A stretch of DNA of 64,000 nt from a virus: positions 64,001 through 128,000 of IMG/VR virus record IMGVR_UViG_3300044825_001821; one strand, written 5' to 3'. The stretch's first letter is position 1. The number at the start of each line of letters is the position of its first letter. The translations under genes were made by a program, and so were the position numbers. The notes under the pieces are model-generated. The model saw nothing but the letters and a program-made list of their open reading frames with translations. It made no database searches and was not told where the DNA came from. Of the stretch, positions 1 through 64,000 are shown piece by piece.

Positions 1-20
1 ACGTGGAAATTACGGTAACG

Positions 21-245
21 ATGCCTACTAAAGATGAAATGCTGAAGTTTTCTTTACAGATTGAACGGTTGGTAGCCAATACAGATTACACATATCTTGA
101 GGCTATCACCGAACACTGTAAAGAAACTGGTTTGGAGTTAGAGGTTGCTGCTTCACTCATCACACCAAATCTCAAATCAAAAATACATGAGCAAGCAGAG
201 CGTTTGAATATGTTAAAAGTGAAAGGTAATCGTTTACCGATATGA
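21..245 (+). CDS. 33: Late-transcription coactivator gp33
   Basis: YLEAITEHC..GLELEVAASLITPNLKSKI..AERLNML pattern; upstream of gp59. ATG at 21 preferred over GTG at 3 because another frame closes with TAA at 16-18 (probable upstream gene end). Confidence 0.85.
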   Translation: MPTKDEMLKFSLQIERLVANTDYTYLEAITEHCKETGLELEVAASLITPNLKSKIHEQAERLNMLKVKGNRLPI

Positions 246-865
246 CAGGTTATGAAGCATTTTGTTTATACACTTCTCTCAAACTTCATTTCAATTCCGA
301 TTCTTACGATTACTTTAAGTATAATGGTAAGGTAAATACGAGTATTGATGCATTTGAGAACCGCAAGGACAAATATCATTTCTATAAACTGAGTCGGAGA
401 TTTGCCAATGCTGACCAAGGCCGAGATTTTATTGTTGCTAATCTTGTGTATGATTCTAATGTTTGGATTGGACATTTATTAACAGAAGAATCCGATCTTG
501 AGTATCGCAAACGTCAAAAATATGTTCAATCATTGACATACACATTCAACGGTGAAATTGATATTCTATTTCATGATGAACCTAAAGGCGCTAATGAATA
601 TTTCATCGTGCATGATGGTGAGTATCCAAAATTATTGACACGACATTTACAGGGTGATATTTCTCTTGAAACGATGTGTATTCTAAACAAGATACTTAAC
701 TTTCTACCACGATGGGATAAACAAATTACAGATACAATTCATTACCCTACAGTCAGTCGCACGATGAAAAAATATTCACCGTTCATGAAATACGATGTAA
801 CAAAATACAAACTTTTATTGAGAAATGCATACGATCATTATGAAAATACAGAAAATATATCTTGA
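242..865 (+). CDS. 59: Helicase loader gp59
   Basis: N-terminal YEAFCLYTSLKLHF..YDYFKYNGK..F..RKDKYHF.KL motif; 207 aa; 33-59-32 synteny. Confidence 0.9.
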   Translation: MTGYEAFCLYTSLKLHFNSDSYDYFKYNGKVNTSIDAFENRKDKYHFYKLSRRFANADQGRDFIVANLVYDSNVWIGHLLTEESDLEYRKRQKYVQSLTYTFNGEIDILFHDEPKGANEYFIVHDGEYPKLLTRHLQGDISLETMCILNKILNFLPRWDKQITDTIHYPTVSRTMKKYSPFMKYDVTKYKLLLRNAYDHYENTENIS

Positions 866-1382
866 TATGGACGGAGTTCTTTGTGACTTCTATAAAAGAT
901 ACAAAGAAGTTTTCGATGTAGATTTACTAGCAAAACGTCCACATGGTGAAAAGATTACATTGGAGTGGAATCAATTTGTTGAAGGTAAACATTTTGAAAA
1001 TCTTGATTGGCATCCAGGTGGTAAAGAACTGTTGAAGTATATCATCTCACTTGATATACCTGTAGAGATTCTTTCATCTTCTGGTGGTCATAAACATCAT
1101 GAAGAAGTAAAGAAGCAGAAAAAGGTCTGGCTGAAAAGACATCACATTGACTTTACAGCCAATATCGTACCTGGTCGTAAATTAAAAGCTACCTATGCAA
1201 AACCAGATATCATTCTTATCGATGATACCAATGATGTGATTGATGATTTTAATATGGCAGGCGGCATAGGCATTCTTCACAAAGATACGGCTAAAACGAT
1301 AAAAATCGTGCAATCTATTCTTGACGACACATATATAAAAGTATATAATGAATCATGTGAACAAGATGCACATACAAACTAA
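840..1382 (+). CDS. HAD-superfamily 5'(3')-deoxyribonucleotidase-like phosphatase
   Basis: IYLDMDGVLCDF (HAD motif I), ILSS (motif II), K..WL, ILIDD (motif IV), GG.GILH. Start at 840 or 825. Confidence 0.8.
   Translation: MKIQKIYLDMDGVLCDFYKRYKEVFDVDLLAKRPHGEKITLEWNQFVEGKHFENLDWHPGGKELLKYIISLDIPVEILSSSGGHKHHEEVKKQKKVWLKRHHIDFTANIVPGRKLKATYAKPDIILIDDTNDVIDDFNMAGGIGILHKDTAKTIKIVQSILDDTYIKVYNESCEQDAHTN
1321..1349 (+). promoter_or_regulatory. sigma70-type promoter upstream of gene 32
   Basis: TTGACG (1321-1326), 17-bp spacer, TATAAT (1344-1349); lies inside the 3' end of the HAD gene. Confidence 0.7.
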
Positions 1383-1406
1383 TACTAACTTATACGAGGT
1401 AATAAC

Positions 1407-2267
1407 ATGGCAGATTTTTCTTCTCTCAAACGCAATCGCAATTCGTTCGACAAACTAACGAAAGCGATTGAATCAATCAATACCCCCGCAGAAGGTTCCA
1501 AAGAAGATGATCGCTTCTGGCAACCAGAAGTAGATAAAGCAGGAAATGGTATGGCAGTTATTCGTTTTCTACCTGCACCAGCAGTAGATGGTGATGATGC
1601 ACTGCCTTGGGTACGAGTATTCAATCATGGCTTCCAAGGTCCCGGTGGCTGGTACATTGAGAACTCACTCACAACTCTTAATCAGAAAGACCCAGTATCA
1701 GAATACAACTCTGTGCTGTGGAACTCTGGTATTGAAGCAAACAAAGAAATTGCACGTAAGCAGAAACGCCGTTTGACATACATTGCAAATGTGTTGATTG
1801 TTTCTGATCCTAAGAATCCAGAAAACGAAGGCCAAATCAAACTGTACAAGTTCGGTAAGAAAATCTTTGATAAACTTACTGAAGCAATGAATCCACAGTT
1901 TGAAGATGAAAAGGCAATCAATCCTTTTGACTTCTGGGAAGGCGCAAACTTCAAAATCAAGATTCGTCAAGTTGAAGGTTATCGTAACTATGACAAGTCT
2001 GAGTTTGAAAAACCATCTGCGTTATCTGATGATGATGCTAAACTTGAAGAAATGTGGAAAAGAGAATACTCACTCAAAGAGTTTCTTGATCCTAAGCACT
2101 TCAAACCATATGATGTGTTGAAAGCAAAACTTGATAAGGTGTTGGGTCTTGATGGTGCAGCACCAGTTTCAAAGACTAAGGCAGTCGATGAAAACTTTGT
2201 ACCAAAAACTTCACCAGACCTTGATGATGAAGAACTTGATTATTTCAAGAGTTTAGCAGAAGATTAA
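1407..2267 (+). CDS. 32: Single-stranded DNA-binding protein gp32
   Basis: DDRFW.P..DKAGNG.AVIRFLP, HGFQGPGGWYIENSLTTL, KFGKKIFDK, NPFDFWEGANFK.KIR, acidic C-terminus; GAGGT RBS at 1396-1400. Confidence 0.97.
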   Translation: MADFSSLKRNRNSFDKLTKAIESINTPAEGSKEDDRFWQPEVDKAGNGMAVIRFLPAPAVDGDDALPWVRVFNHGFQGPGGWYIENSLTTLNQKDPVSEYNSVLWNSGIEANKEIARKQKRRLTYIANVLIVSDPKNPENEGQIKLYKFGKKIFDKLTEAMNPQFEDEKAINPFDFWEGANFKIKIRQVEGYRNYDKSEFEKPSALSDDDAKLEEMWKREYSLKEFLDPKHFKPYDVLKAKLDKVLGLDGAAPVSKTKAVDENFVPKTSPDLDDEELDYFKSLAED

Positions 2268-2294
2268 ATCCTCCTTTATCTTAATCAACTGCGG

Positions 2295-2318
2295 CGCCAC
2301 CTTCGGGTGGCGTTTTTT
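2295..2318 (+). terminator. Rho-independent terminator with C(UUCG)G tetraloop
   Basis: CGCCACC-TTCG-GGTGGCG followed by a T6 run; between convergent genes. Confidence 0.9.
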
Positions 2319-4917
2319 ATGCGTATTGACGATTGAGTAATGCTGCTAAAACTTTTTCGTTAGTTTCTTGTATGTTGGATGGAGTTGAAGTTTTGTTTTC
2401 AACTTTATTTGCAATAATCGTTGAAGAGAAGTTTAAGAAAGAGCCACCTTTGTTTGTTTCATCTTCTAAGTTTCTCATTGCCGTTCTCATTTCTTCCGAC
2501 ATCAATCCTAGCTTACCACCTGTCATTTGATCAAGTGCAGCCATGCCTTTGGTTAGATCAGCAAACATACTACCAGCAATAGTTTGTTTCTCTTCTTTTT
2601 CTTGCTCTGCTACTCTGACATCATTAGCATTTGCCGCTGGCATTGTAAATGGTGTACCCTCTGCTGGCGCAGCATCTTTTGCCATAGCAGTCAAAGGCAT
2701 ATTTGGGTATAACCCTCTATATTTGTCTGCCGCTTCTTTTGATTTAAATTGAACATGAATGTGTGGTCCAGTTGCCTTTGATGAAGGATTGTTCAGTTCA
2801 TCTATAACTGAAAAATCAGCGGCAGTTAAACCTTTTTCTTTTAGATGATTTCTTACCGCTTCTGCTGCTCTAGCATATTCTGCTGAACCACCATTAACTG
2901 TGAAGTCAATAGCAAGACCTGCCGCATGTTTTGAACCGGGTGAAACTCTATTGTGAAAAGCATCATCAAAGGCAGTAAACTTATTAAAACCAGGAACAAG
3001 ACTCATTAAGTTTTGTGCCAAAATATCTGTTCCAGCTTCGTGTTGTTTTGCTGAAACATCACCTTGTTTCATTTTTGCTTGAACCGCTGCCGTTGCTTCA
3101 TAAGAATATCCAGCCATTGTTCTTTCTGGTGTGGTGCTTTCAGGACCAGCCATTTCTCTTTGTTTTGCTAAAACTTGAGATGCAGAAGATGGCGCTGGTG
3201 TTGATGGTGCCGAAGCTTCTGGTGATTTTGAAACAGCACTTGGTGCTGGTGCTGGTGCGGCAGTTGGTGTTGGTGATGGAGGTTCCTGTACTGTACCTCC
3301 TGTCTCTTGTTTTTCGGCAGCATCAATATCTGTTTGAAGGTCTTTTATTAAACCACCATCTTCATTTTCACCATCAGAAGAAACAAACAATAAATGATAA
3401 AGACTGTAAATGTCATATGCTGCCAAGCCCAACAACAAAGCATTAACAACCAAACTAAATCCTGCTGTTGCTGGTGCTGCTGCAAATGATGCTGCTTGTG
3501 CAGTAATAAATGCTGATAGTCTAGCGGCGGCTGCTGTACCAAATCTTTTGGTAAATGCAGTCATCACTTTGGTTTTTATTTTCGAATTCGTGGCCATTGC
3601 ACGAACTGTTCTTGCCACCTTTTCAGCATATGTTTTGATGTAATTTTTTGCTGACTCAAATCCTTTTTCCATTGAAACTAGAATGTTTTTTGCTTTACTT
3701 GATAACTTGTTCCATGTTTCGCCAGCAGAACTTTTTGCTCTTTGCCACCAACTTTTGGATTTTGGTGCTTCTTCTGAAGCCTCTCTTGCTGCTTTTATTT
3801 GATCTAAACGAGCGTTTCTAGAAGCCTTTCTATCTTGCATTTTTTCTTGTGTGCTACCAGGTCTTGTACGTTTGTCTGTTTTATCGGGAACATCAGGAAC
3901 GTCTGGTGTTACTGGTCCACAATCACAAGCACCTGGTTTACTAAAGTTTGCTGCACCAATTGCGGCACCCAATCTAATCATTTGAACTTTAAATGACATC
4001 ATGGCAACATAAAGTATAGCAGCTTCACCTATGAACTTTAAAATTTCTTCTGATATCTTTGCTTTTGTTCCATCTCTTGCAGTGTAGTCTAAATCCCATG
4101 CATTTCTAATTAATTGCATTAGGTTTACACCAATCGATCTTAGAGCATCAGAAAATCTTTGATCTTGTGTTAATGCGGCAAAAGAACTTGCAAGAATCGA
4201 TAATACGGGAACAATAACATCAATAATTTTTGTTACGAATTGTACCACACCATCTTTAATAGTATTGGTATTTTGTGAGAAAATTTCTGTCACAATTGAT
4301 GCAAGAGAACTTACCGAATCAAAAATTGCAGAAAAAACATTTTTGACGGTTCTTAAAATTGTGGCTACAATTTCACCATCACTGATTAATGTTTTAAATA
4401 TCTCAAAACTCTTCATCAAAGCATTACCAATGAAAGTAAATATTGATGATATTGTTTTATAAAAGGCTGCTTTTACTTCACTGTCTTGAAATAAAGATTT
4501 GACTAGTGTAATCGCAGATTTTGCTAAATCAATCAAGGCAGAAAATATCATGGCAATAAACTTACCAAGATATTGTCCTGCATCACTACTGAAGATTAAT
4601 TTGGCTATTCCAGCAACACCAAGAACCAAAAATAAACTACCTAAAACTCCAGCAATGTTTTTTAACATTGAAAAGAGGCCTGAGGTGTGATCGGCTATAG
4701 ACTTCTTTCTAGGGTCTATTTTTTCTAGCGTTACCTTAGCAAATTTTTGTCTGTAGGTAAGTTGTCTTTGTCTTGAAAATTCAGAGGTACGAATCGCACC
4801 TTCTTGTTTTTTAAGATGAACAAGTTTTACAAAACCAATTTTTATTGCCTCAAAGTCTTTTGCTATGACGGGCAATATTGATTTTAGGTCGCCTTTATTT
4901 GCTGCAATCGGTGTCAT
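2317..4917 (-). CDS. Tape-measure/gp29-like protein with C-terminal M15-type Zn peptidase domain
   Basis: 866 aa; long amphipathic helical region, hydrophobic segments, Pro/Ala linker, then SKHAAGLAIDF...GPHIHVQF (H-x6-D...HxH); downstream of gp26/gp51. Confidence 0.65.
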   Translation of the reverse strand: MTPIAANKGDLKSILPVIAKDFEAIKIGFVKLVHLKKQEGAIRTSEFSRQRQLTYRQKFAKVTLEKIDPRKKSIADHTSGLFSMLKNIAGVLGSLFLVLGVAGIAKLIFSSDAGQYLGKFIAMIFSALIDLAKSAITLVKSLFQDSEVKAAFYKTISSIFTFIGNALMKSFEIFKTLISDGEIVATILRTVKNVFSAIFDSVSSLASIVTEIFSQNTNTIKDGVVQFVTKIIDVIVPVLSILASSFAALTQDQRFSDALRSIGVNLMQLIRNAWDLDYTARDGTKAKISEEILKFIGEAAILYVAMMSFKVQMIRLGAAIGAANFSKPGACDCGPVTPDVPDVPDKTDKRTRPGSTQEKMQDRKASRNARLDQIKAAREASEEAPKSKSWWQRAKSSAGETWNKLSSKAKNILVSMEKGFESAKNYIKTYAEKVARTVRAMATNSKIKTKVMTAFTKRFGTAAAARLSAFITAQAASFAAAPATAGFSLVVNALLLGLAAYDIYSLYHLLFVSSDGENEDGGLIKDLQTDIDAAEKQETGGTVQEPPSPTPTAAPAPAPSAVSKSPEASAPSTPAPSSASQVLAKQREMAGPESTTPERTMAGYSYEATAAVQAKMKQGDVSAKQHEAGTDILAQNLMSLVPGFNKFTAFDDAFHNRVSPGSKHAAGLAIDFTVNGGSAEYARAAEAVRNHLKEKGLTAADFSVIDELNNPSSKATGPHIHVQFKSKEAADKYRGLYPNMPLTAMAKDAAPAEGTPFTMPAANANDVRVAEQEKEEKQTIAGSMFADLTKGMAALDQMTGGKLGLMSEEMRTAMRNLEDETNKGGSFLNFSSTIIANKVENKTSTPSNIQETNEKVLAALLNRQYA

Positions 4918-4918
4918 C

Positions 4919-7123
4919 TTATGCTATTGAAAGTTTGCTGAGAAGAGTTTCATCAAAGATTCCAGGGATTGGACCTGAAAAACCTGTTGAACTATCTGCT
5001 GTAATGTTTGTAGAACCGTCAACAATATCTTCATTGCCAAATAGATTTCTAGTTCTCAATGCCTTTGCTAAATCTCCTGATGCAACACCAAGTTTGCCTC
5101 CAGTCATTTCATCTAACTGTTTCATAAAGTTACCAGAAGAGCCAGTAGTCATAAGTGCTGCTAATGTATCACCAAATGTTTTTGGTGGTTCTGGTGGTGC
5201 GTTGGCTGCCGTTTGTGAAGGTCCAGTGGGAGATGGTGAAGATGCTGTTGATCCACCTGGTACAGGAGATGGTGCGGCAGCTAATTGAGTCGGAACGTCT
5301 GACCCCGCACCCGCAAATAAAGTGGCTTCTTTTAATCTTCTAGTATCTAATCCTGCAAGATATTTTCCACCAGAAGTTTTATAACCTTTTTCATAAATGA
5401 TTTTTGATGCTGCTTCCATATCATTTTTCAAAATGGCTTCTCTCAGACCATTTTTCACAAGGTGATTAATTATTCCAGCACCACCATTATATGCCAAAGA
5501 TGTTAAGGCATTCTTTTGATCTTGATTTAATTTTATCCAAGCATCAGAACCTAATCCTTTTGATGCGATTGCTTCATATTTTGGTATGTCTGAATTTAGA
5601 AGTGCTTTTGCTTCTTCTTTCGTAATCGTCGTGTCTTTTCCACCAGGACCTTTTATTTCAATTCTTTTTCCGTTACCTAAATTAATATAACCTTGTTTTA
5701 TTTCTGCTTCAGTTATCAGATGACCAAACCCAACAGAATATTGATTTTTTGTATTATTAGGAGGATCGAGATATGCTTTACCAGCAAAACCTTCCATTGA
5801 GGATATAAAGTCTGCTGATGATTTTCCTGTAAATGTTTTTGCTGTAGAAACTGCTGAAGCTTTTTGTTCTGATGAAGCAGGACCTTCAGCAAATGTTCTT
5901 GATGGAGTTGTGTTTTTTCTTTCTTCTTCTCTTCTCTTTGCTTCCTTTGATGCATCAGAAAATTGTGTTGCTGCTGTGTAACCACCATAACCCATTGCAG
6001 CAACACCTGCAACATTTGTTGCTGTTCCAAGCCCACTGAGAAGTTTTTTTCCTAAAGATTTTTTACCTCCAGTGCCTGCGGCACCTCCAGTGCCACCTCC
6101 ACCACCTCCTGATGGTAAACCTAAAGAACCTCCAACACTTTTTGCTACGATTGCTGCTGTCAATCCTGCCATTACACCTTCAAGTAATATAAATCCTGCA
6201 CCAAGTGCTATGGCAGCCATTTTCAGATTTACTGGCTGTCCAGCAATAGAACCTATAGGTTCATTTAATATCGTATTAAAGAAATCTAATACCGATCTAT
6301 AAATTTTTGCTACGGCATCACGGAAGTTGGGGTCTTGTATAAGTACATCAACAAACTTTACTGCACCTGCTATACCTTCTGCAATTTTAACGAAGATTGT
6401 AACGATACCGTTTTTGATAGACTCTTGATTTTCACTTAGTGCTTTACCTGCTATGTCAATGGCTGACATTAAACCAGTAAATAAAGTTCCAATTACGGCT
6501 ACAATTATTTTGCCGATACTCTCTTTGTTCTCAGGATCAGTTATGATGTTTTTAAATACATCGGCTGCTTTTGAAATGCCGTCGGCGATGAATGTGAAAA
6601 CTTTTTTGAGAAGATTGGTAATTGAATTGATGACTTCGTTATCTTTTAATAGATCACCCAAAAAGCTTACGCCTTTTTGTATGATGTCAGAAACCGCAAG
6701 TATGAATTTTCTAAAGAAATCTTTTAAGCCATCCATTACACCAGGCAGGCTTAAAAGTTTTGAAGCACCCATGGCAATAAGACCGAGCAGTGCAAACTTA
6801 AAGATGTTAGAAAGTCCATCTTTTATGATGTCCATAAAAGATTTCTTCTCAGTCGTTACGACTTTTTTATCTTCTTTAGTGGGTTTTACTTTTTTGTATC
6901 TTGAGGCATAATCTTCAGTTCTACGTCTTTGTCTTTCAAAATATTGAGTTTTTTTATCTGCCTCTTGAACTTTGACTAAAGACATCAAACTTGATTTGAT
7001 GATGTTCAAATTTTGAGCGATATTAGGCAGGTATTTTTTCAATACCGCCGAATCAGTTTTCATTGAACTATGTGATGTTCTACCTTTAGTCCACCAAGCA
7101 ATATCGTCGTCTTTTTCTGCCAT
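4919..7123 (-). CDS. Tape-measure/gp29-like protein with GH24 phage lysozyme domain
   Basis: 734 aa; helical N-terminal half paralogous to 2317-4917; FISSMEGFAGKAYLD...SVGFGH...QKNALTSLAYNGG...GLDTRRLKEATLF. Confidence 0.7.
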   Translation of the reverse strand: MAEKDDDIAWWTKGRTSHSSMKTDSAVLKKYLPNIAQNLNIIKSSLMSLVKVQEADKKTQYFERQRRRTEDYASRYKKVKPTKEDKKVVTTEKKSFMDIIKDGLSNIFKFALLGLIAMGASKLLSLPGVMDGLKDFFRKFILAVSDIIQKGVSFLGDLLKDNEVINSITNLLKKVFTFIADGISKAADVFKNIITDPENKESIGKIIVAVIGTLFTGLMSAIDIAGKALSENQESIKNGIVTIFVKIAEGIAGAVKFVDVLIQDPNFRDAVAKIYRSVLDFFNTILNEPIGSIAGQPVNLKMAAIALGAGFILLEGVMAGLTAAIVAKSVGGSLGLPSGGGGGGTGGAAGTGGKKSLGKKLLSGLGTATNVAGVAAMGYGGYTAATQFSDASKEAKRREEERKNTTPSRTFAEGPASSEQKASAVSTAKTFTGKSSADFISSMEGFAGKAYLDPPNNTKNQYSVGFGHLITEAEIKQGYINLGNGKRIEIKGPGGKDTTITKEEAKALLNSDIPKYEAIASKGLGSDAWIKLNQDQKNALTSLAYNGGAGIINHLVKNGLREAILKNDMEAASKIIYEKGYKTSGGKYLAGLDTRRLKEATLFAGAGSDVPTQLAAAPSPVPGGSTASSPSPTGPSQTAANAPPEPPKTFGDTLAALMTTGSSGNFMKQLDEMTGGKLGVASGDLAKALRTRNLFGNEDIVDGSTNITADSSTGFSGPIPGIFDETLLSKLSIA

Positions 7124-7329
7124 TAAGTTTTTCCTGCTTTTCGTTTTTCTTCTTTTATTCTTTCTGTTTCTTCATCAAGAAACTTCAACAACAAGTCAAC
7201 GTAGACTTGTCTTTCCCAAGGCAATAAATTATCCAATTCAGTCAAACTATATTTGTGATGCTGCATCAACGCAAAGTTAGTTTGAAAATAATTACCTAAT
7301 GTCTCATGACTAAATGCTATCCGAAAAAA
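7123..7329 (-). CDS. 51: Baseplate hub assembly protein gp51 (not in ORF track; no proper start, probably reached by -1 frameshift from gp26)
   Basis: Hand translation: FFRIAFSHETLGNYFQTNFALMQHHKYSLTELDNLLPWERQVYVDLLLKFLDEETERIKEEKRKAGKT*. NFALMQHHKYSLTE...PWER is the gp51 signature. First ATG is at 7266. Confidence 0.85.
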   Translation of the reverse strand, partial: FFRIAFSHETLGNYFQTNFALMQHHKYSLTELDNLLPWERQVYVDLLLKFLDEETERIKEEKRKAGKT

Positions 7330-8039
7330 CTTTGAATTCCTTCTAATGGTAAAGTTTCATGATAGCCACATTTATTACATTCAAACTCAACATCTTTTCT
7401 AATCTTGGGTAGAGTGTTAAAGAATTCAGAAACCTTTTCTAAATCTGATTGTTTCAGGTTTTCAATAAAGTCAACCAATTCTTTCTGTGATGTATCTTTT
7501 GCATAATAGATTTGTTCATCATCATAAATGTAATCAATACAAGACACGATTACATTTAAAATTTGATCCATATCTTCAGCATTTATATCAGCCAAGTTTA
7601 CTGAACCAAATGTTGGATACTTCATTACGATGCCAACTTTATCTGTAATTTGTATTTTATTTTTGTGCTCGTTATTCAGTTCAGGTTTGATGTCTAGCAC
7701 ATTTACATCAATTTGAACAGCGTTGCCGCACTTCTTTTCTTCATCTATATTGTTGTTGCAGGTAAATCTCAAGTTTACAACTTCACCAACCGATCTTGCT
7801 CTGAGTTGAAGAAACACATATTCAATATCAAACGTGGCCATTTTGTCCACATCAATATCATCAAGTATACAGTTTCTTAAAACTTGTTTGATCGTATTAA
7901 TTGTTTCTTTTTGATCGTCCGACTCACTTGCCATAAGAAACAATTTTTGTTCTTTGACTAGAAAAGGTCTAAAGCGAATCAACTCACCATTTGAAATCAA
8001 ATGAGTTTCATAAATTGGAACATCTATTTTAGGTAACAT
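7317..8039 (-). CDS. 26: Baseplate hub assembly chaperone gp26
   Basis: MLPKIDVPIY, FRPFLVKEQK.F, FDIEYVFLQLRARSVGE, MKYP, CxxC near the end, C-terminal GIQSFFG. Confidence 0.92.
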   Translation of the reverse strand: MLPKIDVPIYETHLISNGELIRFRPFLVKEQKLFLMASESDDQKETINTIKQVLRNCILDDIDVDKMATFDIEYVFLQLRARSVGEVVNLRFTCNNNIDEEKKCGNAVQIDVNVLDIKPELNNEHKNKIQITDKVGIVMKYPTFGSVNLADINAEDMDQILNVIVSCIDYIYDDEQIYYAKDTSQKELVDFIENLKQSDLEKVSEFFNTLPKIRKDVEFECNKCGYHETLPLEGIQSFFG

Positions 8040-8057
8040 AATATCCTCATTAAAAAA

Positions 8058-8789
8058 TTAAAATGCTCTGAACAATGCTGACCCACCACCAAGTGCCAAA
8101 TTAGAAATTGATTCACCAACATCAACTGTGCTATCAACAAGTGGCACATATTTTTGATAGGCGAACTGAACACTCAGTCTGTGAAAGTTATCATCACCCC
8201 AACTTAGTTGTTGTGCTGCAATGCTAATTGGAAATGCATCAATCATTTTCACACCAAATATTTGTGTGACATCATCATTATATTGTTTGACAGTTATCTC
8301 AGTCATGTATTTTGTATTTTCACCTTTAGGGTAACGTAAATTATTTGTGTCGGTTGGCATGATAGCTTCTAACCAACGCTCAAATAACTTACGCTCATAG
8401 AAATCGTTTGTACAAATAAATGTCAACGTTGTTTCTGCGTACTGTACTTGATATGGAACTTTAAAAACAGGACCATAAATTTTCACATCTTCGGTGACTA
8501 AATTTTTTCCAGGTAATTCAGCAGACTCACATTGTAGTGACAAGTATCTTGATATTGTTGGATTTGATCCTTTATTGTCACCTTCGTTTGTGCCTAATGC
8601 ATTATTGATTGCATCTGTCACATCCGACATAATTGAATTTGGTATATTAAGCACTTTTTCTATCAAAGAGTTCTTTACAAACTGAGCCACATAAGCGGGA
8701 ATAGGAAGAATCACTTGATATCTTGATGGTCTTGCTAAACCGCCTTTTGCGTTTACATTTGATATAAAAGATTGTGGTGAAAATGCCAT
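8058..8789 (-). CDS. Tail-tube-like baseplate protein (gp54-like tube initiator)
   Basis: GGLARPSRYQV, LQCESAELPG, ER..FERW, FPISI..QQLSW, LSVQFAY (gp19-like fold). True start probably MAFSPQ at 8789, overlapping the gp2 stop. Confidence 0.75.
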   Translation of the reverse strand: MAFSPQSFISNVNAKGGLARPSRYQVILPIPAYVAQFVKNSLIEKVLNIPNSIMSDVTDAINNALGTNEGDNKGSNPTISRYLSLQCESAELPGKNLVTEDVKIYGPVFKVPYQVQYAETTLTFICTNDFYERKLFERWLEAIMPTDTNNLRYPKGENTKYMTEITVKQYNDDVTQIFGVKMIDAFPISIAAQQLSWGDDNFHRLSVQFAYQKYVPLVDSTVDVGESISNLALGGGSALFRAF

Positions 8790-9370
8790 TAAAATTTGTC
8801 CTCTGAGTCTGACCAGACTTTGCTGGCGCTTGCTTTTGCAAATGATTCTACCGGTAACATGACGGCAATATCCCATTCATCTGCTGTAATCTCAAGAAAA
8901 CGAGACTGCACGTGACTTGACAAGTATCGTTTGATACATGGTGTAGCCTCATAAATTTTAGATGCTCGTTTCAAAAAATCATAACTGATTCTAAATCTAG
9001 TACCTTCATCATAACGATGATCAGTTAAAATGGTACTCAATTTGTCTAGAAGAATGATTCGTCGCTTTGGGTGAATGTAATGTAGATTCAACCCTAAAAA
9101 CCCGTCTGAGTATCGTTCTATTGGAATAACCAATGGGAACCTGTCGTAATATGGCAACGAATCTTTCGTCTTTGGATCATAATAATAAAAGTACATACGA
9201 CCTATGATAGACTGATTCTTTAATCGTTCCCTGTCACGCATCAGTTCCCCTTTTGTGGGTCTGAGTGCCGGAACTTTGGATTTTAGCCACGTTCTTGCTT
9301 CACGTGAACGTGGAGCATATCCTGACTTAGTAAGGGATTCCTTAATTCTATCGATGAGTCGTTTCGCCAT
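8789..9370 (-). CDS. 2: DNA end protector gp2
   Basis: GRMYFYYYDPKTKDSLPYYDRFPLV, GFLGLNLHY, CIKRYL..HV.S, W..AVMLPVE.F, VW.DS. Confidence 0.93.
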   Translation of the reverse strand: MAKRLIDRIKESLTKSGYAPRSREARTWLKSKVPALRPTKGELMRDRERLKNQSIIGRMYFYYYDPKTKDSLPYYDRFPLVIPIERYSDGFLGLNLHYIHPKRRIILLDKLSTILTDHRYDEGTRFRISYDFLKRASKIYEATPCIKRYLSSHVQSRFLEITADEWDIAVMLPVESFAKASASKVWSDSEDKF

Positions 9371-9377
9371 CTTATAT

Positions 9378-9812
9378 TTATCTGATGCCTAGATGTCTTT
9401 CAGTTAAAATCTGAAACTGCCAACCATGATCTTTACAGAACTCTTCGGCAGCATACCATTTGGCTTTATTAATTTCGTAAGTGATTACTTCTTGTAGAAA
9501 CGATTTTGTTTTACGTTTTTGTGTGGGTGGTTGAGTTTGTTTTTCTGGTTTAACTTCTATAATATAAGTCATTACCGTACCATCTGCTTTACGCATCTTA
9601 GCAATAAAGTCTGGAAAGTATCGATGTCTTTTTTTATCAACTGGACTGATATAAGGTATAGGAAGTTCTTCCGAACCCCACCAAATGACGTTCGGATTCT
9701 CATCTAAATAATTCATTACCTTTATTTCCCACGTAGACCTATAGATGATGTTATTTGCATCACCCTTGTATTTCTGCGGGTTTTTCGGTCTAAATCTTCC
9801 TTTATTTGACAT
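9378..9812 (-). CDS. 4: Head completion nuclease gp4
   Basis: GRFRPKNPQKYKGD..NIIYRSTWE, W.SEE..IPY, HRYFPDF, EVKP, NKAKW.AA..FC...GW.F.ILTE. Confidence 0.95.
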   Translation of the reverse strand: MSNKGRFRPKNPQKYKGDANNIIYRSTWEIKVMNYLDENPNVIWWGSEELPIPYISPVDKKRHRYFPDFIAKMRKADGTVMTYIIEVKPEKQTQPPTQKRKTKSFLQEVITYEINKAKWYAAEEFCKDHGWQFQILTERHLGIR

Positions 9813-9817
9813 AAATA
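9810..9817 (+). promoter_or_regulatory. Late promoter variant CATAAATA
   Basis: At the strand switch, 28 nt before the gp48 ATG; 7/8 match to T4 TATAAATA. Confidence 0.6.
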
Positions 9818-9845
9818 CTATCTAGTCAATCTAACAGGAAACCTC

Positions 9846-11201
9846 ATGGCATTCTTCGGTCTAACAGACATCAAATTTAATCAAATTGATCCTAGAGCAT
9901 TTGGACCGCTTGCTGCTCTAGAAGGCTCACCATTCGAAAAAACTACACTCAAATATCCTCTTGACATTGGTAGTCCTGACAAAGGCCACTACATGGTTTT
10001 CTTTGTAAGAGAACAAAAAAATACATCGTATGGTTCCGAAACAAGAGGTGGAAGAACTTTTGCAAAAGAAGAAGAAAAAGCAATATACGATGCTCTGAAT
10101 AGATCGACACAATTTTTAGGTGGTGGTGTTGGTGCGGGCAAACAAACTTTTGCTGACACGATCAATGAAAAACTAACCAACTTAGTTTCAAAAGGCACTT
10201 CTTCTGTAATACAAAAATTCGGAAGTGGTAGCACTGCTGGTAAAGTATCTGGAGTAATTGATAGTTTTATAAAAGGTCCTCAAGCATCAAGTCAGCTAAG
10301 AGATGAAAGAGGAACTATTGAAACTTCAATCAAAGCAATTACTGACAAGAATGCATCAACTGCTGCTGGTGCCGAGTTCTTAGTAAGAACTAGATTAACA
10401 AATGAAGCAATTGCTTTGTATATGCCAGATACGTTGAACTTTGATTCGACTGCAAATTATACAGACATAAAGCCTGGTGAAGAACTTTTGGGGCAAGCAA
10501 TGGTTGCTGCTCCTAATCTAGTTGCCGCTGTAAAGGCAGGCGATACTAAAGGTATTTTGAACGCTGCTGCCAAGTCTGGTTTGGGTTCAATGATAGCACA
10601 ACAGTTAGCACAAAAGGCTGGCGTTGGTGCTGGAGTTTCACGTTTGGGTGCTTATTTTGCCACTGGTGGTGTAACAAATCCAATGATTGAACTCATGTAT
10701 ACAGCACCAGACTTTCGTTCATTTCAGTTTGAATTTATGTTCTATCCAAGAAGTGAAAGAGAAGCACTTGAAGTACAAAGAATAATTGATCGTTTTCGTT
10801 TTCATCAAGCACCAGAATTGATGGGTGGCTTAACAGCACAAACTGGCCTGTTAATACCCCCATCAGAATTTGATATAAAATTCTTTTATGCTGGCAGACA
10901 AAACCCAAACTTACCTCCAATTGCAACTTGCGTTTTAAAATCTGTGCAAGTCAACTTTGCCCCACGTGGTTTCTCTGCTTATGAAACTGTTGGTGAAAAT
11001 AGTGCGGCTTTAGGTAGAACTGGTATGCCTGTTGCTATTCAAATGACACTTTCATTCCAAGAAACAACTTACATTACAAAAGAAGATTTCAGTCCACAAC
11101 AACTTGGCAATCCATACAAAACAGATTCAATTCGTTCTCAAGCAATGTACGCTGCTGGTGGCACTGGTGGTTTCGGTTTTGGACAAAATAAAATTAGTTA
11201 A
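9846..11201 (+). CDS. 48: Baseplate tail-tube cap gp48
   Basis: LKYPLD, IALYMPD, NP..ELMY..P.FRSF.FEF.FYPRS..EA..V..II..FRFHQAP, PSEFDIKF, CVL..V.VN, MTLSFQET. Confidence 0.88.
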   Translation: MAFFGLTDIKFNQIDPRAFGPLAALEGSPFEKTTLKYPLDIGSPDKGHYMVFFVREQKNTSYGSETRGGRTFAKEEEKAIYDALNRSTQFLGGGVGAGKQTFADTINEKLTNLVSKGTSSVIQKFGSGSTAGKVSGVIDSFIKGPQASSQLRDERGTIETSIKAITDKNASTAAGAEFLVRTRLTNEAIALYMPDTLNFDSTANYTDIKPGEELLGQAMVAAPNLVAAVKAGDTKGILNAAAKSGLGSMIAQQLAQKAGVGAGVSRLGAYFATGGVTNPMIELMYTAPDFRSFQFEFMFYPRSEREALEVQRIIDRFRFHQAPELMGGLTAQTGLLIPPSEFDIKFFYAGRQNPNLPPIATCVLKSVQVNFAPRGFSAYETVGENSAALGRTGMPVAIQMTLSFQETTYITKEDFSPQQLGNPYKTDSIRSQAMYAAGGTGGFGFGQNKIS

Positions 11202-11203
11202 AA

Positions 11204-11869
11204 ATGGCAAATTATTTTAATAACTTTCCTTTGACGTTTTATACGTTAGATGATAGAGGTACCAATCTTGATACCGTAACAAATATCATTTCACGTTTTA
11301 AATTTCAGTCTGCGTTAGAAGAAAACGCCGCCTCTTTCTATCGATATGATGTCAAAGATTCTGACACACCAGAATCAATAGCAACAAAGTATTATAATGA
11401 TCCAGAAAAACATTGGATTGTTTTGATGTTTAATAACATCATTGACCCACAGTATGATTGGCCTTTGAATTATTCTAACTTTATAAAATACGTGAATGAG
11501 AAATATTCGGCAAATGGTGCGGCAAATACAACTGTTCAATCTGGAATTACTTGGGCACAAAGTCCAAATAATGTGCATTCATACTACAAGATAACAACGA
11601 GGGCTTCTACTGTTTTGGGTCCTGATAACAGAACTATTTCTGAGAAAATTAGAATTACCGCAGATGTATATGCAAATGTATCTACTGGTAATACAGTTTA
11701 CACGTTAAGTGATGGTAAAAAAATAAGAGAAACTATCACAAAAGAAAAACTAACTTACTATGAATATGAAATGCAAGAAAATGAAAATAAAAGGTCTATA
11801 AAACTCTTGAAGCCACAGTTCGTTGCGGCCGTAATGGAAGAATTTAGACAATTAGTGAATCCGTCATGA
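11204..11869 (+). CDS. 53: Baseplate wedge protein gp53 (LysM-like)
   Basis: YF..FP, YDVKDSDTPESIA.KYY.DP..HWIVLMFNNIIDPQYDWP, YEYE..ENE.KR.IKLLKP. Confidence 0.92.
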   Translation: MANYFNNFPLTFYTLDDRGTNLDTVTNIISRFKFQSALEENAASFYRYDVKDSDTPESIATKYYNDPEKHWIVLMFNNIIDPQYDWPLNYSNFIKYVNEKYSANGAANTTVQSGITWAQSPNNVHSYYKITTRASTVLGPDNRTISEKIRITADVYANVSTGNTVYTLSDGKKIRETITKEKLTYYEYEMQENENKRSIKLLKPQFVAAVMEEFRQLVNPS

Positions 11870-13221
11870 ACTTAGCAGAATCGACTCAATTTTTTATTAA
11901 AGAAGTTGCCATACAAAGTAAGGGTGGACCAATTGCCCTGAACAATATGGTTGAAGAAATACATCTTTATGACAATCTATTCTTACCTGTATCTTCAGGT
12001 GAGATTTTGGTTACTGATACTAAAAAACTTATTGAGAGAATTGATATAAAGAATGATGCTATACAGTTTTATATTTGTAAATCTCCTGAAGATTCTCTTG
12101 CCACTTACAAAAAAGCATTTAGAATATATTCAATTTCACATCGTAAAAATTTAAACAATAGCAGTGAATCTTATATCATACATTTTGTGGATGATGAACT
12201 CATTTATTCAGAGCAGAAAAAAGTTTCAATGTCATTTGATGGTAAGTATTCTAAACTCGTAGAAAAAATATTAACAGATAAAAGAATGGGTTTGGGGTTA
12301 GACCTAAACAAAATTAGTCGAATTGAAGAATCATCAGGCATTCGTAATATAAACGTAAACAATTTGTCTCCGTTTTCTGCAATAGAGTGGTGTGCCAAAC
12401 GAGCATTAAACCCCAAAGAAATTCCTGACTTTTTGTTTTTTTCAAATAGAGCGGGTTACAATTTTTCTTCATTATCACGTTTATTGACAAATGAATCCAT
12501 CTTAGACATTACATTCTCACCAAAAAATTTAGAACCTAATCAAGCGTTCTCTGAATTGAGTAGAGCAAGAGGATTTGAAGTTGTGTCACAATTTGATTCA
12601 ATATCAAGAATCAAGAGTGGTGTTGATGCAGGAGTTTTTATAGGATTTGATCCTATTACTAGAACTTTAGGTGAACAACCAATATCTGGCGACAAGACAT
12701 ATGATTCAATGGCGCATGGTAATAAAAACGCTCAAGGTTCGGAGATAATTAATAGAGATGGTACTTCAAACAAAACTAATTGGAATTCAAATCAGGTTCT
12801 AAGTGTAAACACTAAAAATCAGAAGAACAGCAAGTACCAAAAAAAGAGAGACCCAACTTCTATTTCAAAAAATGAAACTACAGAGTTGTTTACACAACAG
12901 AGAAGAGCCATATTAGCTAGACTGATGGAAAGAAGATTGAAGATAGTCATGCCTGGTAATTTTCAACTTTCTTCTGGATACAACGTAAATGTAATTGCTC
13001 CAGGTTTCGGTGAGCAATTAAAAAATGGTGATGTGAATTTTGACAGAAGTTTGGGGGGTAAATATATTATTATTGGAACACGACACATTTTGAGTTTGCG
13101 CCGTCATGTTACTATAATTGAAGTCGCTACAGATTCTACAAATGATGATAGAAAGCTTGCAACGACACAAACACAAAAAGAAGTTTTACAAAAATATGAT
13201 CAACCAATCAATACAATATAA
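11866..13221 (+). CDS. Putative baseplate hub protein (gp27-like)
   Basis: 451 aa between gp53 and gp5; motifs P.SAIEW, FLFF....G..F.SL, MPGN..L..G, GKYII...RH typical of contractile-tail hubs. Confidence 0.6.
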   Translation: MNLAESTQFFIKEVAIQSKGGPIALNNMVEEIHLYDNLFLPVSSGEILVTDTKKLIERIDIKNDAIQFYICKSPEDSLATYKKAFRIYSISHRKNLNNSSESYIIHFVDDELIYSEQKKVSMSFDGKYSKLVEKILTDKRMGLGLDLNKISRIEESSGIRNINVNNLSPFSAIEWCAKRALNPKEIPDFLFFSNRAGYNFSSLSRLLTNESILDITFSPKNLEPNQAFSELSRARGFEVVSQFDSISRIKSGVDAGVFIGFDPITRTLGEQPISGDKTYDSMAHGNKNAQGSEIINRDGTSNKTNWNSNQVLSVNTKNQKNSKYQKKRDPTSISKNETTELFTQQRRAILARLMERRLKIVMPGNFQLSSGYNVNVIAPGFGEQLKNGDVNFDRSLGGKYIIIGTRHILSLRRHVTIIEVATDSTNDDRKLATTQTQKEVLQKYDQPINTI

Positions 13222-14318
13222 TGGATAAAAAAAATTTTGCTGGTAAAGATGGTTTCATCTGGTGGACTGGAATCGTTGAAGATAGACAAGACCCATTAAA
13301 GTTAGGTCGTTGTCGTGTGCGTTGTCTAGGATGGCACGCCACAAATAAAATGGAACTTCCTACTAAAAATCTACCTTGGGCTGTTCCTGTCATTCCTGTA
13401 AACTCAGCGAATGTCTATACGCCAAATGAAGGTGATATGATGTTTGGTTTTTTTCTTGATGGTGAAAACGCTCAGTATCCTGTGATGCTTGGTAGTTTTC
13501 CAAGTATACCACTGAAGGCACCAAATCGTCAAGAAGCTTTTTCTGATCCAAGAACAGACGCAGAACTTTCTTCTGCGCCAAGAGCACCAAAATCTAAATC
13601 ATATAGAACTAATGGTTCTGGTGTACAAATAACCGAACAAGATAAGGCATCTTTGTATCCTTTTAATTTAGATGAACCAACAACTTCAAGAATTGCTCGA
13701 AACGATGAAGAGTCTATAAAAAATACTTTCATTCAAGAACGTAAAGATAACGTTGTTAAATCTGTTCCTGTTGCGGAGACTAGTGCTTGGACTGAACCAA
13801 CAACACAGTACGCAGCAAAATATCCATACAATAATGTTACTGAAACTGAATCTGGACACATTATGGAGTTTGATGATACTGTCGGTAAAGAACGTATTCA
13901 TCTTGCACATCGTAATGGTTCATTTCAAGAATGGTTTCCTGCGGGTGATAAAGTAGAAAAGATTACAAAAGATAATTATGAAATTGTCATGGGTAATGAC
14001 CGTGTTTACATAATGGGCAAATGTTTTGTTACGGTTCAAGGTGATGCCGAAGTTTATGTAAAAGAAAATGCTTATGTTAAAGTAGATAAGAATGTTAAAA
14101 TGACTGTTGGTAAAAATGTTGATGCCACAGTTAAGGGTGATGTAACTGCCACAGTCGATGGTAATCTCAATGGCACGATTAAAAAGAATGCTACGTTGGC
14201 TGTAACACAGCAATTAAAAGCTACTTGTCAAACATTAGACCTTAGAGCAAGTGGAACGGCGTTAATTAAATCTGGTGGTACTATGACTATACAAGGATCA
14301 ATAATTAGGTTGAACTAA
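13221..14318 (+). CDS. 5: Baseplate central spike gp5 (OB fold + beta-helix, no lysozyme domain)
   Basis: WWTGIVEDRQDPLKLGRCRVRC.G.H, LPWA, GFFLDGENAQYPVMLG, YPYN.V.ETESGH..EFDDT...ERI...H, C-terminal V.G repeats. Confidence 0.92.
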   Translation: MDKKNFAGKDGFIWWTGIVEDRQDPLKLGRCRVRCLGWHATNKMELPTKNLPWAVPVIPVNSANVYTPNEGDMMFGFFLDGENAQYPVMLGSFPSIPLKAPNRQEAFSDPRTDAELSSAPRAPKSKSYRTNGSGVQITEQDKASLYPFNLDEPTTSRIARNDEESIKNTFIQERKDNVVKSVPVAETSAWTEPTTQYAAKYPYNNVTETESGHIMEFDDTVGKERIHLAHRNGSFQEWFPAGDKVEKITKDNYEIVMGNDRVYIMGKCFVTVQGDAEVYVKENAYVKVDKNVKMTVGKNVDATVKGDVTATVDGNLNGTIKKNATLAVTQQLKATCQTLDLRASGTALIKSGGTMTIQGSIIRLN

Positions 14319-14320
14319 AC

Positions 14321-14518
14321 ATGAAACATGAATTTATTATTTTAGAAGATGGTGAATTGAAAACGTATACTCGTTTTGAAGATATACCAAAAAAATTTGA
14401 TGCGGTAATAAAGTTTAATCCATATATGCCACCGCCACCACACACAAAAGAAGATCATGAAGAGATAGAATCTTGGATGCCAAGATTTCGAGAGTTAATG
14501 AAAAGAGGAACATTGTAA
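14321..14518 (+). CDS. Small hypothetical protein (gp5-PAAR interval)
   Basis: 65 aa, tightly packed with neighbours; IP..FD.VIKF.P..PPPPH..EDHEEI. Confidence 0.6.
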   Translation: MKHEFIILEDGELKTYTRFEDIPKKFDAVIKFNPYMPPPPHTKEDHEEIESWMPRFRELMKRGTL

Positions 14519-14521
14519 TAA

Positions 14522-15472
14522 ATGGCTTTATCAACATATGGTACACAATTTAGAGTAATACCTGCTGGAGAAACTGTGACGTTTTCACATGCCAAAACTT
14601 TGGTTGATGGGGGACAACCTGTTAATGTTTCGTTTGTAAATGCTAAGGTTGATAAAGGATTATCAACAGAGGGTGTCATAACTAGTGCTGTAATGTCAAA
14701 CACAAGTTGTGTTCTTACATCTGTGGGTTTGTTGCAGTTTTATATAACAACTTATACTTTGTCTGGAAAATATGGAGATGATTTAGCTACAAGAGATATC
14801 TATCAGGTAATAAACACGAACAACTATGATGAAAACGCCTCTAGTTTTTATGAATCAGAAGCAAAACCAACTGGCGATTTTCCAGTGACTACGTACAATA
14901 GTTATTCAGCACTACTTGCGGCAAAAGCACCTTCACACAGTTCAACAACAGGGTGGAATAATATTGTAAAATTTTATCCTGATGACTCAGCAGAAAAAAC
15001 TGTAACTTTCACTTTTCTTGCACAGGGAGTTACAACTGAGTTTACTCAAAAGGTACACTTAATACCTACTAGGTATTTTACACGGTTAAACACTTTGATG
15101 AATAACATATATGCTGAAGAAAATCCAAGCAGTCCATCAAGAACGATAATTGAATATCAGTTTGCTTTAGATACTTTTACGGCAGATGGAATACTAACAA
15201 CTTTTGGACCAATGTCCAGAACACCTAGCTATAAAACGGGAACAACAGAGTATAATGTTGCAGTTTATTTTGCTGGAAGTAATTTGGTTGTAACACCTTC
15301 AATGTACACAATAAGTGGTAATTATATAACTTTTACTTCTGCTCCTCCCGCAGGCACAATAAAAGTTTATCATACGGATGATGCAGGGAATTGGTTATCG
15401 GTTGGAGATGGTGCATCTGCGACTCCAACATATACATCAGACCCAGCAGGTTGGGTAGAACCTGCCGAATAA
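14522..15472 (+). CDS. Putative virion protein with C-terminal small beta-sandwich domain
   Basis: 316 aa, Thr/Ser rich; FTADG..TTF...YTISGNYITFTSAPPAG domain shared with fibre proteins. Confidence 0.6.
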   Translation: MALSTYGTQFRVIPAGETVTFSHAKTLVDGGQPVNVSFVNAKVDKGLSTEGVITSAVMSNTSCVLTSVGLLQFYITTYTLSGKYGDDLATRDIYQVINTNNYDENASSFYESEAKPTGDFPVTTYNSYSALLAAKAPSHSSTTGWNNIVKFYPDDSAEKTVTFTFLAQGVTTEFTQKVHLIPTRYFTRLNTLMNNIYAEENPSSPSRTIIEYQFALDTFTADGILTTFGPMSRTPSYKTGTTEYNVAVYFAGSNLVVTPSMYTISGNYITFTSAPPAGTIKVYHTDDAGNWLSVGDGASATPTYTSDPAGWVEPAE

Positions 15473-15482
15473 GGAGAAAATT

Positions 15483-15773
15483 ATGCCAGCAGCATGTAGA
15501 ATTGGAGATATGGATATTACGCATTGTTCAACACCATCAAGAGCCCAAGGCTCAACGAATGTTTTAGTGAATGGTATACCTTGGAGTTGCCAAGGTCATA
15601 TTAATACGCCACATTTGATTCCTGGAGATGACCCATGTTTTGTTCATTCTGCGGCAATTTCATCTGGCTCAAGTACCGTAAGAGTTAATGGTAGAGGTGC
15701 TGGTCGTGTTGGTGATGGTATTGGGGGATGTACTGCTGTTGCTGCTGGTTCACCAAATGTTTTTGCAGGCTGA
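15483..15773 (+). CDS. PAAR spike-tip protein (gp5.4-like)
   Basis: MPAACRIGD, GS.NV.VNG, RVGD, GSPNVFAG; Cys/His Zn ligands. Confidence 0.9.
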   Translation: MPAACRIGDMDITHCSTPSRAQGSTNVLVNGIPWSCQGHINTPHLIPGDDPCFVHSAAISSGSSTVRVNGRGAGRVGDGIGGCTAVAAGSPNVFAG

Positions 15774-15784
15774 ATAAATAAAAC

Positions 15785-16207
15785 ATGACTACCACAATAG
15801 TATCAAATAATCCTAGAATCAAGTCTGAAAGATCGTACAGAGATTTAGACTTATCTTTTACTGTGCATCCTGTTAAGAAGGATGTGTCTAAGCATCTCAA
15901 CGAGTATGCTGTAATCAACTCAGTAAAAAACTTAATATCTACTAACTTTTTTGAACGCCCATTTAGACCGCAGATAGGAAGTGGTTTAAGAAGTCTATTA
16001 TTTGAAAATGTAGACCCTATTATTTCAGCGCAAATAGAAAGAGCAATACAAGAAACAATTTTGAACTATGAACCAAGAGTTGAAATAACAAATGTTTCTG
16101 TAACTGCTTATCCTGATGATAATCGTTATAATGTATCGATGACCTTTTTTATTATTAATAATCCAAACCCAATTACTATTGACTTTTTCTTAGAGAGAAT
16201 TAGATAA
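15785..16207 (+). CDS. 25: Baseplate wedge subunit gp25
   Basis: DLDL.F..HP, AV.NSVKNLI.TN..ERPF.P.IGS, LFEN, I.NYEPRV; preceded by AATAAATA (15773-15780). Confidence 0.95.
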   Translation: MTTTIVSNNPRIKSERSYRDLDLSFTVHPVKKDVSKHLNEYAVINSVKNLISTNFFERPFRPQIGSGLRSLLFENVDPIISAQIERAIQETILNYEPRVEITNVSVTAYPDDNRYNVSMTFFIINNPNPITIDFFLERIR

Positions 16208-16209
16208 AA

Positions 16210-18267
16210 ATGGCAGATCGTTTAACGGTAACTGACCTTGATTTTGATACTATCAAGGAAAATTTAAAGACGTTTCTTAATCAACAGTCGGAGTTTACCG
16301 ACTATGATTTTGAAGGTTCTGGCCTGAATATTCTTTTAGATATTCTTGCTTACAATACTCATTATCAAGCATATTACTTGAACATGATTGCCAATGAAGC
16401 ATTCATGGATACCGCTCTGTTACGTGATTCGGTTGTTTCACATGCCAAAACTTTAGGGTACGTGCCTTACTCACGTAAAGCGCCAAGCGCAAAAATTAAC
16501 TTTACAGTAAACACAAGTACAAGCACAGCAGCAACACTGACAATACCTAAAGGGTTCAAATTTATTTCCAATGAAATTGATGGAGTGAGTTATAGTTTTG
16601 TGACTTTGGCTGAAAAAGTTATAACAAAAGCTAATACTGATTTTAGTTTTATTGATCTGCCAATTTACGAAGGCCAGTTGGTCACGTATACGTATGTTCA
16701 CAATCAGGCGACTAACCCAAAACAAATATTCAAAATTCCAGATTCTGGAATTGATACTTCGACGATTTCTGTTACTGTCCAACCATCTCAAGGTAATACT
16801 TCTGTAGAAGTGTTTTCTTTGGCAACGGATGCTTCTGAGACAGAAGTGTATTCTCCTGTCTTTTATTTACAAGAAGGTAAAGCACAGACATATGATATCT
16901 ATTTTGGAAATGATGCTATTGGAAAATCTATTGCTGATGGTTCAGTAGTTACAATTTCATACTTGATCACGAATGGTTCGTTGGCAAATAAAGCGAACAA
17001 TTTTGTTGCTACCGATTCATTGGTTGATTCATTAGGCAATTCTCAAACAGATTTCATAATTGATCCTGTGTCTGAAGCGACTGGTGGTTCGGAAAGAGAA
17101 TCTGTTGACAGTATTAAATTTACTGCTCCTTTGCAATTCACAACGCAAAATCGTTTGGTAACATTTAAAGATTATGAAACATATATTCAGAAAACATATC
17201 CATCGGTAGACTCTGTTTCTGTGTGGGGTGGAGAAGATGAGACACCTCCAACATTTGGTACAGTTTACGTTGCACTAAAACCAAAACAAAATTATTACTT
17301 AACCGATACGGAAAAACAAAGAATTATTGATGAGGTTATTAAACCTAAAGCGGTTGTTGCTGTTCAAACTATAATTCGTGATCCAGAATTTGTTTATTTA
17401 CTATTGACCAATGAAGTTAGTTATGATGCCAAGAAAACTACACAAACTGAAGAGCAATTAAAAACATCAATTAGAAATGCAATTTTAAATTATAAGAGCA
17501 CATACTTAGATAAATTTTCTGGTAAGTTTGTTGCATCAAGAGTACAGGATGCTATTGATTCCGTTGATAGAGTTGCAATTTTAGGTTCTAAAGTTACAGT
17601 TCGAGTTCAAAAAAGATTTGAACCCGATCTAACTGCTTCTGTTCCTTATACAATTAGCTTTAACGTTCCTTTGAAAAGAGGTACAATTGGTAACAAAATG
17701 ACTTCAACATTCTTTGCTGTTGATGATTCTTCTGGTGTTGAAAGAGAGGTTCAGTTTGATGAAGTACCTCAATCATTCTCTGGAATCACTGCAATTGAAG
17801 TTATTAACCCTGGCCAACAGTATACAACTGCGCCAACAGTGACTATTAATGGTGATGGAGAAGGTGCAACTGCTGTGGCAAGAATTGTTAATGGAAGTAT
17901 TGCAGCAATTGATATCACAAATAGGGGAATTGATTACACAAGAGCCACGGTAACAATTAGTGGGGGTGGTGGTTTTGGTGGAGAGGGTGCTGTGGTGATT
18001 GATGGTAGAGTTGGAACTATTCGCACAGTTTACTACGATTCTAGATCACAAAGACAAATTGTTGATGAAAACGCAGGTACGATTGACTATGATGCCGGTG
18101 TCATTAATATATCGAATATTTTAATTAAAAGAGTCATCTCTGATGATGATTTAATTCGTCTTTCGATTGAATTAAATAAAGGTATTGTAGATACAGCAAA
18201 AAATGTCATCATGACGATTGATGAATTTGATCCAAGTTCAATTAGCACAACATTAGAAGCAGAATGA
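16210..18267 (+). CDS. 6: Baseplate wedge subunit gp6
   Basis: LDFDTIK.NLK.FL..Q.EFTDYDFEGSGL.ILLD.LAYNTHY, NEAFMDTA.LRDSVVSHAK.LGY.P, QNRLVT..DYE, VWGGED. Confidence 0.96.
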   Translation: MADRLTVTDLDFDTIKENLKTFLNQQSEFTDYDFEGSGLNILLDILAYNTHYQAYYLNMIANEAFMDTALLRDSVVSHAKTLGYVPYSRKAPSAKINFTVNTSTSTAATLTIPKGFKFISNEIDGVSYSFVTLAEKVITKANTDFSFIDLPIYEGQLVTYTYVHNQATNPKQIFKIPDSGIDTSTISVTVQPSQGNTSVEVFSLATDASETEVYSPVFYLQEGKAQTYDIYFGNDAIGKSIADGSVVTISYLITNGSLANKANNFVATDSLVDSLGNSQTDFIIDPVSEATGGSERESVDSIKFTAPLQFTTQNRLVTFKDYETYIQKTYPSVDSVSVWGGEDETPPTFGTVYVALKPKQNYYLTDTEKQRIIDEVIKPKAVVAVQTIIRDPEFVYLLLTNEVSYDAKKTTQTEEQLKTSIRNAILNYKSTYLDKFSGKFVASRVQDAIDSVDRVAILGSKVTVRVQKRFEPDLTASVPYTISFNVPLKRGTIGNKMTSTFFAVDDSSGVEREVQFDEVPQSFSGITAIEVINPGQQYTTAPTVTINGDGEGATAVARIVNGSIAAIDITNRGIDYTRATVTISGGGGFGGEGAVVIDGRVGTIRTVYYDSRSQRQIVDENAGTIDYDAGVINISNILIKRVISDDDLIRLSIELNKGIVDTAKNVIMTIDEFDPSSISTTLEAE

Positions 18268-21200
18268 CAACTGATTTAAAAACATCCATTCTTGTAGAGC
18301 AACAGGTTCCCGAATTCGTTAGGGAAGAGTTTCCCCAATTCATTAAGTTTTTAAAAGCTTATTATGAATTTTTGGAAGAGAAACAAGGTGTCGAAAAGAA
18401 TGATCTGGTTACCTTTGCAAAAAAATTAAAAACGGCAAAAGATGTTGATGAGTCTTTGGATGAGTTTGAAGCGGGCTTTTATAGCACGTTTGCCGCACTT
18501 ATACCATACGAAGTTCAGTGTGATAAAGAACTGTTATTCAAACAACTGGTAAATTTATATAAGTCAAAAGGCTCCGAGAATTCATTCAAACTTATTTTTC
18601 ATTTACTTTTTGGTGAAGATGTAGACGTTATTTTACCAAAAAATAATGTTATTAAACCTTCTGCAAGTAAGTGGACGGTAGATAATAAGCTTAATATTAA
18701 TACATCAGTCTATTCTTACTATGACGCAGATGGTACACAAAAAACATTTGATCTTACTCAACAAGTAAATCCAGATGAGATTTCTGTGTATGTTAATGAT
18801 GTTATTTTAAATCATGGCGTAGACTATTTCATTCAAAAAGAAAATCTAAAATTAATTTTTTTCAACGCTCCATCTAACGGTTCAAATGTAAAAGTTTTTT
18901 ATGAGAATTTTGATTATAAACTATTTGTAAACAGAAAAGTCACTGGTTTAAGTTCTGGCGCTAGTGCTATTATTGAAGATTCGAATTTAAAGTCTATTTC
19001 GGATACGTTCAATTTAGGTTTGCCAATTGAACTATTAATTAATGCTAAATCGTTACAAAGAAGATTCTTTAATGGTGAAGTTGTTTCTATACCTCTATTC
19101 AATTCAAACAATGTTTTGATTGAAACAAGAGTTACCACTTTTTCTGTGGTTAGAAAATTAAACGTAGTTTCTGCTGGACAAGACTATAAAGTTGGAGATA
19201 GAGTAACACTTGTAAGTGGTGATCCACTTAGAAATGCCATCGGTGAGGTTGAAACAGTTTACGAAGGCCTTATTGAAAGTATTCTTATTGGTGATGGTGG
19301 TGCTACATTTACAAATGCTGCTCCTTTATACATTACGGGTAATGGCTCTAGTTTTTATCTAGAAGGTGCTGTTGATGGTATCGACTTATCTGGTAAAAAT
19401 GCCGCAAACGTTTGGTATATTTCTACAGACGTTATTAAGAGTTTTAATGGTACGTCATTTGCAGCAAACACTATAATTAGCAATGCGACTTATGGCTTTG
19501 CTGCAAACGCAAACGCATCACTTGATGCAAGAATTATTGATGCTTTATTGACCGAAGCTATACCAATGGGTCCGATTACAAACGTCAAAGTTCTTTTGAC
19601 ATCGGCACCATTGACGGCAACACCAGAAATTAATGTTGAAGGTGGATATTATTCAACCGACAGAACAGCAAAAACTTTTGGTTCAATTGCGAAATTTAAA
19701 ATTAACGATGGTGGTTCGGGATATGCTGTTGGTGATGAAATTGTATTTGATCCAATTCCTAACTTAGAATTATATCCTCAAGCAAAATTTGCTTATGGTG
19801 CAGCGGCGGTTGTTGGCAATGTTAGCATAACTGGAGGAATTACAAGGGTAGATGTTGCCAACACAAGAATTGATGGCAACGTAAAAGTCACATCAGTTGG
19901 TTCAACACAAGTTCAAGAAGATTACTTACCAGCTAGTGGTGAAGTAAGAACAAGATTTCTTTCACAACTAAAAAAGGGTGATATTGTTGATATCAATGGT
20001 GAGTCAAGAATAGTTGATACTATTACCAGTGATCAGATATTTTCAGTTGAACCTCCAGGATTTACCTATCTACACACAAAGAAAAAACTAGGCATTTACA
20101 ATCGTTACCCTAGAGGTGGTTATGGATACATGCCGGGTAATTTTCCATCATTAAATGTAACAAGCAACAGTGCAGGGTCGGGTGCAAACATTGAAGTTTA
20201 CTCAATTGCTTCTGATGGTGAAACTCTTTCTGGTGCTGGATTTGGAACCGCTGGTGCTATTTTAAGTATTAAACTTATTGATCCTGGCGCAGGATATCAG
20301 TTTGTACCTACAGCAAACATCGTGAGTACAACGGGTACTGGTGGTTTAGCAGGAGCCGAAATTGAACAATCGTTCACAACAGGTACTGGTCGTTGGACAT
20401 CTTCAGATTCTATCGTATCATCCATCGAAAGAAAGATTCAAGGTAGTGATTACTACGTAGATTATTCTTATCTACTTTCTTCAAGAGTTGAATTCTACAA
20501 ATATAAAAAGATTTTAAAAGAACTTCTACATCCAGTAGGTTTTGCACGTTACTCAGATTATACAAAGTCTGCTGTTGTAGAAAGAGATGATATTGTTGTT
20601 ACAAGAATGGATCACAGACAAGATGATCAATTCTTAACAATATCAGGAAGAGTCAACACGGGCAACGGAAGTATTGCTGTAACTGGTGTGAATACTAAGT
20701 TTAACATTGCTGTATCTTCTGGCATATTACAAGTCGGCTCACAGATTGCAGTCAACGGTGAACAGAGAACAATCAATGCCATTATCAGTAACACAAGATT
20801 AATTACCAGTGGAAACGTTGATAATATTTCTTGGACAGGACCATACAATACTCCTACTGGAAATGGTATGTCTAATGGATTCATTGTGTTCAGTGGAGGT
20901 GGTGGTAGACTAACATCATTGACCATTGAAAATGCTGGTTCAGGATATTCAAACGGTATTTTAGAATTCCTAGATGCTGATGAAGGAATTAGAGCAATCG
21001 CAAATGCGGAAACTTGGTTAGCAGGTGAAACAGGAGTTTTAACTGTTACAGCAAACGCTGGAGCAAAAGCGGTCAATAGTTGGATAACCTTCAGTGGAAA
21101 TACGATTGGTTATGTTGCAAATGCACGTGTATATGTTAATTCTACCGGAGCAATTATAAATGTTGTTGTTGCAAACACAGGACATTATTCAACTCTGTCA

Positions 21201-24200
21201 AATGTTCCAACAATTGGAAACGTTTATACAAGTCTGACCTATTATGAAAATACAGCAACAATAGCAGGTTCGTCTTACACAAATGCCGAGTTTTCTTTAG
21301 TTGTAGCAAAGACAGGTTCATTAAAGAGAGTTACATTAACTGAAGGTGGTTTGTATTCAAACAAACCAAGAATCATACCTTCTTTTGACCCACATTACGT
21401 TTACTACTCTAATACATTTACAGTTGTAAATCCTGGTCAAGGATATAGCAATGGTACATTAATTATATTGGGTGGAGATTCTTTCAGAGCGGCAAACGCA
21501 CAAATCGAAGTTTTCCCAGACAAAGTTCAAATCAATGCCATTTCAAACAACGCTTCAGCGATTGCTGTTAATAGTTGGATTGTTTTAGATGGCACTTACG
21601 ACTCGACTGTAAATTCATTGAATGCACGTGTCTTTGTTAATACAACAGGACATGTTATAAGAGTACAAGTTTATGATAGAGGATTATATTCTGGTTTGCC
21701 AGTTAATATAGGATTAGGTTCGAATATTGCAATTACATCAGCAAACTTGAGATATTATGAAAATAATGATGTGATGACGACAACATCTAATAATCAAGTA
21801 AACGCAATATTCACATTGTCTACAACCAGACTACGTTCTAATGGTGGAATTAGAACTATCAATGTAATTGATAGTGGTTTGTATGATGGGAATGCATCTC
21901 TTATTTTCCCAAATACAAATCAAAACCTAGTGATCTATCAAGCAAACGTAAGAAGTGAAGTTGGTGTTCTTCGACTTGCTGCTAATGTTGCTGGTGTTAG
22001 TGTAAATGGTTACCTAAGATTTGCGGGTGCAAATAGTAATTCGGCAAATGCATTTGCTTCGGTTAATAGTGCTGGTTTCGTTGATAGTGTTGTCATTTAT
22101 GCCAATGGTGTTTACACAGACGCCAATGATCCACCAAGAGTTGTTCCTGACTCCGGCGTTATAGCCGTCACGGCTAATAGTGATGCTGTTGCTGTTAATA
22201 GTTGGATTACCTTTGGTGGTTCTGGTAGTAATGTTGCAAACGCACGTGTATATGTTAATACTGAGGGATATATTGAAAATGTTACTGTGATTGCAAATGG
22301 TGCATATGAAATTGGACCGTCACTGTCGAACGTTTATACACAATTAAGATATTTTGATGCAGCATCATCTAATGGCTCAAATGGCAACACAATTGCATTT
22401 GGCACATATACAAATGCTGTCTTTACAATTACAACACCAAACGTGCTTTATCAGATCGATTACACAAAGAATGAAGGTCAAGGTCATTCGAATGGTATAG
22501 TTTTATTCAATGATTATATTGTAGATTCGGTTTCCGTAAACACAGATGCGGTCGGCGTTAATAGCTGGATTAATTTCTATACAACAATTGATGATCCACG
22601 TTATACGACATCAAACATTGCTGTGGCAAATGCACGTGTATACGTCAACGATAAGAACTATATCGTAAATGTAACTATGATTGCCAATGGCACATATTTT
22701 GAAGCGCCAACAATAGGTGCAAATGCCAACGTATATACTGGTCTAAAGTATTTCAATTCAACATCTTCAAACGGTTCAAATGGTTTCCCAATTGGAGCAT
22801 ATTCATTTACGAATGCTGTGTTTACAATTAACACATCAAGATTAACAAATCGTCCAGCGGATGTGAGAGTTGAAGTCTGGCCAGCAAATGGTTCTATTCG
22901 TAGATTGACAATTGTTGATCCTGGTCTTTACGATAATACTGCAAGAATTTCTGGCATCGAAGCTAATGCTGGTGCTATTGCCGTCAACAGTTGGATTACG
23001 TTCTCGGGCGTAAGTAGTAACGCAGCAAACGCACGTATCTTTGTAAATACGACAGGACATGTTGTAAATGTTACGATGTATGCAAATGGTTTATATCAAT
23101 CCAAACCAACAATTGCAAACGTTTATACAGACTTAACATATTTTGAAAATACTGCTTCAATTGCAGGTTCATCTTATACGAACGCAGTGTTCTCTCTGTT
23201 GACATATCACATCCCAACAACAAATGGACCTTTACGTGCAATTGTAAACACACAACCAAAATCAATCAGTTCCGTGGCAGCAAACGTAGGTAATCCTACA
23301 GGAACTATTAGAACATATAATGGTGTGGCTCACACAAATGGATTTGTAGTATTCTCTGGAGGAAATCCAATTCGAAGTGCAAATGCTTCAATTGAAGTTT
23401 TTCCAAGTAATGGTTCGATTAGAAGTATTACAATCAATGATGTGGGTTTATATCGAAATGTTTCTGGATTATCAGCATCGGTTGCTTCTAACTCAATACC
23501 AAATTCAATAACTCAAGTTTTACCTTTACTTCCTGATTTTGGTGGTAACAATTACTCGAATGGTTATCTGAAAATTGTGGGTGGCGGAGCAAACACTGAG
23601 GCAAATGTTTACATTGAAGCCACACCTTCTACGGATCCAATCCCAGGAAGAATCATCAGAACGGTGATAAATAGAATTGGATTGTATTCAAACATTGCGA
23701 ATGTTTCTTTATATCCAGGTGTTGAAAGTGTGTCTTTCAATGCTGGTGCGGTTGCAGTTAATAGTTGGATTGTGTTCACTGGAACACCAGACAATCTGGG
23801 AGCAGCAACTCTAAACGTAGCAAATGCACGTGTATATGTAAATGATAAGAACTACATCGTAAACGTTGTAGTATCTTCAAATGGCATTTATGTGAATGGT
23901 GCGGCATCAATATCAAATGTCTACATGAATTTGAAATATTTTAATGCTTCATCTGCTAATGGTTCAAATGGATTTAACATTGCCACTTACTCATATACCA
24001 ATGCAGCATTTACCGTTACGATGGGTCCAGTTCTTCATCATGCGGCCAATGGTATTCGACAAACACCTAATGTGTTTATGCAGTATGTGACGCCCGCTGG
24101 AGTAATTATTACTGGAAATACTGGCGCAAGATTTACATTAGGTTACAATGCCAACACAACAAACTTGGCAAATCTTGTAATTACAACGTCGGCAAACGTT

Positions 24201-25205
24201 GGAAATAGTGCGAATATTTCGTTTACTGCAAACAGTAATGCCATTACGAATGCTGTAATCACTGTTGCTGGTGTCGCAAATTCACAGACAATTGCAGTTA
24301 TTAATTGTGGTTTTTATGAAACAAATACGAGCGCACAAGCAACGTTTGAAGTGTGGGGTGATTATGGAATTGGTGTTGATAGTATAGCCTTTAGACCTCA
24401 CCTAAATGTATTCTCGATTTCAGCAAACGCTGATGCTGTTGCAGTTAATAGTTGGATTGTATTTGGTGGAGCCAATACAAGTCAAGCAAATGCACGTGTC
24501 TTTGTGAACGACAAAAATAGAGTCGAGAATGTAACAATATATGCTAATGGTTCTTATTCATCTGGTCCTGTAATTTCAAGACTGGTACATTATCAGAACA
24601 ATCAACCATTAGTCTCTCAGTCTTATGTAAATGCGGTATTTGTTTTAACGGCAGCAAATGTACCAAACCCAAGAGCAGTAAATAGTTGGATTAACTTTGC
24701 GACGAATCCTGACATTGCTGGAAGATATTTGGGACCAGCAAATGGTATGATTCAAGCTGCAAATGCACGTATTTTTGTATATCCAAATGGCACAGTTAAA
24801 AATGTAACTGTATATGCAAATGGCTCTATGTATGGAAATACAATTACTGCAAATGCTGCTAACTTGAGATATTATGAAAACAATGCTGTATTTGATGCCA
24901 CAACAAACAATGACATGAATGTTGTATTGACAGTTGTAGCGTCGGAGATAGGTAATGGAGTAATACGCAGATTTAATATTACAAGTAATGGCAGTTACTA
25001 TTGGCAGCCAACGATGCAGACAAATACGTCTTACATCATACCGCCAACATTTATAGCTAATACAGGTATGTTCCGTAATACGACTAATCTTGCGCCAGCA
25101 ACAATTGTTCAAACTACTTCTGGATTAATTACCGAAGGATTTGATGAGATTACAACCGAAACAGGAGATATTTTAACGACTGAAACTATTCAGCCATTAG
25201 GATAA
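18264..25205 (+). CDS. Baseplate wedge protein gp7-like, greatly extended
   Basis: QVPEFVREEFP.F..FLKAYYEFLE, LYKSKGS..SF...F..LFGE, IQ.S.YY.DYSY, K.LLHPVGF; then ~1400 aa of repeats; between gp6 and gp8. Confidence 0.8.
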   Translation: MTTDLKTSILVEQQVPEFVREEFPQFIKFLKAYYEFLEEKQGVEKNDLVTFAKKLKTAKDVDESLDEFEAGFYSTFAALIPYEVQCDKELLFKQLVNLYKSKGSENSFKLIFHLLFGEDVDVILPKNNVIKPSASKWTVDNKLNINTSVYSYYDADGTQKTFDLTQQVNPDEISVYVNDVILNHGVDYFIQKENLKLIFFNAPSNGSNVKVFYENFDYKLFVNRKVTGLSSGASAIIEDSNLKSISDTFNLGLPIELLINAKSLQRRFFNGEVVSIPLFNSNNVLIETRVTTFSVVRKLNVVSAGQDYKVGDRVTLVSGDPLRNAIGEVETVYEGLIESILIGDGGATFTNAAPLYITGNGSSFYLEGAVDGIDLSGKNAANVWYISTDVIKSFNGTSFAANTIISNATYGFAANANASLDARIIDALLTEAIPMGPITNVKVLLTSAPLTATPEINVEGGYYSTDRTAKTFGSIAKFKINDGGSGYAVGDEIVFDPIPNLELYPQAKFAYGAAAVVGNVSITGGITRVDVANTRIDGNVKVTSVGSTQVQEDYLPASGEVRTRFLSQLKKGDIVDINGESRIVDTITSDQIFSVEPPGFTYLHTKKKLGIYNRYPRGGYGYMPGNFPSLNVTSNSAGSGANIEVYSIASDGETLSGAGFGTAGAILSIKLIDPGAGYQFVPTANIVSTTGTGGLAGAEIEQSFTTGTGRWTSSDSIVSSIERKIQGSDYYVDYSYLLSSRVEFYKYKKILKELLHPVGFARYSDYTKSAVVERDDIVVTRMDHRQDDQFLTISGRVNTGNGSIAVTGVNTKFNIAVSSGILQVGSQIAVNGEQRTINAIISNTRLITSGNVDNISWTGPYNTPTGNGMSNGFIVFSGGGGRLTSLTIENAGSGYSNGILEFLDADEGIRAIANAETWLAGETGVLTVTANAGAKAVNSWITFSGNTIGYVANARVYVNSTGAIINVVVANTGHYSTLSNVPTIGNVYTSLTYYENTATIAGSSYTNAEFSLVVAKTGSLKRVTLTEGGLYSNKPRIIPSFDPHYVYYSNTFTVVNPGQGYSNGTLIILGGDSFRAANAQIEVFPDKVQINAISNNASAIAVNSWIVLDGTYDSTVNSLNARVFVNTTGHVIRVQVYDRGLYSGLPVNIGLGSNIAITSANLRYYENNDVMTTTSNNQVNAIFTLSTTRLRSNGGIRTINVIDSGLYDGNASLIFPNTNQNLVIYQANVRSEVGVLRLAANVAGVSVNGYLRFAGANSNSANAFASVNSAGFVDSVVIYANGVYTDANDPPRVVPDSGVIAVTANSDAVAVNSWITFGGSGSNVANARVYVNTEGYIENVTVIANGAYEIGPSLSNVYTQLRYFDAASSNGSNGNTIAFGTYTNAVFTITTPNVLYQIDYTKNEGQGHSNGIVLFNDYIVDSVSVNTDAVGVNSWINFYTTIDDPRYTTSNIAVANARVYVNDKNYIVNVTMIANGTYFEAPTIGANANVYTGLKYFNSTSSNGSNGFPIGAYSFTNAVFTINTSRLTNRPADVRVEVWPANGSIRRLTIVDPGLYDNTARISGIEANAGAIAVNSWITFSGVSSNAANARIFVNTTGHVVNVTMYANGLYQSKPTIANVYTDLTYFENTASIAGSSYTNAVFSLLTYHIPTTNGPLRAIVNTQPKSISSVAANVGNPTGTIRTYNGVAHTNGFVVFSGGNPIRSANASIEVFPSNGSIRSITINDVGLYRNVSGLSASVASNSIPNSITQVLPLLPDFGGNNYSNGYLKIVGGGANTEANVYIEATPSTDPIPGRIIRTVINRIGLYSNIANVSLYPGVESVSFNAGAVAVNSWIVFTGTPDNLGAATLNVANARVYVNDKNYIVNVVVSSNGIYVNGAASISNVYMNLKYFNASSANGSNGFNIATYSYTNAAFTVTMGPVLHHAANGIRQTPNVFMQYVTPAGVIITGNTGARFTLGYNANTTNLANLVITTSANVGNSANISFTANSNAITNAVITVAGVANSQTIAVINCGFYETNTSAQATFEVWGDYGIGVDSIAFRPHLNVFSISANADAVAVNSWIVFGGANTSQANARVFVNDKNRVENVTIYANGSYSSGPVISRLVHYQNNQPLVSQSYVNAVFVLTAANVPNPRAVNSWINFATNPDIAGRYLGPANGMIQAANARIFVYPNGTVKNVTVYANGSMYGNTITANAANLRYYENNAVFDATTNNDMNVVLTVVASEIGNGVIRRFNITSNGSYYWQPTMQTNTSYIIPPTFIANTGMFRNTTNLAPATIVQTTSGLITEGFDEITTETGDILTTETIQPLG
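21040..24940 (+). repeat. Eight AVNSWI...ANARV[YF]VN modules (plus one degenerate) in gp7
   Basis: NSWI at about 21075, 21570, 22197, 22560, 22986, 23760, 24447, 24681; recurring DNA GCAAATGCACGTGT. Confidence 0.85.
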
Positions 25206-25216
25206 TAGGATTAAAA

Positions 25217-27166
25217 ATGTCAAGAATTAAAGTTTCTGAACTAACGGAATTAACGACACCGAGTTCAAACACAGAAAATACATTTATTTTGGTGACTGAT
25301 GTTAGTACGGGATCACCAGTTTCGAAAAAAATGTCAATTAGGGTTTTAGATAGCCTTATTGATATTTCTGTAAATGCTGCAAATGCTGCTCTGGCTAATG
25401 CAAACGCTGCATATGTTCATGCAAATGCGGCATATGTACATGCGAATTCATCTTTTACATATCAAAATGCTTCAGCCAGTTATGCAAACAGTGGGTTTGT
25501 TCATGCCAATGCATCGTTCATTCATGCAAATTCTTCTTTTAATGCACAAAATGCTACGGCAAGTTACACCAACTCTGCTTTTACTGGAGCAAATTCTGCC
25601 GGTTCTTATGCTAACTCTGGATTTGGTGCTGCAAATACTGCTGATGCAAAAGCAACATCAGCAGGTTCATATGCAAACTCAGCATTTTTACAAGCCAACA
25701 CTCCTAGCTACACATCAAACTCCGCATCTTTATATGCCAATGGTGCATTCATACAAGCCAATGCTGCATTTATTCGTGCTAACAATTCGTTAGATGCAAA
25801 TGTTGGTGGTCAAGTTACTGGTGATGTTACGATTACAGGTAACTTAACAGTAAGTGGAGTGACAACTTATGTCAACACTCAAACTGTTTTAGTTGCTGAC
25901 AATATACTTACTCTAAATGCAGCCATAAGCCAATCCGGCACCCCTGTAACTGACGCTGGTATTGAAATTGATAGAGGCAGTGAAGCTAACGTTTATGTTC
26001 TTTGGAATGAGTCTAGCAACAAATGGACTTTCACTGAAGATGGAACAAATTACGATTTCTTAGGAAGCACATCGGCTTCGTCTTACGCAAACAGTGCTTT
26101 TATACATGCCAATTCAGCGTATGAATCTCAAAATGCATCTGGTAGTTATGCCAACTCTGCATTTGTACACGCCAATAGTGGATTTGTACACGCTAATTCA
26201 TCATATGAAAGTCAAAATGCAACTGGTAGTTATGCGAATTCTGCGTTTGTACATGCAAATGCCGCATTCATACATGCTAACTCAGGATTTACTCATGCCA
26301 ATTCATCATACGAATCTCAGAATGCATCAGGCAGTTATGCAAATAGTGCTTTCTTACGTGCTAATAATTCAATAGACGCAAACAACGGCGGAGTAATTAC
26401 TGCGAATTTAGCAGTTTCAAATAGTTCAGTAGAAATATTCAACGTAAGAAGTCATGGCGTAACAGGCCTACCATCAACTTCAAACTCTTCTGGTACTGTT
26501 AATGTTATCGGTGGTGTTGGTGTCAAAGGAAATGTGTATGTTGATTTACTTGGTTTAAGTAATTCGGAAATTGATTCTGCTGGCACATCTTCCGCAAATG
26601 GCACGATTGAATTTTATGAAAACAGTTTATATGGAACAGTAGATAACACACAAGGCAGAGGATTTGTTCCTGTAGTTCAGTATCGTTACATGACTGCAAA
26701 CGCTGCAACTCCAATTAGCACAGAGGCTTTGCCATTTTTAGGTAACAGTAAAGGTATATTATTAAGTGCTAATAGTGTTTATGAAATTGAATGGAATGCA
26801 TTTTTCTCAAAACAAACAACCGCAACAGTTGGCTTTGCTATTCGTTTTGGTGCAAACCCACAATTAGTAAATGCTTTCTATCTTGGTGGTCGTGCAGAAT
26901 TAGGACAAGATATTGAGCATCCAGGACCTGCAAACTCTGCTGCTGTATTGAGTGCTACATCCGATCCTGTCTGGTTATTTACTCCAGTAGCAGGCGACGG
27001 ATCAACAAACTATTTTCACATTAAAGCATTAGTTATAACTAATTCTACTACATCAGCCAACTGTTATTTGCAAGCAAATACAAACGGTGGTTTCATGACA
27101 CCAAGAATTGGAAGCTATATGAAAGTAACTAAATTACCTAATGATGAAACAGGAATTTATTCTTAA
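25217..27166 (+). CDS. Fibre-like protein with AN-heptad coiled-coil repeats
   Basis: N-terminal MSRIKVSELTEL; [SYH]ANSAF heptads; AGIEIDRG...WNE...KWTF module; distinct C-terminal head. Confidence 0.7.
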   Translation: MSRIKVSELTELTTPSSNTENTFILVTDVSTGSPVSKKMSIRVLDSLIDISVNAANAALANANAAYVHANAAYVHANSSFTYQNASASYANSGFVHANASFIHANSSFNAQNATASYTNSAFTGANSAGSYANSGFGAANTADAKATSAGSYANSAFLQANTPSYTSNSASLYANGAFIQANAAFIRANNSLDANVGGQVTGDVTITGNLTVSGVTTYVNTQTVLVADNILTLNAAISQSGTPVTDAGIEIDRGSEANVYVLWNESSNKWTFTEDGTNYDFLGSTSASSYANSAFIHANSAYESQNASGSYANSAFVHANSGFVHANSSYESQNATGSYANSAFVHANAAFIHANSGFTHANSSYESQNASGSYANSAFLRANNSIDANNGGVITANLAVSNSSVEIFNVRSHGVTGLPSTSNSSGTVNVIGGVGVKGNVYVDLLGLSNSEIDSAGTSSANGTIEFYENSLYGTVDNTQGRGFVPVVQYRYMTANAATPISTEALPFLGNSKGILLSANSVYEIEWNAFFSKQTTATVGFAIRFGANPQLVNAFYLGGRAELGQDIEHPGPANSAAVLSATSDPVWLFTPVAGDGSTNYFHIKALVITNSTTSANCYLQANTNGGFMTPRIGSYMKVTKLPNDETGIYS

Positions 27167-27177
27167 AGTAAAAAATT

Positions 27178-28782
27178 ATGCCTTCAGTTACAACTAAACA
27201 TTTGGCGTATATAACCGCCGTTCAATTTAAAGAATCTTTTTACGAGCCTGCTCCAGAAATTGGGTATGTTTACATTGGTAATCATTTAAGTTATCCTGTA
27301 GAAAATACTCCTCCTACAATTGCTGATACCGTCTATGATGAGAAAAGCATTTGGGATAATATGATGGCAGCAAAAAAAGTGACGGGAACTGACGTTGAAC
27401 TTGTTATACCGAGAGTAAATTGGACCGCAAATACCGTCTATAAACAATATGATGACAAGGTGAATTTAGATCAACTTATTGAACCTGATGCTTCAATAAA
27501 TGTTAAACCATTTTACGTCTACACTTCCGAACGAAACGTTTATAAGTGTTTGTCGAATGGGCGCAACGGTACAACAAATTCTGCTGTTAAATCTACAGTA
27601 GAACCTAGAGGTGACTACACATCTTCAAATGGTAACATCAAAACTTCAGATGGTTATCTTTGGAAGTACATGTACAAAGTTTCACCGTCTAATAAGTTCT
27701 TAACTGATCAGTGGATACCTGTTCCAGCATCAGCAGATTTATTAGATTACACAACAAATCGTAATTTGGGAGTTATTGATGGTGAATTAACAACAATTTA
27801 TGTTAGCAATTCAGGCAGCAATTTTGTCGAAGCTAACATTAATGTTGTTTCTTTCAATGCATCTACAAATTTAATTACAATATTAAATCCAACAACGCAA
27901 ATATTAGATAACGTTTCAGCTAATATGTTTGTTACGGGTACTGGTATAGCACCAGAAACTTACATCACAAATTACGAAAAACAAAACAACAGATTCTACA
28001 TTTCATCTGATACAATTGCTGCTGGTGGAGGTATTCCTAGTCCATATACAACGGCTAATCAATTGTCACTGACAACAAGAATTTACATTGAAGGTGATGG
28101 CACCAGAGTTGTTGCTACGCCTACTATTAATGCTGCTGGCAACTTAGAAAAAGTAACTATCTCAACTATTGGAACTCAATTTTCTAGGGCTAATGTTTTT
28201 GTATATGGAACAGGAGCCAATTCGGGTGTGTCTCTCAGACCAATATTTGACCCCAAATATGGTCATGGGTATAATCCAGCCAAAGAACTTGCGGCAAATA
28301 GTGTGATGATTTCTCTAAGAATTGGTGAAATCGATTCTACAGAAAACGGAAAAATATCATCAAACACTACGTTTAGACAATATGGACTGCTTGTAAATCC
28401 CCATAAATACGGTGAACAGGATAGAGTAACGTCAGCTAATGCCAACTCTGTTGTTGATCAAACGACAGCAATTACAATCGTTGCAGGTCCTTTTTATTCA
28501 TTGGATGAATACGTTTATCAGGGTACAGCAAATAACGCAACGGCGTATGGGTATTTGATATCTCAATCTTCCAACGAAGTAAAACTCACAAATGTAATTG
28601 GTACATTTAGAACTGGTGTTCCTTTAAATGGTTTCAATTCAGGTACAAGTCGATTGGTTGTCGGCGTAGGTAATCCTGAATTCGAGCCTTATAGTGGAGA
28701 TGTATTGTATACTGAAAATACGGTGGCCATTACACGTGCGGATGGTCAAGCCGAACATATAAAACTTATTGTTAGATTTTAA
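27178..28782 (+). CDS. 8: Baseplate wedge subunit gp8
   Basis: IWDNMMAAKKV, VIPRVNW....Y..YDD, FYV.....VYKCL.N, DGYLWKYMY, GHG.NP.KEL, FRQ.GLL.NP, YSGDVLY.EN...I.R...Q.E.IKLIV.F. Confidence 0.9.
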   Translation: MPSVTTKHLAYITAVQFKESFYEPAPEIGYVYIGNHLSYPVENTPPTIADTVYDEKSIWDNMMAAKKVTGTDVELVIPRVNWTANTVYKQYDDKVNLDQLIEPDASINVKPFYVYTSERNVYKCLSNGRNGTTNSAVKSTVEPRGDYTSSNGNIKTSDGYLWKYMYKVSPSNKFLTDQWIPVPASADLLDYTTNRNLGVIDGELTTIYVSNSGSNFVEANINVVSFNASTNLITILNPTTQILDNVSANMFVTGTGIAPETYITNYEKQNNRFYISSDTIAAGGGIPSPYTTANQLSLTTRIYIEGDGTRVVATPTINAAGNLEKVTISTIGTQFSRANVFVYGTGANSGVSLRPIFDPKYGHGYNPAKELAANSVMISLRIGEIDSTENGKISSNTTFRQYGLLVNPHKYGEQDRVTSANANSVVDQTTAITIVAGPFYSLDEYVYQGTANNATAYGYLISQSSNEVKLTNVIGTFRTGVPLNGFNSGTSRLVVGVGNPEFEPYSGDVLYTENTVAITRADGQAEHIKLIVRF

Positions 28783-28792
28783 AGGTTAATAG

Positions 28793-31700
28793 ATGGCGCT
28801 TACTACAAATTTTAATGTCAATCCTTACTACGATGATTTTGACGAGGATAAGAATTTCAATCGTATCCTATTCAAACCAGGAACTGCGGTTCAAGCCCGT
28901 GAACTGACACAGCTACAAACTATAATACAGGATCAGATTAAAAAATTTGGTGATCATATTTTTGTAACTGGCTCAAAAGTCACTGGTGGGCAAATTACAA
29001 TTCAAAATTGTAACTACCTGAATATTGCTTCAACATTCAAAGGCGTTGATATTTCTGCAAATACTTTCAATGAAAAAGTAATTTACAACACATCGAATAC
29101 AAAACGTGCTCTTATTTTAAAATCTTACAATGCAGTCGAAAGTGCAAACGAGCCAATTACCTTTATCATTAAACAATTGTATGGTGCTGACTTTCAGCCA
29201 AATGAAACCATTTATACTGATGCTGGGCCTGATGGTAACGTATCTTATTATGCCAATCTTGCAAGCGCAAATGCTTTGGGCAACACAATGGCATTTTCAA
29301 TTGGAGCGGGTGTATTTTATTATGATGGCCTCTTTGTCAAATCACAACCACAGACCGTTGCAATTGACAAATATTCTCGTCAGGGTAATTCAAGAGTTGG
29401 TTTTGTGGTTTCAGAAGAAATCATTGATTATACTGAGGATACTTCTTTATTAGACCCTGCTCAAGGTTCGTCTAATTTTCAAGCGCCAGGCGCAGACCGT
29501 TATAGAGTTTCTTTACATTTAGATACTCGTCCATTAGATAGCACAGATTTAACTAAGTTCATTGAATTAAATCAAACTGTTGATGGTGTTCCAATCGTTA
29601 ATCGTGAAACTCCTATTTACGGTCCTTTGATTGATGAACTTGCTCGTCGTACATATGATGAATCTGGTGACTATATTATCAAAGACTTTTCTATCGCACT
29701 TGAAGATAGTGCTAATGGTTCAGGAGCATATGCTAACGTAATTCTTGGACCAGGAAAAGCATATATCCGAGGTTATGAGTTTGGAAGAGAGTCATCAACA
29801 ATTCTAGAAATTCCAAAACCAAGAACAACTGATGTAATTTTTAATCAAAGAATTACAACCGATTATGGTTATTACATCTATGCAAATGGAATGTTCAATA
29901 ACTTTGGTACAAATCAATTTGCTAACGTAGAACTTTCGGCGCTCAATACCGGACAAATTATCAACATGATCGGTATAGGTGCAGGAAGTAACTTGGCTGT
30001 TTATAATAATACTGTTATTGGTAACTGTAAAGTTAAACTACAGAACTTTTTCGTTGCTAGTGCAAACACAGACGAACCAAACAATTACGTTTATAGAGTT
30101 ACTGTAACCGATATTAATACCACTCCAATTGGTTCAAATAGTGGATATGGAACAAATGCAACTGGCGGCACAGTATCGACTGTTATATTTCCAACAGGAT
30201 TTTCTGCCAACAGTGATGTCTACAAAGGCATGAAGATTCGAATGGTCAAAGGTCGACCAAGAAATCTTACTTCCGACAATAGCACCAGAACGATTACTGC
30301 TTATGATGGTTCAACAAGAACTGCAACTGTCGTTCCTTCTTTTAGTTCAGCTATTACAACTACTGATTGTTTTATTATCGATACATCCAAAAGAGATATG
30401 GAATCTCTTGTTGTGCGTAGTGCTACAGCAGGAACTACACTAGTATCATATGCTAACGTTCACCCAATTTCTAAAAATGAATCGATTGGTTTCCCAACTT
30501 TTGATGGTGTAACTGATGCTGGATTTCAACCAGTAAGAATTACTGATGAGTTAAATGAGCCTTTATTAATTAAAGTTGGACAAATTAACGTCGCCGACAA
30601 TTCGATTGCAGACTTTTCTTTTGCGTACAAAAAACTGTTTACTGGTGTAACATTTACAAATGATGTATCAGCACCATTGTCATTAGGTTCGGGAGAATCA
30701 TTAGTTCAAGTATCATCTCAAACAGATAAACAAAAATATTATCAAGTTATTGTTACGACCTCTACTGGTTCAAACTATGCAAGAGGTCAAACAGTTCCAG
30801 CACAAGTTCAAACAATTGATGCGATTGCAAAAACAATTCAGATAACTGGTGCTGGAAGTTCAATGGTTGCAAATGTTTTTGCAACTGTTTCAGTTTCAAA
30901 TCCAACTTCTAAGAGCAAAGTCTTTATTCGAGCAAATACTCTTTTAGTTGACCCCGCTAGTTCTGGTAGTAGAACTAATAGTATTTTTAGTTCAGGTAAT
31001 AATAATGTTTATGTGGCTCCGCTTGATGGACAAACAATTATTAATGATACCAATTTAATACAAAAGAAACCTGGTTTGGTTACCTCTTTGTATGTTGCCG
31101 ATGTTTATGCTATCAATGCTGTTTTTGATTTTAATGGAACTTCAGTTTCTACAGCAACTTATGATGCTCTTGATAAAGCTACAGGTTCATCTGCAAACGT
31201 TACTGACAGATATATTCTATCAACAGGACAAAAAGACTCTTACTATGATTGGGGTGGAATTATACTCAAACCTGGACAAAATCCACCAAAAGGTCCTTTA
31301 GTTGTTCGATACGAAAGATTCAAATCAACTGGATCCGGTTTCTTTAATGTTGATTCTTATACACGTTTAGGTGATTATAGAACTGGTGGTCAAGGTTTGG
31401 ATTATGGTTTAATTCCAACCTTCACTAGCCAAGATGGTAATCAATATAGATTAAATGACTTTTTGGATTTTAGACCTGTTCGTAAAGATGCTGTAAACAC
31501 ATCAACAGCAAATAATTTTGTTTTAGATGTTGATGCTTCTTATGGTAATATTATTTCTGAACCGGGACAAGAAATTATTACCGATTATGCATATTACTTA
31601 CCACGTATTGATCGTGTTATTCTGAATAGAAATAGACAACTAAAAGTTATACAAGGAGTCCCATCTCTAAAACCAACTGTTCCTGAGCAGCCAGAACAGG

Positions 31701-34700
31701 CAATGACTCTTTATGTTTTAAGATATCTTCCATATTTGACATATCCTTCTTCAACAGGCATTCAAACTTTCAGTAATAGACGTTATACCATGAAAGATGT
31801 TGGTTTGCTTGATAAGAGAATCACAAATCTGGAATTGTATACATCTTTGAATATTGCAGAAATTGCTGCGCTGAATAAATCAGACATTACTATTCGTGAT
31901 CAAGTGGGGAGATCAAGACCCAAAAATGGAGTTTTTGTAGATTCTTTTGTTGACCGTGCGGCAGCTTTAATCACTGCTCCAGATTTTAATGCAGCAATTG
32001 ATATTCTAACACAAACATGTCGTGGTTCTTATAATATAGCGGCAACCAAAATTATTCAAAATGGCGATAATGCTATTTACAATCAGAATGTTGAATTAAA
32101 TGGTCCATTAATGATGCTAGGTTCAACAGAAACAACATTTGTTTCTCAAAATAAAGCATCAAAAACGATGAACATTAATCCATTTAATGTGGTTAATTAT
32201 TTTGGTACAGTTAGACTTGATCCAAACTCTGATATTTGGAAATCAGAAGATCGTATAGAAGCACAGAATATTGATCTTTCTGGTGGTGACGCTGCACGTG
32301 ATGCTTGGTCATCAATTGAAAGCACTAGATGGAATGCTTGGCAAACAGATTGGCAATCAGTTACATTGGATTCACAAGTGCTTGAAGGATTGGCTCCATT
32401 ATCCACAAGAGCCGTTGCAAATGACCCCAATCTTCAAGGTAGAGTCGGCGCCACCGGCGGTGCCAGAGCAGTAATTGGTGATGTTACTTCAACCGTGGCC
32501 GTGTCAGAAACAAGAGAACAAACTATTAGTGCTCAACGTACTGGTGTTACATCTAGAATTGTTCCTCAACAACTAACAAAGTCGTTAGGTGATCGTATGA
32601 CAGATTTAACTGTTGTACACTTTATGAGAGAAAAAAATATTCTTGTTGTTGGTACAAAATTCAAACCATTTACATCACTAAATGCATTCTTTGATAATGT
32701 AAAAGTAAACAAATATCTTGGTAGAATTAATAGAATCGAATTTGATCAAAGTGATTTACAGTTTCAAACTGCAATCAGCAACGCTGAAGCCATAACGATT
32801 TATAAAGCAAGTTCGGCCACATCATTCAATTCATCGGATACAGTTATTGGAAGTGGTGGCATTTGTTTGACTTCCGCCAAAAATGGCTTCATTGTTAGTA
32901 TGAGCCCCGTTGCATCTTTTGGTTCATGGGATCAATGTACAAATGGTATTTGGGTACGAGGTAATATAACAGGTAAAACCTATCACGCAAGCAATTGGTA
33001 TCATACAACAGGTAGAGTTTTATCTGCTACAGCATCAACTGTTGTTTTAAACTATCATGCAGGCGGCGCACAGGCTGAAGGTAGTGGGGGCACCAACGAT
33101 TATGTGGGCCAAACACTTTACATCATTGCGGGAACAGGTAAAGAACAGCAAGCAACTATTACCGCTTATGATAGTACAACTCGTACCATAACCATTCAAG
33201 GAACTTGGAATATAATTCCCGACTCAACTTCAACGTATTCTATTGGTTTAGTTGAAACAACTGAAGAAGGTGCTACGGCTGCCGTGTTTATTTGTCCGGC
33301 TGACACCTTTAGAACGGGAGAAAAACTATTCCGTCTAATTGATGATGAGTTTGGTAACATTGAAAACTCTCGTACAAACGGCGACTGTATGTTCTATGCA
33401 TCTGGTATTGTCTTACAGAAACAAGAAACTTCAGTTACAGTCTTTACACCAACAGTGGTTAGAGAACCCGCTTACGAAAGTTGGTCTGTAAGTAGAACCG
33501 ACACTATCATTACGACAGCAGAAACGGTTCAAAATGATGTTGTTGTTGGATATTATGACCCACTTGCACAAACATTCTTGATTAACATTAATCAGTATCC
33601 TCAGGGTGTTGTGATTGATTCTGTTCGTGTTTGTTTCAAAACAAAAGATAGAACTATTCCTGTAACTTGTCAGCTAAGACCTGTTATCAATGGTTATCCA
33701 TCTGCGACTACAGTATATCCATATGCAGAAAAAACTTTAACTCCAGATCAGGTTAAACTTTCTACAATACCTGATATTACGGACCCAACCAAGTATACTG
33801 AATTTAAGTTTGATGTTCCAATTCTATTATTACCTGGCGAACATTCTTTTGTTTTACTGTCAAATAGTAATGGTTATGAATGTTTCATAGCAGGTATCAA
33901 TGATACTGACTTGGCAACCAGTGTTTTGATTTCAGATCAACCATATACAGGATCATTATTCTTATCACAGAATGGTTCGACATGGACTGCTGATCAATAC
34001 AATGATATTATGTTTACAATTCAGAAGCGTGTATATTCAAATAATTTTGGATATGGATTCTTTGAAGTTGACTTATCACAATACAGTGCAAATACTGTGT
34101 TTGATCTGCTGTATCTACAAACAACCGACGCTGTAATGCCTAACACTTCAATACAGTATGATTTTATTTCGGAAATGGAAACTGGAGGTCAACATGAAAT
34201 TATTCGTATTCCTCCAAATACCAATTATGAGTGTGATGATCAATATGGAAGAAGAATTTTGAATAAGGAAACTGGCAATTCAACATTCCAGTTAAAAGCA
34301 ACATTCCAAACTTCAAATCCTGACATATCACCAATGATTGACATGCAAAGAATAGGAGTGATTACTGTTGAAAATAAAATTAATGAAATGCCTTTACAGA
34401 ATACAGGTTTCATTATTACAAACCGTGGTTCTGGATACACATCAGCACCAACCGTAACTATAACAAATCAGAGTGTTGGTGGTGGTACAGGTGCTTCCGC
34501 TGTAGCTACAGTAAGTGGTGGAGAAGTAACTGCAATTACTTTAACTAACCAGGGAACAGGATATCTGACATCACCAACTGTTACTTTATCTGGTGGTGGA
34601 GGAACTGGCGCTACCGTTCTTTACAATGGTGAAGATCAAGCAAGTGGTGGTAACGGAGAAGTTCGTTACATAAGTAAGTTAATTCAATTGGCTTCTGGTT

Positions 34701-35095
34701 TTGATGCTGGTGATATTCGTGTTTATATGGATGCATATAAACCACCAGGCTCTGGAATTTATGTATACTATAAACTGTTATCCGCATCTGATCCTAGTCG
34801 TTTTGATGATAATTCATATCAATTAATGACTCAGCTTAATGATCTTTCATTTGTTTCTGGTAATAAAAATGATTTCAATGAACTATCATTTGCACCTGGT
34901 CAGTATGGTTCTGGGATTCCTGCACAGCAAGTTTCTTACGTAGGTGCTTCGAGTGGAGCAACATATAAAGACTTTATTATATTCCAAATTAAAGTTGTTA
35001 TGTCTGGATCAAATAAAACAAATGTTCCTAAAATTTCTAACTTACGTGTAGTTGCTTTACCATCTGCTGTTGCGGTTTCTCAAACTAACACATAA
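28793..35095 (+). CDS. Large virion structural protein (DUF4815/VrlC-like)
   Basis: 2100 aa; [66 protein letters not shown]+[28 protein letters not shown]. Confidence 0.8.
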
Positions 35096-35104
35096 GGTAA
35101 ACAT

Positions 35105-35344
35105 ATGGGATACGTGAAGATACAAGATCGTGATCATTTGTATCGTGATATAAACAGTGGTGCTATATTAAATACAAACAAAGCGGAGTTTGAACAATAT
35201 TATGCCGACCGAGAACTTGACATGCGAAAATTGCAGGAGAGACAGGCATTGGAAAACAAAGTAAATAAATTAGAAGAAGATATTGGTCAAATAAAAAATC
35301 TTCTTCAAGAACTAGTACAAATGAGAAACTCAAATGGCAATTAA
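35105..35344 (+). CDS. Small coiled-coil hypothetical protein
   Basis: LYRD..SGAILN followed by a C-terminal coiled coil; AAGG RBS; overlaps the next gene. Confidence 0.65.
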   Translation: MGYVKIQDRDHLYRDINSGAILNTNKAEFEQYYADRELDMRKLQERQALENKVNKLEEDIGQIKNLLQELVQMRNSNGN

Positions 35345-36239
35345 TCAACTATCAACAGGAAACACATTTCAAGAGTGGGTGACAACCACTAGCTTGTTGG
35401 TTACTACCGCAAATAGCTTGACTGATGGTATAAACGGACAACCATTTATTGCCAACACTGCAATTTGGGTTCAGGGTGCAAACGCTTCATTTAACGTTCG
35501 AACTCTTGCTAACATTAATGTTCTTCAAGCGAACACTGCAAACATCTCTAATATCTCACTATCCAGTGGTAATATTAGTGGCAATGGTAGCATAACGTTT
35601 GGTCAAAATCTGACAGTAACATATGCAAACATTGTACAAAACATTGCAAGTGCAAACGTTACTTCAAATCTTTCGGTTGGCGGTGATGCTTTCATATATG
35701 GTAATTTGACTATCAGTGGAAATGTAACTTTAGATTCTATTGGCTTTGATGATCTGCAAGTCAATGGTTCTGCAAATATCACGAACAGTTTATCTGTCTT
35801 TGGTAACTCTGCTTTTACAAATGCCATCTCTGCAACGCATTTAGTTTTATCAACTTCGTTCACTGGTGCACCAAACACAGCAATTTATGCTTACATTACA
35901 GAGGTGCGTACCATTGCGATTGGTGCTGGATTGTATGCCAACGGTGCTTTCATTCATGGAAACTCTGCACACAGACATGCAAACGCAGGGTTCATTCATG
36001 CTAATGCATCCTTCATTCATGCAAACGCAGGATTCATACATGCCAATGCTGCATTCTTGCAGGCTAACACACCCAGTTTTACTGCTAACTCCGCTGCTTT
36101 GTATGCCAATGGTGCATTCCTGCAAGCCAATACACCTAGTCACACTGCTAACTCCGCTGCTTTGTATGCCAATGGAGCCTTTGTGGCGGCGAATGTGGCA
36201 CAAGATCAGTCCGTGGCGTTTTCAATAGCACTGGGATAA
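35334..36239 (+). CDS. Fibre-like protein with AN heptads, ending ...AFSIALG
   Basis: N-terminal NTFQEW...T; beta-repeat middle; HANAGF/ANTPS heptads. Confidence 0.65.
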   Translation: MAINQLSTGNTFQEWVTTTSLLVTTANSLTDGINGQPFIANTAIWVQGANASFNVRTLANINVLQANTANISNISLSSGNISGNGSITFGQNLTVTYANIVQNIASANVTSNLSVGGDAFIYGNLTISGNVTLDSIGFDDLQVNGSANITNSLSVFGNSAFTNAISATHLVLSTSFTGAPNTAIYAYITEVRTIAIGAGLYANGAFIHGNSAHRHANAGFIHANASFIHANAGFIHANAAFLQANTPSFTANSAALYANGAFLQANTPSHTANSAALYANGAFVAANVAQDQSVAFSIALG

Positions 36240-36262
36240 ATAAATAAAAAACAGAGGATTTA

Positions 36263-36598
36263 ATGGCTAATAACTTTAAAAATAACGTTTTGAAAGCGGT
36301 GGGTGGAACAGCACAAAATGCTTACGCTGCTGCCGCTGGTGTGCAGGCTACTGTCATCGGCATGACAATTTCAAATCTTATTTCTACTCCAATATCGGCA
36401 AATGTATTTTTGACTTGTGCAGGCGCCGCTGCTCCGAACGTATATCTAATCAGAGATGCAACGATTGCACCTGGTGGTGCTTTAGTTCCTATTGGCGGAG
36501 ATCAAAAACTAGTATTGGAAGCTGGCGACAAGATTGAAGTGAACACTTCCGTTGCTTCTTCTGCTGACGTTATCGTGTCAGTTCTGGAGATTACCTAA
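36263..36598 (+). CDS. ~110-aa putative fibre adaptor, class A
   Basis: MANNFKN...VIGMTISN...LIRDATI.PG.AL.....KLVLEAGDKI.V...DV.VSVLEIT. Confidence 0.6.
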   Translation: MANNFKNNVLKAVGGTAQNAYAAAAGVQATVIGMTISNLISTPISANVFLTCAGAAAPNVYLIRDATIAPGGALVPIGGDQKLVLEAGDKIEVNTSVASSADVIVSVLEIT

Positions 36599-37242
36599 TG
36601 GCATACATCGGCAACACTCCAGATTTACCTGGCAATTTTGTTCTACTAACGGAAAAATTTTCTGGCACTGGAGCCTGCACACAATTTACGCTGGCTAGAA
36701 ATATAAGTGATGCAAACGTTGTTGTCGTTGTTGTGAATGGTATTGTTCAAACGCCATCTTATTCTTTTAGTGTTACAAATGGATTACTAACCTTCACTGA
36801 AGCACCTTCAGCGGATTATGCTGACAATATTACAGTTACACATCTAGCTTCTGGTATTATCACGTACAATAACATTAATGCTGGACAATTATTACCCGGC
36901 TCTGTAACTGAAACTGCTTTAGCCACAGGTGCGGTAACAGAAACTAAATTGGCCAATTTTGTTATCAAAGCAAATAAAATAGGTGTAAATCAAATCACTG
37001 GTAACTTAATTGCAGCAAATCAAATCACTGGCAATCAAATTGCACAAAATCAAATCACCGGTAACTTAATTGCGGTAAATCAAATCACTGGCAATCAAAT
37101 TGCACAAAATCAAATCACCGGTAACTTAATTGCGGTAAATCAAATCACTGGTAATCTGATAGCAAACAACGCAATCAGTGGAAACAATATTGTATCACCA
37201 CCAGACATCTTCGATGACGCTTTTCTATTTGGCGGAATGTAA
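36598..37242 (+). CDS. MAYIGN-type linker/fibre protein with decapeptide repeats, ending DDAFLFGGM
   Basis: MAYIGNTP, beta-sandwich domain, NQITGN[LQ]IAx repeats. Confidence 0.7.
   Translation: MAYIGNTPDLPGNFVLLTEKFSGTGACTQFTLARNISDANVVVVVVNGIVQTPSYSFSVTNGLLTFTEAPSADYADNITVTHLASGIITYNNINAGQLLPGSVTETALATGAVTETKLANFVIKANKIGVNQITGNLIAANQITGNQIAQNQITGNLIAVNQITGNQIAQNQITGNLIAVNQITGNLIANNAISGNNIVSPPDIFDDAFLFGGM
36988..37167 (+). repeat. Coding 30-bp tandem repeat x6 (60-bp higher-order unit)
   Basis: AATCAAATCAC[TC]GG[TC]AA... units encoding NQITGNLIAA/NQITGNQIAQ/NQITGNLIAV. Confidence 0.9.
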
Positions 37243-37257
37243 AAAAGGAAAAATTAA

Positions 37258-37596
37258 ATGGCAAGAAATTATACAATCTTAGGACAAAGAAATCCATCAG
37301 CAAACGTGTTGACTACACTTTACACTGTGCCGGCGTTAAATTCTGCAATTTTGTCATCAATCACAATTGCCAACTTAGATGAAGCTGCTGCAAATGGTGG
37401 GGCGTTTAGAATCTCAGTGAACACATCAAGTGCTGCTGTTTCAAATGCTAGTTATATTGCATATGGTGTTAATGTACCAGGTCGTGATACAGTTACATTA
37501 ACATTGGGTGTAACATTAAATGCTGGATCAATCGTATCAGTTAATGCTAACAGTTCATTACTTGCTTTTTCTGCATTTGGTACAGAAATTTATTAA
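37258..37596 (+). CDS. ~110-aa putative fibre adaptor, class B
   Basis: MARNYTILGQ.NP.A...TTLYTVPA...AILSSITIAN...YIAY...VP..DT.TLTLGVTL...FSAFGTEI. Confidence 0.6.
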   Translation: MARNYTILGQRNPSANVLTTLYTVPALNSAILSSITIANLDEAAANGGAFRISVNTSSAAVSNASYIAYGVNVPGRDTVTLTLGVTLNAGSIVSVNANSSLLAFSAFGTEIY

Positions 37597-37607
37597 TGGT
37601 ATTTTGA

Positions 37608-39308
37608 ATGAGTCAACGTAGACTTCAAATAAATCCTCTTTCTACTAAGAAAGCGGCACACTCTATCAGAGTTTTACTTTCTTTAAGTAGAATGTCTGTA
37701 CCACGTGTTGGAGGCAGAGCGAATGCCGTTGTTTCTATTTTTAATTCCTCAAGTAATTGGACTGCTCCTTCTGGTGTTTTAGTAATTCAATATGTAATTA
37801 TTGCTGGTGGCGGTGGCGGTAATTATGGTGGTGGAGGAGCTGGAGGATTTAGAACTGCTACCGGCCTTTCTGTAACACCAGGAACACAATACACTATTTC
37901 TGTTGGTGGCGGTGGAGGTGGGGCTACAAAAGGAACAAACAGTGGATTCTTTATTACATCTTCTGGAGCCGGTGGAACTTGGGCAACTGGTGGTGGAGAA
38001 GGTGGCGCTAACGCTCCCGGTGGTGCGGGTGGTGCTGGTGGATCTGGTGGAGGTGGTGCCTTTAGTGGTTATGGCGGTCCATATGGAGGTGGAGCCGGCA
38101 ATCAAGGGGGATATTCACCATCTGAAGGAAACAATGGTGGAAATGGTGGGGGCTATCCGGGTGGTACAAACGTAGGCGGTGGCGGTGGCGGTGGTGCTGG
38201 TGGCACAGGATTTAATGGAATGAGACCAGCAGTGCCTTGGGCAGGTAATGGTGGCATTGGAATATATTCTTCTATAACAGGCTCAAATGTAGGTTATGCT
38301 GGTGGTGGGGGTGGATATACATGGGCACCCACTTTAGGTGTTGGTGGTTATGGTGGAAATGGTCAAACAGATTATGGTGGCGCAAATGGCGCTATATCAC
38401 ATCCAACTTTACCTGTTGCTGCAAGCACTCCACCTGCAAATAAAGGTGGTGGTGGTGGTGGTGGCGACACTGGAGCAACGGCACTATCTTCTGGCGGTTC
38501 TGGTGTGGTTATCCTACGTTATGAAATTACTCAAAGGGTTGTATATACGTCAGCATCTACGTTTACAGTTCCTACTGGTGTGACATCAATTGACTATTTA
38601 ATTGTTGCTGGTGGAGGAGGGGCAGGAAGTGGTGCTGGTGGAGCTGGTGGTTTTAGAACTGGAGTAGGATTACCTGTAACACCAGGAACATCATATTCTA
38701 TTGCTGTGGGTGGAGGTGGTGGTGCTTCCTCTTCTGGCTCAAATAGTGGATTTTTCATCACCCCTTCCGGAACTGGTGGAACTTGGGCAACTGGTGGTGG
38801 TAGAGGTGGATTTAATGCGCCAGGTAATGCCGGACAACCTGGAGGTTCTGGTGGCGGTGGCGCTTGTGATGGGTTTGGTGGTCCTAGAGCTGGTGGTTCC
38901 GGAAACGCTGGTGGTTACACGCCATCAGAAGGAAATAATGGCGGCGCTGGTAATTTCTTCAGTCCAGCGGGTACGGGCTCTGGTGGCGGAGGTGGTGCAG
39001 GTAGCGTTGGATTGGCCGCCAGTACGCCTGGTACCGCTTTTGGTGGTAATGGTGGAATAGGAATATTCTCATCAATCTCTGGTGCTAATGTTGGTTATGC
39101 TGGTGGCGGTGGTGGATTAGTTACACCAAGTCACCCTGCTAATTTCGGTGTTGCTCATCCACAATTCGGTGGTGGTAACGGCGGATTTCTTTCCGGCACA
39201 CCCGGAGCAAGTGGCACTGCAAACAGAGGTGGTGGTGCTGGTGGAGGTGATCCTGCTGCGGGTTCTGGCGGATCGGGGATTGTAATTATAACTTATGATA
39301 TACCTTAG
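37608..39308 (+). CDS. Glycine-rich putative adhesin with two tandem Gly-rich domains
   Basis: Two copies of F.SS..[WF]T.P.GV..I.Y.I.AGGG...GGAGGFRT..GL.VTPGT.Y.I.VGGGG...GGSG.VI. Confidence 0.75.
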   Translation: MSQRRLQINPLSTKKAAHSIRVLLSLSRMSVPRVGGRANAVVSIFNSSSNWTAPSGVLVIQYVIIAGGGGGNYGGGGAGGFRTATGLSVTPGTQYTISVGGGGGGATKGTNSGFFITSSGAGGTWATGGGEGGANAPGGAGGAGGSGGGGAFSGYGGPYGGGAGNQGGYSPSEGNNGGNGGGYPGGTNVGGGGGGGAGGTGFNGMRPAVPWAGNGGIGIYSSITGSNVGYAGGGGGYTWAPTLGVGGYGGNGQTDYGGANGAISHPTLPVAASTPPANKGGGGGGGDTGATALSSGGSGVVILRYEITQRVVYTSASTFTVPTGVTSIDYLIVAGGGGAGSGAGGAGGFRTGVGLPVTPGTSYSIAVGGGGGASSSGSNSGFFITPSGTGGTWATGGGRGGFNAPGNAGQPGGSGGGGACDGFGGPRAGGSGNAGGYTPSEGNNGGAGNFFSPAGTGSGGGGGAGSVGLAASTPGTAFGGNGGIGIFSSISGANVGYAGGGGGLVTPSHPANFGVAHPQFGGGNGGFLSGTPGASGTANRGGGAGGGDPAAGSGGSGIVIITYDIP

Positions 39309-39324
39309 AGGTGAATTGTTGTAG

Positions 39325-39332
39325 TATAAATA
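39325..39332 (+). promoter_or_regulatory. T4 late promoter TATAAATA
   Basis: Exact consensus, intergenic, upstream of ORF 39354. Confidence 0.8.
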
Positions 39333-39353
39333 TTTTTATTTAAAGGTGATTGA

Positions 39354-39773
39354 ATGAATAACGAAGATATTAGCTATGCACAGTATTTGGTAGGCAATAA
39401 CAACAAACTTGTATGTGGTATTGACACTGCAATTAAAGCACTCAGACCACACGCTCGTTATGACATGTCTGCTTCTGGTGGGCATTTCGTTTTCACTCGT
39501 TGGGAAGATGAGACAGATTCAAAGCCCCCAACGAAAGATGAAATTTTTGCAGAACTAGAATATCAGAATAAGTTTGTTGACTATTGGCAACACTTTATTG
39601 ATCGTGCTACACACTATCCTGATATTGTAGTTTTAATTAATAGTTTATGGGAAGGTATTGATTCTGGTGCTATACCAGGTAAAGAGACTAATTTTTATAA
39701 ACTAATTAAAGAAGTTAATGATGAGTTTCCAAGACCAGAAGGCGATCCACCAGTAAGACCGACACACGAATAA
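39354..39773 (+). CDS. Hypothetical protein, possible fibre assembly chaperone
   Basis: AIKALRP.A.Y...RWED....PPTKDEI.AEL; follows a Gly-rich adhesin; has its own late promoter. Confidence 0.5.
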   Translation: MNNEDISYAQYLVGNNNKLVCGIDTAIKALRPHARYDMSASGGHFVFTRWEDETDSKPPTKDEIFAELEYQNKFVDYWQHFIDRATHYPDIVVLINSLWEGIDSGAIPGKETNFYKLIKEVNDEFPRPEGDPPVRPTHE

Positions 39774-39784
39774 TAGGAAAATAG

Positions 39785-40267
39785 ATGGCATACATCGGTA
39801 ATACAGTCACATCGGTTAGATTTCTTTCTGATATTTTTAGTGGCACAGGCTCACAAACTACTTTTGTTTTAACACGTGCTCCTTTTTCAAATGAATCGAT
39901 TGCTGTTTTTATTTCTGGAAGTTATCAAAAACCAGGTATTGATTATACTACCGATGGTTTAAATCTGAATTTTACTTCGGCTCCAGCATCTGGCACAAAT
40001 AATATTTCTGTGCTTCATTTGGGCAATGGTTATATGGCCACTCAGGTTCCCTCTGATAGGTCTGTAACTACGATTAAAATCGCAGAAGGAGCGATCACCG
40101 GTAATTTGATGACAATTAATAGTATACGTGGTAACAATATTGTAGCGGGTACAATCACCGGTAACTTAGTCGCATTAAATTCTATTTCATCGAATAATTT
40201 TTCGTCAGAAGCAAACACAAAAATTTTCAGTTCGGGCATTATAAGTTCGATCATATTCGGAGGTTAA
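39785..40267 (+). CDS. MAYIGN-type linker protein ending ISSIIFGG
   Basis: Paralogue of 36598-37242: MAYIGNT, FSGTG..T.F.L.R, FT.AP, degenerate ITGNL decapeptides. Confidence 0.7.
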   Translation: MAYIGNTVTSVRFLSDIFSGTGSQTTFVLTRAPFSNESIAVFISGSYQKPGIDYTTDGLNLNFTSAPASGTNNISVLHLGNGYMATQVPSDRSVTTIKIAEGAITGNLMTINSIRGNNIVAGTITGNLVALNSISSNNFSSEANTKIFSSGIISSIIFGG

Positions 40268-40270
40268 TAA

Positions 40271-40624
40271 ATGGCAGCGCCAAACATTGTTAGTGTAACA
40301 GATATTAGAGGTAAAAGTAACGTATCGAATGTATCCAGTGGAGGTTCTCCTATTGTGGGTAATGCCAGTGGTAGTAATAAAGTTTTCAAAGTAAATGCTT
40401 TAATGGTTTCAAATATAGACTCCGCTAATAGCATATTAATCAACGTAAACTTTGTTCGTGCATCGGCCAATTACTCTATTGCACGAAATATGACTGTTCC
40501 GTATGGAGCAACTATTGAAATCATTAGTAAATCAATATATTTGGAAGAAGGTGATAGTATACATCTACAGTCTAGTGTAAATGCTACTGCTCAAAGTGTT
40601 TGTAGCTACGAGGAGATAAGTTAA
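40271..40624 (+). CDS. ~110-aa putative fibre adaptor, class C
   Basis: MAAPNIVSVT.I.GK...KVFKVN.LMVSNID...IA....VP..AT......SIYLEEGDSI....CSYEEIS. Confidence 0.6.
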   Translation: MAAPNIVSVTDIRGKSNVSNVSSGGSPIVGNASGSNKVFKVNALMVSNIDSANSILINVNFVRASANYSIARNMTVPYGATIEIISKSIYLEEGDSIHLQSSVNATAQSVCSYEEIS

Positions 40625-41547
40625 TGTTTCGTCGTTTTAATGGTGGAATCTTGGGAAAATATAATGGTTCTACTGCAACAAGATCAAATGGATTTTTTTC
40701 TTTAAGTGATATTCAAGCATTCTCCGAAGGAGGTCTTTGGACGGGTTCCCGCATTCCGCCCGACTTAGAAATAATAATAGTTGCTGGTGGTGGTGGAGCC
40801 AGTGGTATGGGTGGTGCTGGAGCGGGTGGATTGTTGTATTATGGCGCAGAAATACCAAAAGTTGCTAATGATACTGCAAGACCTCTTACTGGTAACACTA
40901 CTGTTGTCGTTCAAATTGGTGCTGGAGGTACAGGGGGTACTGGTGTTGGACAAGGTTCGGCTTCAAGTGTGAATATCAGTGGCACTTTACTTACTGCAAC
41001 TGGTGGTGGGTATGGCGGCGTAAGTAGTCCAGCCGGTCGTGAAGGAGGTCCAGGAGGTTCTGGTGGTGGCGGCGGAGAGTTCGGAAGCGATGGAGGAGGT
41101 GGTGCGGGAACACCTGGGCAAGGAAATAATGGTGGTAATGGAAAATATCTGTCAGGAAACGGTGGTGGAGGTGGTGGAGCGGGAGCAGTAGGACAAAGTG
41201 GACCAGTAACTTTTCCACTTGGCGCTGGTGGTGGCATAGGCTTAGCTTATACAATTAGTGGAGCAAACGTATATTATGCTGGAGGTGGTGCTGGAGGAGG
41301 ACCCGGTCCCACTTTTGTAAACCCCGGTTCAAATGGTGGTGGCGGCAAACCTGGATTTACGGGTTCTATTAATACTGGAGGTGGTGCTGGAGCATATGGA
41401 AGTCAAGGTGGTTCTGGAATCGTTGTGATGAGACACAATCGTGCATATAAAACAGGCACAGCGAATTCAAATGGGCAACCTTCAATTACGTTGTCTGGAG
41501 ACTACAGAGTTTACACTTTTACCGCTTCGGGTTCTTTAGTTTTCTGA
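40624..41547 (+). CDS. Glycine-rich putative adhesin (single domain)
   Basis: IIVAGGGG...GAGAGGLLY...GGSGGGGG...YYAGGG...GGSGIVV.R...VYTFTASGSLVF. Confidence 0.75.
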   Translation: MFRRFNGGILGKYNGSTATRSNGFFSLSDIQAFSEGGLWTGSRIPPDLEIIIVAGGGGASGMGGAGAGGLLYYGAEIPKVANDTARPLTGNTTVVVQIGAGGTGGTGVGQGSASSVNISGTLLTATGGGYGGVSSPAGREGGPGGSGGGGGEFGSDGGGGAGTPGQGNNGGNGKYLSGNGGGGGGAGAVGQSGPVTFPLGAGGGIGLAYTISGANVYYAGGGAGGGPGPTFVNPGSNGGGGKPGFTGSINTGGGAGAYGSQGGSGIVVMRHNRAYKTGTANSNGQPSITLSGDYRVYTFTASGSLVF

Positions 41548-41549
41548 TG

Positions 41550-41557
41550 TATAAATA
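41550..41557 (+). promoter_or_regulatory. T4 late promoter TATAAATA
   Basis: Exact consensus, intergenic, upstream of ORF 41591. Confidence 0.8.
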
Positions 41558-41590
41558 CATAGTAATTTTTAACACAAAGGGAGTTTTTAG

Positions 41591-41980
41591 ATGGCACATT
41601 TTGCACAACTTGATGAAAATAATGTAGTAACTCAAGTCATTGTTGTGTCCAACAATGAATTACTTGACGCTAACGGTCAAGAAAGTGAGGAGTTAGGCAT
41701 TGCTTTCTGCCAAAGATTGTTTGGTGGTAATTGGAAACAAACATCATACAATCATAATATGAGAAAGCGTTATGCAGGAATTGGATACTCATACAACGCA
41801 GAACTTGATGCATTTGTTCCTCCTAAACCATATGCTTCATGGGTGTTAAATAACACAGAAGCAAATTGGGAAGCACCTGTGCCATTGCCTTCAGATGCAG
41901 GTCAAGGTGAGCCTCCTAAAAATTATATTTGGAATGAAGAAACAACGTCTTGGGATTTATCAGAAACAACAGGACTATAA
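41591..41980 (+). CDS. Phage hypothetical protein (MAHFA-type), fibre-associated
   Basis: MAHFAQLDENNVVTQVIVV...WKQTSYN...RKRYAGIGY.Y....DAFVPPKPY.SW.L....WEAPVP.P; GGGAG RBS. Confidence 0.65.
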   Translation: MAHFAQLDENNVVTQVIVVSNNELLDANGQESEELGIAFCQRLFGGNWKQTSYNHNMRKRYAGIGYSYNAELDAFVPPKPYASWVLNNTEANWEAPVPLPSDAGQGEPPKNYIWNEETTSWDLSETTGL

Positions 41981-41996
41981 AGCATCATCAATAAAC

Positions 41997-42021
41997 AAAC
42001 CCCACTTCGGTGGGGTTTTTT
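41997..42021 (+). terminator. Rho-independent terminator with C(UUCG)G tetraloop
   Basis: AAACCCCAC-TTCG-GTGGGGTTT continuing into a T run. Confidence 0.9.
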
Positions 42022-42039
42022 ATTAGGCATTCACGATTG

Positions 42040-42047
42040 ACTAAATA
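42040..42047 (+). promoter_or_regulatory. Late promoter variant ACTAAATA
   Basis: Directly after the terminator and before ORF 42069; same octamer at 48415 and 57881. Confidence 0.65.
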
Positions 42048-42068
42048 CACGATTAGAAGGAGACAATC

Positions 42069-42404
42069 TTGGCTGCTTATGTAGAACTTACTATCGAACA
42101 AGGTGCAAACCTCACATCAACGATTACCGTATCAGATTCACAAGGTGATGCTGTAAATCTTACAACATATTCTGCATCGGCTCAATTACGTAAATCATAT
42201 TATTCTTCATCGGCAAATACACTAACAGCAACAATCACTGGCAATGCAAATGGACAAATCACTATGTCCATGACGGCAGCTAATACATCGGCATTAACAC
42301 CAGGTCGTTATGTGTACGATTTGATTATTACGAACTCTACTGATAATTCAAAAACACGTGTAGTAGAAGGCACGGCAGTTGTATTACCATCCGTTACGAG
42401 GTAA
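42069..42404 (+). CDS. Virion structural protein (fibre attachment/BppU-N-like), TTG start
   Basis: LTIEQGA, NLT.YSA.AQLRKSY.S, G.I.MSM.A..T..L..GRYVYDL, RVVEG...V.PSVTR; AGGAGA RBS before the TTG. Confidence 0.65.
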   Translation: MAAYVELTIEQGANLTSTITVSDSQGDAVNLTTYSASAQLRKSYYSSSANTLTATITGNANGQITMSMTAANTSALTPGRYVYDLIITNSTDNSKTRVVEGTAVVLPSVTR

Positions 42405-42407
42405 GTT

Positions 42408-42635
42408 ATGCCAGAATTAGGTAAAGTTACGGTTTTTCAACCGAATAGAACTACGGTTGTATCGTCAAATTATAGACCTCAACCAAACATTTCTTTATCA
42501 GATATTAATAACATTTCTACAGAAGGTGTACAAGATGGTTATTCTTTAGTTTTTAACTCTGCAAATAATCGTTTTGAGATGAATATTGCTACACTTTCTC
42601 TTGCAAATACGACACTTAGTGGCGGAACCTTTTAA
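42408..42635 (+). CDS. Small connector protein ending LSGGTF
   Basis: 75 aa; L.DI....DG..LVFN....F motif. Confidence 0.55.
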   Translation: MPELGKVTVFQPNRTTVVSSNYRPQPNISLSDINNISTEGVQDGYSLVFNSANNRFEMNIATLSLANTTLSGGTF

Positions 42636-42643
42636 GATTTAAA

Positions 42644-45600
42644 ATGGCAAATATTTCCCTACAATTAAAACATTCTCTAGCCACTAATACACCGCCTTCA
42701 TTAAATGTTGGTGAACCTGCTTATTCATATAGTAGCAATACATTATTCATTGGAAATCCTACGGGCGATGGCGCTATTGCTATTGGTGGTTATGATGATC
42801 ATACTCGTTTAATATCTTCATATGCAACGCTAAACTTGGCATACGATCATGCCAATGCTGCATATATTCGTGCGAATAATTCTTTTAATGCAAATGGCGG
42901 TGGTACGATAGCAGGCGATCTAACTGTTCAAGGTAACTTGAATATTGTTGGTGGAACAATCGGCGCTAATGTACCCATCGTATTAATTGGCGATAATATT
43001 ATTTCGCTGAATGCTTCAATTGGTCAGTCGAATACACCGACGATGAATGCAGGTATTGAAATTGATCGTGGTGCTCAGGCAAATGTTTATATACTTTGGA
43101 ATGAAGTTGATAATAAATGGACTTTCACAAACGATGGAACAAACTATGATAGTTTGGGTGGAGAGTCTGGATCAACATATGCTAATGGTGCATTCGTACA
43201 AGCTAATGCAGCATTCAGTCAAGTTAATGTAACATTTGCACATGCCAACGCCGCTTTCTTAAAGGCCAATACACCAAGTTATGCTGCAAACTCAGCAGGC
43301 TCTTATGCCAATGCTGCATTTATTCAGGCAAATACAAATTTTGTTCAAGTAAATTTAGCGTTCGCACATGCCAATGCCGCATTCTTACAGGCCAATACAC
43401 CTAGCTATGCATCTAATTCTGCTGCATCGTATGCTAATTCAGCTTTTGCTGCGGCAAACTCAGCAGGCTCTTATGCTAACTCTGCTTTTTTAAGAGCCAA
43501 TACACCAAGTTATACTTCAAACGCAGCATCAACATATGCCAATGGCGCATTTATACAAGCTAACGCTGCCTTTGCTCATGCTAATGCTGCTTATGTACAG
43601 GCAAACACACCAAGTCATGTAGCAAACTCTGCTGCTTCTTATGCCAATGCTGCATTTATTGCAGCAAATGCTTCATTTATTCATGTCAATGCTGCATTCT
43701 TAAAAGCCAATACACCAAGTTATACATCTAATTCGGCTGCTTCTTATGCCAATTCTGCTTTCTTGCAGGCGAACACGCCGAGTCATGTGGCAAACTCTGC
43801 GGCATCGTATGCCAATGCTGCATTTTTAAAAGCTAACACACCTAGCTATACATCAAACTCCGCTGCTTCTTATGCCAATGCGGCATTTGCAGTTGCAAAC
43901 TCGGCTGCATCATATGCCAACGCTGCATTTTTACAGGCTAATACGCCAAGCTATACATCGAACTCTGCAAGTGTTTACGCTAACGGTTCGTTTATTCAAG
44001 CTAATGCTGCGTTTTTACAAGCAAACACACCAAGTTACACTGCAAACTCTGCTGCTTCTTATGCCAATGCTGCATTTATTCAAGCTAACGATGCTGTTGC
44101 TTTGTGGACTGGTGCGTATAATCATGCGAATGCATCTTATGTACACGCCAATGCGGCATATCAAAGTCAAAATACAACAGGCACATACGCCAACGCAGCT
44201 TTTGTTCGTGCAAACAATGCGCTAGATGCAAACAATGGTGGTGTGATAACAGGTAGTTTGACGATCACACAGAACCTTACTGTCACTGGAAATGTTTATG
44301 TTTCTGGTAATGCATTCACCGTTAATGCAGGAACATTAACATCAAATGACTCTGTTATTATTTTAGCAGATGGTAATTATTATTCTGATATAAAAGATAT
44401 TGGTTTTGCCGGTCATTATAATGATGGTTCAACCAATGCAAAAACTGGATTACTCAGAGATTCAACAACAAGAGAGTGGTTCTTATTTAAGAATTACACA
44501 CCTGAAATTGGTACAAATAATAATATCAACATTAATGATTCTTCTTTTGAAGTTGATACACTCAGTGCCAATTTAAAATCAACTTATATTTTAATCAAAA
44601 ATGTAGATATTCTACCAAGAACAAATATCATTTTTGATTTAACAAATGCAGCATTTAGACACGCCAACTCTGGATTTGTACATTCAAACGCTGCATTTGT
44701 TCACGCCAATGCCGCATATCAAAGTCAAAATGCAACTGGCAGTTATGCAAACACGGGATATGTACACGCCAACGCAGCATTTATTCATGCAAATTCATCA
44801 TATGAATCTCAGAATGCAACAGGTACTTACGCCAATGCCGCATTCTTGCAAGCAAACACACCTAGTTACACTGCTAATTCGGCAGCATTATATGCCAATG
44901 GTTCGTTTATTCAATCCAATGCGGCGTTTGATCATGCTAATGCAGCATATCAAAGTCAAAATACGACAGGTGTATATGCCAACGCAGCGTTTATACATGC
45001 CAATGCCGCATTTATAAAAACTAATGCATCATTTGATCATGCCAATTCTGCATATCAATCACAAAATGCAACAGGCACTTACGCAAACTCAGCATTTCTA
45101 CATGCCAATGCTGGATTTATACACGCCAATAGTGCTTTTGTTCATGCCAATGCAGCATTTGATCATTCAAATGCTGGATATAATCAAGCCAATACTGGAA
45201 CAACATTAGCACAGGCGGCATTTGATAATTCAAACACCAAGTTTAATTCTACTGGTGGAACGATTTCTGGTAATGTAACAGTTCAAAGTAATCTTACTGT
45301 TCTAGGTAATGTTACATTCGTAGGTAATGTCACATCGGTATTAGTTACTGGTAATAGTGGTCAATTCTTTGGCTACGCATCGAATGGTCACAACGCACTG
45401 TACGCAGGTATTCCAACTGGTTATGATTATCAGCCACAAACAGTTTTCCAAGCATCTGCAAATTATGATGGTTACTCACAGATAAACATTCAGAATATCA
45501 ATACTGGACCTGATGCATCCGGTGACTATGTTGCTACTGCTGATAATGGTAACGAAAATGATACTTACATTGACATGGGCATCGGCAGTAGTCAACATGC

Positions 45601-47986
45601 CGATCCTGACTTTACATTAGTTGGACCAAATGATGGTTACTTGTATACACACGGCAACACCTCAACTGGTGGTGGTGATCTTGTAGTTGGTACATTCTTA
45701 CCACAGAATGATGTAGTATTTGCAGCAGGTGGTATGAATATTGAAAATGAGCAGATGCGTATCATTGGCTCAAGCAACACTATTAATATTCGTGCAAATG
45801 TAGATATAAGTCTTTCAAAAAATGTTTTCTTAGGACCAGTTGTCAATGTTCACATTACTGGTGGAACTAATGATGATTACATCAGAACTGATGGTGCTGG
45901 TAACTTAACATTTGCAAATCTTACTTCTGCAAATGTAATTAAAGTATTATACAATACATCTAATGCTTCATATATTCAAGCCAATGCAGCATTTGATCAT
46001 GCTAACGCCTCATTTGCTGCTGCTAATAATGTATTCCCACAAGTTCAGCCAGCATTCAACACCGCCAATTTAGCATTTGCACATTCCAATGCAGCATATA
46101 ATCGTGCAAATAATTCTGTAGACGCAAACAATGGTGGCACAATTACTGGTGATTTAACAATCACTAAAAATCTGTTTGTTGGTAATGTGTTTGTAGCTGG
46201 ACAGACATTCAGTGTTAATGCTGGTACTTTAGTTTCAAATGATTCTGTCATTATTTTAGCCGAAGGAAATTATTTCTCCGATTTAACTGATATTGGTTTT
46301 GCTGCACATTATAATGATGGTACAAACGCACACTCAGGTCTGATTCGTGACTCTGTAACAAAAGAGTGGTATCTATTCAAAGGATATACACCTGAGATTG
46401 GCACAAACAATAATATTGATATTAATGATGCATCGTTCACAATTGATACTCTGAATGCAAATCTAAACTCAACATATGTTTTAGCAAAAGGTATTGATCT
46501 ATTACCAAGAACAAATATTATTTTTGGTCTTACAAATTCTTCTTTTGCTCATGCAAATGCTGGATTTGATCATGCCAATGCAGCATTTATTTCGGCTAAC
46601 AATGTATTTCCACAGGTTCAGCCAGCGTTCAATACGGCTAACTTAGCATTTGCACACTCAAATGCTGCATTCACACATGCAAATTCATCATATGAATCTC
46701 AGAATGCAACTGGCAGTTATGCTAACTCTGCATTTGCACACGCCAACGCAGCATTTATTTCGGCTAACAATGTATTCCCACAAGTTCAGCCAGCATTCAA
46801 TACGGCCAATTTAGCGTTTGCTCATTCAAATTCTTCGTTTGATCATGCCAATGCTGCATTCTTGCAGGCAAACACACCTAGCTACACTGCAAACTCTGCA
46901 AGTGTTTATGCCAATGCTGCATTCTTACAGGCTAACACACCTAGCTACACCGCAAACTCTTCGGCATTGTATGCCAATGCTGCGTTTATACATGCCAATT
47001 CGTCATATGAATCACAGAATGCTACTGGTAGTTATGCCAACAGTGCTTTTGTACATGCCAATGCTGCGTTTAATTCTGCTAACAATGTATTCCCGCAAGT
47101 GCAACCGGCATTTAACACTGCTAATGCTGCATTTGATCATGCGAACGCATCTTACATTCAAGCTAATGCCGCATTCATTCGTGCGAATAATTCATTAGAT
47201 GCAAACAATGGTGGAACAATTACTGCAAATGTTGTAATTAATGCGAATCTACAAGCAGCTAATGTTACAACAAATGCGTACATTCAATTTGCGGATGGCA
47301 CAAGACAGTTTACTGCAAATGCAAATCCAGCAAATGTTTCACTGAAAACATTTACAACAACATCAAATGGCACTACGCCAACGTTTGCATTAGGGTTTAC
47401 TCCTGCTGGTTCGAATGCTGCTTTAGTTGTTTCAATTGGCGGTGTTATACAAACCGATGGTGTTGATTATTCAATACAACCAGGTAATTCATCAATTTCA
47501 TTTGATGGCATCCCACCAGCGGGTGAAATTGTTAGAGTTACATGTTTGGAAAATGTAGTTCTTTTACCAAATCCAAACGTTACTGTATCGGTGTATGAAA
47601 CTACTGCAAATGGAAATGTTAGCACGTTTGCTTTACCGTTCTATCCAATTTCACGTGAAGCCTTAACTGTAACAATTGATGGCATTGTGCAACCAATTTC
47701 AATGTACACGGTTGATACTTCTGCTAACACAGTTACATTGGATGACACACCACTAAACGGTGAGTTGGTTCGTGTTGCAACTTTCTATACGGCAGTGAAT
47801 CCATATGCGGTATTGCCGAACACAGTGACATTTGATGCATTGGCTCCTGGTGTTAGAAGTTCAATTAATACATCATTTGCAGCAGCAAATTCGGCCGGCT
47901 CATATGCCAATTCGGCATTCAATAAAGCAAATACAGCAGCAACAACAGGAAAGGCAATTGCAATGTCGATTGTATTTGGAGGCTAA
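42644..47986 (+). CDS. Long tail-fibre-like protein with extensive AN-heptad coiled coils, ending KAIAMSIVFGG
   Basis: 1780 aa; N-terminal LQLKHS....PPSL.VGEPAYS....LFIG; dozens of heptads; duplicated ~145-aa globular module; two C-terminal beta-sandwich domains. Confidence 0.8.
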   Translation: MANISLQLKHSLATNTPPSLNVGEPAYSYSSNTLFIGNPTGDGAIAIGGYDDHTRLISSYATLNLAYDHANAAYIRANNSFNANGGGTIAGDLTVQGNLNIVGGTIGANVPIVLIGDNIISLNASIGQSNTPTMNAGIEIDRGAQANVYILWNEVDNKWTFTNDGTNYDSLGGESGSTYANGAFVQANAAFSQVNVTFAHANAAFLKANTPSYAANSAGSYANAAFIQANTNFVQVNLAFAHANAAFLQANTPSYASNSAASYANSAFAAANSAGSYANSAFLRANTPSYTSNAASTYANGAFIQANAAFAHANAAYVQANTPSHVANSAASYANAAFIAANASFIHVNAAFLKANTPSYTSNSAASYANSAFLQANTPSHVANSAASYANAAFLKANTPSYTSNSAASYANAAFAVANSAASYANAAFLQANTPSYTSNSASVYANGSFIQANAAFLQANTPSYTANSAASYANAAFIQANDAVALWTGAYNHANASYVHANAAYQSQNTTGTYANAAFVRANNALDANNGGVITGSLTITQNLTVTGNVYVSGNAFTVNAGTLTSNDSVIILADGNYYSDIKDIGFAGHYNDGSTNAKTGLLRDSTTREWFLFKNYTPEIGTNNNININDSSFEVDTLSANLKSTYILIKNVDILPRTNIIFDLTNAAFRHANSGFVHSNAAFVHANAAYQSQNATGSYANTGYVHANAAFIHANSSYESQNATGTYANAAFLQANTPSYTANSAALYANGSFIQSNAAFDHANAAYQSQNTTGVYANAAFIHANAAFIKTNASFDHANSAYQSQNATGTYANSAFLHANAGFIHANSAFVHANAAFDHSNAGYNQANTGTTLAQAAFDNSNTKFNSTGGTISGNVTVQSNLTVLGNVTFVGNVTSVLVTGNSGQFFGYASNGHNALYAGIPTGYDYQPQTVFQASANYDGYSQINIQNINTGPDASGDYVATADNGNENDTYIDMGIGSSQHADPDFTLVGPNDGYLYTHGNTSTGGGDLVVGTFLPQNDVVFAAGGMNIENEQMRIIGSSNTINIRANVDISLSKNVFLGPVVNVHITGGTNDDYIRTDGAGNLTFANLTSANVIKVLYNTSNASYIQANAAFDHANASFAAANNVFPQVQPAFNTANLAFAHSNAAYNRANNSVDANNGGTITGDLTITKNLFVGNVFVAGQTFSVNAGTLVSNDSVIILAEGNYFSDLTDIGFAAHYNDGTNAHSGLIRDSVTKEWYLFKGYTPEIGTNNNIDINDASFTIDTLNANLNSTYVLAKGIDLLPRTNIIFGLTNSSFAHANAGFDHANAAFISANNVFPQVQPAFNTANLAFAHSNAAFTHANSSYESQNATGSYANSAFAHANAAFISANNVFPQVQPAFNTANLAFAHSNSSFDHANAAFLQANTPSYTANSASVYANAAFLQANTPSYTANSSALYANAAFIHANSSYESQNATGSYANSAFVHANAAFNSANNVFPQVQPAFNTANAAFDHANASYIQANAAFIRANNSLDANNGGTITANVVINANLQAANVTTNAYIQFADGTRQFTANANPANVSLKTFTTTSNGTTPTFALGFTPAGSNAALVVSIGGVIQTDGVDYSIQPGNSSISFDGIPPAGEIVRVTCLENVVLLPNPNVTVSVYETTANGNVSTFALPFYPISREALTVTIDGIVQPISMYTVDTSANTVTLDDTPLNGELVRVATFYTAVNPYAVLPNTVTFDALAPGVRSSINTSFAAANSAGSYANSAFNKANTAATTGKAIAMSIVFGG
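43175..47190 (+). repeat. 21-bp-period (heptad) imperfect coding repeats
   Basis: Recurrent GCCAATGCTGCATT / GCAAACACACCAAG units; ANNVFPQVQPAFNTAN occurs four times. Confidence 0.85.
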
Positions 47987-47989
47987 TTC

Positions 47990-48412
47990 ATGACACAGAA
48001 AATTACAAGTGGTAGAATAGCCAACAGTTCTATTACGGTAAACAGCTTCTCCACTAATTTTGGTGGCTATGCATATGACTTCGATGATATTTCTTATATC
48101 ACCGATGGTGTGACGACTATCTTTCCTTTAACATATAACACATCGAATGTTTCTGTATCAAGTCCTTGGAATTTAATTATATCAATTAATGGTCTTTTAC
48201 AGTCCGCTTTTGCAAATACGCAAGAAGTTCTTTGGATGAGTCACGTTAAAAACTCAGCAAAAGGATACACATTAAATGATGATGGTCGTGTTCTTTTTGC
48301 CGATCCGCCTCCAGCGGGTTCTGATGTTATGATTCGACTTGTGCCTGGGACACCAGCACAAAATACCAAGATTTATCCATTCAAAGCAACCGATATCTTC
48401 TTGGGTTACTAA
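47990..48412 (+). CDS. Small virion protein with beta-sandwich domain
   Basis: DG.TT.F.L...IISINGLLQ...YT......F..PP.AGS; ends TDIFLGY. Confidence 0.6.
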   Translation: MTQKITSGRIANSSITVNSFSTNFGGYAYDFDDISYITDGVTTIFPLTYNTSNVSVSSPWNLIISINGLLQSAFANTQEVLWMSHVKNSAKGYTLNDDGRVLFADPPPAGSDVMIRLVPGTPAQNTKIYPFKATDIFLGY

Positions 48413-48414
48413 TT

Positions 48415-48422
48415 ACTAAATA
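48415..48422 (+). promoter_or_regulatory. Late promoter variant ACTAAATA
   Basis: Intergenic, upstream of ORF 48471. Confidence 0.6.
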
Positions 48423-48470
48423 GTAGAGATTTTAAAAAAATAAACACCTTTCCCATATTTTGGAGTCAAA

Positions 48471-51400
48471 ATGGCTAGAAAAGTAATCGTAGACACATAT
48501 TATTCGTTCACACCTTCGTCAAGAACGATTGTGTTTAATGAGGTGATTCAACGTGAACGTTTTGTTCTGATTACAAACGTCACTACGAATCAGGTAATTT
48601 ACAATTTTTCAGACCCAAATCTGAAATTAACTTCTCATTCGGTATCACAAAACGCAACAAGCGGTTCGGCGACAACCACAATTGTATTGCAATATAATAC
48701 AGCAGCAATGTCATCTACCGACAAACTTCAAGTTGTGATTGATGAATACGCCGAAAAGTTTGAGCCTGATGAACTCTATACTGATCCGGTAAATAAATTC
48801 CGTGTGTCTCAGCCACAGTCGATGATTGATACCGACTTTGAATATTCAACTCAAGCCACAAAATGGGAAACGTTATCTTTAGTAAATAACAGAGCCTTTG
48901 CTTATGCGAACGTAGCGGCAAACTCTGACGTTTCTATTGGTGGTCCAATCAATGTAACATCAATTACTGTAAACTCTAACTCAAGTTTTGTTACAGTATA
49001 TACTGCAAACCCACCAGCTGTAAACACTCCTATTTTTGTGACTGATAGTGCATGGGGTCCCGCTGACGGTACATATGTTGTTGATGCTGTTTTTGGTACA
49101 ACTGCATTTAGATACACAACAAAACAAAGATATCAAGCAACACTAGGCGTAACTGCTGGTTTGAATATTAACATTCCGGGAGTAACACAAGTTGCTAATG
49201 GTTCTATCTTTACACGTTCAAATATTGCTTTATCAAATATTAATTTTACTGGTGCATTTGCAAATGGTATCGTAAGAACAACTCAACCACATGGTATCTC
49301 AATTGGTAATGAGATCATTCTTCAGGGTACAACAGCAGCAACATCAGGTGCGCCTAATGGAGCATTTACTGTAACTGGCGTTTATTCTAATACAGAGTTT
49401 CGTATCGATGCTAATGTAGCACCAGTAAGTTCATCTGGTATTGGTTCTGGTGGTTTTGCTAATCTATTCTCTTCAGGTCGTTCAACTGTAATTCATCGTG
49501 CTTATGATGGTGGTGTTGAGTTTAGCACCGCAGCAGAAGGACATAACAATCAATTGATTCGTCAGACACGCCGTTACTTCCGTTATCAATCTGGTAAGGG
49601 TATTCAAATGTCAACTGGCACTTTGATGAAGCCTTCAATTCGTTTGGATAGTGTGACAAGTTCTGGTGCGGTTGTAACATTAAAAACAAAGGAACCCCAC
49701 TTTGTAGATACAAACACATCAATTACAATTACCGGTTGTAATGAAACTGCATATAACGGAACGTTTAATGTCTTAGAAGTTTTAGACCCATACACTCTTC
49801 GTTATGTTGCTAACAGTACACCTTCTGCAACTCCAGCAACTGGTTTGTATTTCTTGTCAGTTAATAACTGGTATGGTGCATCTAATCGTGTTGGCATGTT
49901 TGATGATCAAAATGGTATTTTCTTTGAGTATGATGGACAACAACTATATGCAGTTCGTCGTTCTTCAACAAGACAATTATCAGGATTCATCAGCGCCAAC
50001 ACTGCCAATACACAAATTGATGGTGTTTCTGTGAATGGTGTAACAACCAAGTTCTCTTCTGAACTTGATGTTGGTGATTACATTGTAATCAAAGGTATGT
50101 CATATCGTGTTATTGAAATTAACTCTGATACCAGACTGCATGTTTCACCAGCATATAGAGGTAACACACAAATTCTACAAGCTGTTGCTGCCAAAACAAT
50201 TGACTTCAAGATTCCACAGTCTCAATGGAATTTAGATCGTTGTGATGGCACAGGTCCTTCAGGATTTAATCTTGATCTTCGTAAGATGCAGATGTTCTAC
50301 CTAGATTACTCTTGGTATGGTGCAGGTTTCGTTCGTTGGGGCTTCAGAGCAACAGATGGTAATATTGTTTATTGTCATAAGATGGTAAACAATAATGTAA
50401 ACTATGAAGCGTACATGCGTTCTGGTAACTTACCAGGCCGCTATGAAACAAATACATTTGCACCTAAAACAAAAGTTCAAGCGACGATTCAATCTGGAGA
50501 CACTTCAATCAATGTGGCTAATGCTTCAGCATTTCCTACTGTTGGAACGCTGTGGCTCACAAATGGCGCAGGTTTAAGTGAGTTTGTAAACTACAACGGT
50601 GTAACTAACAATTCACCTACAGGTTGGACATTTAATAATCTTATTCGTGGACAACAAGGTAATAATATTAACTGTATCATGTCAACATCAAATTCAACAT
50701 TGAATTTGGTTTCTGGACAGGCAACAACAGGAATTCAAATTGGTATGTTTGTACAAAGCGCAAACATTCCACAAGTTGCTCAAGTTGTTAGTATTAATCC
50801 AAACGTTTCAGTACAACTTTCTCAAGCACCTGGTATCTCTGGAACAGGAGTTGTAACATTTATTCCTATGGGTAATGTTGCACAAACGTTTACATATAGT
50901 GCTACTTCACCAACATACGCTGAGTTACATGCGCCTGGATATGCACCACGTATTGCACATTGGGGCACTTCAGTTATTATGGATGGTCGTTATGATGACG
51001 ATAAATCATTTGTGTTTACTCAAGGTATGAGAGGTGGGTTATCTGTGCCTGCTGGTCAACGTATGGCACTACAGAGTTTCCGTGTTTCACCTTCAGTGAA
51101 TAACGGTGTTCCTGGTTCCGCTTTAGGTGATCGTGAAGTTGTCAATCGTATGCAAATGGTTCTTCGACAACTTGATTTGTTATCAGGTGGTACTTTCTTG
51201 ATTGAAGTTGTTCTAAATGGTTCTACAGCAAATGCTGCACCAGTTTGGCAAAACGTTGGCGGTTCAAGTCTTGCTCAGTACGTCAATCATGCTGTAAACA
51301 CAAGAATTGAAGGTGGTGAAGTTATTTACGGCTTCTTCACCAACTCCGCTGGTGGTTCGACTAACTTGACTACAACATCCATGGATCTACCTCTGGTTCG

Positions 51401-51557
51401 TGATCTTGGTAATAGTATTCTTGGTGGAGGTACTAATGATCCACGAAGTGGATTTTATCCAGACGGTCCTGATATTGTGACAATTGTTGCACGTAATGTT
51501 GGTACTGCGGCAGCATCAGTGTTCTCACGACTATCATGGACAGAAGCACAAGCATAA
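48471..51557 (+). CDS. Large virion structural protein
   Basis: 1028 aa, beta-rich; DPVNKFRVSQPQSMIDTDFEY, RQTRRYFRYQSGKG, MFYLDYSWYGAG.VRWG; GGAG RBS. Confidence 0.7.
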   Translation: MARKVIVDTYYSFTPSSRTIVFNEVIQRERFVLITNVTTNQVIYNFSDPNLKLTSHSVSQNATSGSATTTIVLQYNTAAMSSTDKLQVVIDEYAEKFEPDELYTDPVNKFRVSQPQSMIDTDFEYSTQATKWETLSLVNNRAFAYANVAANSDVSIGGPINVTSITVNSNSSFVTVYTANPPAVNTPIFVTDSAWGPADGTYVVDAVFGTTAFRYTTKQRYQATLGVTAGLNINIPGVTQVANGSIFTRSNIALSNINFTGAFANGIVRTTQPHGISIGNEIILQGTTAATSGAPNGAFTVTGVYSNTEFRIDANVAPVSSSGIGSGGFANLFSSGRSTVIHRAYDGGVEFSTAAEGHNNQLIRQTRRYFRYQSGKGIQMSTGTLMKPSIRLDSVTSSGAVVTLKTKEPHFVDTNTSITITGCNETAYNGTFNVLEVLDPYTLRYVANSTPSATPATGLYFLSVNNWYGASNRVGMFDDQNGIFFEYDGQQLYAVRRSSTRQLSGFISANTANTQIDGVSVNGVTTKFSSELDVGDYIVIKGMSYRVIEINSDTRLHVSPAYRGNTQILQAVAAKTIDFKIPQSQWNLDRCDGTGPSGFNLDLRKMQMFYLDYSWYGAGFVRWGFRATDGNIVYCHKMVNNNVNYEAYMRSGNLPGRYETNTFAPKTKVQATIQSGDTSINVANASAFPTVGTLWLTNGAGLSEFVNYNGVTNNSPTGWTFNNLIRGQQGNNINCIMSTSNSTLNLVSGQATTGIQIGMFVQSANIPQVAQVVSINPNVSVQLSQAPGISGTGVVTFIPMGNVAQTFTYSATSPTYAELHAPGYAPRIAHWGTSVIMDGRYDDDKSFVFTQGMRGGLSVPAGQRMALQSFRVSPSVNNGVPGSALGDREVVNRMQMVLRQLDLLSGGTFLIEVVLNGSTANAAPVWQNVGGSSLAQYVNHAVNTRIEGGEVIYGFFTNSAGGSTNLTTTSMDLPLVRDLGNSILGGGTNDPRSGFYPDGPDIVTIVARNVGTAAASVFSRLSWTEAQA

Positions 51558-52199
51558 ATGCAAACTGTTACTACATTACCAATACTGCAAACTGTCAGTG
51601 ATGTCACACAACACTATATCAGTTTGCAGCCTGCAATATCAGGAAGAACAGCGGCAGAGTACGTCAATCGTAATCTGTCGTTTAATCCCGCTTCAAATAC
51701 ATTAAATATTGCGGTCAATGTAAATTTTTTACCAAATTCAATTTCCGGTTTGGCAATAGCAGACTCAGGAATAATTTCTTCTAAAATTGCGCCTTTAACT
51801 AGATTAATTGAGCAAGCTAAAATTATTCCAGGTCAATTAAGTGGTAACATTAACATCGATGTTTTAGAATCTTCAGTATACTATTTGACGCAATATCCTA
51901 CGGGAGCTTTAACTTTTAATCTTCGTGGTAATACAAATTATACATTAGATAGACTTTTGAATCCTGGACAATCTGTGTCAACAGTTTTTATGATCACACA
52001 GAATGTTACTCAGCAAGTTGCAAACGTTTCTGTTGATGGTAATTTTCAAACAGCAAATATAAGATATGGTTCAAACACCAAACCAACTTCGACCAGTATT
52101 TCTAGAGAAGTCATAGATGTTTATTCTTTTGTTACAATGAAACTTGCAACCAATTCTTATATAATATTACAAACACAGTCATCTTATGGTGTGGGATAA
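51558..52199 (+). CDS. Putative fibre/virion protein
   Basis: C-terminal domain INIDV...SVYY...TFNLRG...GQSVS...DVYSF...K.A...Y.IL. Confidence 0.55.
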   Translation: MQTVTTLPILQTVSDVTQHYISLQPAISGRTAAEYVNRNLSFNPASNTLNIAVNVNFLPNSISGLAIADSGIISSKIAPLTRLIEQAKIIPGQLSGNINIDVLESSVYYLTQYPTGALTFNLRGNTNYTLDRLLNPGQSVSTVFMITQNVTQQVANVSVDGNFQTANIRYGSNTKPTSTSISREVIDVYSFVTMKLATNSYIILQTQSSYGVG

Positions 52200-52549
52200 T
52201 GATACAGAAAGTTCGTTCGTCTTTAATAGAACCAACAAATATTACAGGCAATCTGATTGCTCAAAATGCCGTTTCTGGTAACAATATTGTTTCTAACGCT
52301 ATTCGTGGAAACAATATTGTGGCAAGCACAATCACTGGTAATTTAATCGCAACAAATCAAATCACTGGCAATCAAATTGCACAAAATCAAATCACCGGTA
52401 ATTTAATTGCGGTAAATCAAATCACTGGTAACTTAATTGCGACAAATCAAATCACTGGCAATCTGATAGCAAACAACGCAATCAGTGGAAACAATATTGT
52501 TTCTCCTCCTGATATTTTTGATGATGCTTTCTTATTTGGTGGAATGTAA
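52199..52549 (+). CDS. Short decapeptide-repeat protein ending DDAFLFGGM
   Basis: 116 aa; C-terminal part nearly identical to that of 36598-37242. Confidence 0.75.
   Translation: MIQKVRSSLIEPTNITGNLIAQNAVSGNNIVSNAIRGNNIVASTITGNLIATNQITGNQIAQNQITGNLIAVNQITGNLIATNQITGNLIANNAISGNNIVSPPDIFDDAFLFGGM
52355..52474 (+). repeat. Coding 30-bp tandem repeat x4; dispersed copy of 36988-37167
   Basis: Same AATCAAATCAC(T/C)GG units. Confidence 0.9.
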
Positions 52550-52551
52550 CC

Positions 52552-53502
52552 ATGTCAATAAACACAAGACAACAATTCAAAGATTACTGCCTACGCCGAC
52601 TTGGCTGGCCAGTAATTGAAATCAACGTTGATGATGACCAAGTTGATGATCGCATTGATGATGCGCTAAACTTTTGGCGTGATTATCACTATGATGGAAC
52701 AGAAAAACTGTTCATGAAACATCAAATCACTCAAGCAGATATTGATCGTCAGTGGATTTACTGTCCTGATGCGGTACAATTTGTCACAGGCATTTTTTCA
52801 TTTGACCAGTCAAACGCATCAATCAATATGTTTGACTTGCGTTATCAATTGCGTCTACACGATCTCTATGACTTCACATCGGTATCGTATGTGTCATACG
52901 AAATCACAATGCAGCATTTACGTACATTGAATCTGTTATTCTCTGGCACACCACAGTTCAGATTCAATCGTCATCAGAACAAAGTGTTTCTTGATATTGA
53001 TTGGACAAGGGATGTAGAACCTGGTGATTGGGTTATTATTGAGTGTTATCGCACAGTTCGTCCAGAAACAGTTACACTAACTGGCACAGTATCAGGCACA
53101 CCAGCATCAAATACAATCACAGGTTATGGCACTAAGTTTGATCAAGAGATTGTCCCTTATGATTTTATTACCATTGGTACAGAATCAAAGCAAGTCGGTA
53201 ACATTGTGTCACCAACAAGTCTGGTATTGATCGGTCCACCAACACTGACACATAATAACTCAGCAATTCAAATTGAAGGCACAACTGATGTGTGGAACGA
53301 CCGTTTTCTAAAACAGTTAGCAACTGCAAAAATCAAACAGCAGTGGGGTAACAATCTTAAAAAGTTTGAAGGTATTCAAATGCCAGGTGGTGTTACACTC
53401 AACGGTCAAAAGATTTATGATGAAGCATCCGAAGAAATCAAAGAAATGGAAGAACAGATTTACATGATGGGTTCACTGCCGTCTGAAATCTTTACTGGCT
53501 AA
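52552..53502 (+). CDS. 13: Neck protein gp13
   Basis: KDYCLRRLGWPVIEINVDDDQVDDRIDDAL....DYHYDG, K.QWG.NL.KF.GIQMPGGVTLNG..IY.EA. Confidence 0.95.
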   Translation: MSINTRQQFKDYCLRRLGWPVIEINVDDDQVDDRIDDALNFWRDYHYDGTEKLFMKHQITQADIDRQWIYCPDAVQFVTGIFSFDQSNASINMFDLRYQLRLHDLYDFTSVSYVSYEITMQHLRTLNLLFSGTPQFRFNRHQNKVFLDIDWTRDVEPGDWVIIECYRTVRPETVTLTGTVSGTPASNTITGYGTKFDQEIVPYDFITIGTESKQVGNIVSPTSLVLIGPPTLTHNNSAIQIEGTTDVWNDRFLKQLATAKIKQQWGNNLKKFEGIQMPGGVTLNGQKIYDEASEEIKEMEEQIYMMGSLPSEIFTG

Positions 53503-54404
53503 TGGCAACTAATTTTTATTTTAATAATTTTCCAACAAGACTTGCAGATGCTCCTGTAACACCGGAGCAACTGCTTGTTGAAGATTTGGTAATTGAAGCA
53601 CTCAAGATTTATGGTCTTGATGTATATTATTTGCCACGTACAACACGTGATCAAGTAGATTATTTGTTTGGTGAAGATACATTAAAAGAATATCGCACCG
53701 CACATGCTATTGAAATGTATTTGGAAAATGTAACTGGCTTTGATGGTGAGCAAGACTTTATATCTAAATTTGGTTTAGAAATTCGTGATGAAGTAACCAT
53801 GTTAATTTCAAGACTAAGATTTAGATATACAGTTAATGGTTATACACGACCACGTGAAGGTGATTTGGTTTATATACCAATGACTACTAGTTTTTTTGAA
53901 ATTACAAGTGTTGAAAATGAAAACGATCAAGCAATGTTTTATACATTAGGCCGTGGTCGTGGCGGTAATGTTTATGTTTATGCTTTAAAAATGAAACAGT
54001 TTTATTTTTCAAATGAAATTATTGAAACTGGTGTAAAAGATATTGACAATAACATTCGTAATTACTATCCAAAACTACGTATTTCGTTAGGTTCAGGTTC
54101 AGGTAAGTTTGTAAATGATGAAATTGTTTATCAAGGTTCATCATTATCTACCGCAACAGCACAAGCATTAGTATATGATTTTGAACCAAACGCATACATC
54201 GATGTGTATCGTATGCAAGGCGATTTTACTGCGTCGGCTAATGTAAAAGGCAACACAAGTTCGGCACAATGGACAGTGACACTTGCAACCGATGCACCAA
54301 CACAAAACAATGCATTTGAAGATATCATTGACAACGCACGTATCGAAGCAGCAAGTGATGGCATCATTGACTTTACGGAAGTCAATCCGTTTGGAGAACC
54401 GTAA
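53502..54404 (+). CDS. 14: Neck protein gp14
   Basis: EQ.L.EDLVIE.LKIYG.DVYYLPR, IEMY.ENV.GF.GE..F.SKFGLEIRDE, RP.EGDL.Y, DF.E.NPFGE. Confidence 0.95.
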   Translation: MATNFYFNNFPTRLADAPVTPEQLLVEDLVIEALKIYGLDVYYLPRTTRDQVDYLFGEDTLKEYRTAHAIEMYLENVTGFDGEQDFISKFGLEIRDEVTMLISRLRFRYTVNGYTRPREGDLVYIPMTTSFFEITSVENENDQAMFYTLGRGRGGNVYVYALKMKQFYFSNEIIETGVKDIDNNIRNYYPKLRISLGSGSGKFVNDEIVYQGSSLSTATAQALVYDFEPNAYIDVYRMQGDFTASANVKGNTSSAQWTVTLATDAPTQNNAFEDIIDNARIEAASDGIIDFTEVNPFGEP

Positions 54405-55405
54405 TGTTAGGTAATGCTCAGTTTTATCATCGCACGATTCGTAAAATGGTTGTGGTGTTTGGTACATTGTTTAATGATCTTGAGATTGTTCGTTATACAC
54501 AATCTGGTGTGCCAAAAGAAAAATTAAAAGTACCTCTTTCATATGGCCCGAAAGAAAGATATCTGACACAGATTACATCTGATCCTAATCTTATCAAGTC
54601 AGTCAACTCTGTGATACCAAGAATGTCATTCAATCTTGACAGTCTTGAATATGATGTGAGCCGAAAACAAATTTCTACTTTACAAAATTTTGCATCAGGA
54701 ACAAACACCGGGATAGCAACACAGTTTCTTCCTGTACCTTATAACTTTGAGTTTAGTTTGTCAATCTATGTACGTAATACAGAAGATGGCACACAGATAT
54801 TAGAACAGATTCTACCATTTTTCACACCAGATTTTAGTGTGGTCGTAGATTTTATTCCGTCGATGGGTCAAAAATACACTGTGCCTATCATACTTAATTC
54901 TGTTGCGTCTACAGTTGAGTATGAAGGTGGTATGTCTGATGGTACAACAAGAATTATTTTGTGGGATTTAAATTTTACAGCCAAGAGTTTCATCTGGCCA
55001 CCTGTTAAGTCTGGCAAGATTATTAATCAAGCCAATACTAATCTTAATATTGACCTCACATCTAAAGAACTACAAAAAATTTACGTTGATTATGCAAATG
55101 GTAATAACGTATTTACGACAGGTGAAACAGTTCGTGATACTGCAAATGGGTTTATTGGTACTGTAGAATACTTTAGTAACACAGCAACCGGTACACTTGT
55201 TGTTACTGGTGGCAACAAATATATCGAAAAAGGTTACACACTTACAGGCGATTACTCAGGGGCTTCTTATAACGTTGCAACTCTTGACATCAACTCTGTC
55301 AACGCTACTGCCGTTATTACCGAGCCTACGCCAAATACAGCATTACCAAACACTAACTATGGCTACATTGAAACAATTAAAGAGTGGCCTGATACATTAT
55401 CATGA
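54404..55405 (+). CDS. 15: Tail terminator / sheath stabiliser gp15
   Basis: FYHRTIRK.VV.FGTLFND, VPLSYGPK, PRMSF, PVPYN, QILEQILPFF.P. Confidence 0.95.
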   Translation: MLGNAQFYHRTIRKMVVVFGTLFNDLEIVRYTQSGVPKEKLKVPLSYGPKERYLTQITSDPNLIKSVNSVIPRMSFNLDSLEYDVSRKQISTLQNFASGTNTGIATQFLPVPYNFEFSLSIYVRNTEDGTQILEQILPFFTPDFSVVVDFIPSMGQKYTVPIILNSVASTVEYEGGMSDGTTRIILWDLNFTAKSFIWPPVKSGKIINQANTNLNIDLTSKELQKIYVDYANGNNVFTTGETVRDTANGFIGTVEYFSNTATGTLVVTGGNKYIEKGYTLTGDYSGASYNVATLDINSVNATAVITEPTPNTALPNTNYGYIETIKEWPDTLS

Positions 55406-55803
55406 AAAAATTAAATAAAAATTTGTCTGAAATCTTTGACGTTGAACCTATACAGGAACAAACTGTAGAAACTTTGCCTGTTGTTATTGATAATAACGTA
55501 AATCAGATTGATGCTGATGCTGAGTTTGCACGTACCAATATGCGTGAGTTAATCAACAATGGTAACAAAGCATTAGGTGAATTAGCATCTGTTGCTAATC
55601 AATCGGAATCACCAAGAGCATATGAAGTCTTAGCCACAATGATGAAGAATTTGGCTGAGATGAATAAAGATTTGTTGGAACTTCAGAAAAGAAAAAGAGA
55701 GCTTGCACCCCAATCTGAATCCACAAAAGGAGTCAACATAGATAAAGCAGTGTTTGTTGGCTCCACAACCGAACTTTTAAAAATGATTAAATCAAATAAA
55801 TAA
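55402..55803 (+). CDS. 16: Terminase small subunit gp16
   Basis: D.EFAR.N...LI..G..AL, ESPRAYEVLA..MK, VFVGST.ELLKM. Confidence 0.92.
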   Translation: MKKLNKNLSEIFDVEPIQEQTVETLPVVIDNNVNQIDADAEFARTNMRELINNGNKALGELASVANQSESPRAYEVLATMMKNLAEMNKDLLELQKRKRELAPQSESTKGVNIDKAVFVGSTTELLKMIKSNK

Positions 55804-55807
55804 GACT

Positions 55808-56242
55808 ATGGAACAATTAATCGAACAAATGAAAGTGATTTTGGGAACAAACTTCGGTTTGTATTTCAAGGCACATACTTTTCACTGGAATGTGGAAGGA
55901 CCAGACTTTGCACAATATCACGGATTCTTAGGCGACTTCTATGATTCTGTGTTCGATCAAACAGATTCTATTGCCGAACATATTCGTGCATTAGGTTCTT
56001 ATGCACCGACAACACTTGCACGAATGATGGAACTTTCTAAAGTACAAGACATCGTTGCTATACCGTCACCTCTTGTTATGATGTCCGAACTTGCTCAAGA
56101 TAACGACAAATACATTATGGAATTACGTGCAGGTATTGCAATTGCAGATGCAGCAGATGAACCTGCTGTTGGTAACTTTTTACAAGACATTCTTGATGCA
56201 CATCAAAAGCATGGCTGGATGCTAAAGAGTTTTACAAAATAA
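55808..56242 (+). CDS. dps: Dps-family mini-ferritin
   Basis: KAHTFHWNVEGPDFAQYH.FL..FY, D.IAEHIRALG, FLQD....HQKH.WML: Dps ferroxidase His/Asp/Glu pattern; 144 aa. Confidence 0.88.
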   Translation: MEQLIEQMKVILGTNFGLYFKAHTFHWNVEGPDFAQYHGFLGDFYDSVFDQTDSIAEHIRALGSYAPTTLARMMELSKVQDIVAIPSPLVMMSELAQDNDKYIMELRAGIAIADAADEPAVGNFLQDILDAHQKHGWMLKSFTK

Positions 56243-56245
56243 AAT

Positions 56246-57877
56246 ATGGATGACGGATATCTTGGTAATGCAAGACTAAAAAGAGTTGGTGTTGAATTAT
56301 CCCTCACAGAAGATCAAGTAAAAGAATTTGCAAAGTGTGCCGAAGATCCGGTATACTTTATTCGCAATTACGTAAAGATTGTCAACGTTGACCGTGGACT
56401 AGTCCCGTTTGAAATGTGGGGCTTTCAAGAAGATATGGTCAAAACGTTTCACGAAAATCGTTTCTGCATTGCAAAAATGCCACGACAGGTTGGTAAGACA
56501 ACCACTACTGTCGGTTACATGTTATGGTGTGCATTGTTCAATGAAGAGTTTGTGATCGGTATTCTTGCAAACAAACTTCAACTTGCACAAGATATTCTAG
56601 CAAAGATTCAAAAGGCATATGAATATCTTCCACATTGGCTTCAACAAGGTATTATTAATTGGAACAAACGTTCAATTGAATTGGAAAATGGTTCTAAAAT
56701 TTATGCATATGCAACATCAAATTCTGGAGTTCGAGGTGGCACGTACAATCTAATCTTTCTTGATGAGTTTGCATTCGTGCCACATAACATGGCAGTAGAC
56801 TTTTTTACTTCTACTTACCCCGTTATCTCATCAGGTAAAACAACAAAAGTTATTATTGTTTCTACACCAAATGGCTTGAATCTATTCTATAAAATGTGGA
56901 TGGATGCTATTGAAAATCGTTCTCTTTACAAGACGCTTGAAGTTCACTGGTCACAAGTACCGGGTCGTGATCAAACATGGAAAGAAGAGACAATACGAAA
57001 TACCTCCGAAGAGCAGTTTCGTCAAGAGTTTGAGACTGAGTTTATTGGCTCAGCCGCAACGCTCATCTCAGGTTCTAAATTGCGTTCACTTGCATTCAAT
57101 GATCCAATGCGAATTGAAGATGATGGTCACCTCTTTATCTATGAAGATGCACGCCCAGGGCGTATCTATATTGCCACAGTAGACTGTGCCGAAGGTGTTG
57201 CTTTGGATTATCATACCATTAATGTGGTTGATGCTACTGAAGCACCTTATAAACAAGTTGCTGTTTATCGTAATAATAAGCTACCTTTGTTATTTTTACC
57301 AACAGTAATATACTCTTTAGCCAATCGATATAATCAAGCCTATGTGCTTATTGAAACTAACAACGTTGGTCAGCAAGTGGTAGACATTTTACACTATGAT
57401 TTAGAGTATGAGAACATCTATAAGTTGGAACATCATCATATCAAAGGTCAGAGTATCTCTGCTGGTTTCAAACGCTCGGTGGCTTTTGGTGTAAAGACAA
57501 CCAAATCTGTCAAGAAAATTGGTTGTGCCAACCTAAAAACGTTGGTAGAAAACGACAAATTAATTATTCGTGACTTTAATACCATTGCCGAACTGAATAC
57601 TTTTGTCAGAACTAAAGACACTTATGCTGCCGAAGAAGGCAATAATGATGATATCGTCATGGGTCTGGTGCTCTACGCATGGCTGACAGCACAGACTTTC
57701 TTCAAAGATGAGACAAGAATTGATATTCGTAAAATTATGTTAGAAGAACAACAGATGTTGGGTGAAGAAAATATGCTACCATTTGGCTTTATTGAAGATG
57801 GATTGCGTAGGGAAGTTGAGGTGGAAGATGGAGATATGTGGGAGCCGCCAGCGGGCTATTTATCATCAAGTTTGTAA
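56246..57877 (+). CDS. 17: Terminase large subunit gp17
   Basis: Walker A PRQVGKTT, Walker B LIFLDEFAF, IIVSTPNG, nuclease D.AEG and DD.VM.L motifs. Confidence 0.98.
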   Translation: MDDGYLGNARLKRVGVELSLTEDQVKEFAKCAEDPVYFIRNYVKIVNVDRGLVPFEMWGFQEDMVKTFHENRFCIAKMPRQVGKTTTTVGYMLWCALFNEEFVIGILANKLQLAQDILAKIQKAYEYLPHWLQQGIINWNKRSIELENGSKIYAYATSNSGVRGGTYNLIFLDEFAFVPHNMAVDFFTSTYPVISSGKTTKVIIVSTPNGLNLFYKMWMDAIENRSLYKTLEVHWSQVPGRDQTWKEETIRNTSEEQFRQEFETEFIGSAATLISGSKLRSLAFNDPMRIEDDGHLFIYEDARPGRIYIATVDCAEGVALDYHTINVVDATEAPYKQVAVYRNNKLPLLFLPTVIYSLANRYNQAYVLIETNNVGQQVVDILHYDLEYENIYKLEHHHIKGQSISAGFKRSVAFGVKTTKSVKKIGCANLKTLVENDKLIIRDFNTIAELNTFVRTKDTYAAEEGNNDDIVMGLVLYAWLTAQTFFKDETRIDIRKIMLEEQQMLGEENMLPFGFIEDGLRREVEVEDGDMWEPPAGYLSSSL

Positions 57878-57880
57878 AAA

Positions 57881-57888
57881 ACTAAATA
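57881..57888 (+). promoter_or_regulatory. Late promoter variant ACTAAATA (sheath operon)
   Basis: Intergenic, 44 nt upstream of gp18. Confidence 0.65.
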
Positions 57889-57932
57889 GACAATAAAAAG
57901 AAAATTGACCCAACAATAAAAGGAGAAATCCA

Positions 57933-59621
57933 ATGGCATTTCAATTATCACCTGGAGTGAATGTATCAGAGATCGATCTGACTACAGTTATTCCTTCAGT
58001 TGCCACTTCTACTGGCGCTTTCGTAGGACCTTTTAATTGGGGACCATGTGGTGTTGTAACAACTATTTCCGATGAAGTTCGACTTGTGGACACATTCGGC
58101 AAACCAGACGAAAATAATTATGAATATTGGTTCTCTGCTGCGAACTTCCTAGCATATGGCAACAATATTAAAGTCGTTCGTGCCGTACCAAGCACAGGCA
58201 TAAACTCTTCAGCAAACGGAACTGGCTTGGTTATCAAAAATGAAGATGACTATTACGATAATCATACCGGTTATACAGATGGCGCATGGGGTGGATGGGT
58301 TGCTCGTTGGCCTGGCGCTTTAGGTAACTCTCTAAAAATTTCTGTGGCCGATCTTGGAACGTTTGGTACATGGCCATATCGTACACAATTCACTGCAAAC
58401 ACTGGAACATCAACATATGTTTCAAATAAAGGTGGTGCAAATGACGAAGTTCACATTGTTGTTGTTGACGAAGATGGTTTGTGGTCAGGCACAGCAGGTA
58501 CAGTGTTAGAAAAATATGCATTTGTTTCAAAAGCATCCGATGCAAAAGATGATACTGGTAACTCAAATTACTATAAAGATGTTATCAATAAAAAATCAAA
58601 GTATGTATGGTGGGTTGCACATCCAGCAACAGCAAACCTAAGTTCTGGTACAGCATGGGGTTCAACTGCAAATGCTACAGCATTTAAAATAACCACAGCG
58701 AACGTTGTTTATTCGTTTGGTTCTGGTTCAGATGGTATCGTGGGTTCATCACAGATTACATCTGGTTGGGATTTATTCAAAAATACAGAAGCAGTTGACA
58801 TTTCACTTTGTGTAACTGGAACTGGTAATGAAACTGTTGCCGACTATGTGATCAGTAACATTGCTGAAACTCGTAAAGATTGTGTTGTTTTTCTTTCACC
58901 AGAAAAATCAAACTGCGTAGACAATGCAGGAAACGAAGCATCATCGATTTCAAATTTCAGTGACACAATTACGAAGTCATCATATGCCGTAATGGATTCT
59001 GGTTACAAATATCAGTATGACAAATACAAAGACGTATATCGTTGGGTTCCTCTGAACGGTGATATTGCTGGTTTGTGTGTACGCACCGATACACAAAATG
59101 ATCCTTGGTTCTCACCAGGTGGTATGAATCGTGGTCAAATTAAAAACGTAATCAAGCTGGCATGGAATCCTACTAAGGCAGAACGTGATACTCTTTATAC
59201 AAAAGGTGTTAACCCTGTTGTATCGTTCCCAGGTGAAGGCACAGTTCTTTTTGGAGACAAAACTCTGTTAGCAAAACCAAGTGCATTTGATCGTATCAAC
59301 GTTCGTCGTTTGTTCATTACACTTGAAAAAGCAATTGCACGTGCTGCTCGTTTCTCACTGTTCGAATTCAATGATCAGTTTACACGTGCTCAGTTTGTTG
59401 CATTAGTAGAACCATTCCTGCGTGATGTTCAAGGTCGTCGTGGTATCACTGACTTCCGTGTAGTCTGCGATGAAACAAACAACACAGCAGAAATTATTGA
59501 CCGTAATGAATTTGTTGGTGACATTTACATTAAACCTGCTCGTTCTATCAACTTCATTCAACTTAACTTTGTTGCAGTACGTACAGGTGTAAGTTTCAAT
59601 GAGGTCGTGGGCGCAGTTTAA
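57933..59621 (+). CDS. 18: Tail sheath protein gp18
   Basis: MAFQLSPGVNVSEIDLT, F.WGP, YDKY.D.YRWVPLNGDIAGLC, PWFSP.G..RG, FDRINVRRLF, IYIKPARSINFI.LNFVA. Confidence 0.98.
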   Translation: MAFQLSPGVNVSEIDLTTVIPSVATSTGAFVGPFNWGPCGVVTTISDEVRLVDTFGKPDENNYEYWFSAANFLAYGNNIKVVRAVPSTGINSSANGTGLVIKNEDDYYDNHTGYTDGAWGGWVARWPGALGNSLKISVADLGTFGTWPYRTQFTANTGTSTYVSNKGGANDEVHIVVVDEDGLWSGTAGTVLEKYAFVSKASDAKDDTGNSNYYKDVINKKSKYVWWVAHPATANLSSGTAWGSTANATAFKITTANVVYSFGSGSDGIVGSSQITSGWDLFKNTEAVDISLCVTGTGNETVADYVISNIAETRKDCVVFLSPEKSNCVDNAGNEASSISNFSDTITKSSYAVMDSGYKYQYDKYKDVYRWVPLNGDIAGLCVRTDTQNDPWFSPGGMNRGQIKNVIKLAWNPTKAERDTLYTKGVNPVVSFPGEGTVLFGDKTLLAKPSAFDRINVRRLFITLEKAIARAARFSLFEFNDQFTRAQFVALVEPFLRDVQGRRGITDFRVVCDETNNTAEIIDRNEFVGDIYIKPARSINFIQLNFVAVRTGVSFNEVVGAV

Positions 59622-59646
59622 ATAAAGAGAAACAGGAGAAAATTAA

Positions 59647-60192
59647 ATGGCATTTAACGTAAATCAATTCCGTTCACAATTACAAGGTGACGGTGCCCGC
59701 CCAAATCTATTTGAGGTATCAATGCCGTTTCCTGCGTTCTCAATACCAGGAAACGCACAAACAAAAATGACGTTCATGTGTAAGACAGCACAACTTCCAG
59801 GGGCAACTCTGGGCGTTGTGCCAGTTCAATACTTTGGTCGTGAATTAAAGTTTGTAGGTAATCGTACATTTGCTGACTGGACAGTAACAATTATCAACGA
59901 CGAAGATTTCGTAGTACGTAATGCATTCGAGCGTTGGATGAATGGTATCAACAGTCATAATTTGAATGTACGTAATCCATTGGCAACTACACCTCTAGGA
60001 TATACTCAAAATGGTGAGGTTACACAGTTTGGTAAATCTGGTAACCCAATCAAGAAATATAAATTTGTTGGCCTATTCCCAACTGACATCACTCCAATTG
60101 ATGTTGATTGGGGTTCAAATGATACGATTGAAGAGTTTTCTGTAACTCTGACCTACCAGTGGTGGGAAGCAGTTGCAGATGGTGTGATCTAA
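59647..60192 (+). CDS. 19: Tail tube protein gp19
   Basis: GARPNLFEV, FMCK.A.LPG, GR..K..G.RTF.DWTVTIINDEDF, IEEF.VT..YQWW. Confidence 0.97.
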   Translation: MAFNVNQFRSQLQGDGARPNLFEVSMPFPAFSIPGNAQTKMTFMCKTAQLPGATLGVVPVQYFGRELKFVGNRTFADWTVTIINDEDFVVRNAFERWMNGINSHNLNVRNPLATTPLGYTQNGEVTQFGKSGNPIKKYKFVGLFPTDITPIDVDWGSNDTIEEFSVTLTYQWWEAVADGVI

Positions 60193-60193
60193 G

Positions 60194-60220
60194 AGTAAGG
60201 GTGTTTTACCCTTACTTTTT
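60194..60220 (+). terminator. Rho-independent terminator after gene 19
   Basis: AGTAAGGGT-GTTTT-ACCCTTACT followed by a T run. Confidence 0.75.
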
Positions 60221-60238
60221 AATTTAGGATGATATTTA

Positions 60239-61909
60239 ATGGCAATTAAACTATTTGGTTTCACATTTGGTGGAAGGGATGTCGTTAAGGCTGAGAAGCC
60301 CGAACAGGCATCCTTTACACTGCCTTCTGCTGCACAATTGGATGATGGTGCAGTTACAGTCACACAGAATGCTTACTACGGTACCTATGTTGACTTAGAA
60401 GGCTCAGTTCGTAATGAGATTGAACTTATCACAAGGTATCGTGAGATGTCCAATCATCCAGAATGTCAGATGGCAATTGATGAGATTGTCAATGAGGCCA
60501 TCACACACGACGATCAAGGCAGAGTTGTTGACATCGTTCTTGATAATCTAAAACAACCAGAGTCAATCAAGAAAAAAATTATTGAAGAGTTCAACAACGT
60601 TCAAAGAATGTTGAACTTTAATAATTTGGCTGACGATTTGTTCAAGCGTTGGTACATTGATGGTCGTATGTTCTATCATGTGGTAGTAAATGACAAACAA
60701 CCTAATCTTGGTATTCAAGAACTTAGATACATTGATCCACGTAAGATTCGTAAAGTACGTGAGATTAAAAAAGATCGTGACCCGAAAACGGGTGCAATGA
60801 TCATTGTGTCGGTTGCTGAATACTACGTTTATAATGACCGTGGTACAACAACACAAACATTTACCGCAAATGTAGGACAAGGACTCCGCATTGCACCAGA
60901 TTCAATTATTAATGTGAACTCTGGTCTGATGGATGCCAAGAATACATTTGTTATTTCATATCTACATAAAGCAATCAAACCTCTCAATCAACTTAGAATG
61001 ATTGAAGATGCGATTGTTATCTATCGTATTTCACGTGCGCCAGAACGCCGCATATTTTACATTGATGTAGGTAATTTACCACGTGGTAAAGCAGAACAAT
61101 ATCTGCGTGATATCATGATTAAGTACCGTAATAAACTCGTTTACGATGCCAACACAGGTGAGATTCGTGACGAGCGTAAGCACATGTCTATGCTGGAAGA
61201 TTTCTGGTTACCCCGCCGTGAAGGAGGGAAAGGTACAGAGATTACAACTCTACCAGCCGGACAAAATCTTGGTGAACTAGAGGATGTAAAGTATTTCCAA
61301 AAGAAATTGCTTCAGTCTCTAAATGTACCTTATTCACGCCTTGAGTCACAAGAAGGTGGACTTGCAGGGCTTGGTCGTTCACAAGAAGTTACACGTGATG
61401 AACTGAAGTTTGCCAAGTTTGTCATTCGTTTGCGTAATAAGTTTTCACAAGTGTTTGATGATGCATTGAGAATTCAATTGACACTCAAGGGCATCTGTAC
61501 ACGTGAAGAGTGGGATGAGTTCAAAGAAAACATTTACTACGACTTCCGTAAAGACAACAACTTTACCGAATTGCGTGAAGCAGAGTTACTACAAAACAGA
61601 TTACAAATGGTTGGTATGGTTGATCCATTTGTCGGTCGTTACTTCTCTAATAATTATGTCATGAACAAAATTCTCATGATGACTGATGAAGAGATTGAAG
61701 CGATGCAAGAAGAGATTCAAAAAGAAAAGGATACTTTACCTGATGACATGCAAGGACCAGTATTGGGTGGACCACCACAGGGTGCTGCACCACAAGCAGA
61801 GCCAGAAGATAACACGGTAGAGAATGCTGAACAACCTGAGTCACTGACACCTCAACTTGACGATGAGGTAAACAAGTCAGTGGTCAGCATAAATAATAGA
61901 CGCAGATAA
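60239..61909 (+). CDS. 20: Portal protein gp20
   Basis: LI.RYREM..HPE...AI.EIVNEAI, WYIDGR, SYLHKAIKP.NQLRMIEDA.VIYR.SRAPERRIFYIDVGNLP, EDFWLPRREGGKGTEITTLP. Confidence 0.98.
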   Translation: MAIKLFGFTFGGRDVVKAEKPEQASFTLPSAAQLDDGAVTVTQNAYYGTYVDLEGSVRNEIELITRYREMSNHPECQMAIDEIVNEAITHDDQGRVVDIVLDNLKQPESIKKKIIEEFNNVQRMLNFNNLADDLFKRWYIDGRMFYHVVVNDKQPNLGIQELRYIDPRKIRKVREIKKDRDPKTGAMIIVSVAEYYVYNDRGTTTQTFTANVGQGLRIAPDSIINVNSGLMDAKNTFVISYLHKAIKPLNQLRMIEDAIVIYRISRAPERRIFYIDVGNLPRGKAEQYLRDIMIKYRNKLVYDANTGEIRDERKHMSMLEDFWLPRREGGKGTEITTLPAGQNLGELEDVKYFQKKLLQSLNVPYSRLESQEGGLAGLGRSQEVTRDELKFAKFVIRLRNKFSQVFDDALRIQLTLKGICTREEWDEFKENIYYDFRKDNNFTELREAELLQNRLQMVGMVDPFVGRYFSNNYVMNKILMMTDEEIEAMQEEIQKEKDTLPDDMQGPVLGGPPQGAAPQAEPEDNTVENAEQPESLTPQLDDEVNKSVVSINNRRR

Positions 61910-61920
61910 GAGAGGTTATT

Positions 61921-62127
61921 ATGGATATTCAAGACGTTATTAACAATATTGCTGCTGGTGATAGTGCCGCAGCCAAAGAAGGTATAGAAAATGTTTTATC
62001 AGCGAAAGCGTTCGATGCGCTCCAAGGTCGCAAACAAGAAATCGCTTCAACTCTTTTTGGCGGGAAAGAGCAAGAGTCTGAAGAAAACACAGACAATCAA
62101 GAGGCCGAAGAAGTAACTGAAGAATGA
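61921..62127 (+). CDS. Prohead core protein (gp67-like)
   Basis: Small acidic protein directly after the portal; CATAAATA at 61888-61895 upstream. Confidence 0.6.
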   Translation: MDIQDVINNIAAGDSAAAKEGIENVLSAKAFDALQGRKQEIASTLFGGKEQESEENTDNQEAEEVTEE

Positions 62128-62792
62128 AATCGTTACTAGAATTCAAATCTATCGTAGAAGAAGAGAAGTCGGACTATTCAAAGTTTGACGCTCTTGTACG
62201 TGCGGGTCTTGCAAACAAAGCACAGTTGGCACGTATTCATAAAATCTTAGACAAGATGGGAGAAGAGAAGCCAGTATTTAACAATGCTGACCGTGAGATT
62301 CTTCGCAATCTTTTCAATCGCATGGTAGATTTAGTTTCAAGTAAACAGATTTATGGTAAAGCAAGACAAGCAGTGCGTGAAGAATTAACCGAAGCGAAAA
62401 TGGACAGTGTGGGTAGTGCTTACCCATTGCTACCAGACCCACCTGCTGTATTAGTAATCAAACGTAAAGCGGTTAGATTATATCCAGATGGCACACGTAT
62501 TGCAATGTATTGGAGTGATAAATTAAAACGTGTGTTTAGTTTACCGTATGGTCCTGCTGTTGATCCAGTTGTTCAAGCGGAACAATATGTGCAAGAGTTT
62601 TTGCAAACAGAAGAACTATTATTAAATGATGGTAACAGATTGTCTTTAAGTGAAGAAACAAAACAACAAATTATAAACATTTACAGTAAGTTAGATGAAG
62701 AAAGTAAAGAAGTTTTTTGGCAAGAACTAACTGAATCTGTAATCACTTTTGGAAAACTAAATGAATTTTGTAGACTTAATTCTACAGAATAA
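62124..62792 (+). CDS. Hypothetical protein, probable internal head protein
   Basis: 222 aa in the core cluster; DPP.VL..KRKA.R.YP.G...A.Y...KL; several L/I-x-E sites. Confidence 0.55.
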   Translation: MKSLLEFKSIVEEEKSDYSKFDALVRAGLANKAQLARIHKILDKMGEEKPVFNNADREILRNLFNRMVDLVSSKQIYGKARQAVREELTEAKMDSVGSAYPLLPDPPAVLVIKRKAVRLYPDGTRIAMYWSDKLKRVFSLPYGPAVDPVVQAEQYVQEFLQTEELLLNDGNRLSLSEETKQQIINIYSKLDEESKEVFWQELTESVITFGKLNEFCRLNSTE

Positions 62793-63222
62793 GTTAGACG
62801 AAGCCAAAGAGTTAATCTTTGCACGTTTAGATGACATTGCTTCTGTAAGATTAGAAGAAGCAAAGCCTTATGTTGTCGATGAAATGTTTGAAGAAATTGA
62901 AGTCGATGAAGATGTGCTAGAAGAGGCGGCTAAAAAACGCAATCCTAATGTTGTTAAGATGGGTCGCATTACAAAGATACGCCGTCGCATTCGTCGCAAT
63001 AAAAAAGGTAGAATAATCGTACAAAAAAATGTACGCAAATCAGGTATCAAAGGATATCGAATATCTGGTAATACAGTTAAACGTATACCAGCAACAGTAA
63101 GATTACGTAAAGCACGTTTATTAAAACGTTCTTGGAAAACAACAAGAAAAGCAAAACTAAGACGAACATTGTTAAAAAGAAAAATGTCAATGCGCCGTCG
63201 TAAATCTATGGGACTAAAATAA
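62761..63222 (+). CDS. Prohead core protein (gp68-like)
   Basis: Acidic N-terminal half, very basic C-terminal half ending RK.SMRRRKSMGL; between portal and protease. Confidence 0.7.
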   Translation: MNFVDLILQNKLDEAKELIFARLDDIASVRLEEAKPYVVDEMFEEIEVDEDVLEEAAKKRNPNVVKMGRITKIRRRIRRNKKGRIIVQKNVRKSGIKGYRISGNTVKRIPATVRLRKARLLKRSWKTTRKAKLRRTLLKRKMSMRRRKSMGLK

Positions 63223-63223
63223 A

Positions 63224-63586
63224 ATGCCATTTGAAATTACAAATACCCTAAGAGGATCGTCGATAGTTCGAGCAGTCGATGCTGGAACATATACGATTAC
63301 TCTTAATAATTTAAGAGCAAATGCAACAACCGAAACTGTTACCGAAGCAGATATTCGCCATCTTAAATGGTCAACGAATGGGCATATTCGTATTGTTAGA
63401 AACAGTATTCCATTGTTAGCATTACATAACGGTGGTAGCATGGATTTTGATGAGTATGGACATACGCTTGCAAATAATAATACACAAAGCATTGTCATTG
63501 AAATTGTGACTGGTGGAACACTTATTCTAGAATTATCAAAAACTGCAACGTACAATGTTGATCCATACACAGGAGTAAGTCTATAA
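63224..63586 (+). CDS. Hypothetical protein preceding the prohead protease
   Basis: 120 aa, beta-rich; its stop overlaps the gp21 start (TAATG). Confidence 0.6.
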   Translation: MPFEITNTLRGSSIVRAVDAGTYTITLNNLRANATTETVTEADIRHLKWSTNGHIRIVRNSIPLLALHNGGSMDFDEYGHTLANNNTQSIVIEIVTGGTLILELSKTATYNVDPYTGVSL

Positions 63587-64000
63587 TGAAACTCATTAAA
63601 GAACATATTGAAAATGTAAGATATCTTACCGAAAAAACAGAAGATGGTAAGAAACATTTATACATTGAAGGTACATTTCTAGTTGGCGATACAGTCAATC
63701 GCAACAACCGCATGTACAAAATGGATACTCTCCGCAATGAAGTACAACGATATACAGATGAATATATCAAATCTAATCGTGCGTTAGGAGAACTGGGACA
63801 TCCAGACACACCATCTCTAAATCTAGAACGTGTGTCACACAAGATTACAAGTTTGGTAGAGAACGGCAATACATTTGTTGGTAAAGCACTGATCATGGAA
63901 ACACCATATGGCTTAATTGCTAAGAATCTAATTGAGTCTGGCGTTAATCTGGGTGTATCTTCACGTGCATTAGGTTCTGTCGTTATGACAAAAGAAGGTT
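63586..64000 (+). CDS. 21: Prohead protease gp21 (5' part, truncated by window end)
   Basis: Hand translation: MKLIKEHIENVRYLTE...LYIEG.FL.....NRN.R.Y...RALGELGHP..PSLNLERVSHKI...GKA.I..TP.G...LGVSSRALGSV. Confidence 0.95.
   Translation, partial: MKLIKEHIENVRYLTEKTEDGKKHLYIEGTFLVGDTVNRNNRMYKMDTLRNEVQRYTDEYIKSNRALGELGHPDTPSLNLERVSHKITSLVENGNTFVGKALIMETPYGLIAKNLIESGVNLGVSSRALGSVVMTKEG

Follow-up and report, generated by a model that had tools for sequence, protein, structure and literature searches.

Class-coded jelly-roll adaptors as probable connectors between tail-fibre modules in a T4-like phage and its relatives

How are tail fibres joined when they are encoded as separate pieces? This question is raised by an uncultured, T4-like phage (IMG/VR record IMGVR_UViG_3300044825_001821) whose tail fibres are encoded in this way, and of which the window analysed here comprises 64,000 nucleotides (positions 64,001 to 128,000 of the record). 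To our knowledge, T4 and a few coliphages are the only phages in which the assembly of long, multi-part tail fibres has been worked out in detail, and next to nothing is known of fibre assembly in the abundant aquatic phages (cyanophages, pelagiphages and roseophages). The answer that we consider probable is that small proteins encoded between the fibre genes are structural, class-coded connectors in three-part joints between tail-fibre modules.

Terminal peptides and gene order in the fibre locus

For the description of the locus, the hydrophobic C-terminal peptides were named "plugs", the small proteins of 111-117 aa "adaptors", and the Gly-rich distal proteins "heads". The features are as follows (window coordinates).

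35105..35344, + strand: 79-aa protein (context); phrog_473 'virion structural protein', E 2e-21
35334..36239, + strand: proximal fibre segment, 301 aa, with plug A SVAFSIALG at about 36210-36236 (translation)
36263..36598, + strand: adaptor A, 111 aa, single jelly-roll; phrog_1276, E 1.2e-8
36598..37242, + strand: linker 1, 214 aa; plug B is the last 16 aa (37192-37239), ending DDAFLFGGM
37258..37596, + strand: adaptor B, 112 aa; phrog_1276, E 6.9e-6; clade B in the adaptor tree
37608..39308, + strand: Gly-rich head B, 566 aa; Gly_rich_2, 89.3 bits; phrog_2295, E 2.6e-60
39354..39773, + strand: 139-aa protein behind head B; matches only PHROGs of unknown function
39785..40267, + strand: linker 2, 160 aa, with MAYIGN-type N-terminus and plug C SSIIFGG (translation); phrog_18673, E 1.4e-11
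40271..40624, + strand: adaptor C, 117 aa; phrog_1276, E 3.4e-4
40624..41547, + strand: Gly-rich head C, 307 aa; Gly_rich_2, 37.4 bits; TNF-like and glycine-rich receptor-binding-type domain
41591..41980, + strand: 129-aa protein behind head C; phrog_7759, E 7e-48, a family of unknown function
42644..47986, + strand: long fibre, 1780 aa, with orphan plug C (GKAIAMSIVFGG, end SIVFGG; translation)
47990..48412, + strand: 140-aa protein with YIGN-type fibre N-terminal domain, ending DIFLGY; phrog_18673, E 3.7e-6, residues 31-73
52199..52549, + strand: 116-aa repeat protein with orphan plug B (DDAFLFGGM; translation)
52552-53502: gp13-like neck gene, directly after the 116-aa protein; phrog_211

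A motif scan of the entire 172,439-bp genome detected only five ORFs with plug-type ends. A preliminary description of this DNA had reported five proteins with C-termini of three peptide classes, an adaptor-sized protein right behind the first gene of each class, Gly-rich proteins behind adaptors B and C with a linker behind adaptor A, and second genes of classes B and C that lack an adjoining adaptor, and each of these observations was confirmed. The translations give the ends AFSIALG, DDAFLFGGM and SIIFGG/SIVFGG; the gaps in front of the adaptor genes are 23, 15 and 3 nt (A, B and C); the downstream genes were identified by their Pfam Gly_rich_2 scores and by gene order (the linker being 36598-37242); and the neighbours of the two second genes, 47990-48412 and 52552-53502, are not adaptors, the 140-aa protein at 47990..48412 giving no match to the adaptor HMM. 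Linker 1 consists of a MAYIGN-type N-terminal domain followed by 10-residue NQITGNxIAx repeats and matches the tail-fibre PHROGs 18673, 21412 and 892, and linker 2 has no adaptor A of its own upstream. Additionally, a homologue of the 79-aa protein (70-87 aa) precedes the class A fibre in the related loci listed.

Both heads score above the gathering score of Pfam Gly_rich_2 (PF21722), which is 24.3 bits. The model of head C has a pLDDT of 78.6, its N-terminal 42 residues being of low confidence, and residues 43-277 matched the Bxb1 tail tip 9d93_Qb (Z 11.1, 162 aligned residues). Head C also matched the Pam3 fibre 7ypx_A (Z 11.0, rmsd 3.2, 157 aligned residues, 24% identity), and the next, unrelated matches of the fold search were at Z ~5. 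Pam3 gp24 is a trimeric fibre whose glycine-rich domain was proposed as the receptor binder (PMC9608196), and from this analogy we infer that the heads would be trimeric receptor-binding tips. The two small proteins encoded behind the heads, neither of which has a relative in the PDB, are candidate head chaperones: the 139-aa protein recurs at the same position in three other loci (L002, L027 and L034), and a protein similar to the 129-aa one lies behind heads in phage HTVC033P and in loci L035 and L048.

The adaptor family and its pairing with plug classes

The three adaptors, which had been suspected of being distantly related, are indeed homologous, as all of them match the first 111 positions of phrog_1276, a family without annotated function. 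The suggested profile-HMM comparison, run with an HMM built from relatives, gave E values of 1e-39 (A), 1e-35 (B) and 4e-25 (C), and adaptors A and C are also related by BLASTP (E 2e-5). When the three adaptors were scanned against Pfam and PHROG, only phrog_1276, phrog_26609 and a sub-threshold SWM_repeat match came up. The family is large, with 9,431 representative clusters matched by the profile at E<=1e-3; among the best 150 representatives from the profile search, 117 are single-domain proteins of ~110 aa. An AlphaFold2 model of adaptor A (pLDDT 93.8) is an all-beta jelly roll of nine strands and, by fold, comes closest to the trimeric cement protein 7dou_4 (Z 10.0), the turret 8qpg_TD (Z 9.6) and 4ind_A (Z 9.4). 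Homologues in BFVD align at TM 0.87-0.94, and 'virion structural protein' is the name given to those of S-TIM5 and MaMV-DC.

For the analysis of the pairing we used a comparative set of 241 loci and a tree of 267 unique adaptors. The small proteins form at least five clades in the tree, each with its own C-terminal motif upstream. The preliminary expectation that plug class predicts adaptor class across genomes holds without exception, since the off-diagonal cells are zero in the 241 loci and the tree listing agrees; many of these loci, however, come from related freshwater and marine myoviruses, so that the counts are not independent events, and the co-occurrence of adjacent genes is partly the inheritance of linked genes. 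Of the plug-like ends among the non-redundant ORFs of these loci, 199 have an adaptor behind them and 25 do not, and in the control a plug-like end was found in one of 3,173 opposite-strand ORFs; the association of plug and adaptor exceeds chance by far. The mean similarity score of plugs is 21.0 within a clade and 8.5 between clades, and it is still 19.5 where the shafts are <20% identical.

Class A illustrates the rule. An upstream ORF with a hydrophobic/Gly tail was found for 59 of the 60 unique class A adaptors, and a YIGN-type protein lies behind all 60. The upstream ORFs range from 71 to 1880 aa and end in A[FLYM][AS]IALG, and the plugs occur on collagen-like, Ala/Asn-repeat and other unrelated-looking shaft ends. 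The rule is also obeyed in cultured phages of Roseobacter, Pelagibacter, Synechococcus, Pontimonas, Rhizobium and Yersinia, namely CRP-13, Yersinia GN1 and Rhizobium RHph_I1_18 (class A), Pontimonas phiPsal1 (class B), HTVC033P and Bellamy (class C), and the cyanophage S-SCSM1.

When the last 15 residues were removed from the plug-bearing proteins, 187 of 201 fell into one BLAST cluster that contains all three plug classes. As one cluster of shafts holds all plug classes, each with the matching adaptor downstream, the adaptor tracks the plug and not the shaft. Conservation ends ~10 residues before the stop codon and the remainder of the shaft is exchanged between loci; because the conserved stretch is limited to these residues, recombination retains exactly the peptide and the adaptor. 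Modules are swapped around the joint. Behind class C adaptors the heads begin with several different N-termini (NGGIIG, FPS..SA.G, HPS.SSADGI), which makes the distal side of the joint less clearly coded.

Orphan plugs had been described for this locus, and the 25 non-redundant cases in other loci make them a repeated feature. The orphan plug C of the 1780-aa fibre has a PWM score of 16.9, equal to that of plugs preceding class C adaptors. Conversely, adaptor-head units without a plug gene directly upstream recur, and 20 of them come after a Gly-rich head. The long fibre, through plug C, and the 116-aa neck-adjacent protein, through plug B, may take the same adaptor-head units in trans.

Polarity of the joint and alternative explanations

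Natural fusions give the joint a polarity. The adaptor is found N-terminal to heads in five of them (P0002, P0126, P0152, P0153 and P0017), and among the best 150 profile matches none has the adaptor behind a recognisable fibre. In the same survey every plug lies at the extreme C-terminus and none is internal, which, together with the lack of fibre-adaptor fusions, suggests that a free end is required at the junction. Tandem adaptors also exist as fusions, as doubles and one triple; neither the fused doubles nor the tandem adaptor genes fit a simple homotrimer. As regards location, ORF27 of cyanophage S-SCSM1 is an adaptor homologue (HMM E 1.5e-12) that is labelled 'virion protein', BLAST giving only 'hypothetical'. 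In the study of this phage, purified virions were analysed by mass spectrometry (PMC9602691), and the label, which was taken from the GenBank record, seems to stem from this experiment. The role of the adaptor looks structural.

It could be argued that the conservation of the plugs has its cause at the nucleotide level, in ribosome-binding sites, translational coupling or read-through for instance, and that the plugs are no protein signal. The terminal GGAGGT codons of linker 2 double as the Shine-Dalgarno site of the adaptor C gene, in class C, 46 of about 80 unique loci have GGAGGx as the last two codons, at 7-9 nt ahead of the next ATG, and in the source phage adaptors B and C are in frame with their respective upstream genes. 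The terminal Gly-Gly of class C is due in part to this overlapping ribosome-binding site, but in classes A and B the spacer contains a Shine-Dalgarno site of its own, spacer lengths vary without a consistent reading-frame relation across loci, and the most conserved part of the plug is the hydrophobic core upstream of the Gly residues. Moreover, the two copies of plug B (37192-37239 and 52499-52546), which adjoin DNA-identical repeats, differ by 11 synonymous and no non-synonymous changes in the last 16 codons; this identity of protein despite the changes in DNA largely refutes the nucleotide-level explanation, which we regard as very improbable. Codon comparison thus indicates that purifying selection acts on the plug peptide.

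Two further explanations accept a protein signal. The adaptors could be class-specific assembly chaperones like Tfa of lambda, Mu and P2 or gp25 of Pam3, which would attach to the upstream fibre at its C-terminal end, aid its trimerisation, and then be released or kept as a cap. The adaptor gene has the likeness expected of such a chaperone, being small, directly behind a fibre gene and specific for its C-terminal end, and Pontimonas phiPsal1 has no annotated head gene behind its adaptor; an ORF scan of this phage, however, revealed a 298-aa Gly-rich ORF just downstream. Adaptors are tied more closely to the downstream gene (present directly behind 247 of 251) than to the upstream plug (205 of 251), and they occur as N-terminal domains of heads, in tandem, and behind Gly-rich heads without a preceding plug gene. 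Pam3 gp25 is composed of a small beta-sandwich and a helical trimerisation domain (PMC9608196), whereas the adaptor is a nine-strand jelly roll with homologues labelled as virion proteins, one of them apparently from a virion proteome study; no match of the adaptors to tail-fibre chaperone families (Tfa/Caudo_TAP) was found in Pfam or PHROG at E<=0.1 or 0.01 (Pfam, E<=0.1), and the genes at 39354 and 41591 are other candidates for the chaperone role. We consider the chaperone explanation unlikely. Alternatively, the adaptor could be an attachment domain of the distal module that docks elsewhere, the plug being a class-typical fibre terminator or trimerisation nucleus that co-occurs with it only through inheritance as one recombination unit. 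The evidence for contact is wholly comparative and the two genes adjoin, so that linkage alone yields co-phylogeny. This explanation is nevertheless rather unlikely, given that shafts are exchanged up to ~10 residues before the stop codon while the peptide stays with the adaptor, that the matching adaptor follows even where homologous shafts bear different plugs, and that plugs are strictly C-terminal with no fibre-adaptor fusion seen.

The proposed joint and its known counterparts

The connector reading draws on the homology and fold of the adaptors, on class-specific co-occurrence, on modular exchange, on purifying selection at the plug and on the polarity of the fusions; direct plug-adaptor contact, stoichiometry, use in trans and branching of the fibres, as opposed to plain segmentation, are inferred. 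In the proposed joint, the proximal module ends in a plug, a hydrophobic peptide of 7-10 residues with a free C-terminus. A connector of the matching class would recognise it, probably in the form of an oligomeric knob at the trimeric end of the fibre, and would bear what comes next, a YIGN-type linker in some cases and a glycine-rich receptor-binding head like Pam3 gp24 in others. Functionally, the connector would be part of the distal module, and in some phages it forms the N-terminal domain of that module. In addition to classes A, B and C of the source phage, at least D and E exist elsewhere, and the classes would be orthogonal sockets, so that shafts and heads could be exchanged by recombination with assembly intact. 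The predicted wiring leads from plug A of the fibre at 35334 through adaptor A to a YIGN linker, from plug B of linker 1 through adaptor B to head B, and from plug C of linker 2 through adaptor C to head C.

It had been stated that no fibre assembly code of this kind was described. This stands for the family and its code, as no description of phrog_1276 adaptors with a plug class code was found in the literature, but not for the principle: joints of this kind are already known from the T4 gp35 hinge, from gp38 on gp37 and from the docking peptides of Klebsiella phages, and it is the family and the code that appear undescribed. The long tail fibre of T4 is built of the segments gp34-gp35-gp36-gp37, with gp35 (372 aa) as hinge connector and the genes in assembly order. 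Separately encoded trimeric segments, a small separate protein at the joint and the gene order are shared features; in contrast, the adaptor is of only ~110 aa, occurs in paralogous classes matched to short C-terminal peptides, and forms a joint that serves several distal modules. No sequence relation of the adaptors to the gp35/gp36 families came out of the Pfam and PHROG scans. In adenovirus the fibre tail peptide docks on the penton base, and the PRD1 spike on a jelly-roll penton. As in the proposed joint, a short terminal peptide that is conserved on a trimeric fibre docks on oligomeric jelly-roll subunits, but the likeness is one of principle only, the peptide being N-terminal and the site a capsid vertex, and we know of no homology.

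In KP32, K11 and KP34, which are podophages of Klebsiella, a branching domain of RBP1 and a conserved N-terminal docking peptide of RBP2 were described (PMC13352976). These phages likewise have a short conserved terminal docking peptide and exchangeable receptor-binding modules, more than one per virion; however, their peptide lies at the distal protein's N-terminus, with its docking site on a domain within the proximal one, whereas in the source phage it is C-terminal on the proximal protein and a separate protein or a distal N-terminal domain would be the socket. A T4 gp10-like branching domain was not detected in 35334-36239, 36598-37242 and 39785-40267 (Pfam). Finally, gp38 of the T2/S16 type has a short helical domain of its own at the N-terminus for attachment, and Pam3 gp24 uses a helical bundle to dock on the baseplate (PMC9608196). 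Both share with the source phage a glycine-rich receptor-binding head at the distal end of a trimeric fibre, but in the source phage a separate jelly-roll protein lies in between.

The joint is very common in phages. The small-protein family comprises thousands of sequence clusters, is encoded at a constant position between the fibre genes and follows a readable pairing rule, and a system of such joints accounts for the look of fibre loci in aquatic phages as strings of short cassettes. The rule provides at once an annotation for many 'hypothetical' genes, a prediction of which receptor-binding head goes on which fibre, and a design rule, open to testing, by which heads could be swapped in laboratory phages. 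More tentatively, it is possible that tailed phages of many lineages use a standard set of orthogonal connectors, with at least five plug classes and jelly-roll sockets, as a combinatorial assembly code, in which several fibres of one virion (distal fibre tips, long fibre and neck-proximal whisker) would show the same adaptor-head unit and heads would cross morphotypes and hosts by keeping their socket class. If this is true, much of the host range of the aquatic virosphere would be readable from, and rewirable via, a 10-residue peptide and a 110-residue protein.

Plugs and adaptors in the fibre region

The source record comprises 172,439 bp with terminal repeats, of which the window covers bases 64001-128000, with a G+C content of approximately 37%. 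Judged by its gene order and profile matches, the source virus is a T4-like myovirus. Its gp14-like protein shares at most 40% identity with the counterparts in T4-like cyanophages, and the virus is thus an uncultured, distant relative; a nucleotide search with the locus against cultured phages returned only a 122-nt match. The region is organized as follows (window coordinates).

28793-35095, phrog_358 giant protein (profile match), followed by the fibre genes
35334-36239, fibre A, ending in plug A
36263-36598, adaptor A (Asn38 at 36374-36376, Glu109 at 36587-36589)
36598-37242, linker, ending in plug B
37258-37596, adaptor B
37608-39308, head B
39354-39773, small post-head protein
39785-40267, linker, ending in plug C
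40271-40624, adaptor C
40624-41547, head C
41591-41980, small post-head protein
42644-47986, 1780-aa fibre, ending in plug C
47990-48412, 140-aa protein
52199-52549, 116-aa repeat protein, ending in plug B
52552 (start), gp13-like neck gene (profile match), after the fibre genes
53502 (start), gp14-like neck gene (profile match), after the fibre genes

The preliminary description proposed that five fibre or linker proteins end in short hydrophobic peptides of three classes, here called plugs, and this was confirmed by translation; a scan of all ORFs in the whole genome found no sixth plug-ended ORF. The adaptors, proteins of 111-117 aa, start 23, 15 and 3 nt after the first gene of classes A, B and C, respectively. 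Their suspected distant relationship was borne out, as each of them matches positions 1-111 of phrog_1276, a family annotated without a function, and adaptors A and C are also alike pairwise (E 2e-5). The genome contains exactly three members of this family. Adaptors B and C are indeed followed by Pfam Gly_rich_2 proteins (the heads), and adaptor A by a linker. Residues 31-73 of the 140-aa protein encoded after the 1780-aa fibre are a fibre N-terminal domain of the YIGN type, and the end of this protein, DIFLGY, is weakly plug-like.

Correspondence of plug and adaptor classes across genomes

Three IMG/VR scans with class-wise alignments yielded 234 loci, to which six cultured-phage loci were added, and an HMM search of this set detected 362 adaptor ORFs, 267 of them unique. 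The maximum-likelihood tree resolves the adaptors into clades A, B and C plus two more, D and the small clade E. The C-termini encoded upstream read A[FLYM][AS]IALG for clade A and AIAM[AS]IVFG(G) or IIFGG for clade C, and vary for clade B (DDAFLFGGM, PFLLMGA, PFLLMGG and ILMLGGM among others). Clade D (loci L139, L147, L155, L156 and L231) has plug ends such as IMQAY and LMGAL, and clade E (L164 at 1303, L165 at 7779) ends in IGS or IGG; since both have plug motifs of their own, at least five socket classes can be distinguished.

Plug class had been expected to predict adaptor class, and leave-one-out position matrices assigned no tail to a foreign class. Cross-class pairs were also absent when the first 74 loci were sorted by a simpler scheme. 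A fixed right-anchored matrix mixed up class A and class C plugs (the terminal Gly is optional), and an anchored version was used instead. Plug-like ends were found in non-redundant ORFs followed by an adaptor in 199 cases and not followed by one in 25, and in 1 of 3,173 opposite-strand ORFs. Among the 251 unique adaptors with enough flanking sequence, 205 are preceded by an ORF with a hydrophobic or Gly-containing tail, compared to 12% of control ORFs; 20 follow a Gly-rich head and three another adaptor. A gene starts within 120 nt downstream of 247 of the 251. In the class C loci (L164-L243), the N-termini of the heads fall into at least three conserved types (NGGIIG, M.[QD]FPS..SA.G and M.HPS.SSADGIW), and the distal side of the joint, i.e. 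of plug, adaptor and next module, may carry sub-classes of its own.

Some of this correspondence could arise without any recognition, as adjacent genes are inherited jointly, and plug-adaptor co-phylogeny is weak evidence for pairing on its own. However, conservation ends approximately 10 residues before the stop codon, and class A plugs sit after collagen-like triplets, Ala/Asn repeats or the ends of beta-repeats, on ORFs of 71 to 1880 aa. Where the preceding 30 residues are less than 20% identical, plug similarity is still 19.5 within clades, compared to 8.5 between clades. After removal of the last 15 residues, 187 of 201 plug-bearing proteins fall into one BLAST cluster that holds all three plug classes, which means that homologous shafts carry different plugs and that the adaptor goes with the plug. 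The idea of many unrelated shaft families was discarded, as single-linkage clustering instead gave this one large cluster. Within the window, the linkers at 36598 and 39785 have a common MAYIGN N-terminal domain and repeats, yet one carries plug B followed by adaptor B and the other plug C followed by adaptor C. Moreover, the 16 residues of plug B are the same in both of its copies in the genome, although the coding sequences show 11 synonymous differences and none that is non-synonymous; the repeat DNA directly upstream is identical. About 20 codons in the NQITGN repeat region (37132-37191 and 52439-52498) make up the identical stretch, whereas synonymous changes saturate the plug, and this combination points to a recent gene conversion that would have stopped at the plug.

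The terminal Gly-Gly of class C can also be explained at the nucleotide level, as a ribosome-binding site. In 46 of about 80 unique loci, the plug ends in the two codons GGAGGx at a distance of 7-9 nt from the following start codon, where they double as a Shine-Dalgarno sequence (in the window at 40259-40273 and 47978-47992), and class C loci with longer spacers have other Gly codons or a single terminal Gly. This role explains why the last Gly is optional, but leaves the hydrophobic core of the plug unexplained.

Cultured phages contain the same arrangement. In Roseobacter phage CRP-13, a tail fibre ending in ALALAIALG is followed by an adaptor and by a protein starting with MPYIGNQP. Class A triads were also found in Yersinia phage GN1 and Rhizobium phage RHph_I1_18, a class B triad in Pontimonas phage phiPsal1, and class C triads in Pelagibacter phage HTVC033P and Synechococcus phage Bellamy, each followed by a Gly-rich protein of 598-711 aa. 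In Synechococcus phage S-SCSM1, a long tail fibre ending in PFILALGGN precedes an adaptor and a tail fibre protein. The joint is thus present across several host phyla and in phage genomes of widely differing size (31-229 kb). The marine T4-like cyanophage S-SM1 (L244, 5486-19165) has no adaptor or plug before gp13; homologues of the giant protein and of an 80-aa protein are followed there by one 1988-aa YadA-domain fibre. The joint is therefore not universal in Kyanoviridae, and in the lineage of the window the cassette system replaces or supplements the YadA-domain fibre.

Adaptor fold, fusions and probable role in the virion

The adaptor profile had no relative in the PDB at E<=1 by sequence. 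The model of adaptor A (pLDDT 93.8, nine strands) is a jelly roll by structure, closest to the trimeric cement protein of KHP40 (Z 10.0, 103 aligned), followed by the HFTV1 turret (Z 9.6), one jelly roll of the STIV triple-jelly-roll turret protein (Z 9.4) and, further down, Ena spore-fibre subunits and TNF/C1q domains. These Z values, moderately above the search background, indicate a fold class for the model rather than a function. The only near-invariant residues over the 267 unique adaptors of all clades are Asn38 (98%) and Glu109 (91%). A Lys-Asn-Glu isopeptide triad was rejected, as some members have Arg or Thr in place of Lys6 and clade C lacks it.

The family comprises 9,431 representative clusters at E<=1e-3. 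Of the best 150 of these, 117 consist of one domain of about 110 aa, 26 of two domains fused in tandem and one or two of three domains, which explains the 325 positions of the PHROG profile; in five the adaptor forms the N-terminal part of a longer chain (a DUF7483 head, a protein with a Gly-rich and a further domain, a collagen-like protein and others), and in none is it preceded by a recognisable fibre. The database proteins P0005 and P0045 are single chains with two or three adaptor domains. A search for fused forms among longer proteins gave four hits, of which P0002 is a real fusion of adaptor and DUF7483 head and two are chimeric or spurious. One of the latter, P0001, combines a class B adaptor with an ammonium transporter and is almost certainly a chimeric artefact of assembly or gene calling.

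The model of head C (pLDDT 78.6) has low confidence over its first 42 residues, which is compatible with a docking segment. Residues 43-277 match Bxb1 tail-tip chain Q (Z 11.1) and Pam3 fibre gp24 (Z 11.0), far ahead of the ALK/LTK glycine-rich domains (Z of about 5). In Pam3, the corresponding TNF-like plus glycine-rich domain forms the proposed receptor-binding tip of the trimeric fibre (PMC9608196). By sequence, the head profile gave a single spurious match in the PDB, to an AAA+ ATPase (E 0.008), and the small post-head proteins had no PDB relative.

A small gene after a fibre gene is also where a fibre chaperone would be expected, and the position of the adaptor gene fits this role as well. 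Nevertheless, the adaptor has a tighter link to the gene downstream than to that upstream, the polarity of the fusions groups it with the head, and tandem adaptor-head cassettes occur with no plug gene in front (L002, L005, L027 and L034). In S-TIM5 and MaMV-DC, homologues listed in BFVD bear the name 'virion structural protein', and S-SCSM1 ORF27 is a 'virion protein' in GenBank, with a best hit of only 'hypothetical' and no predicted function in the authors' table. The S-SCSM1 study reports 45 proteins, 13 of them of unknown function, from mass spectrometry of CsCl-purified virions (PMC9602691). The label of ORF27 probably reflects detection in virions, the strongest hint for a structural role; the literature yielded no usable virion proteomics of HTVC010P-type phages. 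With the adaptor read as a structural part, the conserved post-head genes are free to be candidate fibre chaperones.

In the proposed mechanism, the adaptor would let the distal module recognise the hydrophobic peptide at the free C-terminal end of the proximal trimer. Small and large hydrophobic residues alternate in this peptide (A-L-A-F-A-I-A-L-G), a pattern that would be compatible with an added sheet-edge strand or with burial between subunits, and Asn38 and Glu109 are candidate residues of the recognition site. The fold neighbours and the trimeric partners suggest an adaptor trimer; the fused doubles and the tandem adaptor genes between plug and head (L035 10049-10725, L036 10060-10736 and L062 11161-11902) suggest putative stacked layers or hetero-oligomers. 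For three C-terminal fragments of fibre A (60 residues each) together with three copies of adaptor A, complex prediction with alignments gave scores of 0.28 and 0.23 (mark 0.32), which count neither for nor against contact.

Known fibre joints and proposed wiring of the modules

The T4 proteins gp34-37 form segmented fibres with hinge proteins, and gp38 is an adhesin mounted on the fibre tip of gp37. In Klebsiella podophages, docking peptides make receptor-binding proteins exchangeable (PMC13352976). The adaptors are not members of any of these families by sequence, and compared to the Klebsiella system the polarity is reversed: here the proximal part carries the plug at its C-terminus, and the socket is a unit of its own. 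A full-text literature search found no description of the joint or of paralogous socket classes within one genome. The statement that no code of this kind had been described thus appears to hold for the family and its class code, but not for hinges, tip adhesins and docking peptides. Fibre joints and docking peptides are known in principle; what appears new is a connector family that is very widespread and whose pairing rule can be read from sequence.

The genome has one adaptor of each class for two carriers of plug B, two of plug C and, in the case of adaptor A, two YIGN-type linkers. Plugs with no adjacent adaptor recur in relatives (25 non-redundant cases), as do second YIGN linkers (L002, L027, L035, L048 and L062), so that the asymmetry is a regular trait rather than a chance property of one genome. 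The second MAYIGN-type linkers (window 39785-40267; L002 8630-9586; L027 9901-10911; L035 9698-10045) have no adaptor A of their own and are preceded by a conserved gene of 132-139 aa. Some YIGN linkers are plug-less and directly followed by a Gly-rich protein starting with MP (L002 8630-10493, L005 6336-8434 and L027 6333-8197), a predicted adaptor-less linker-head joining within the same loci.

Heads B and C could each occupy two places, one of them adjoining the neck genes, next to which T4 encodes its whiskers. The wiring may yield branched fibres or else alternative, mutually exclusive assemblies. If the YIGN N-terminus docks on adaptor A, the two linkers would share or compete for one adaptor.
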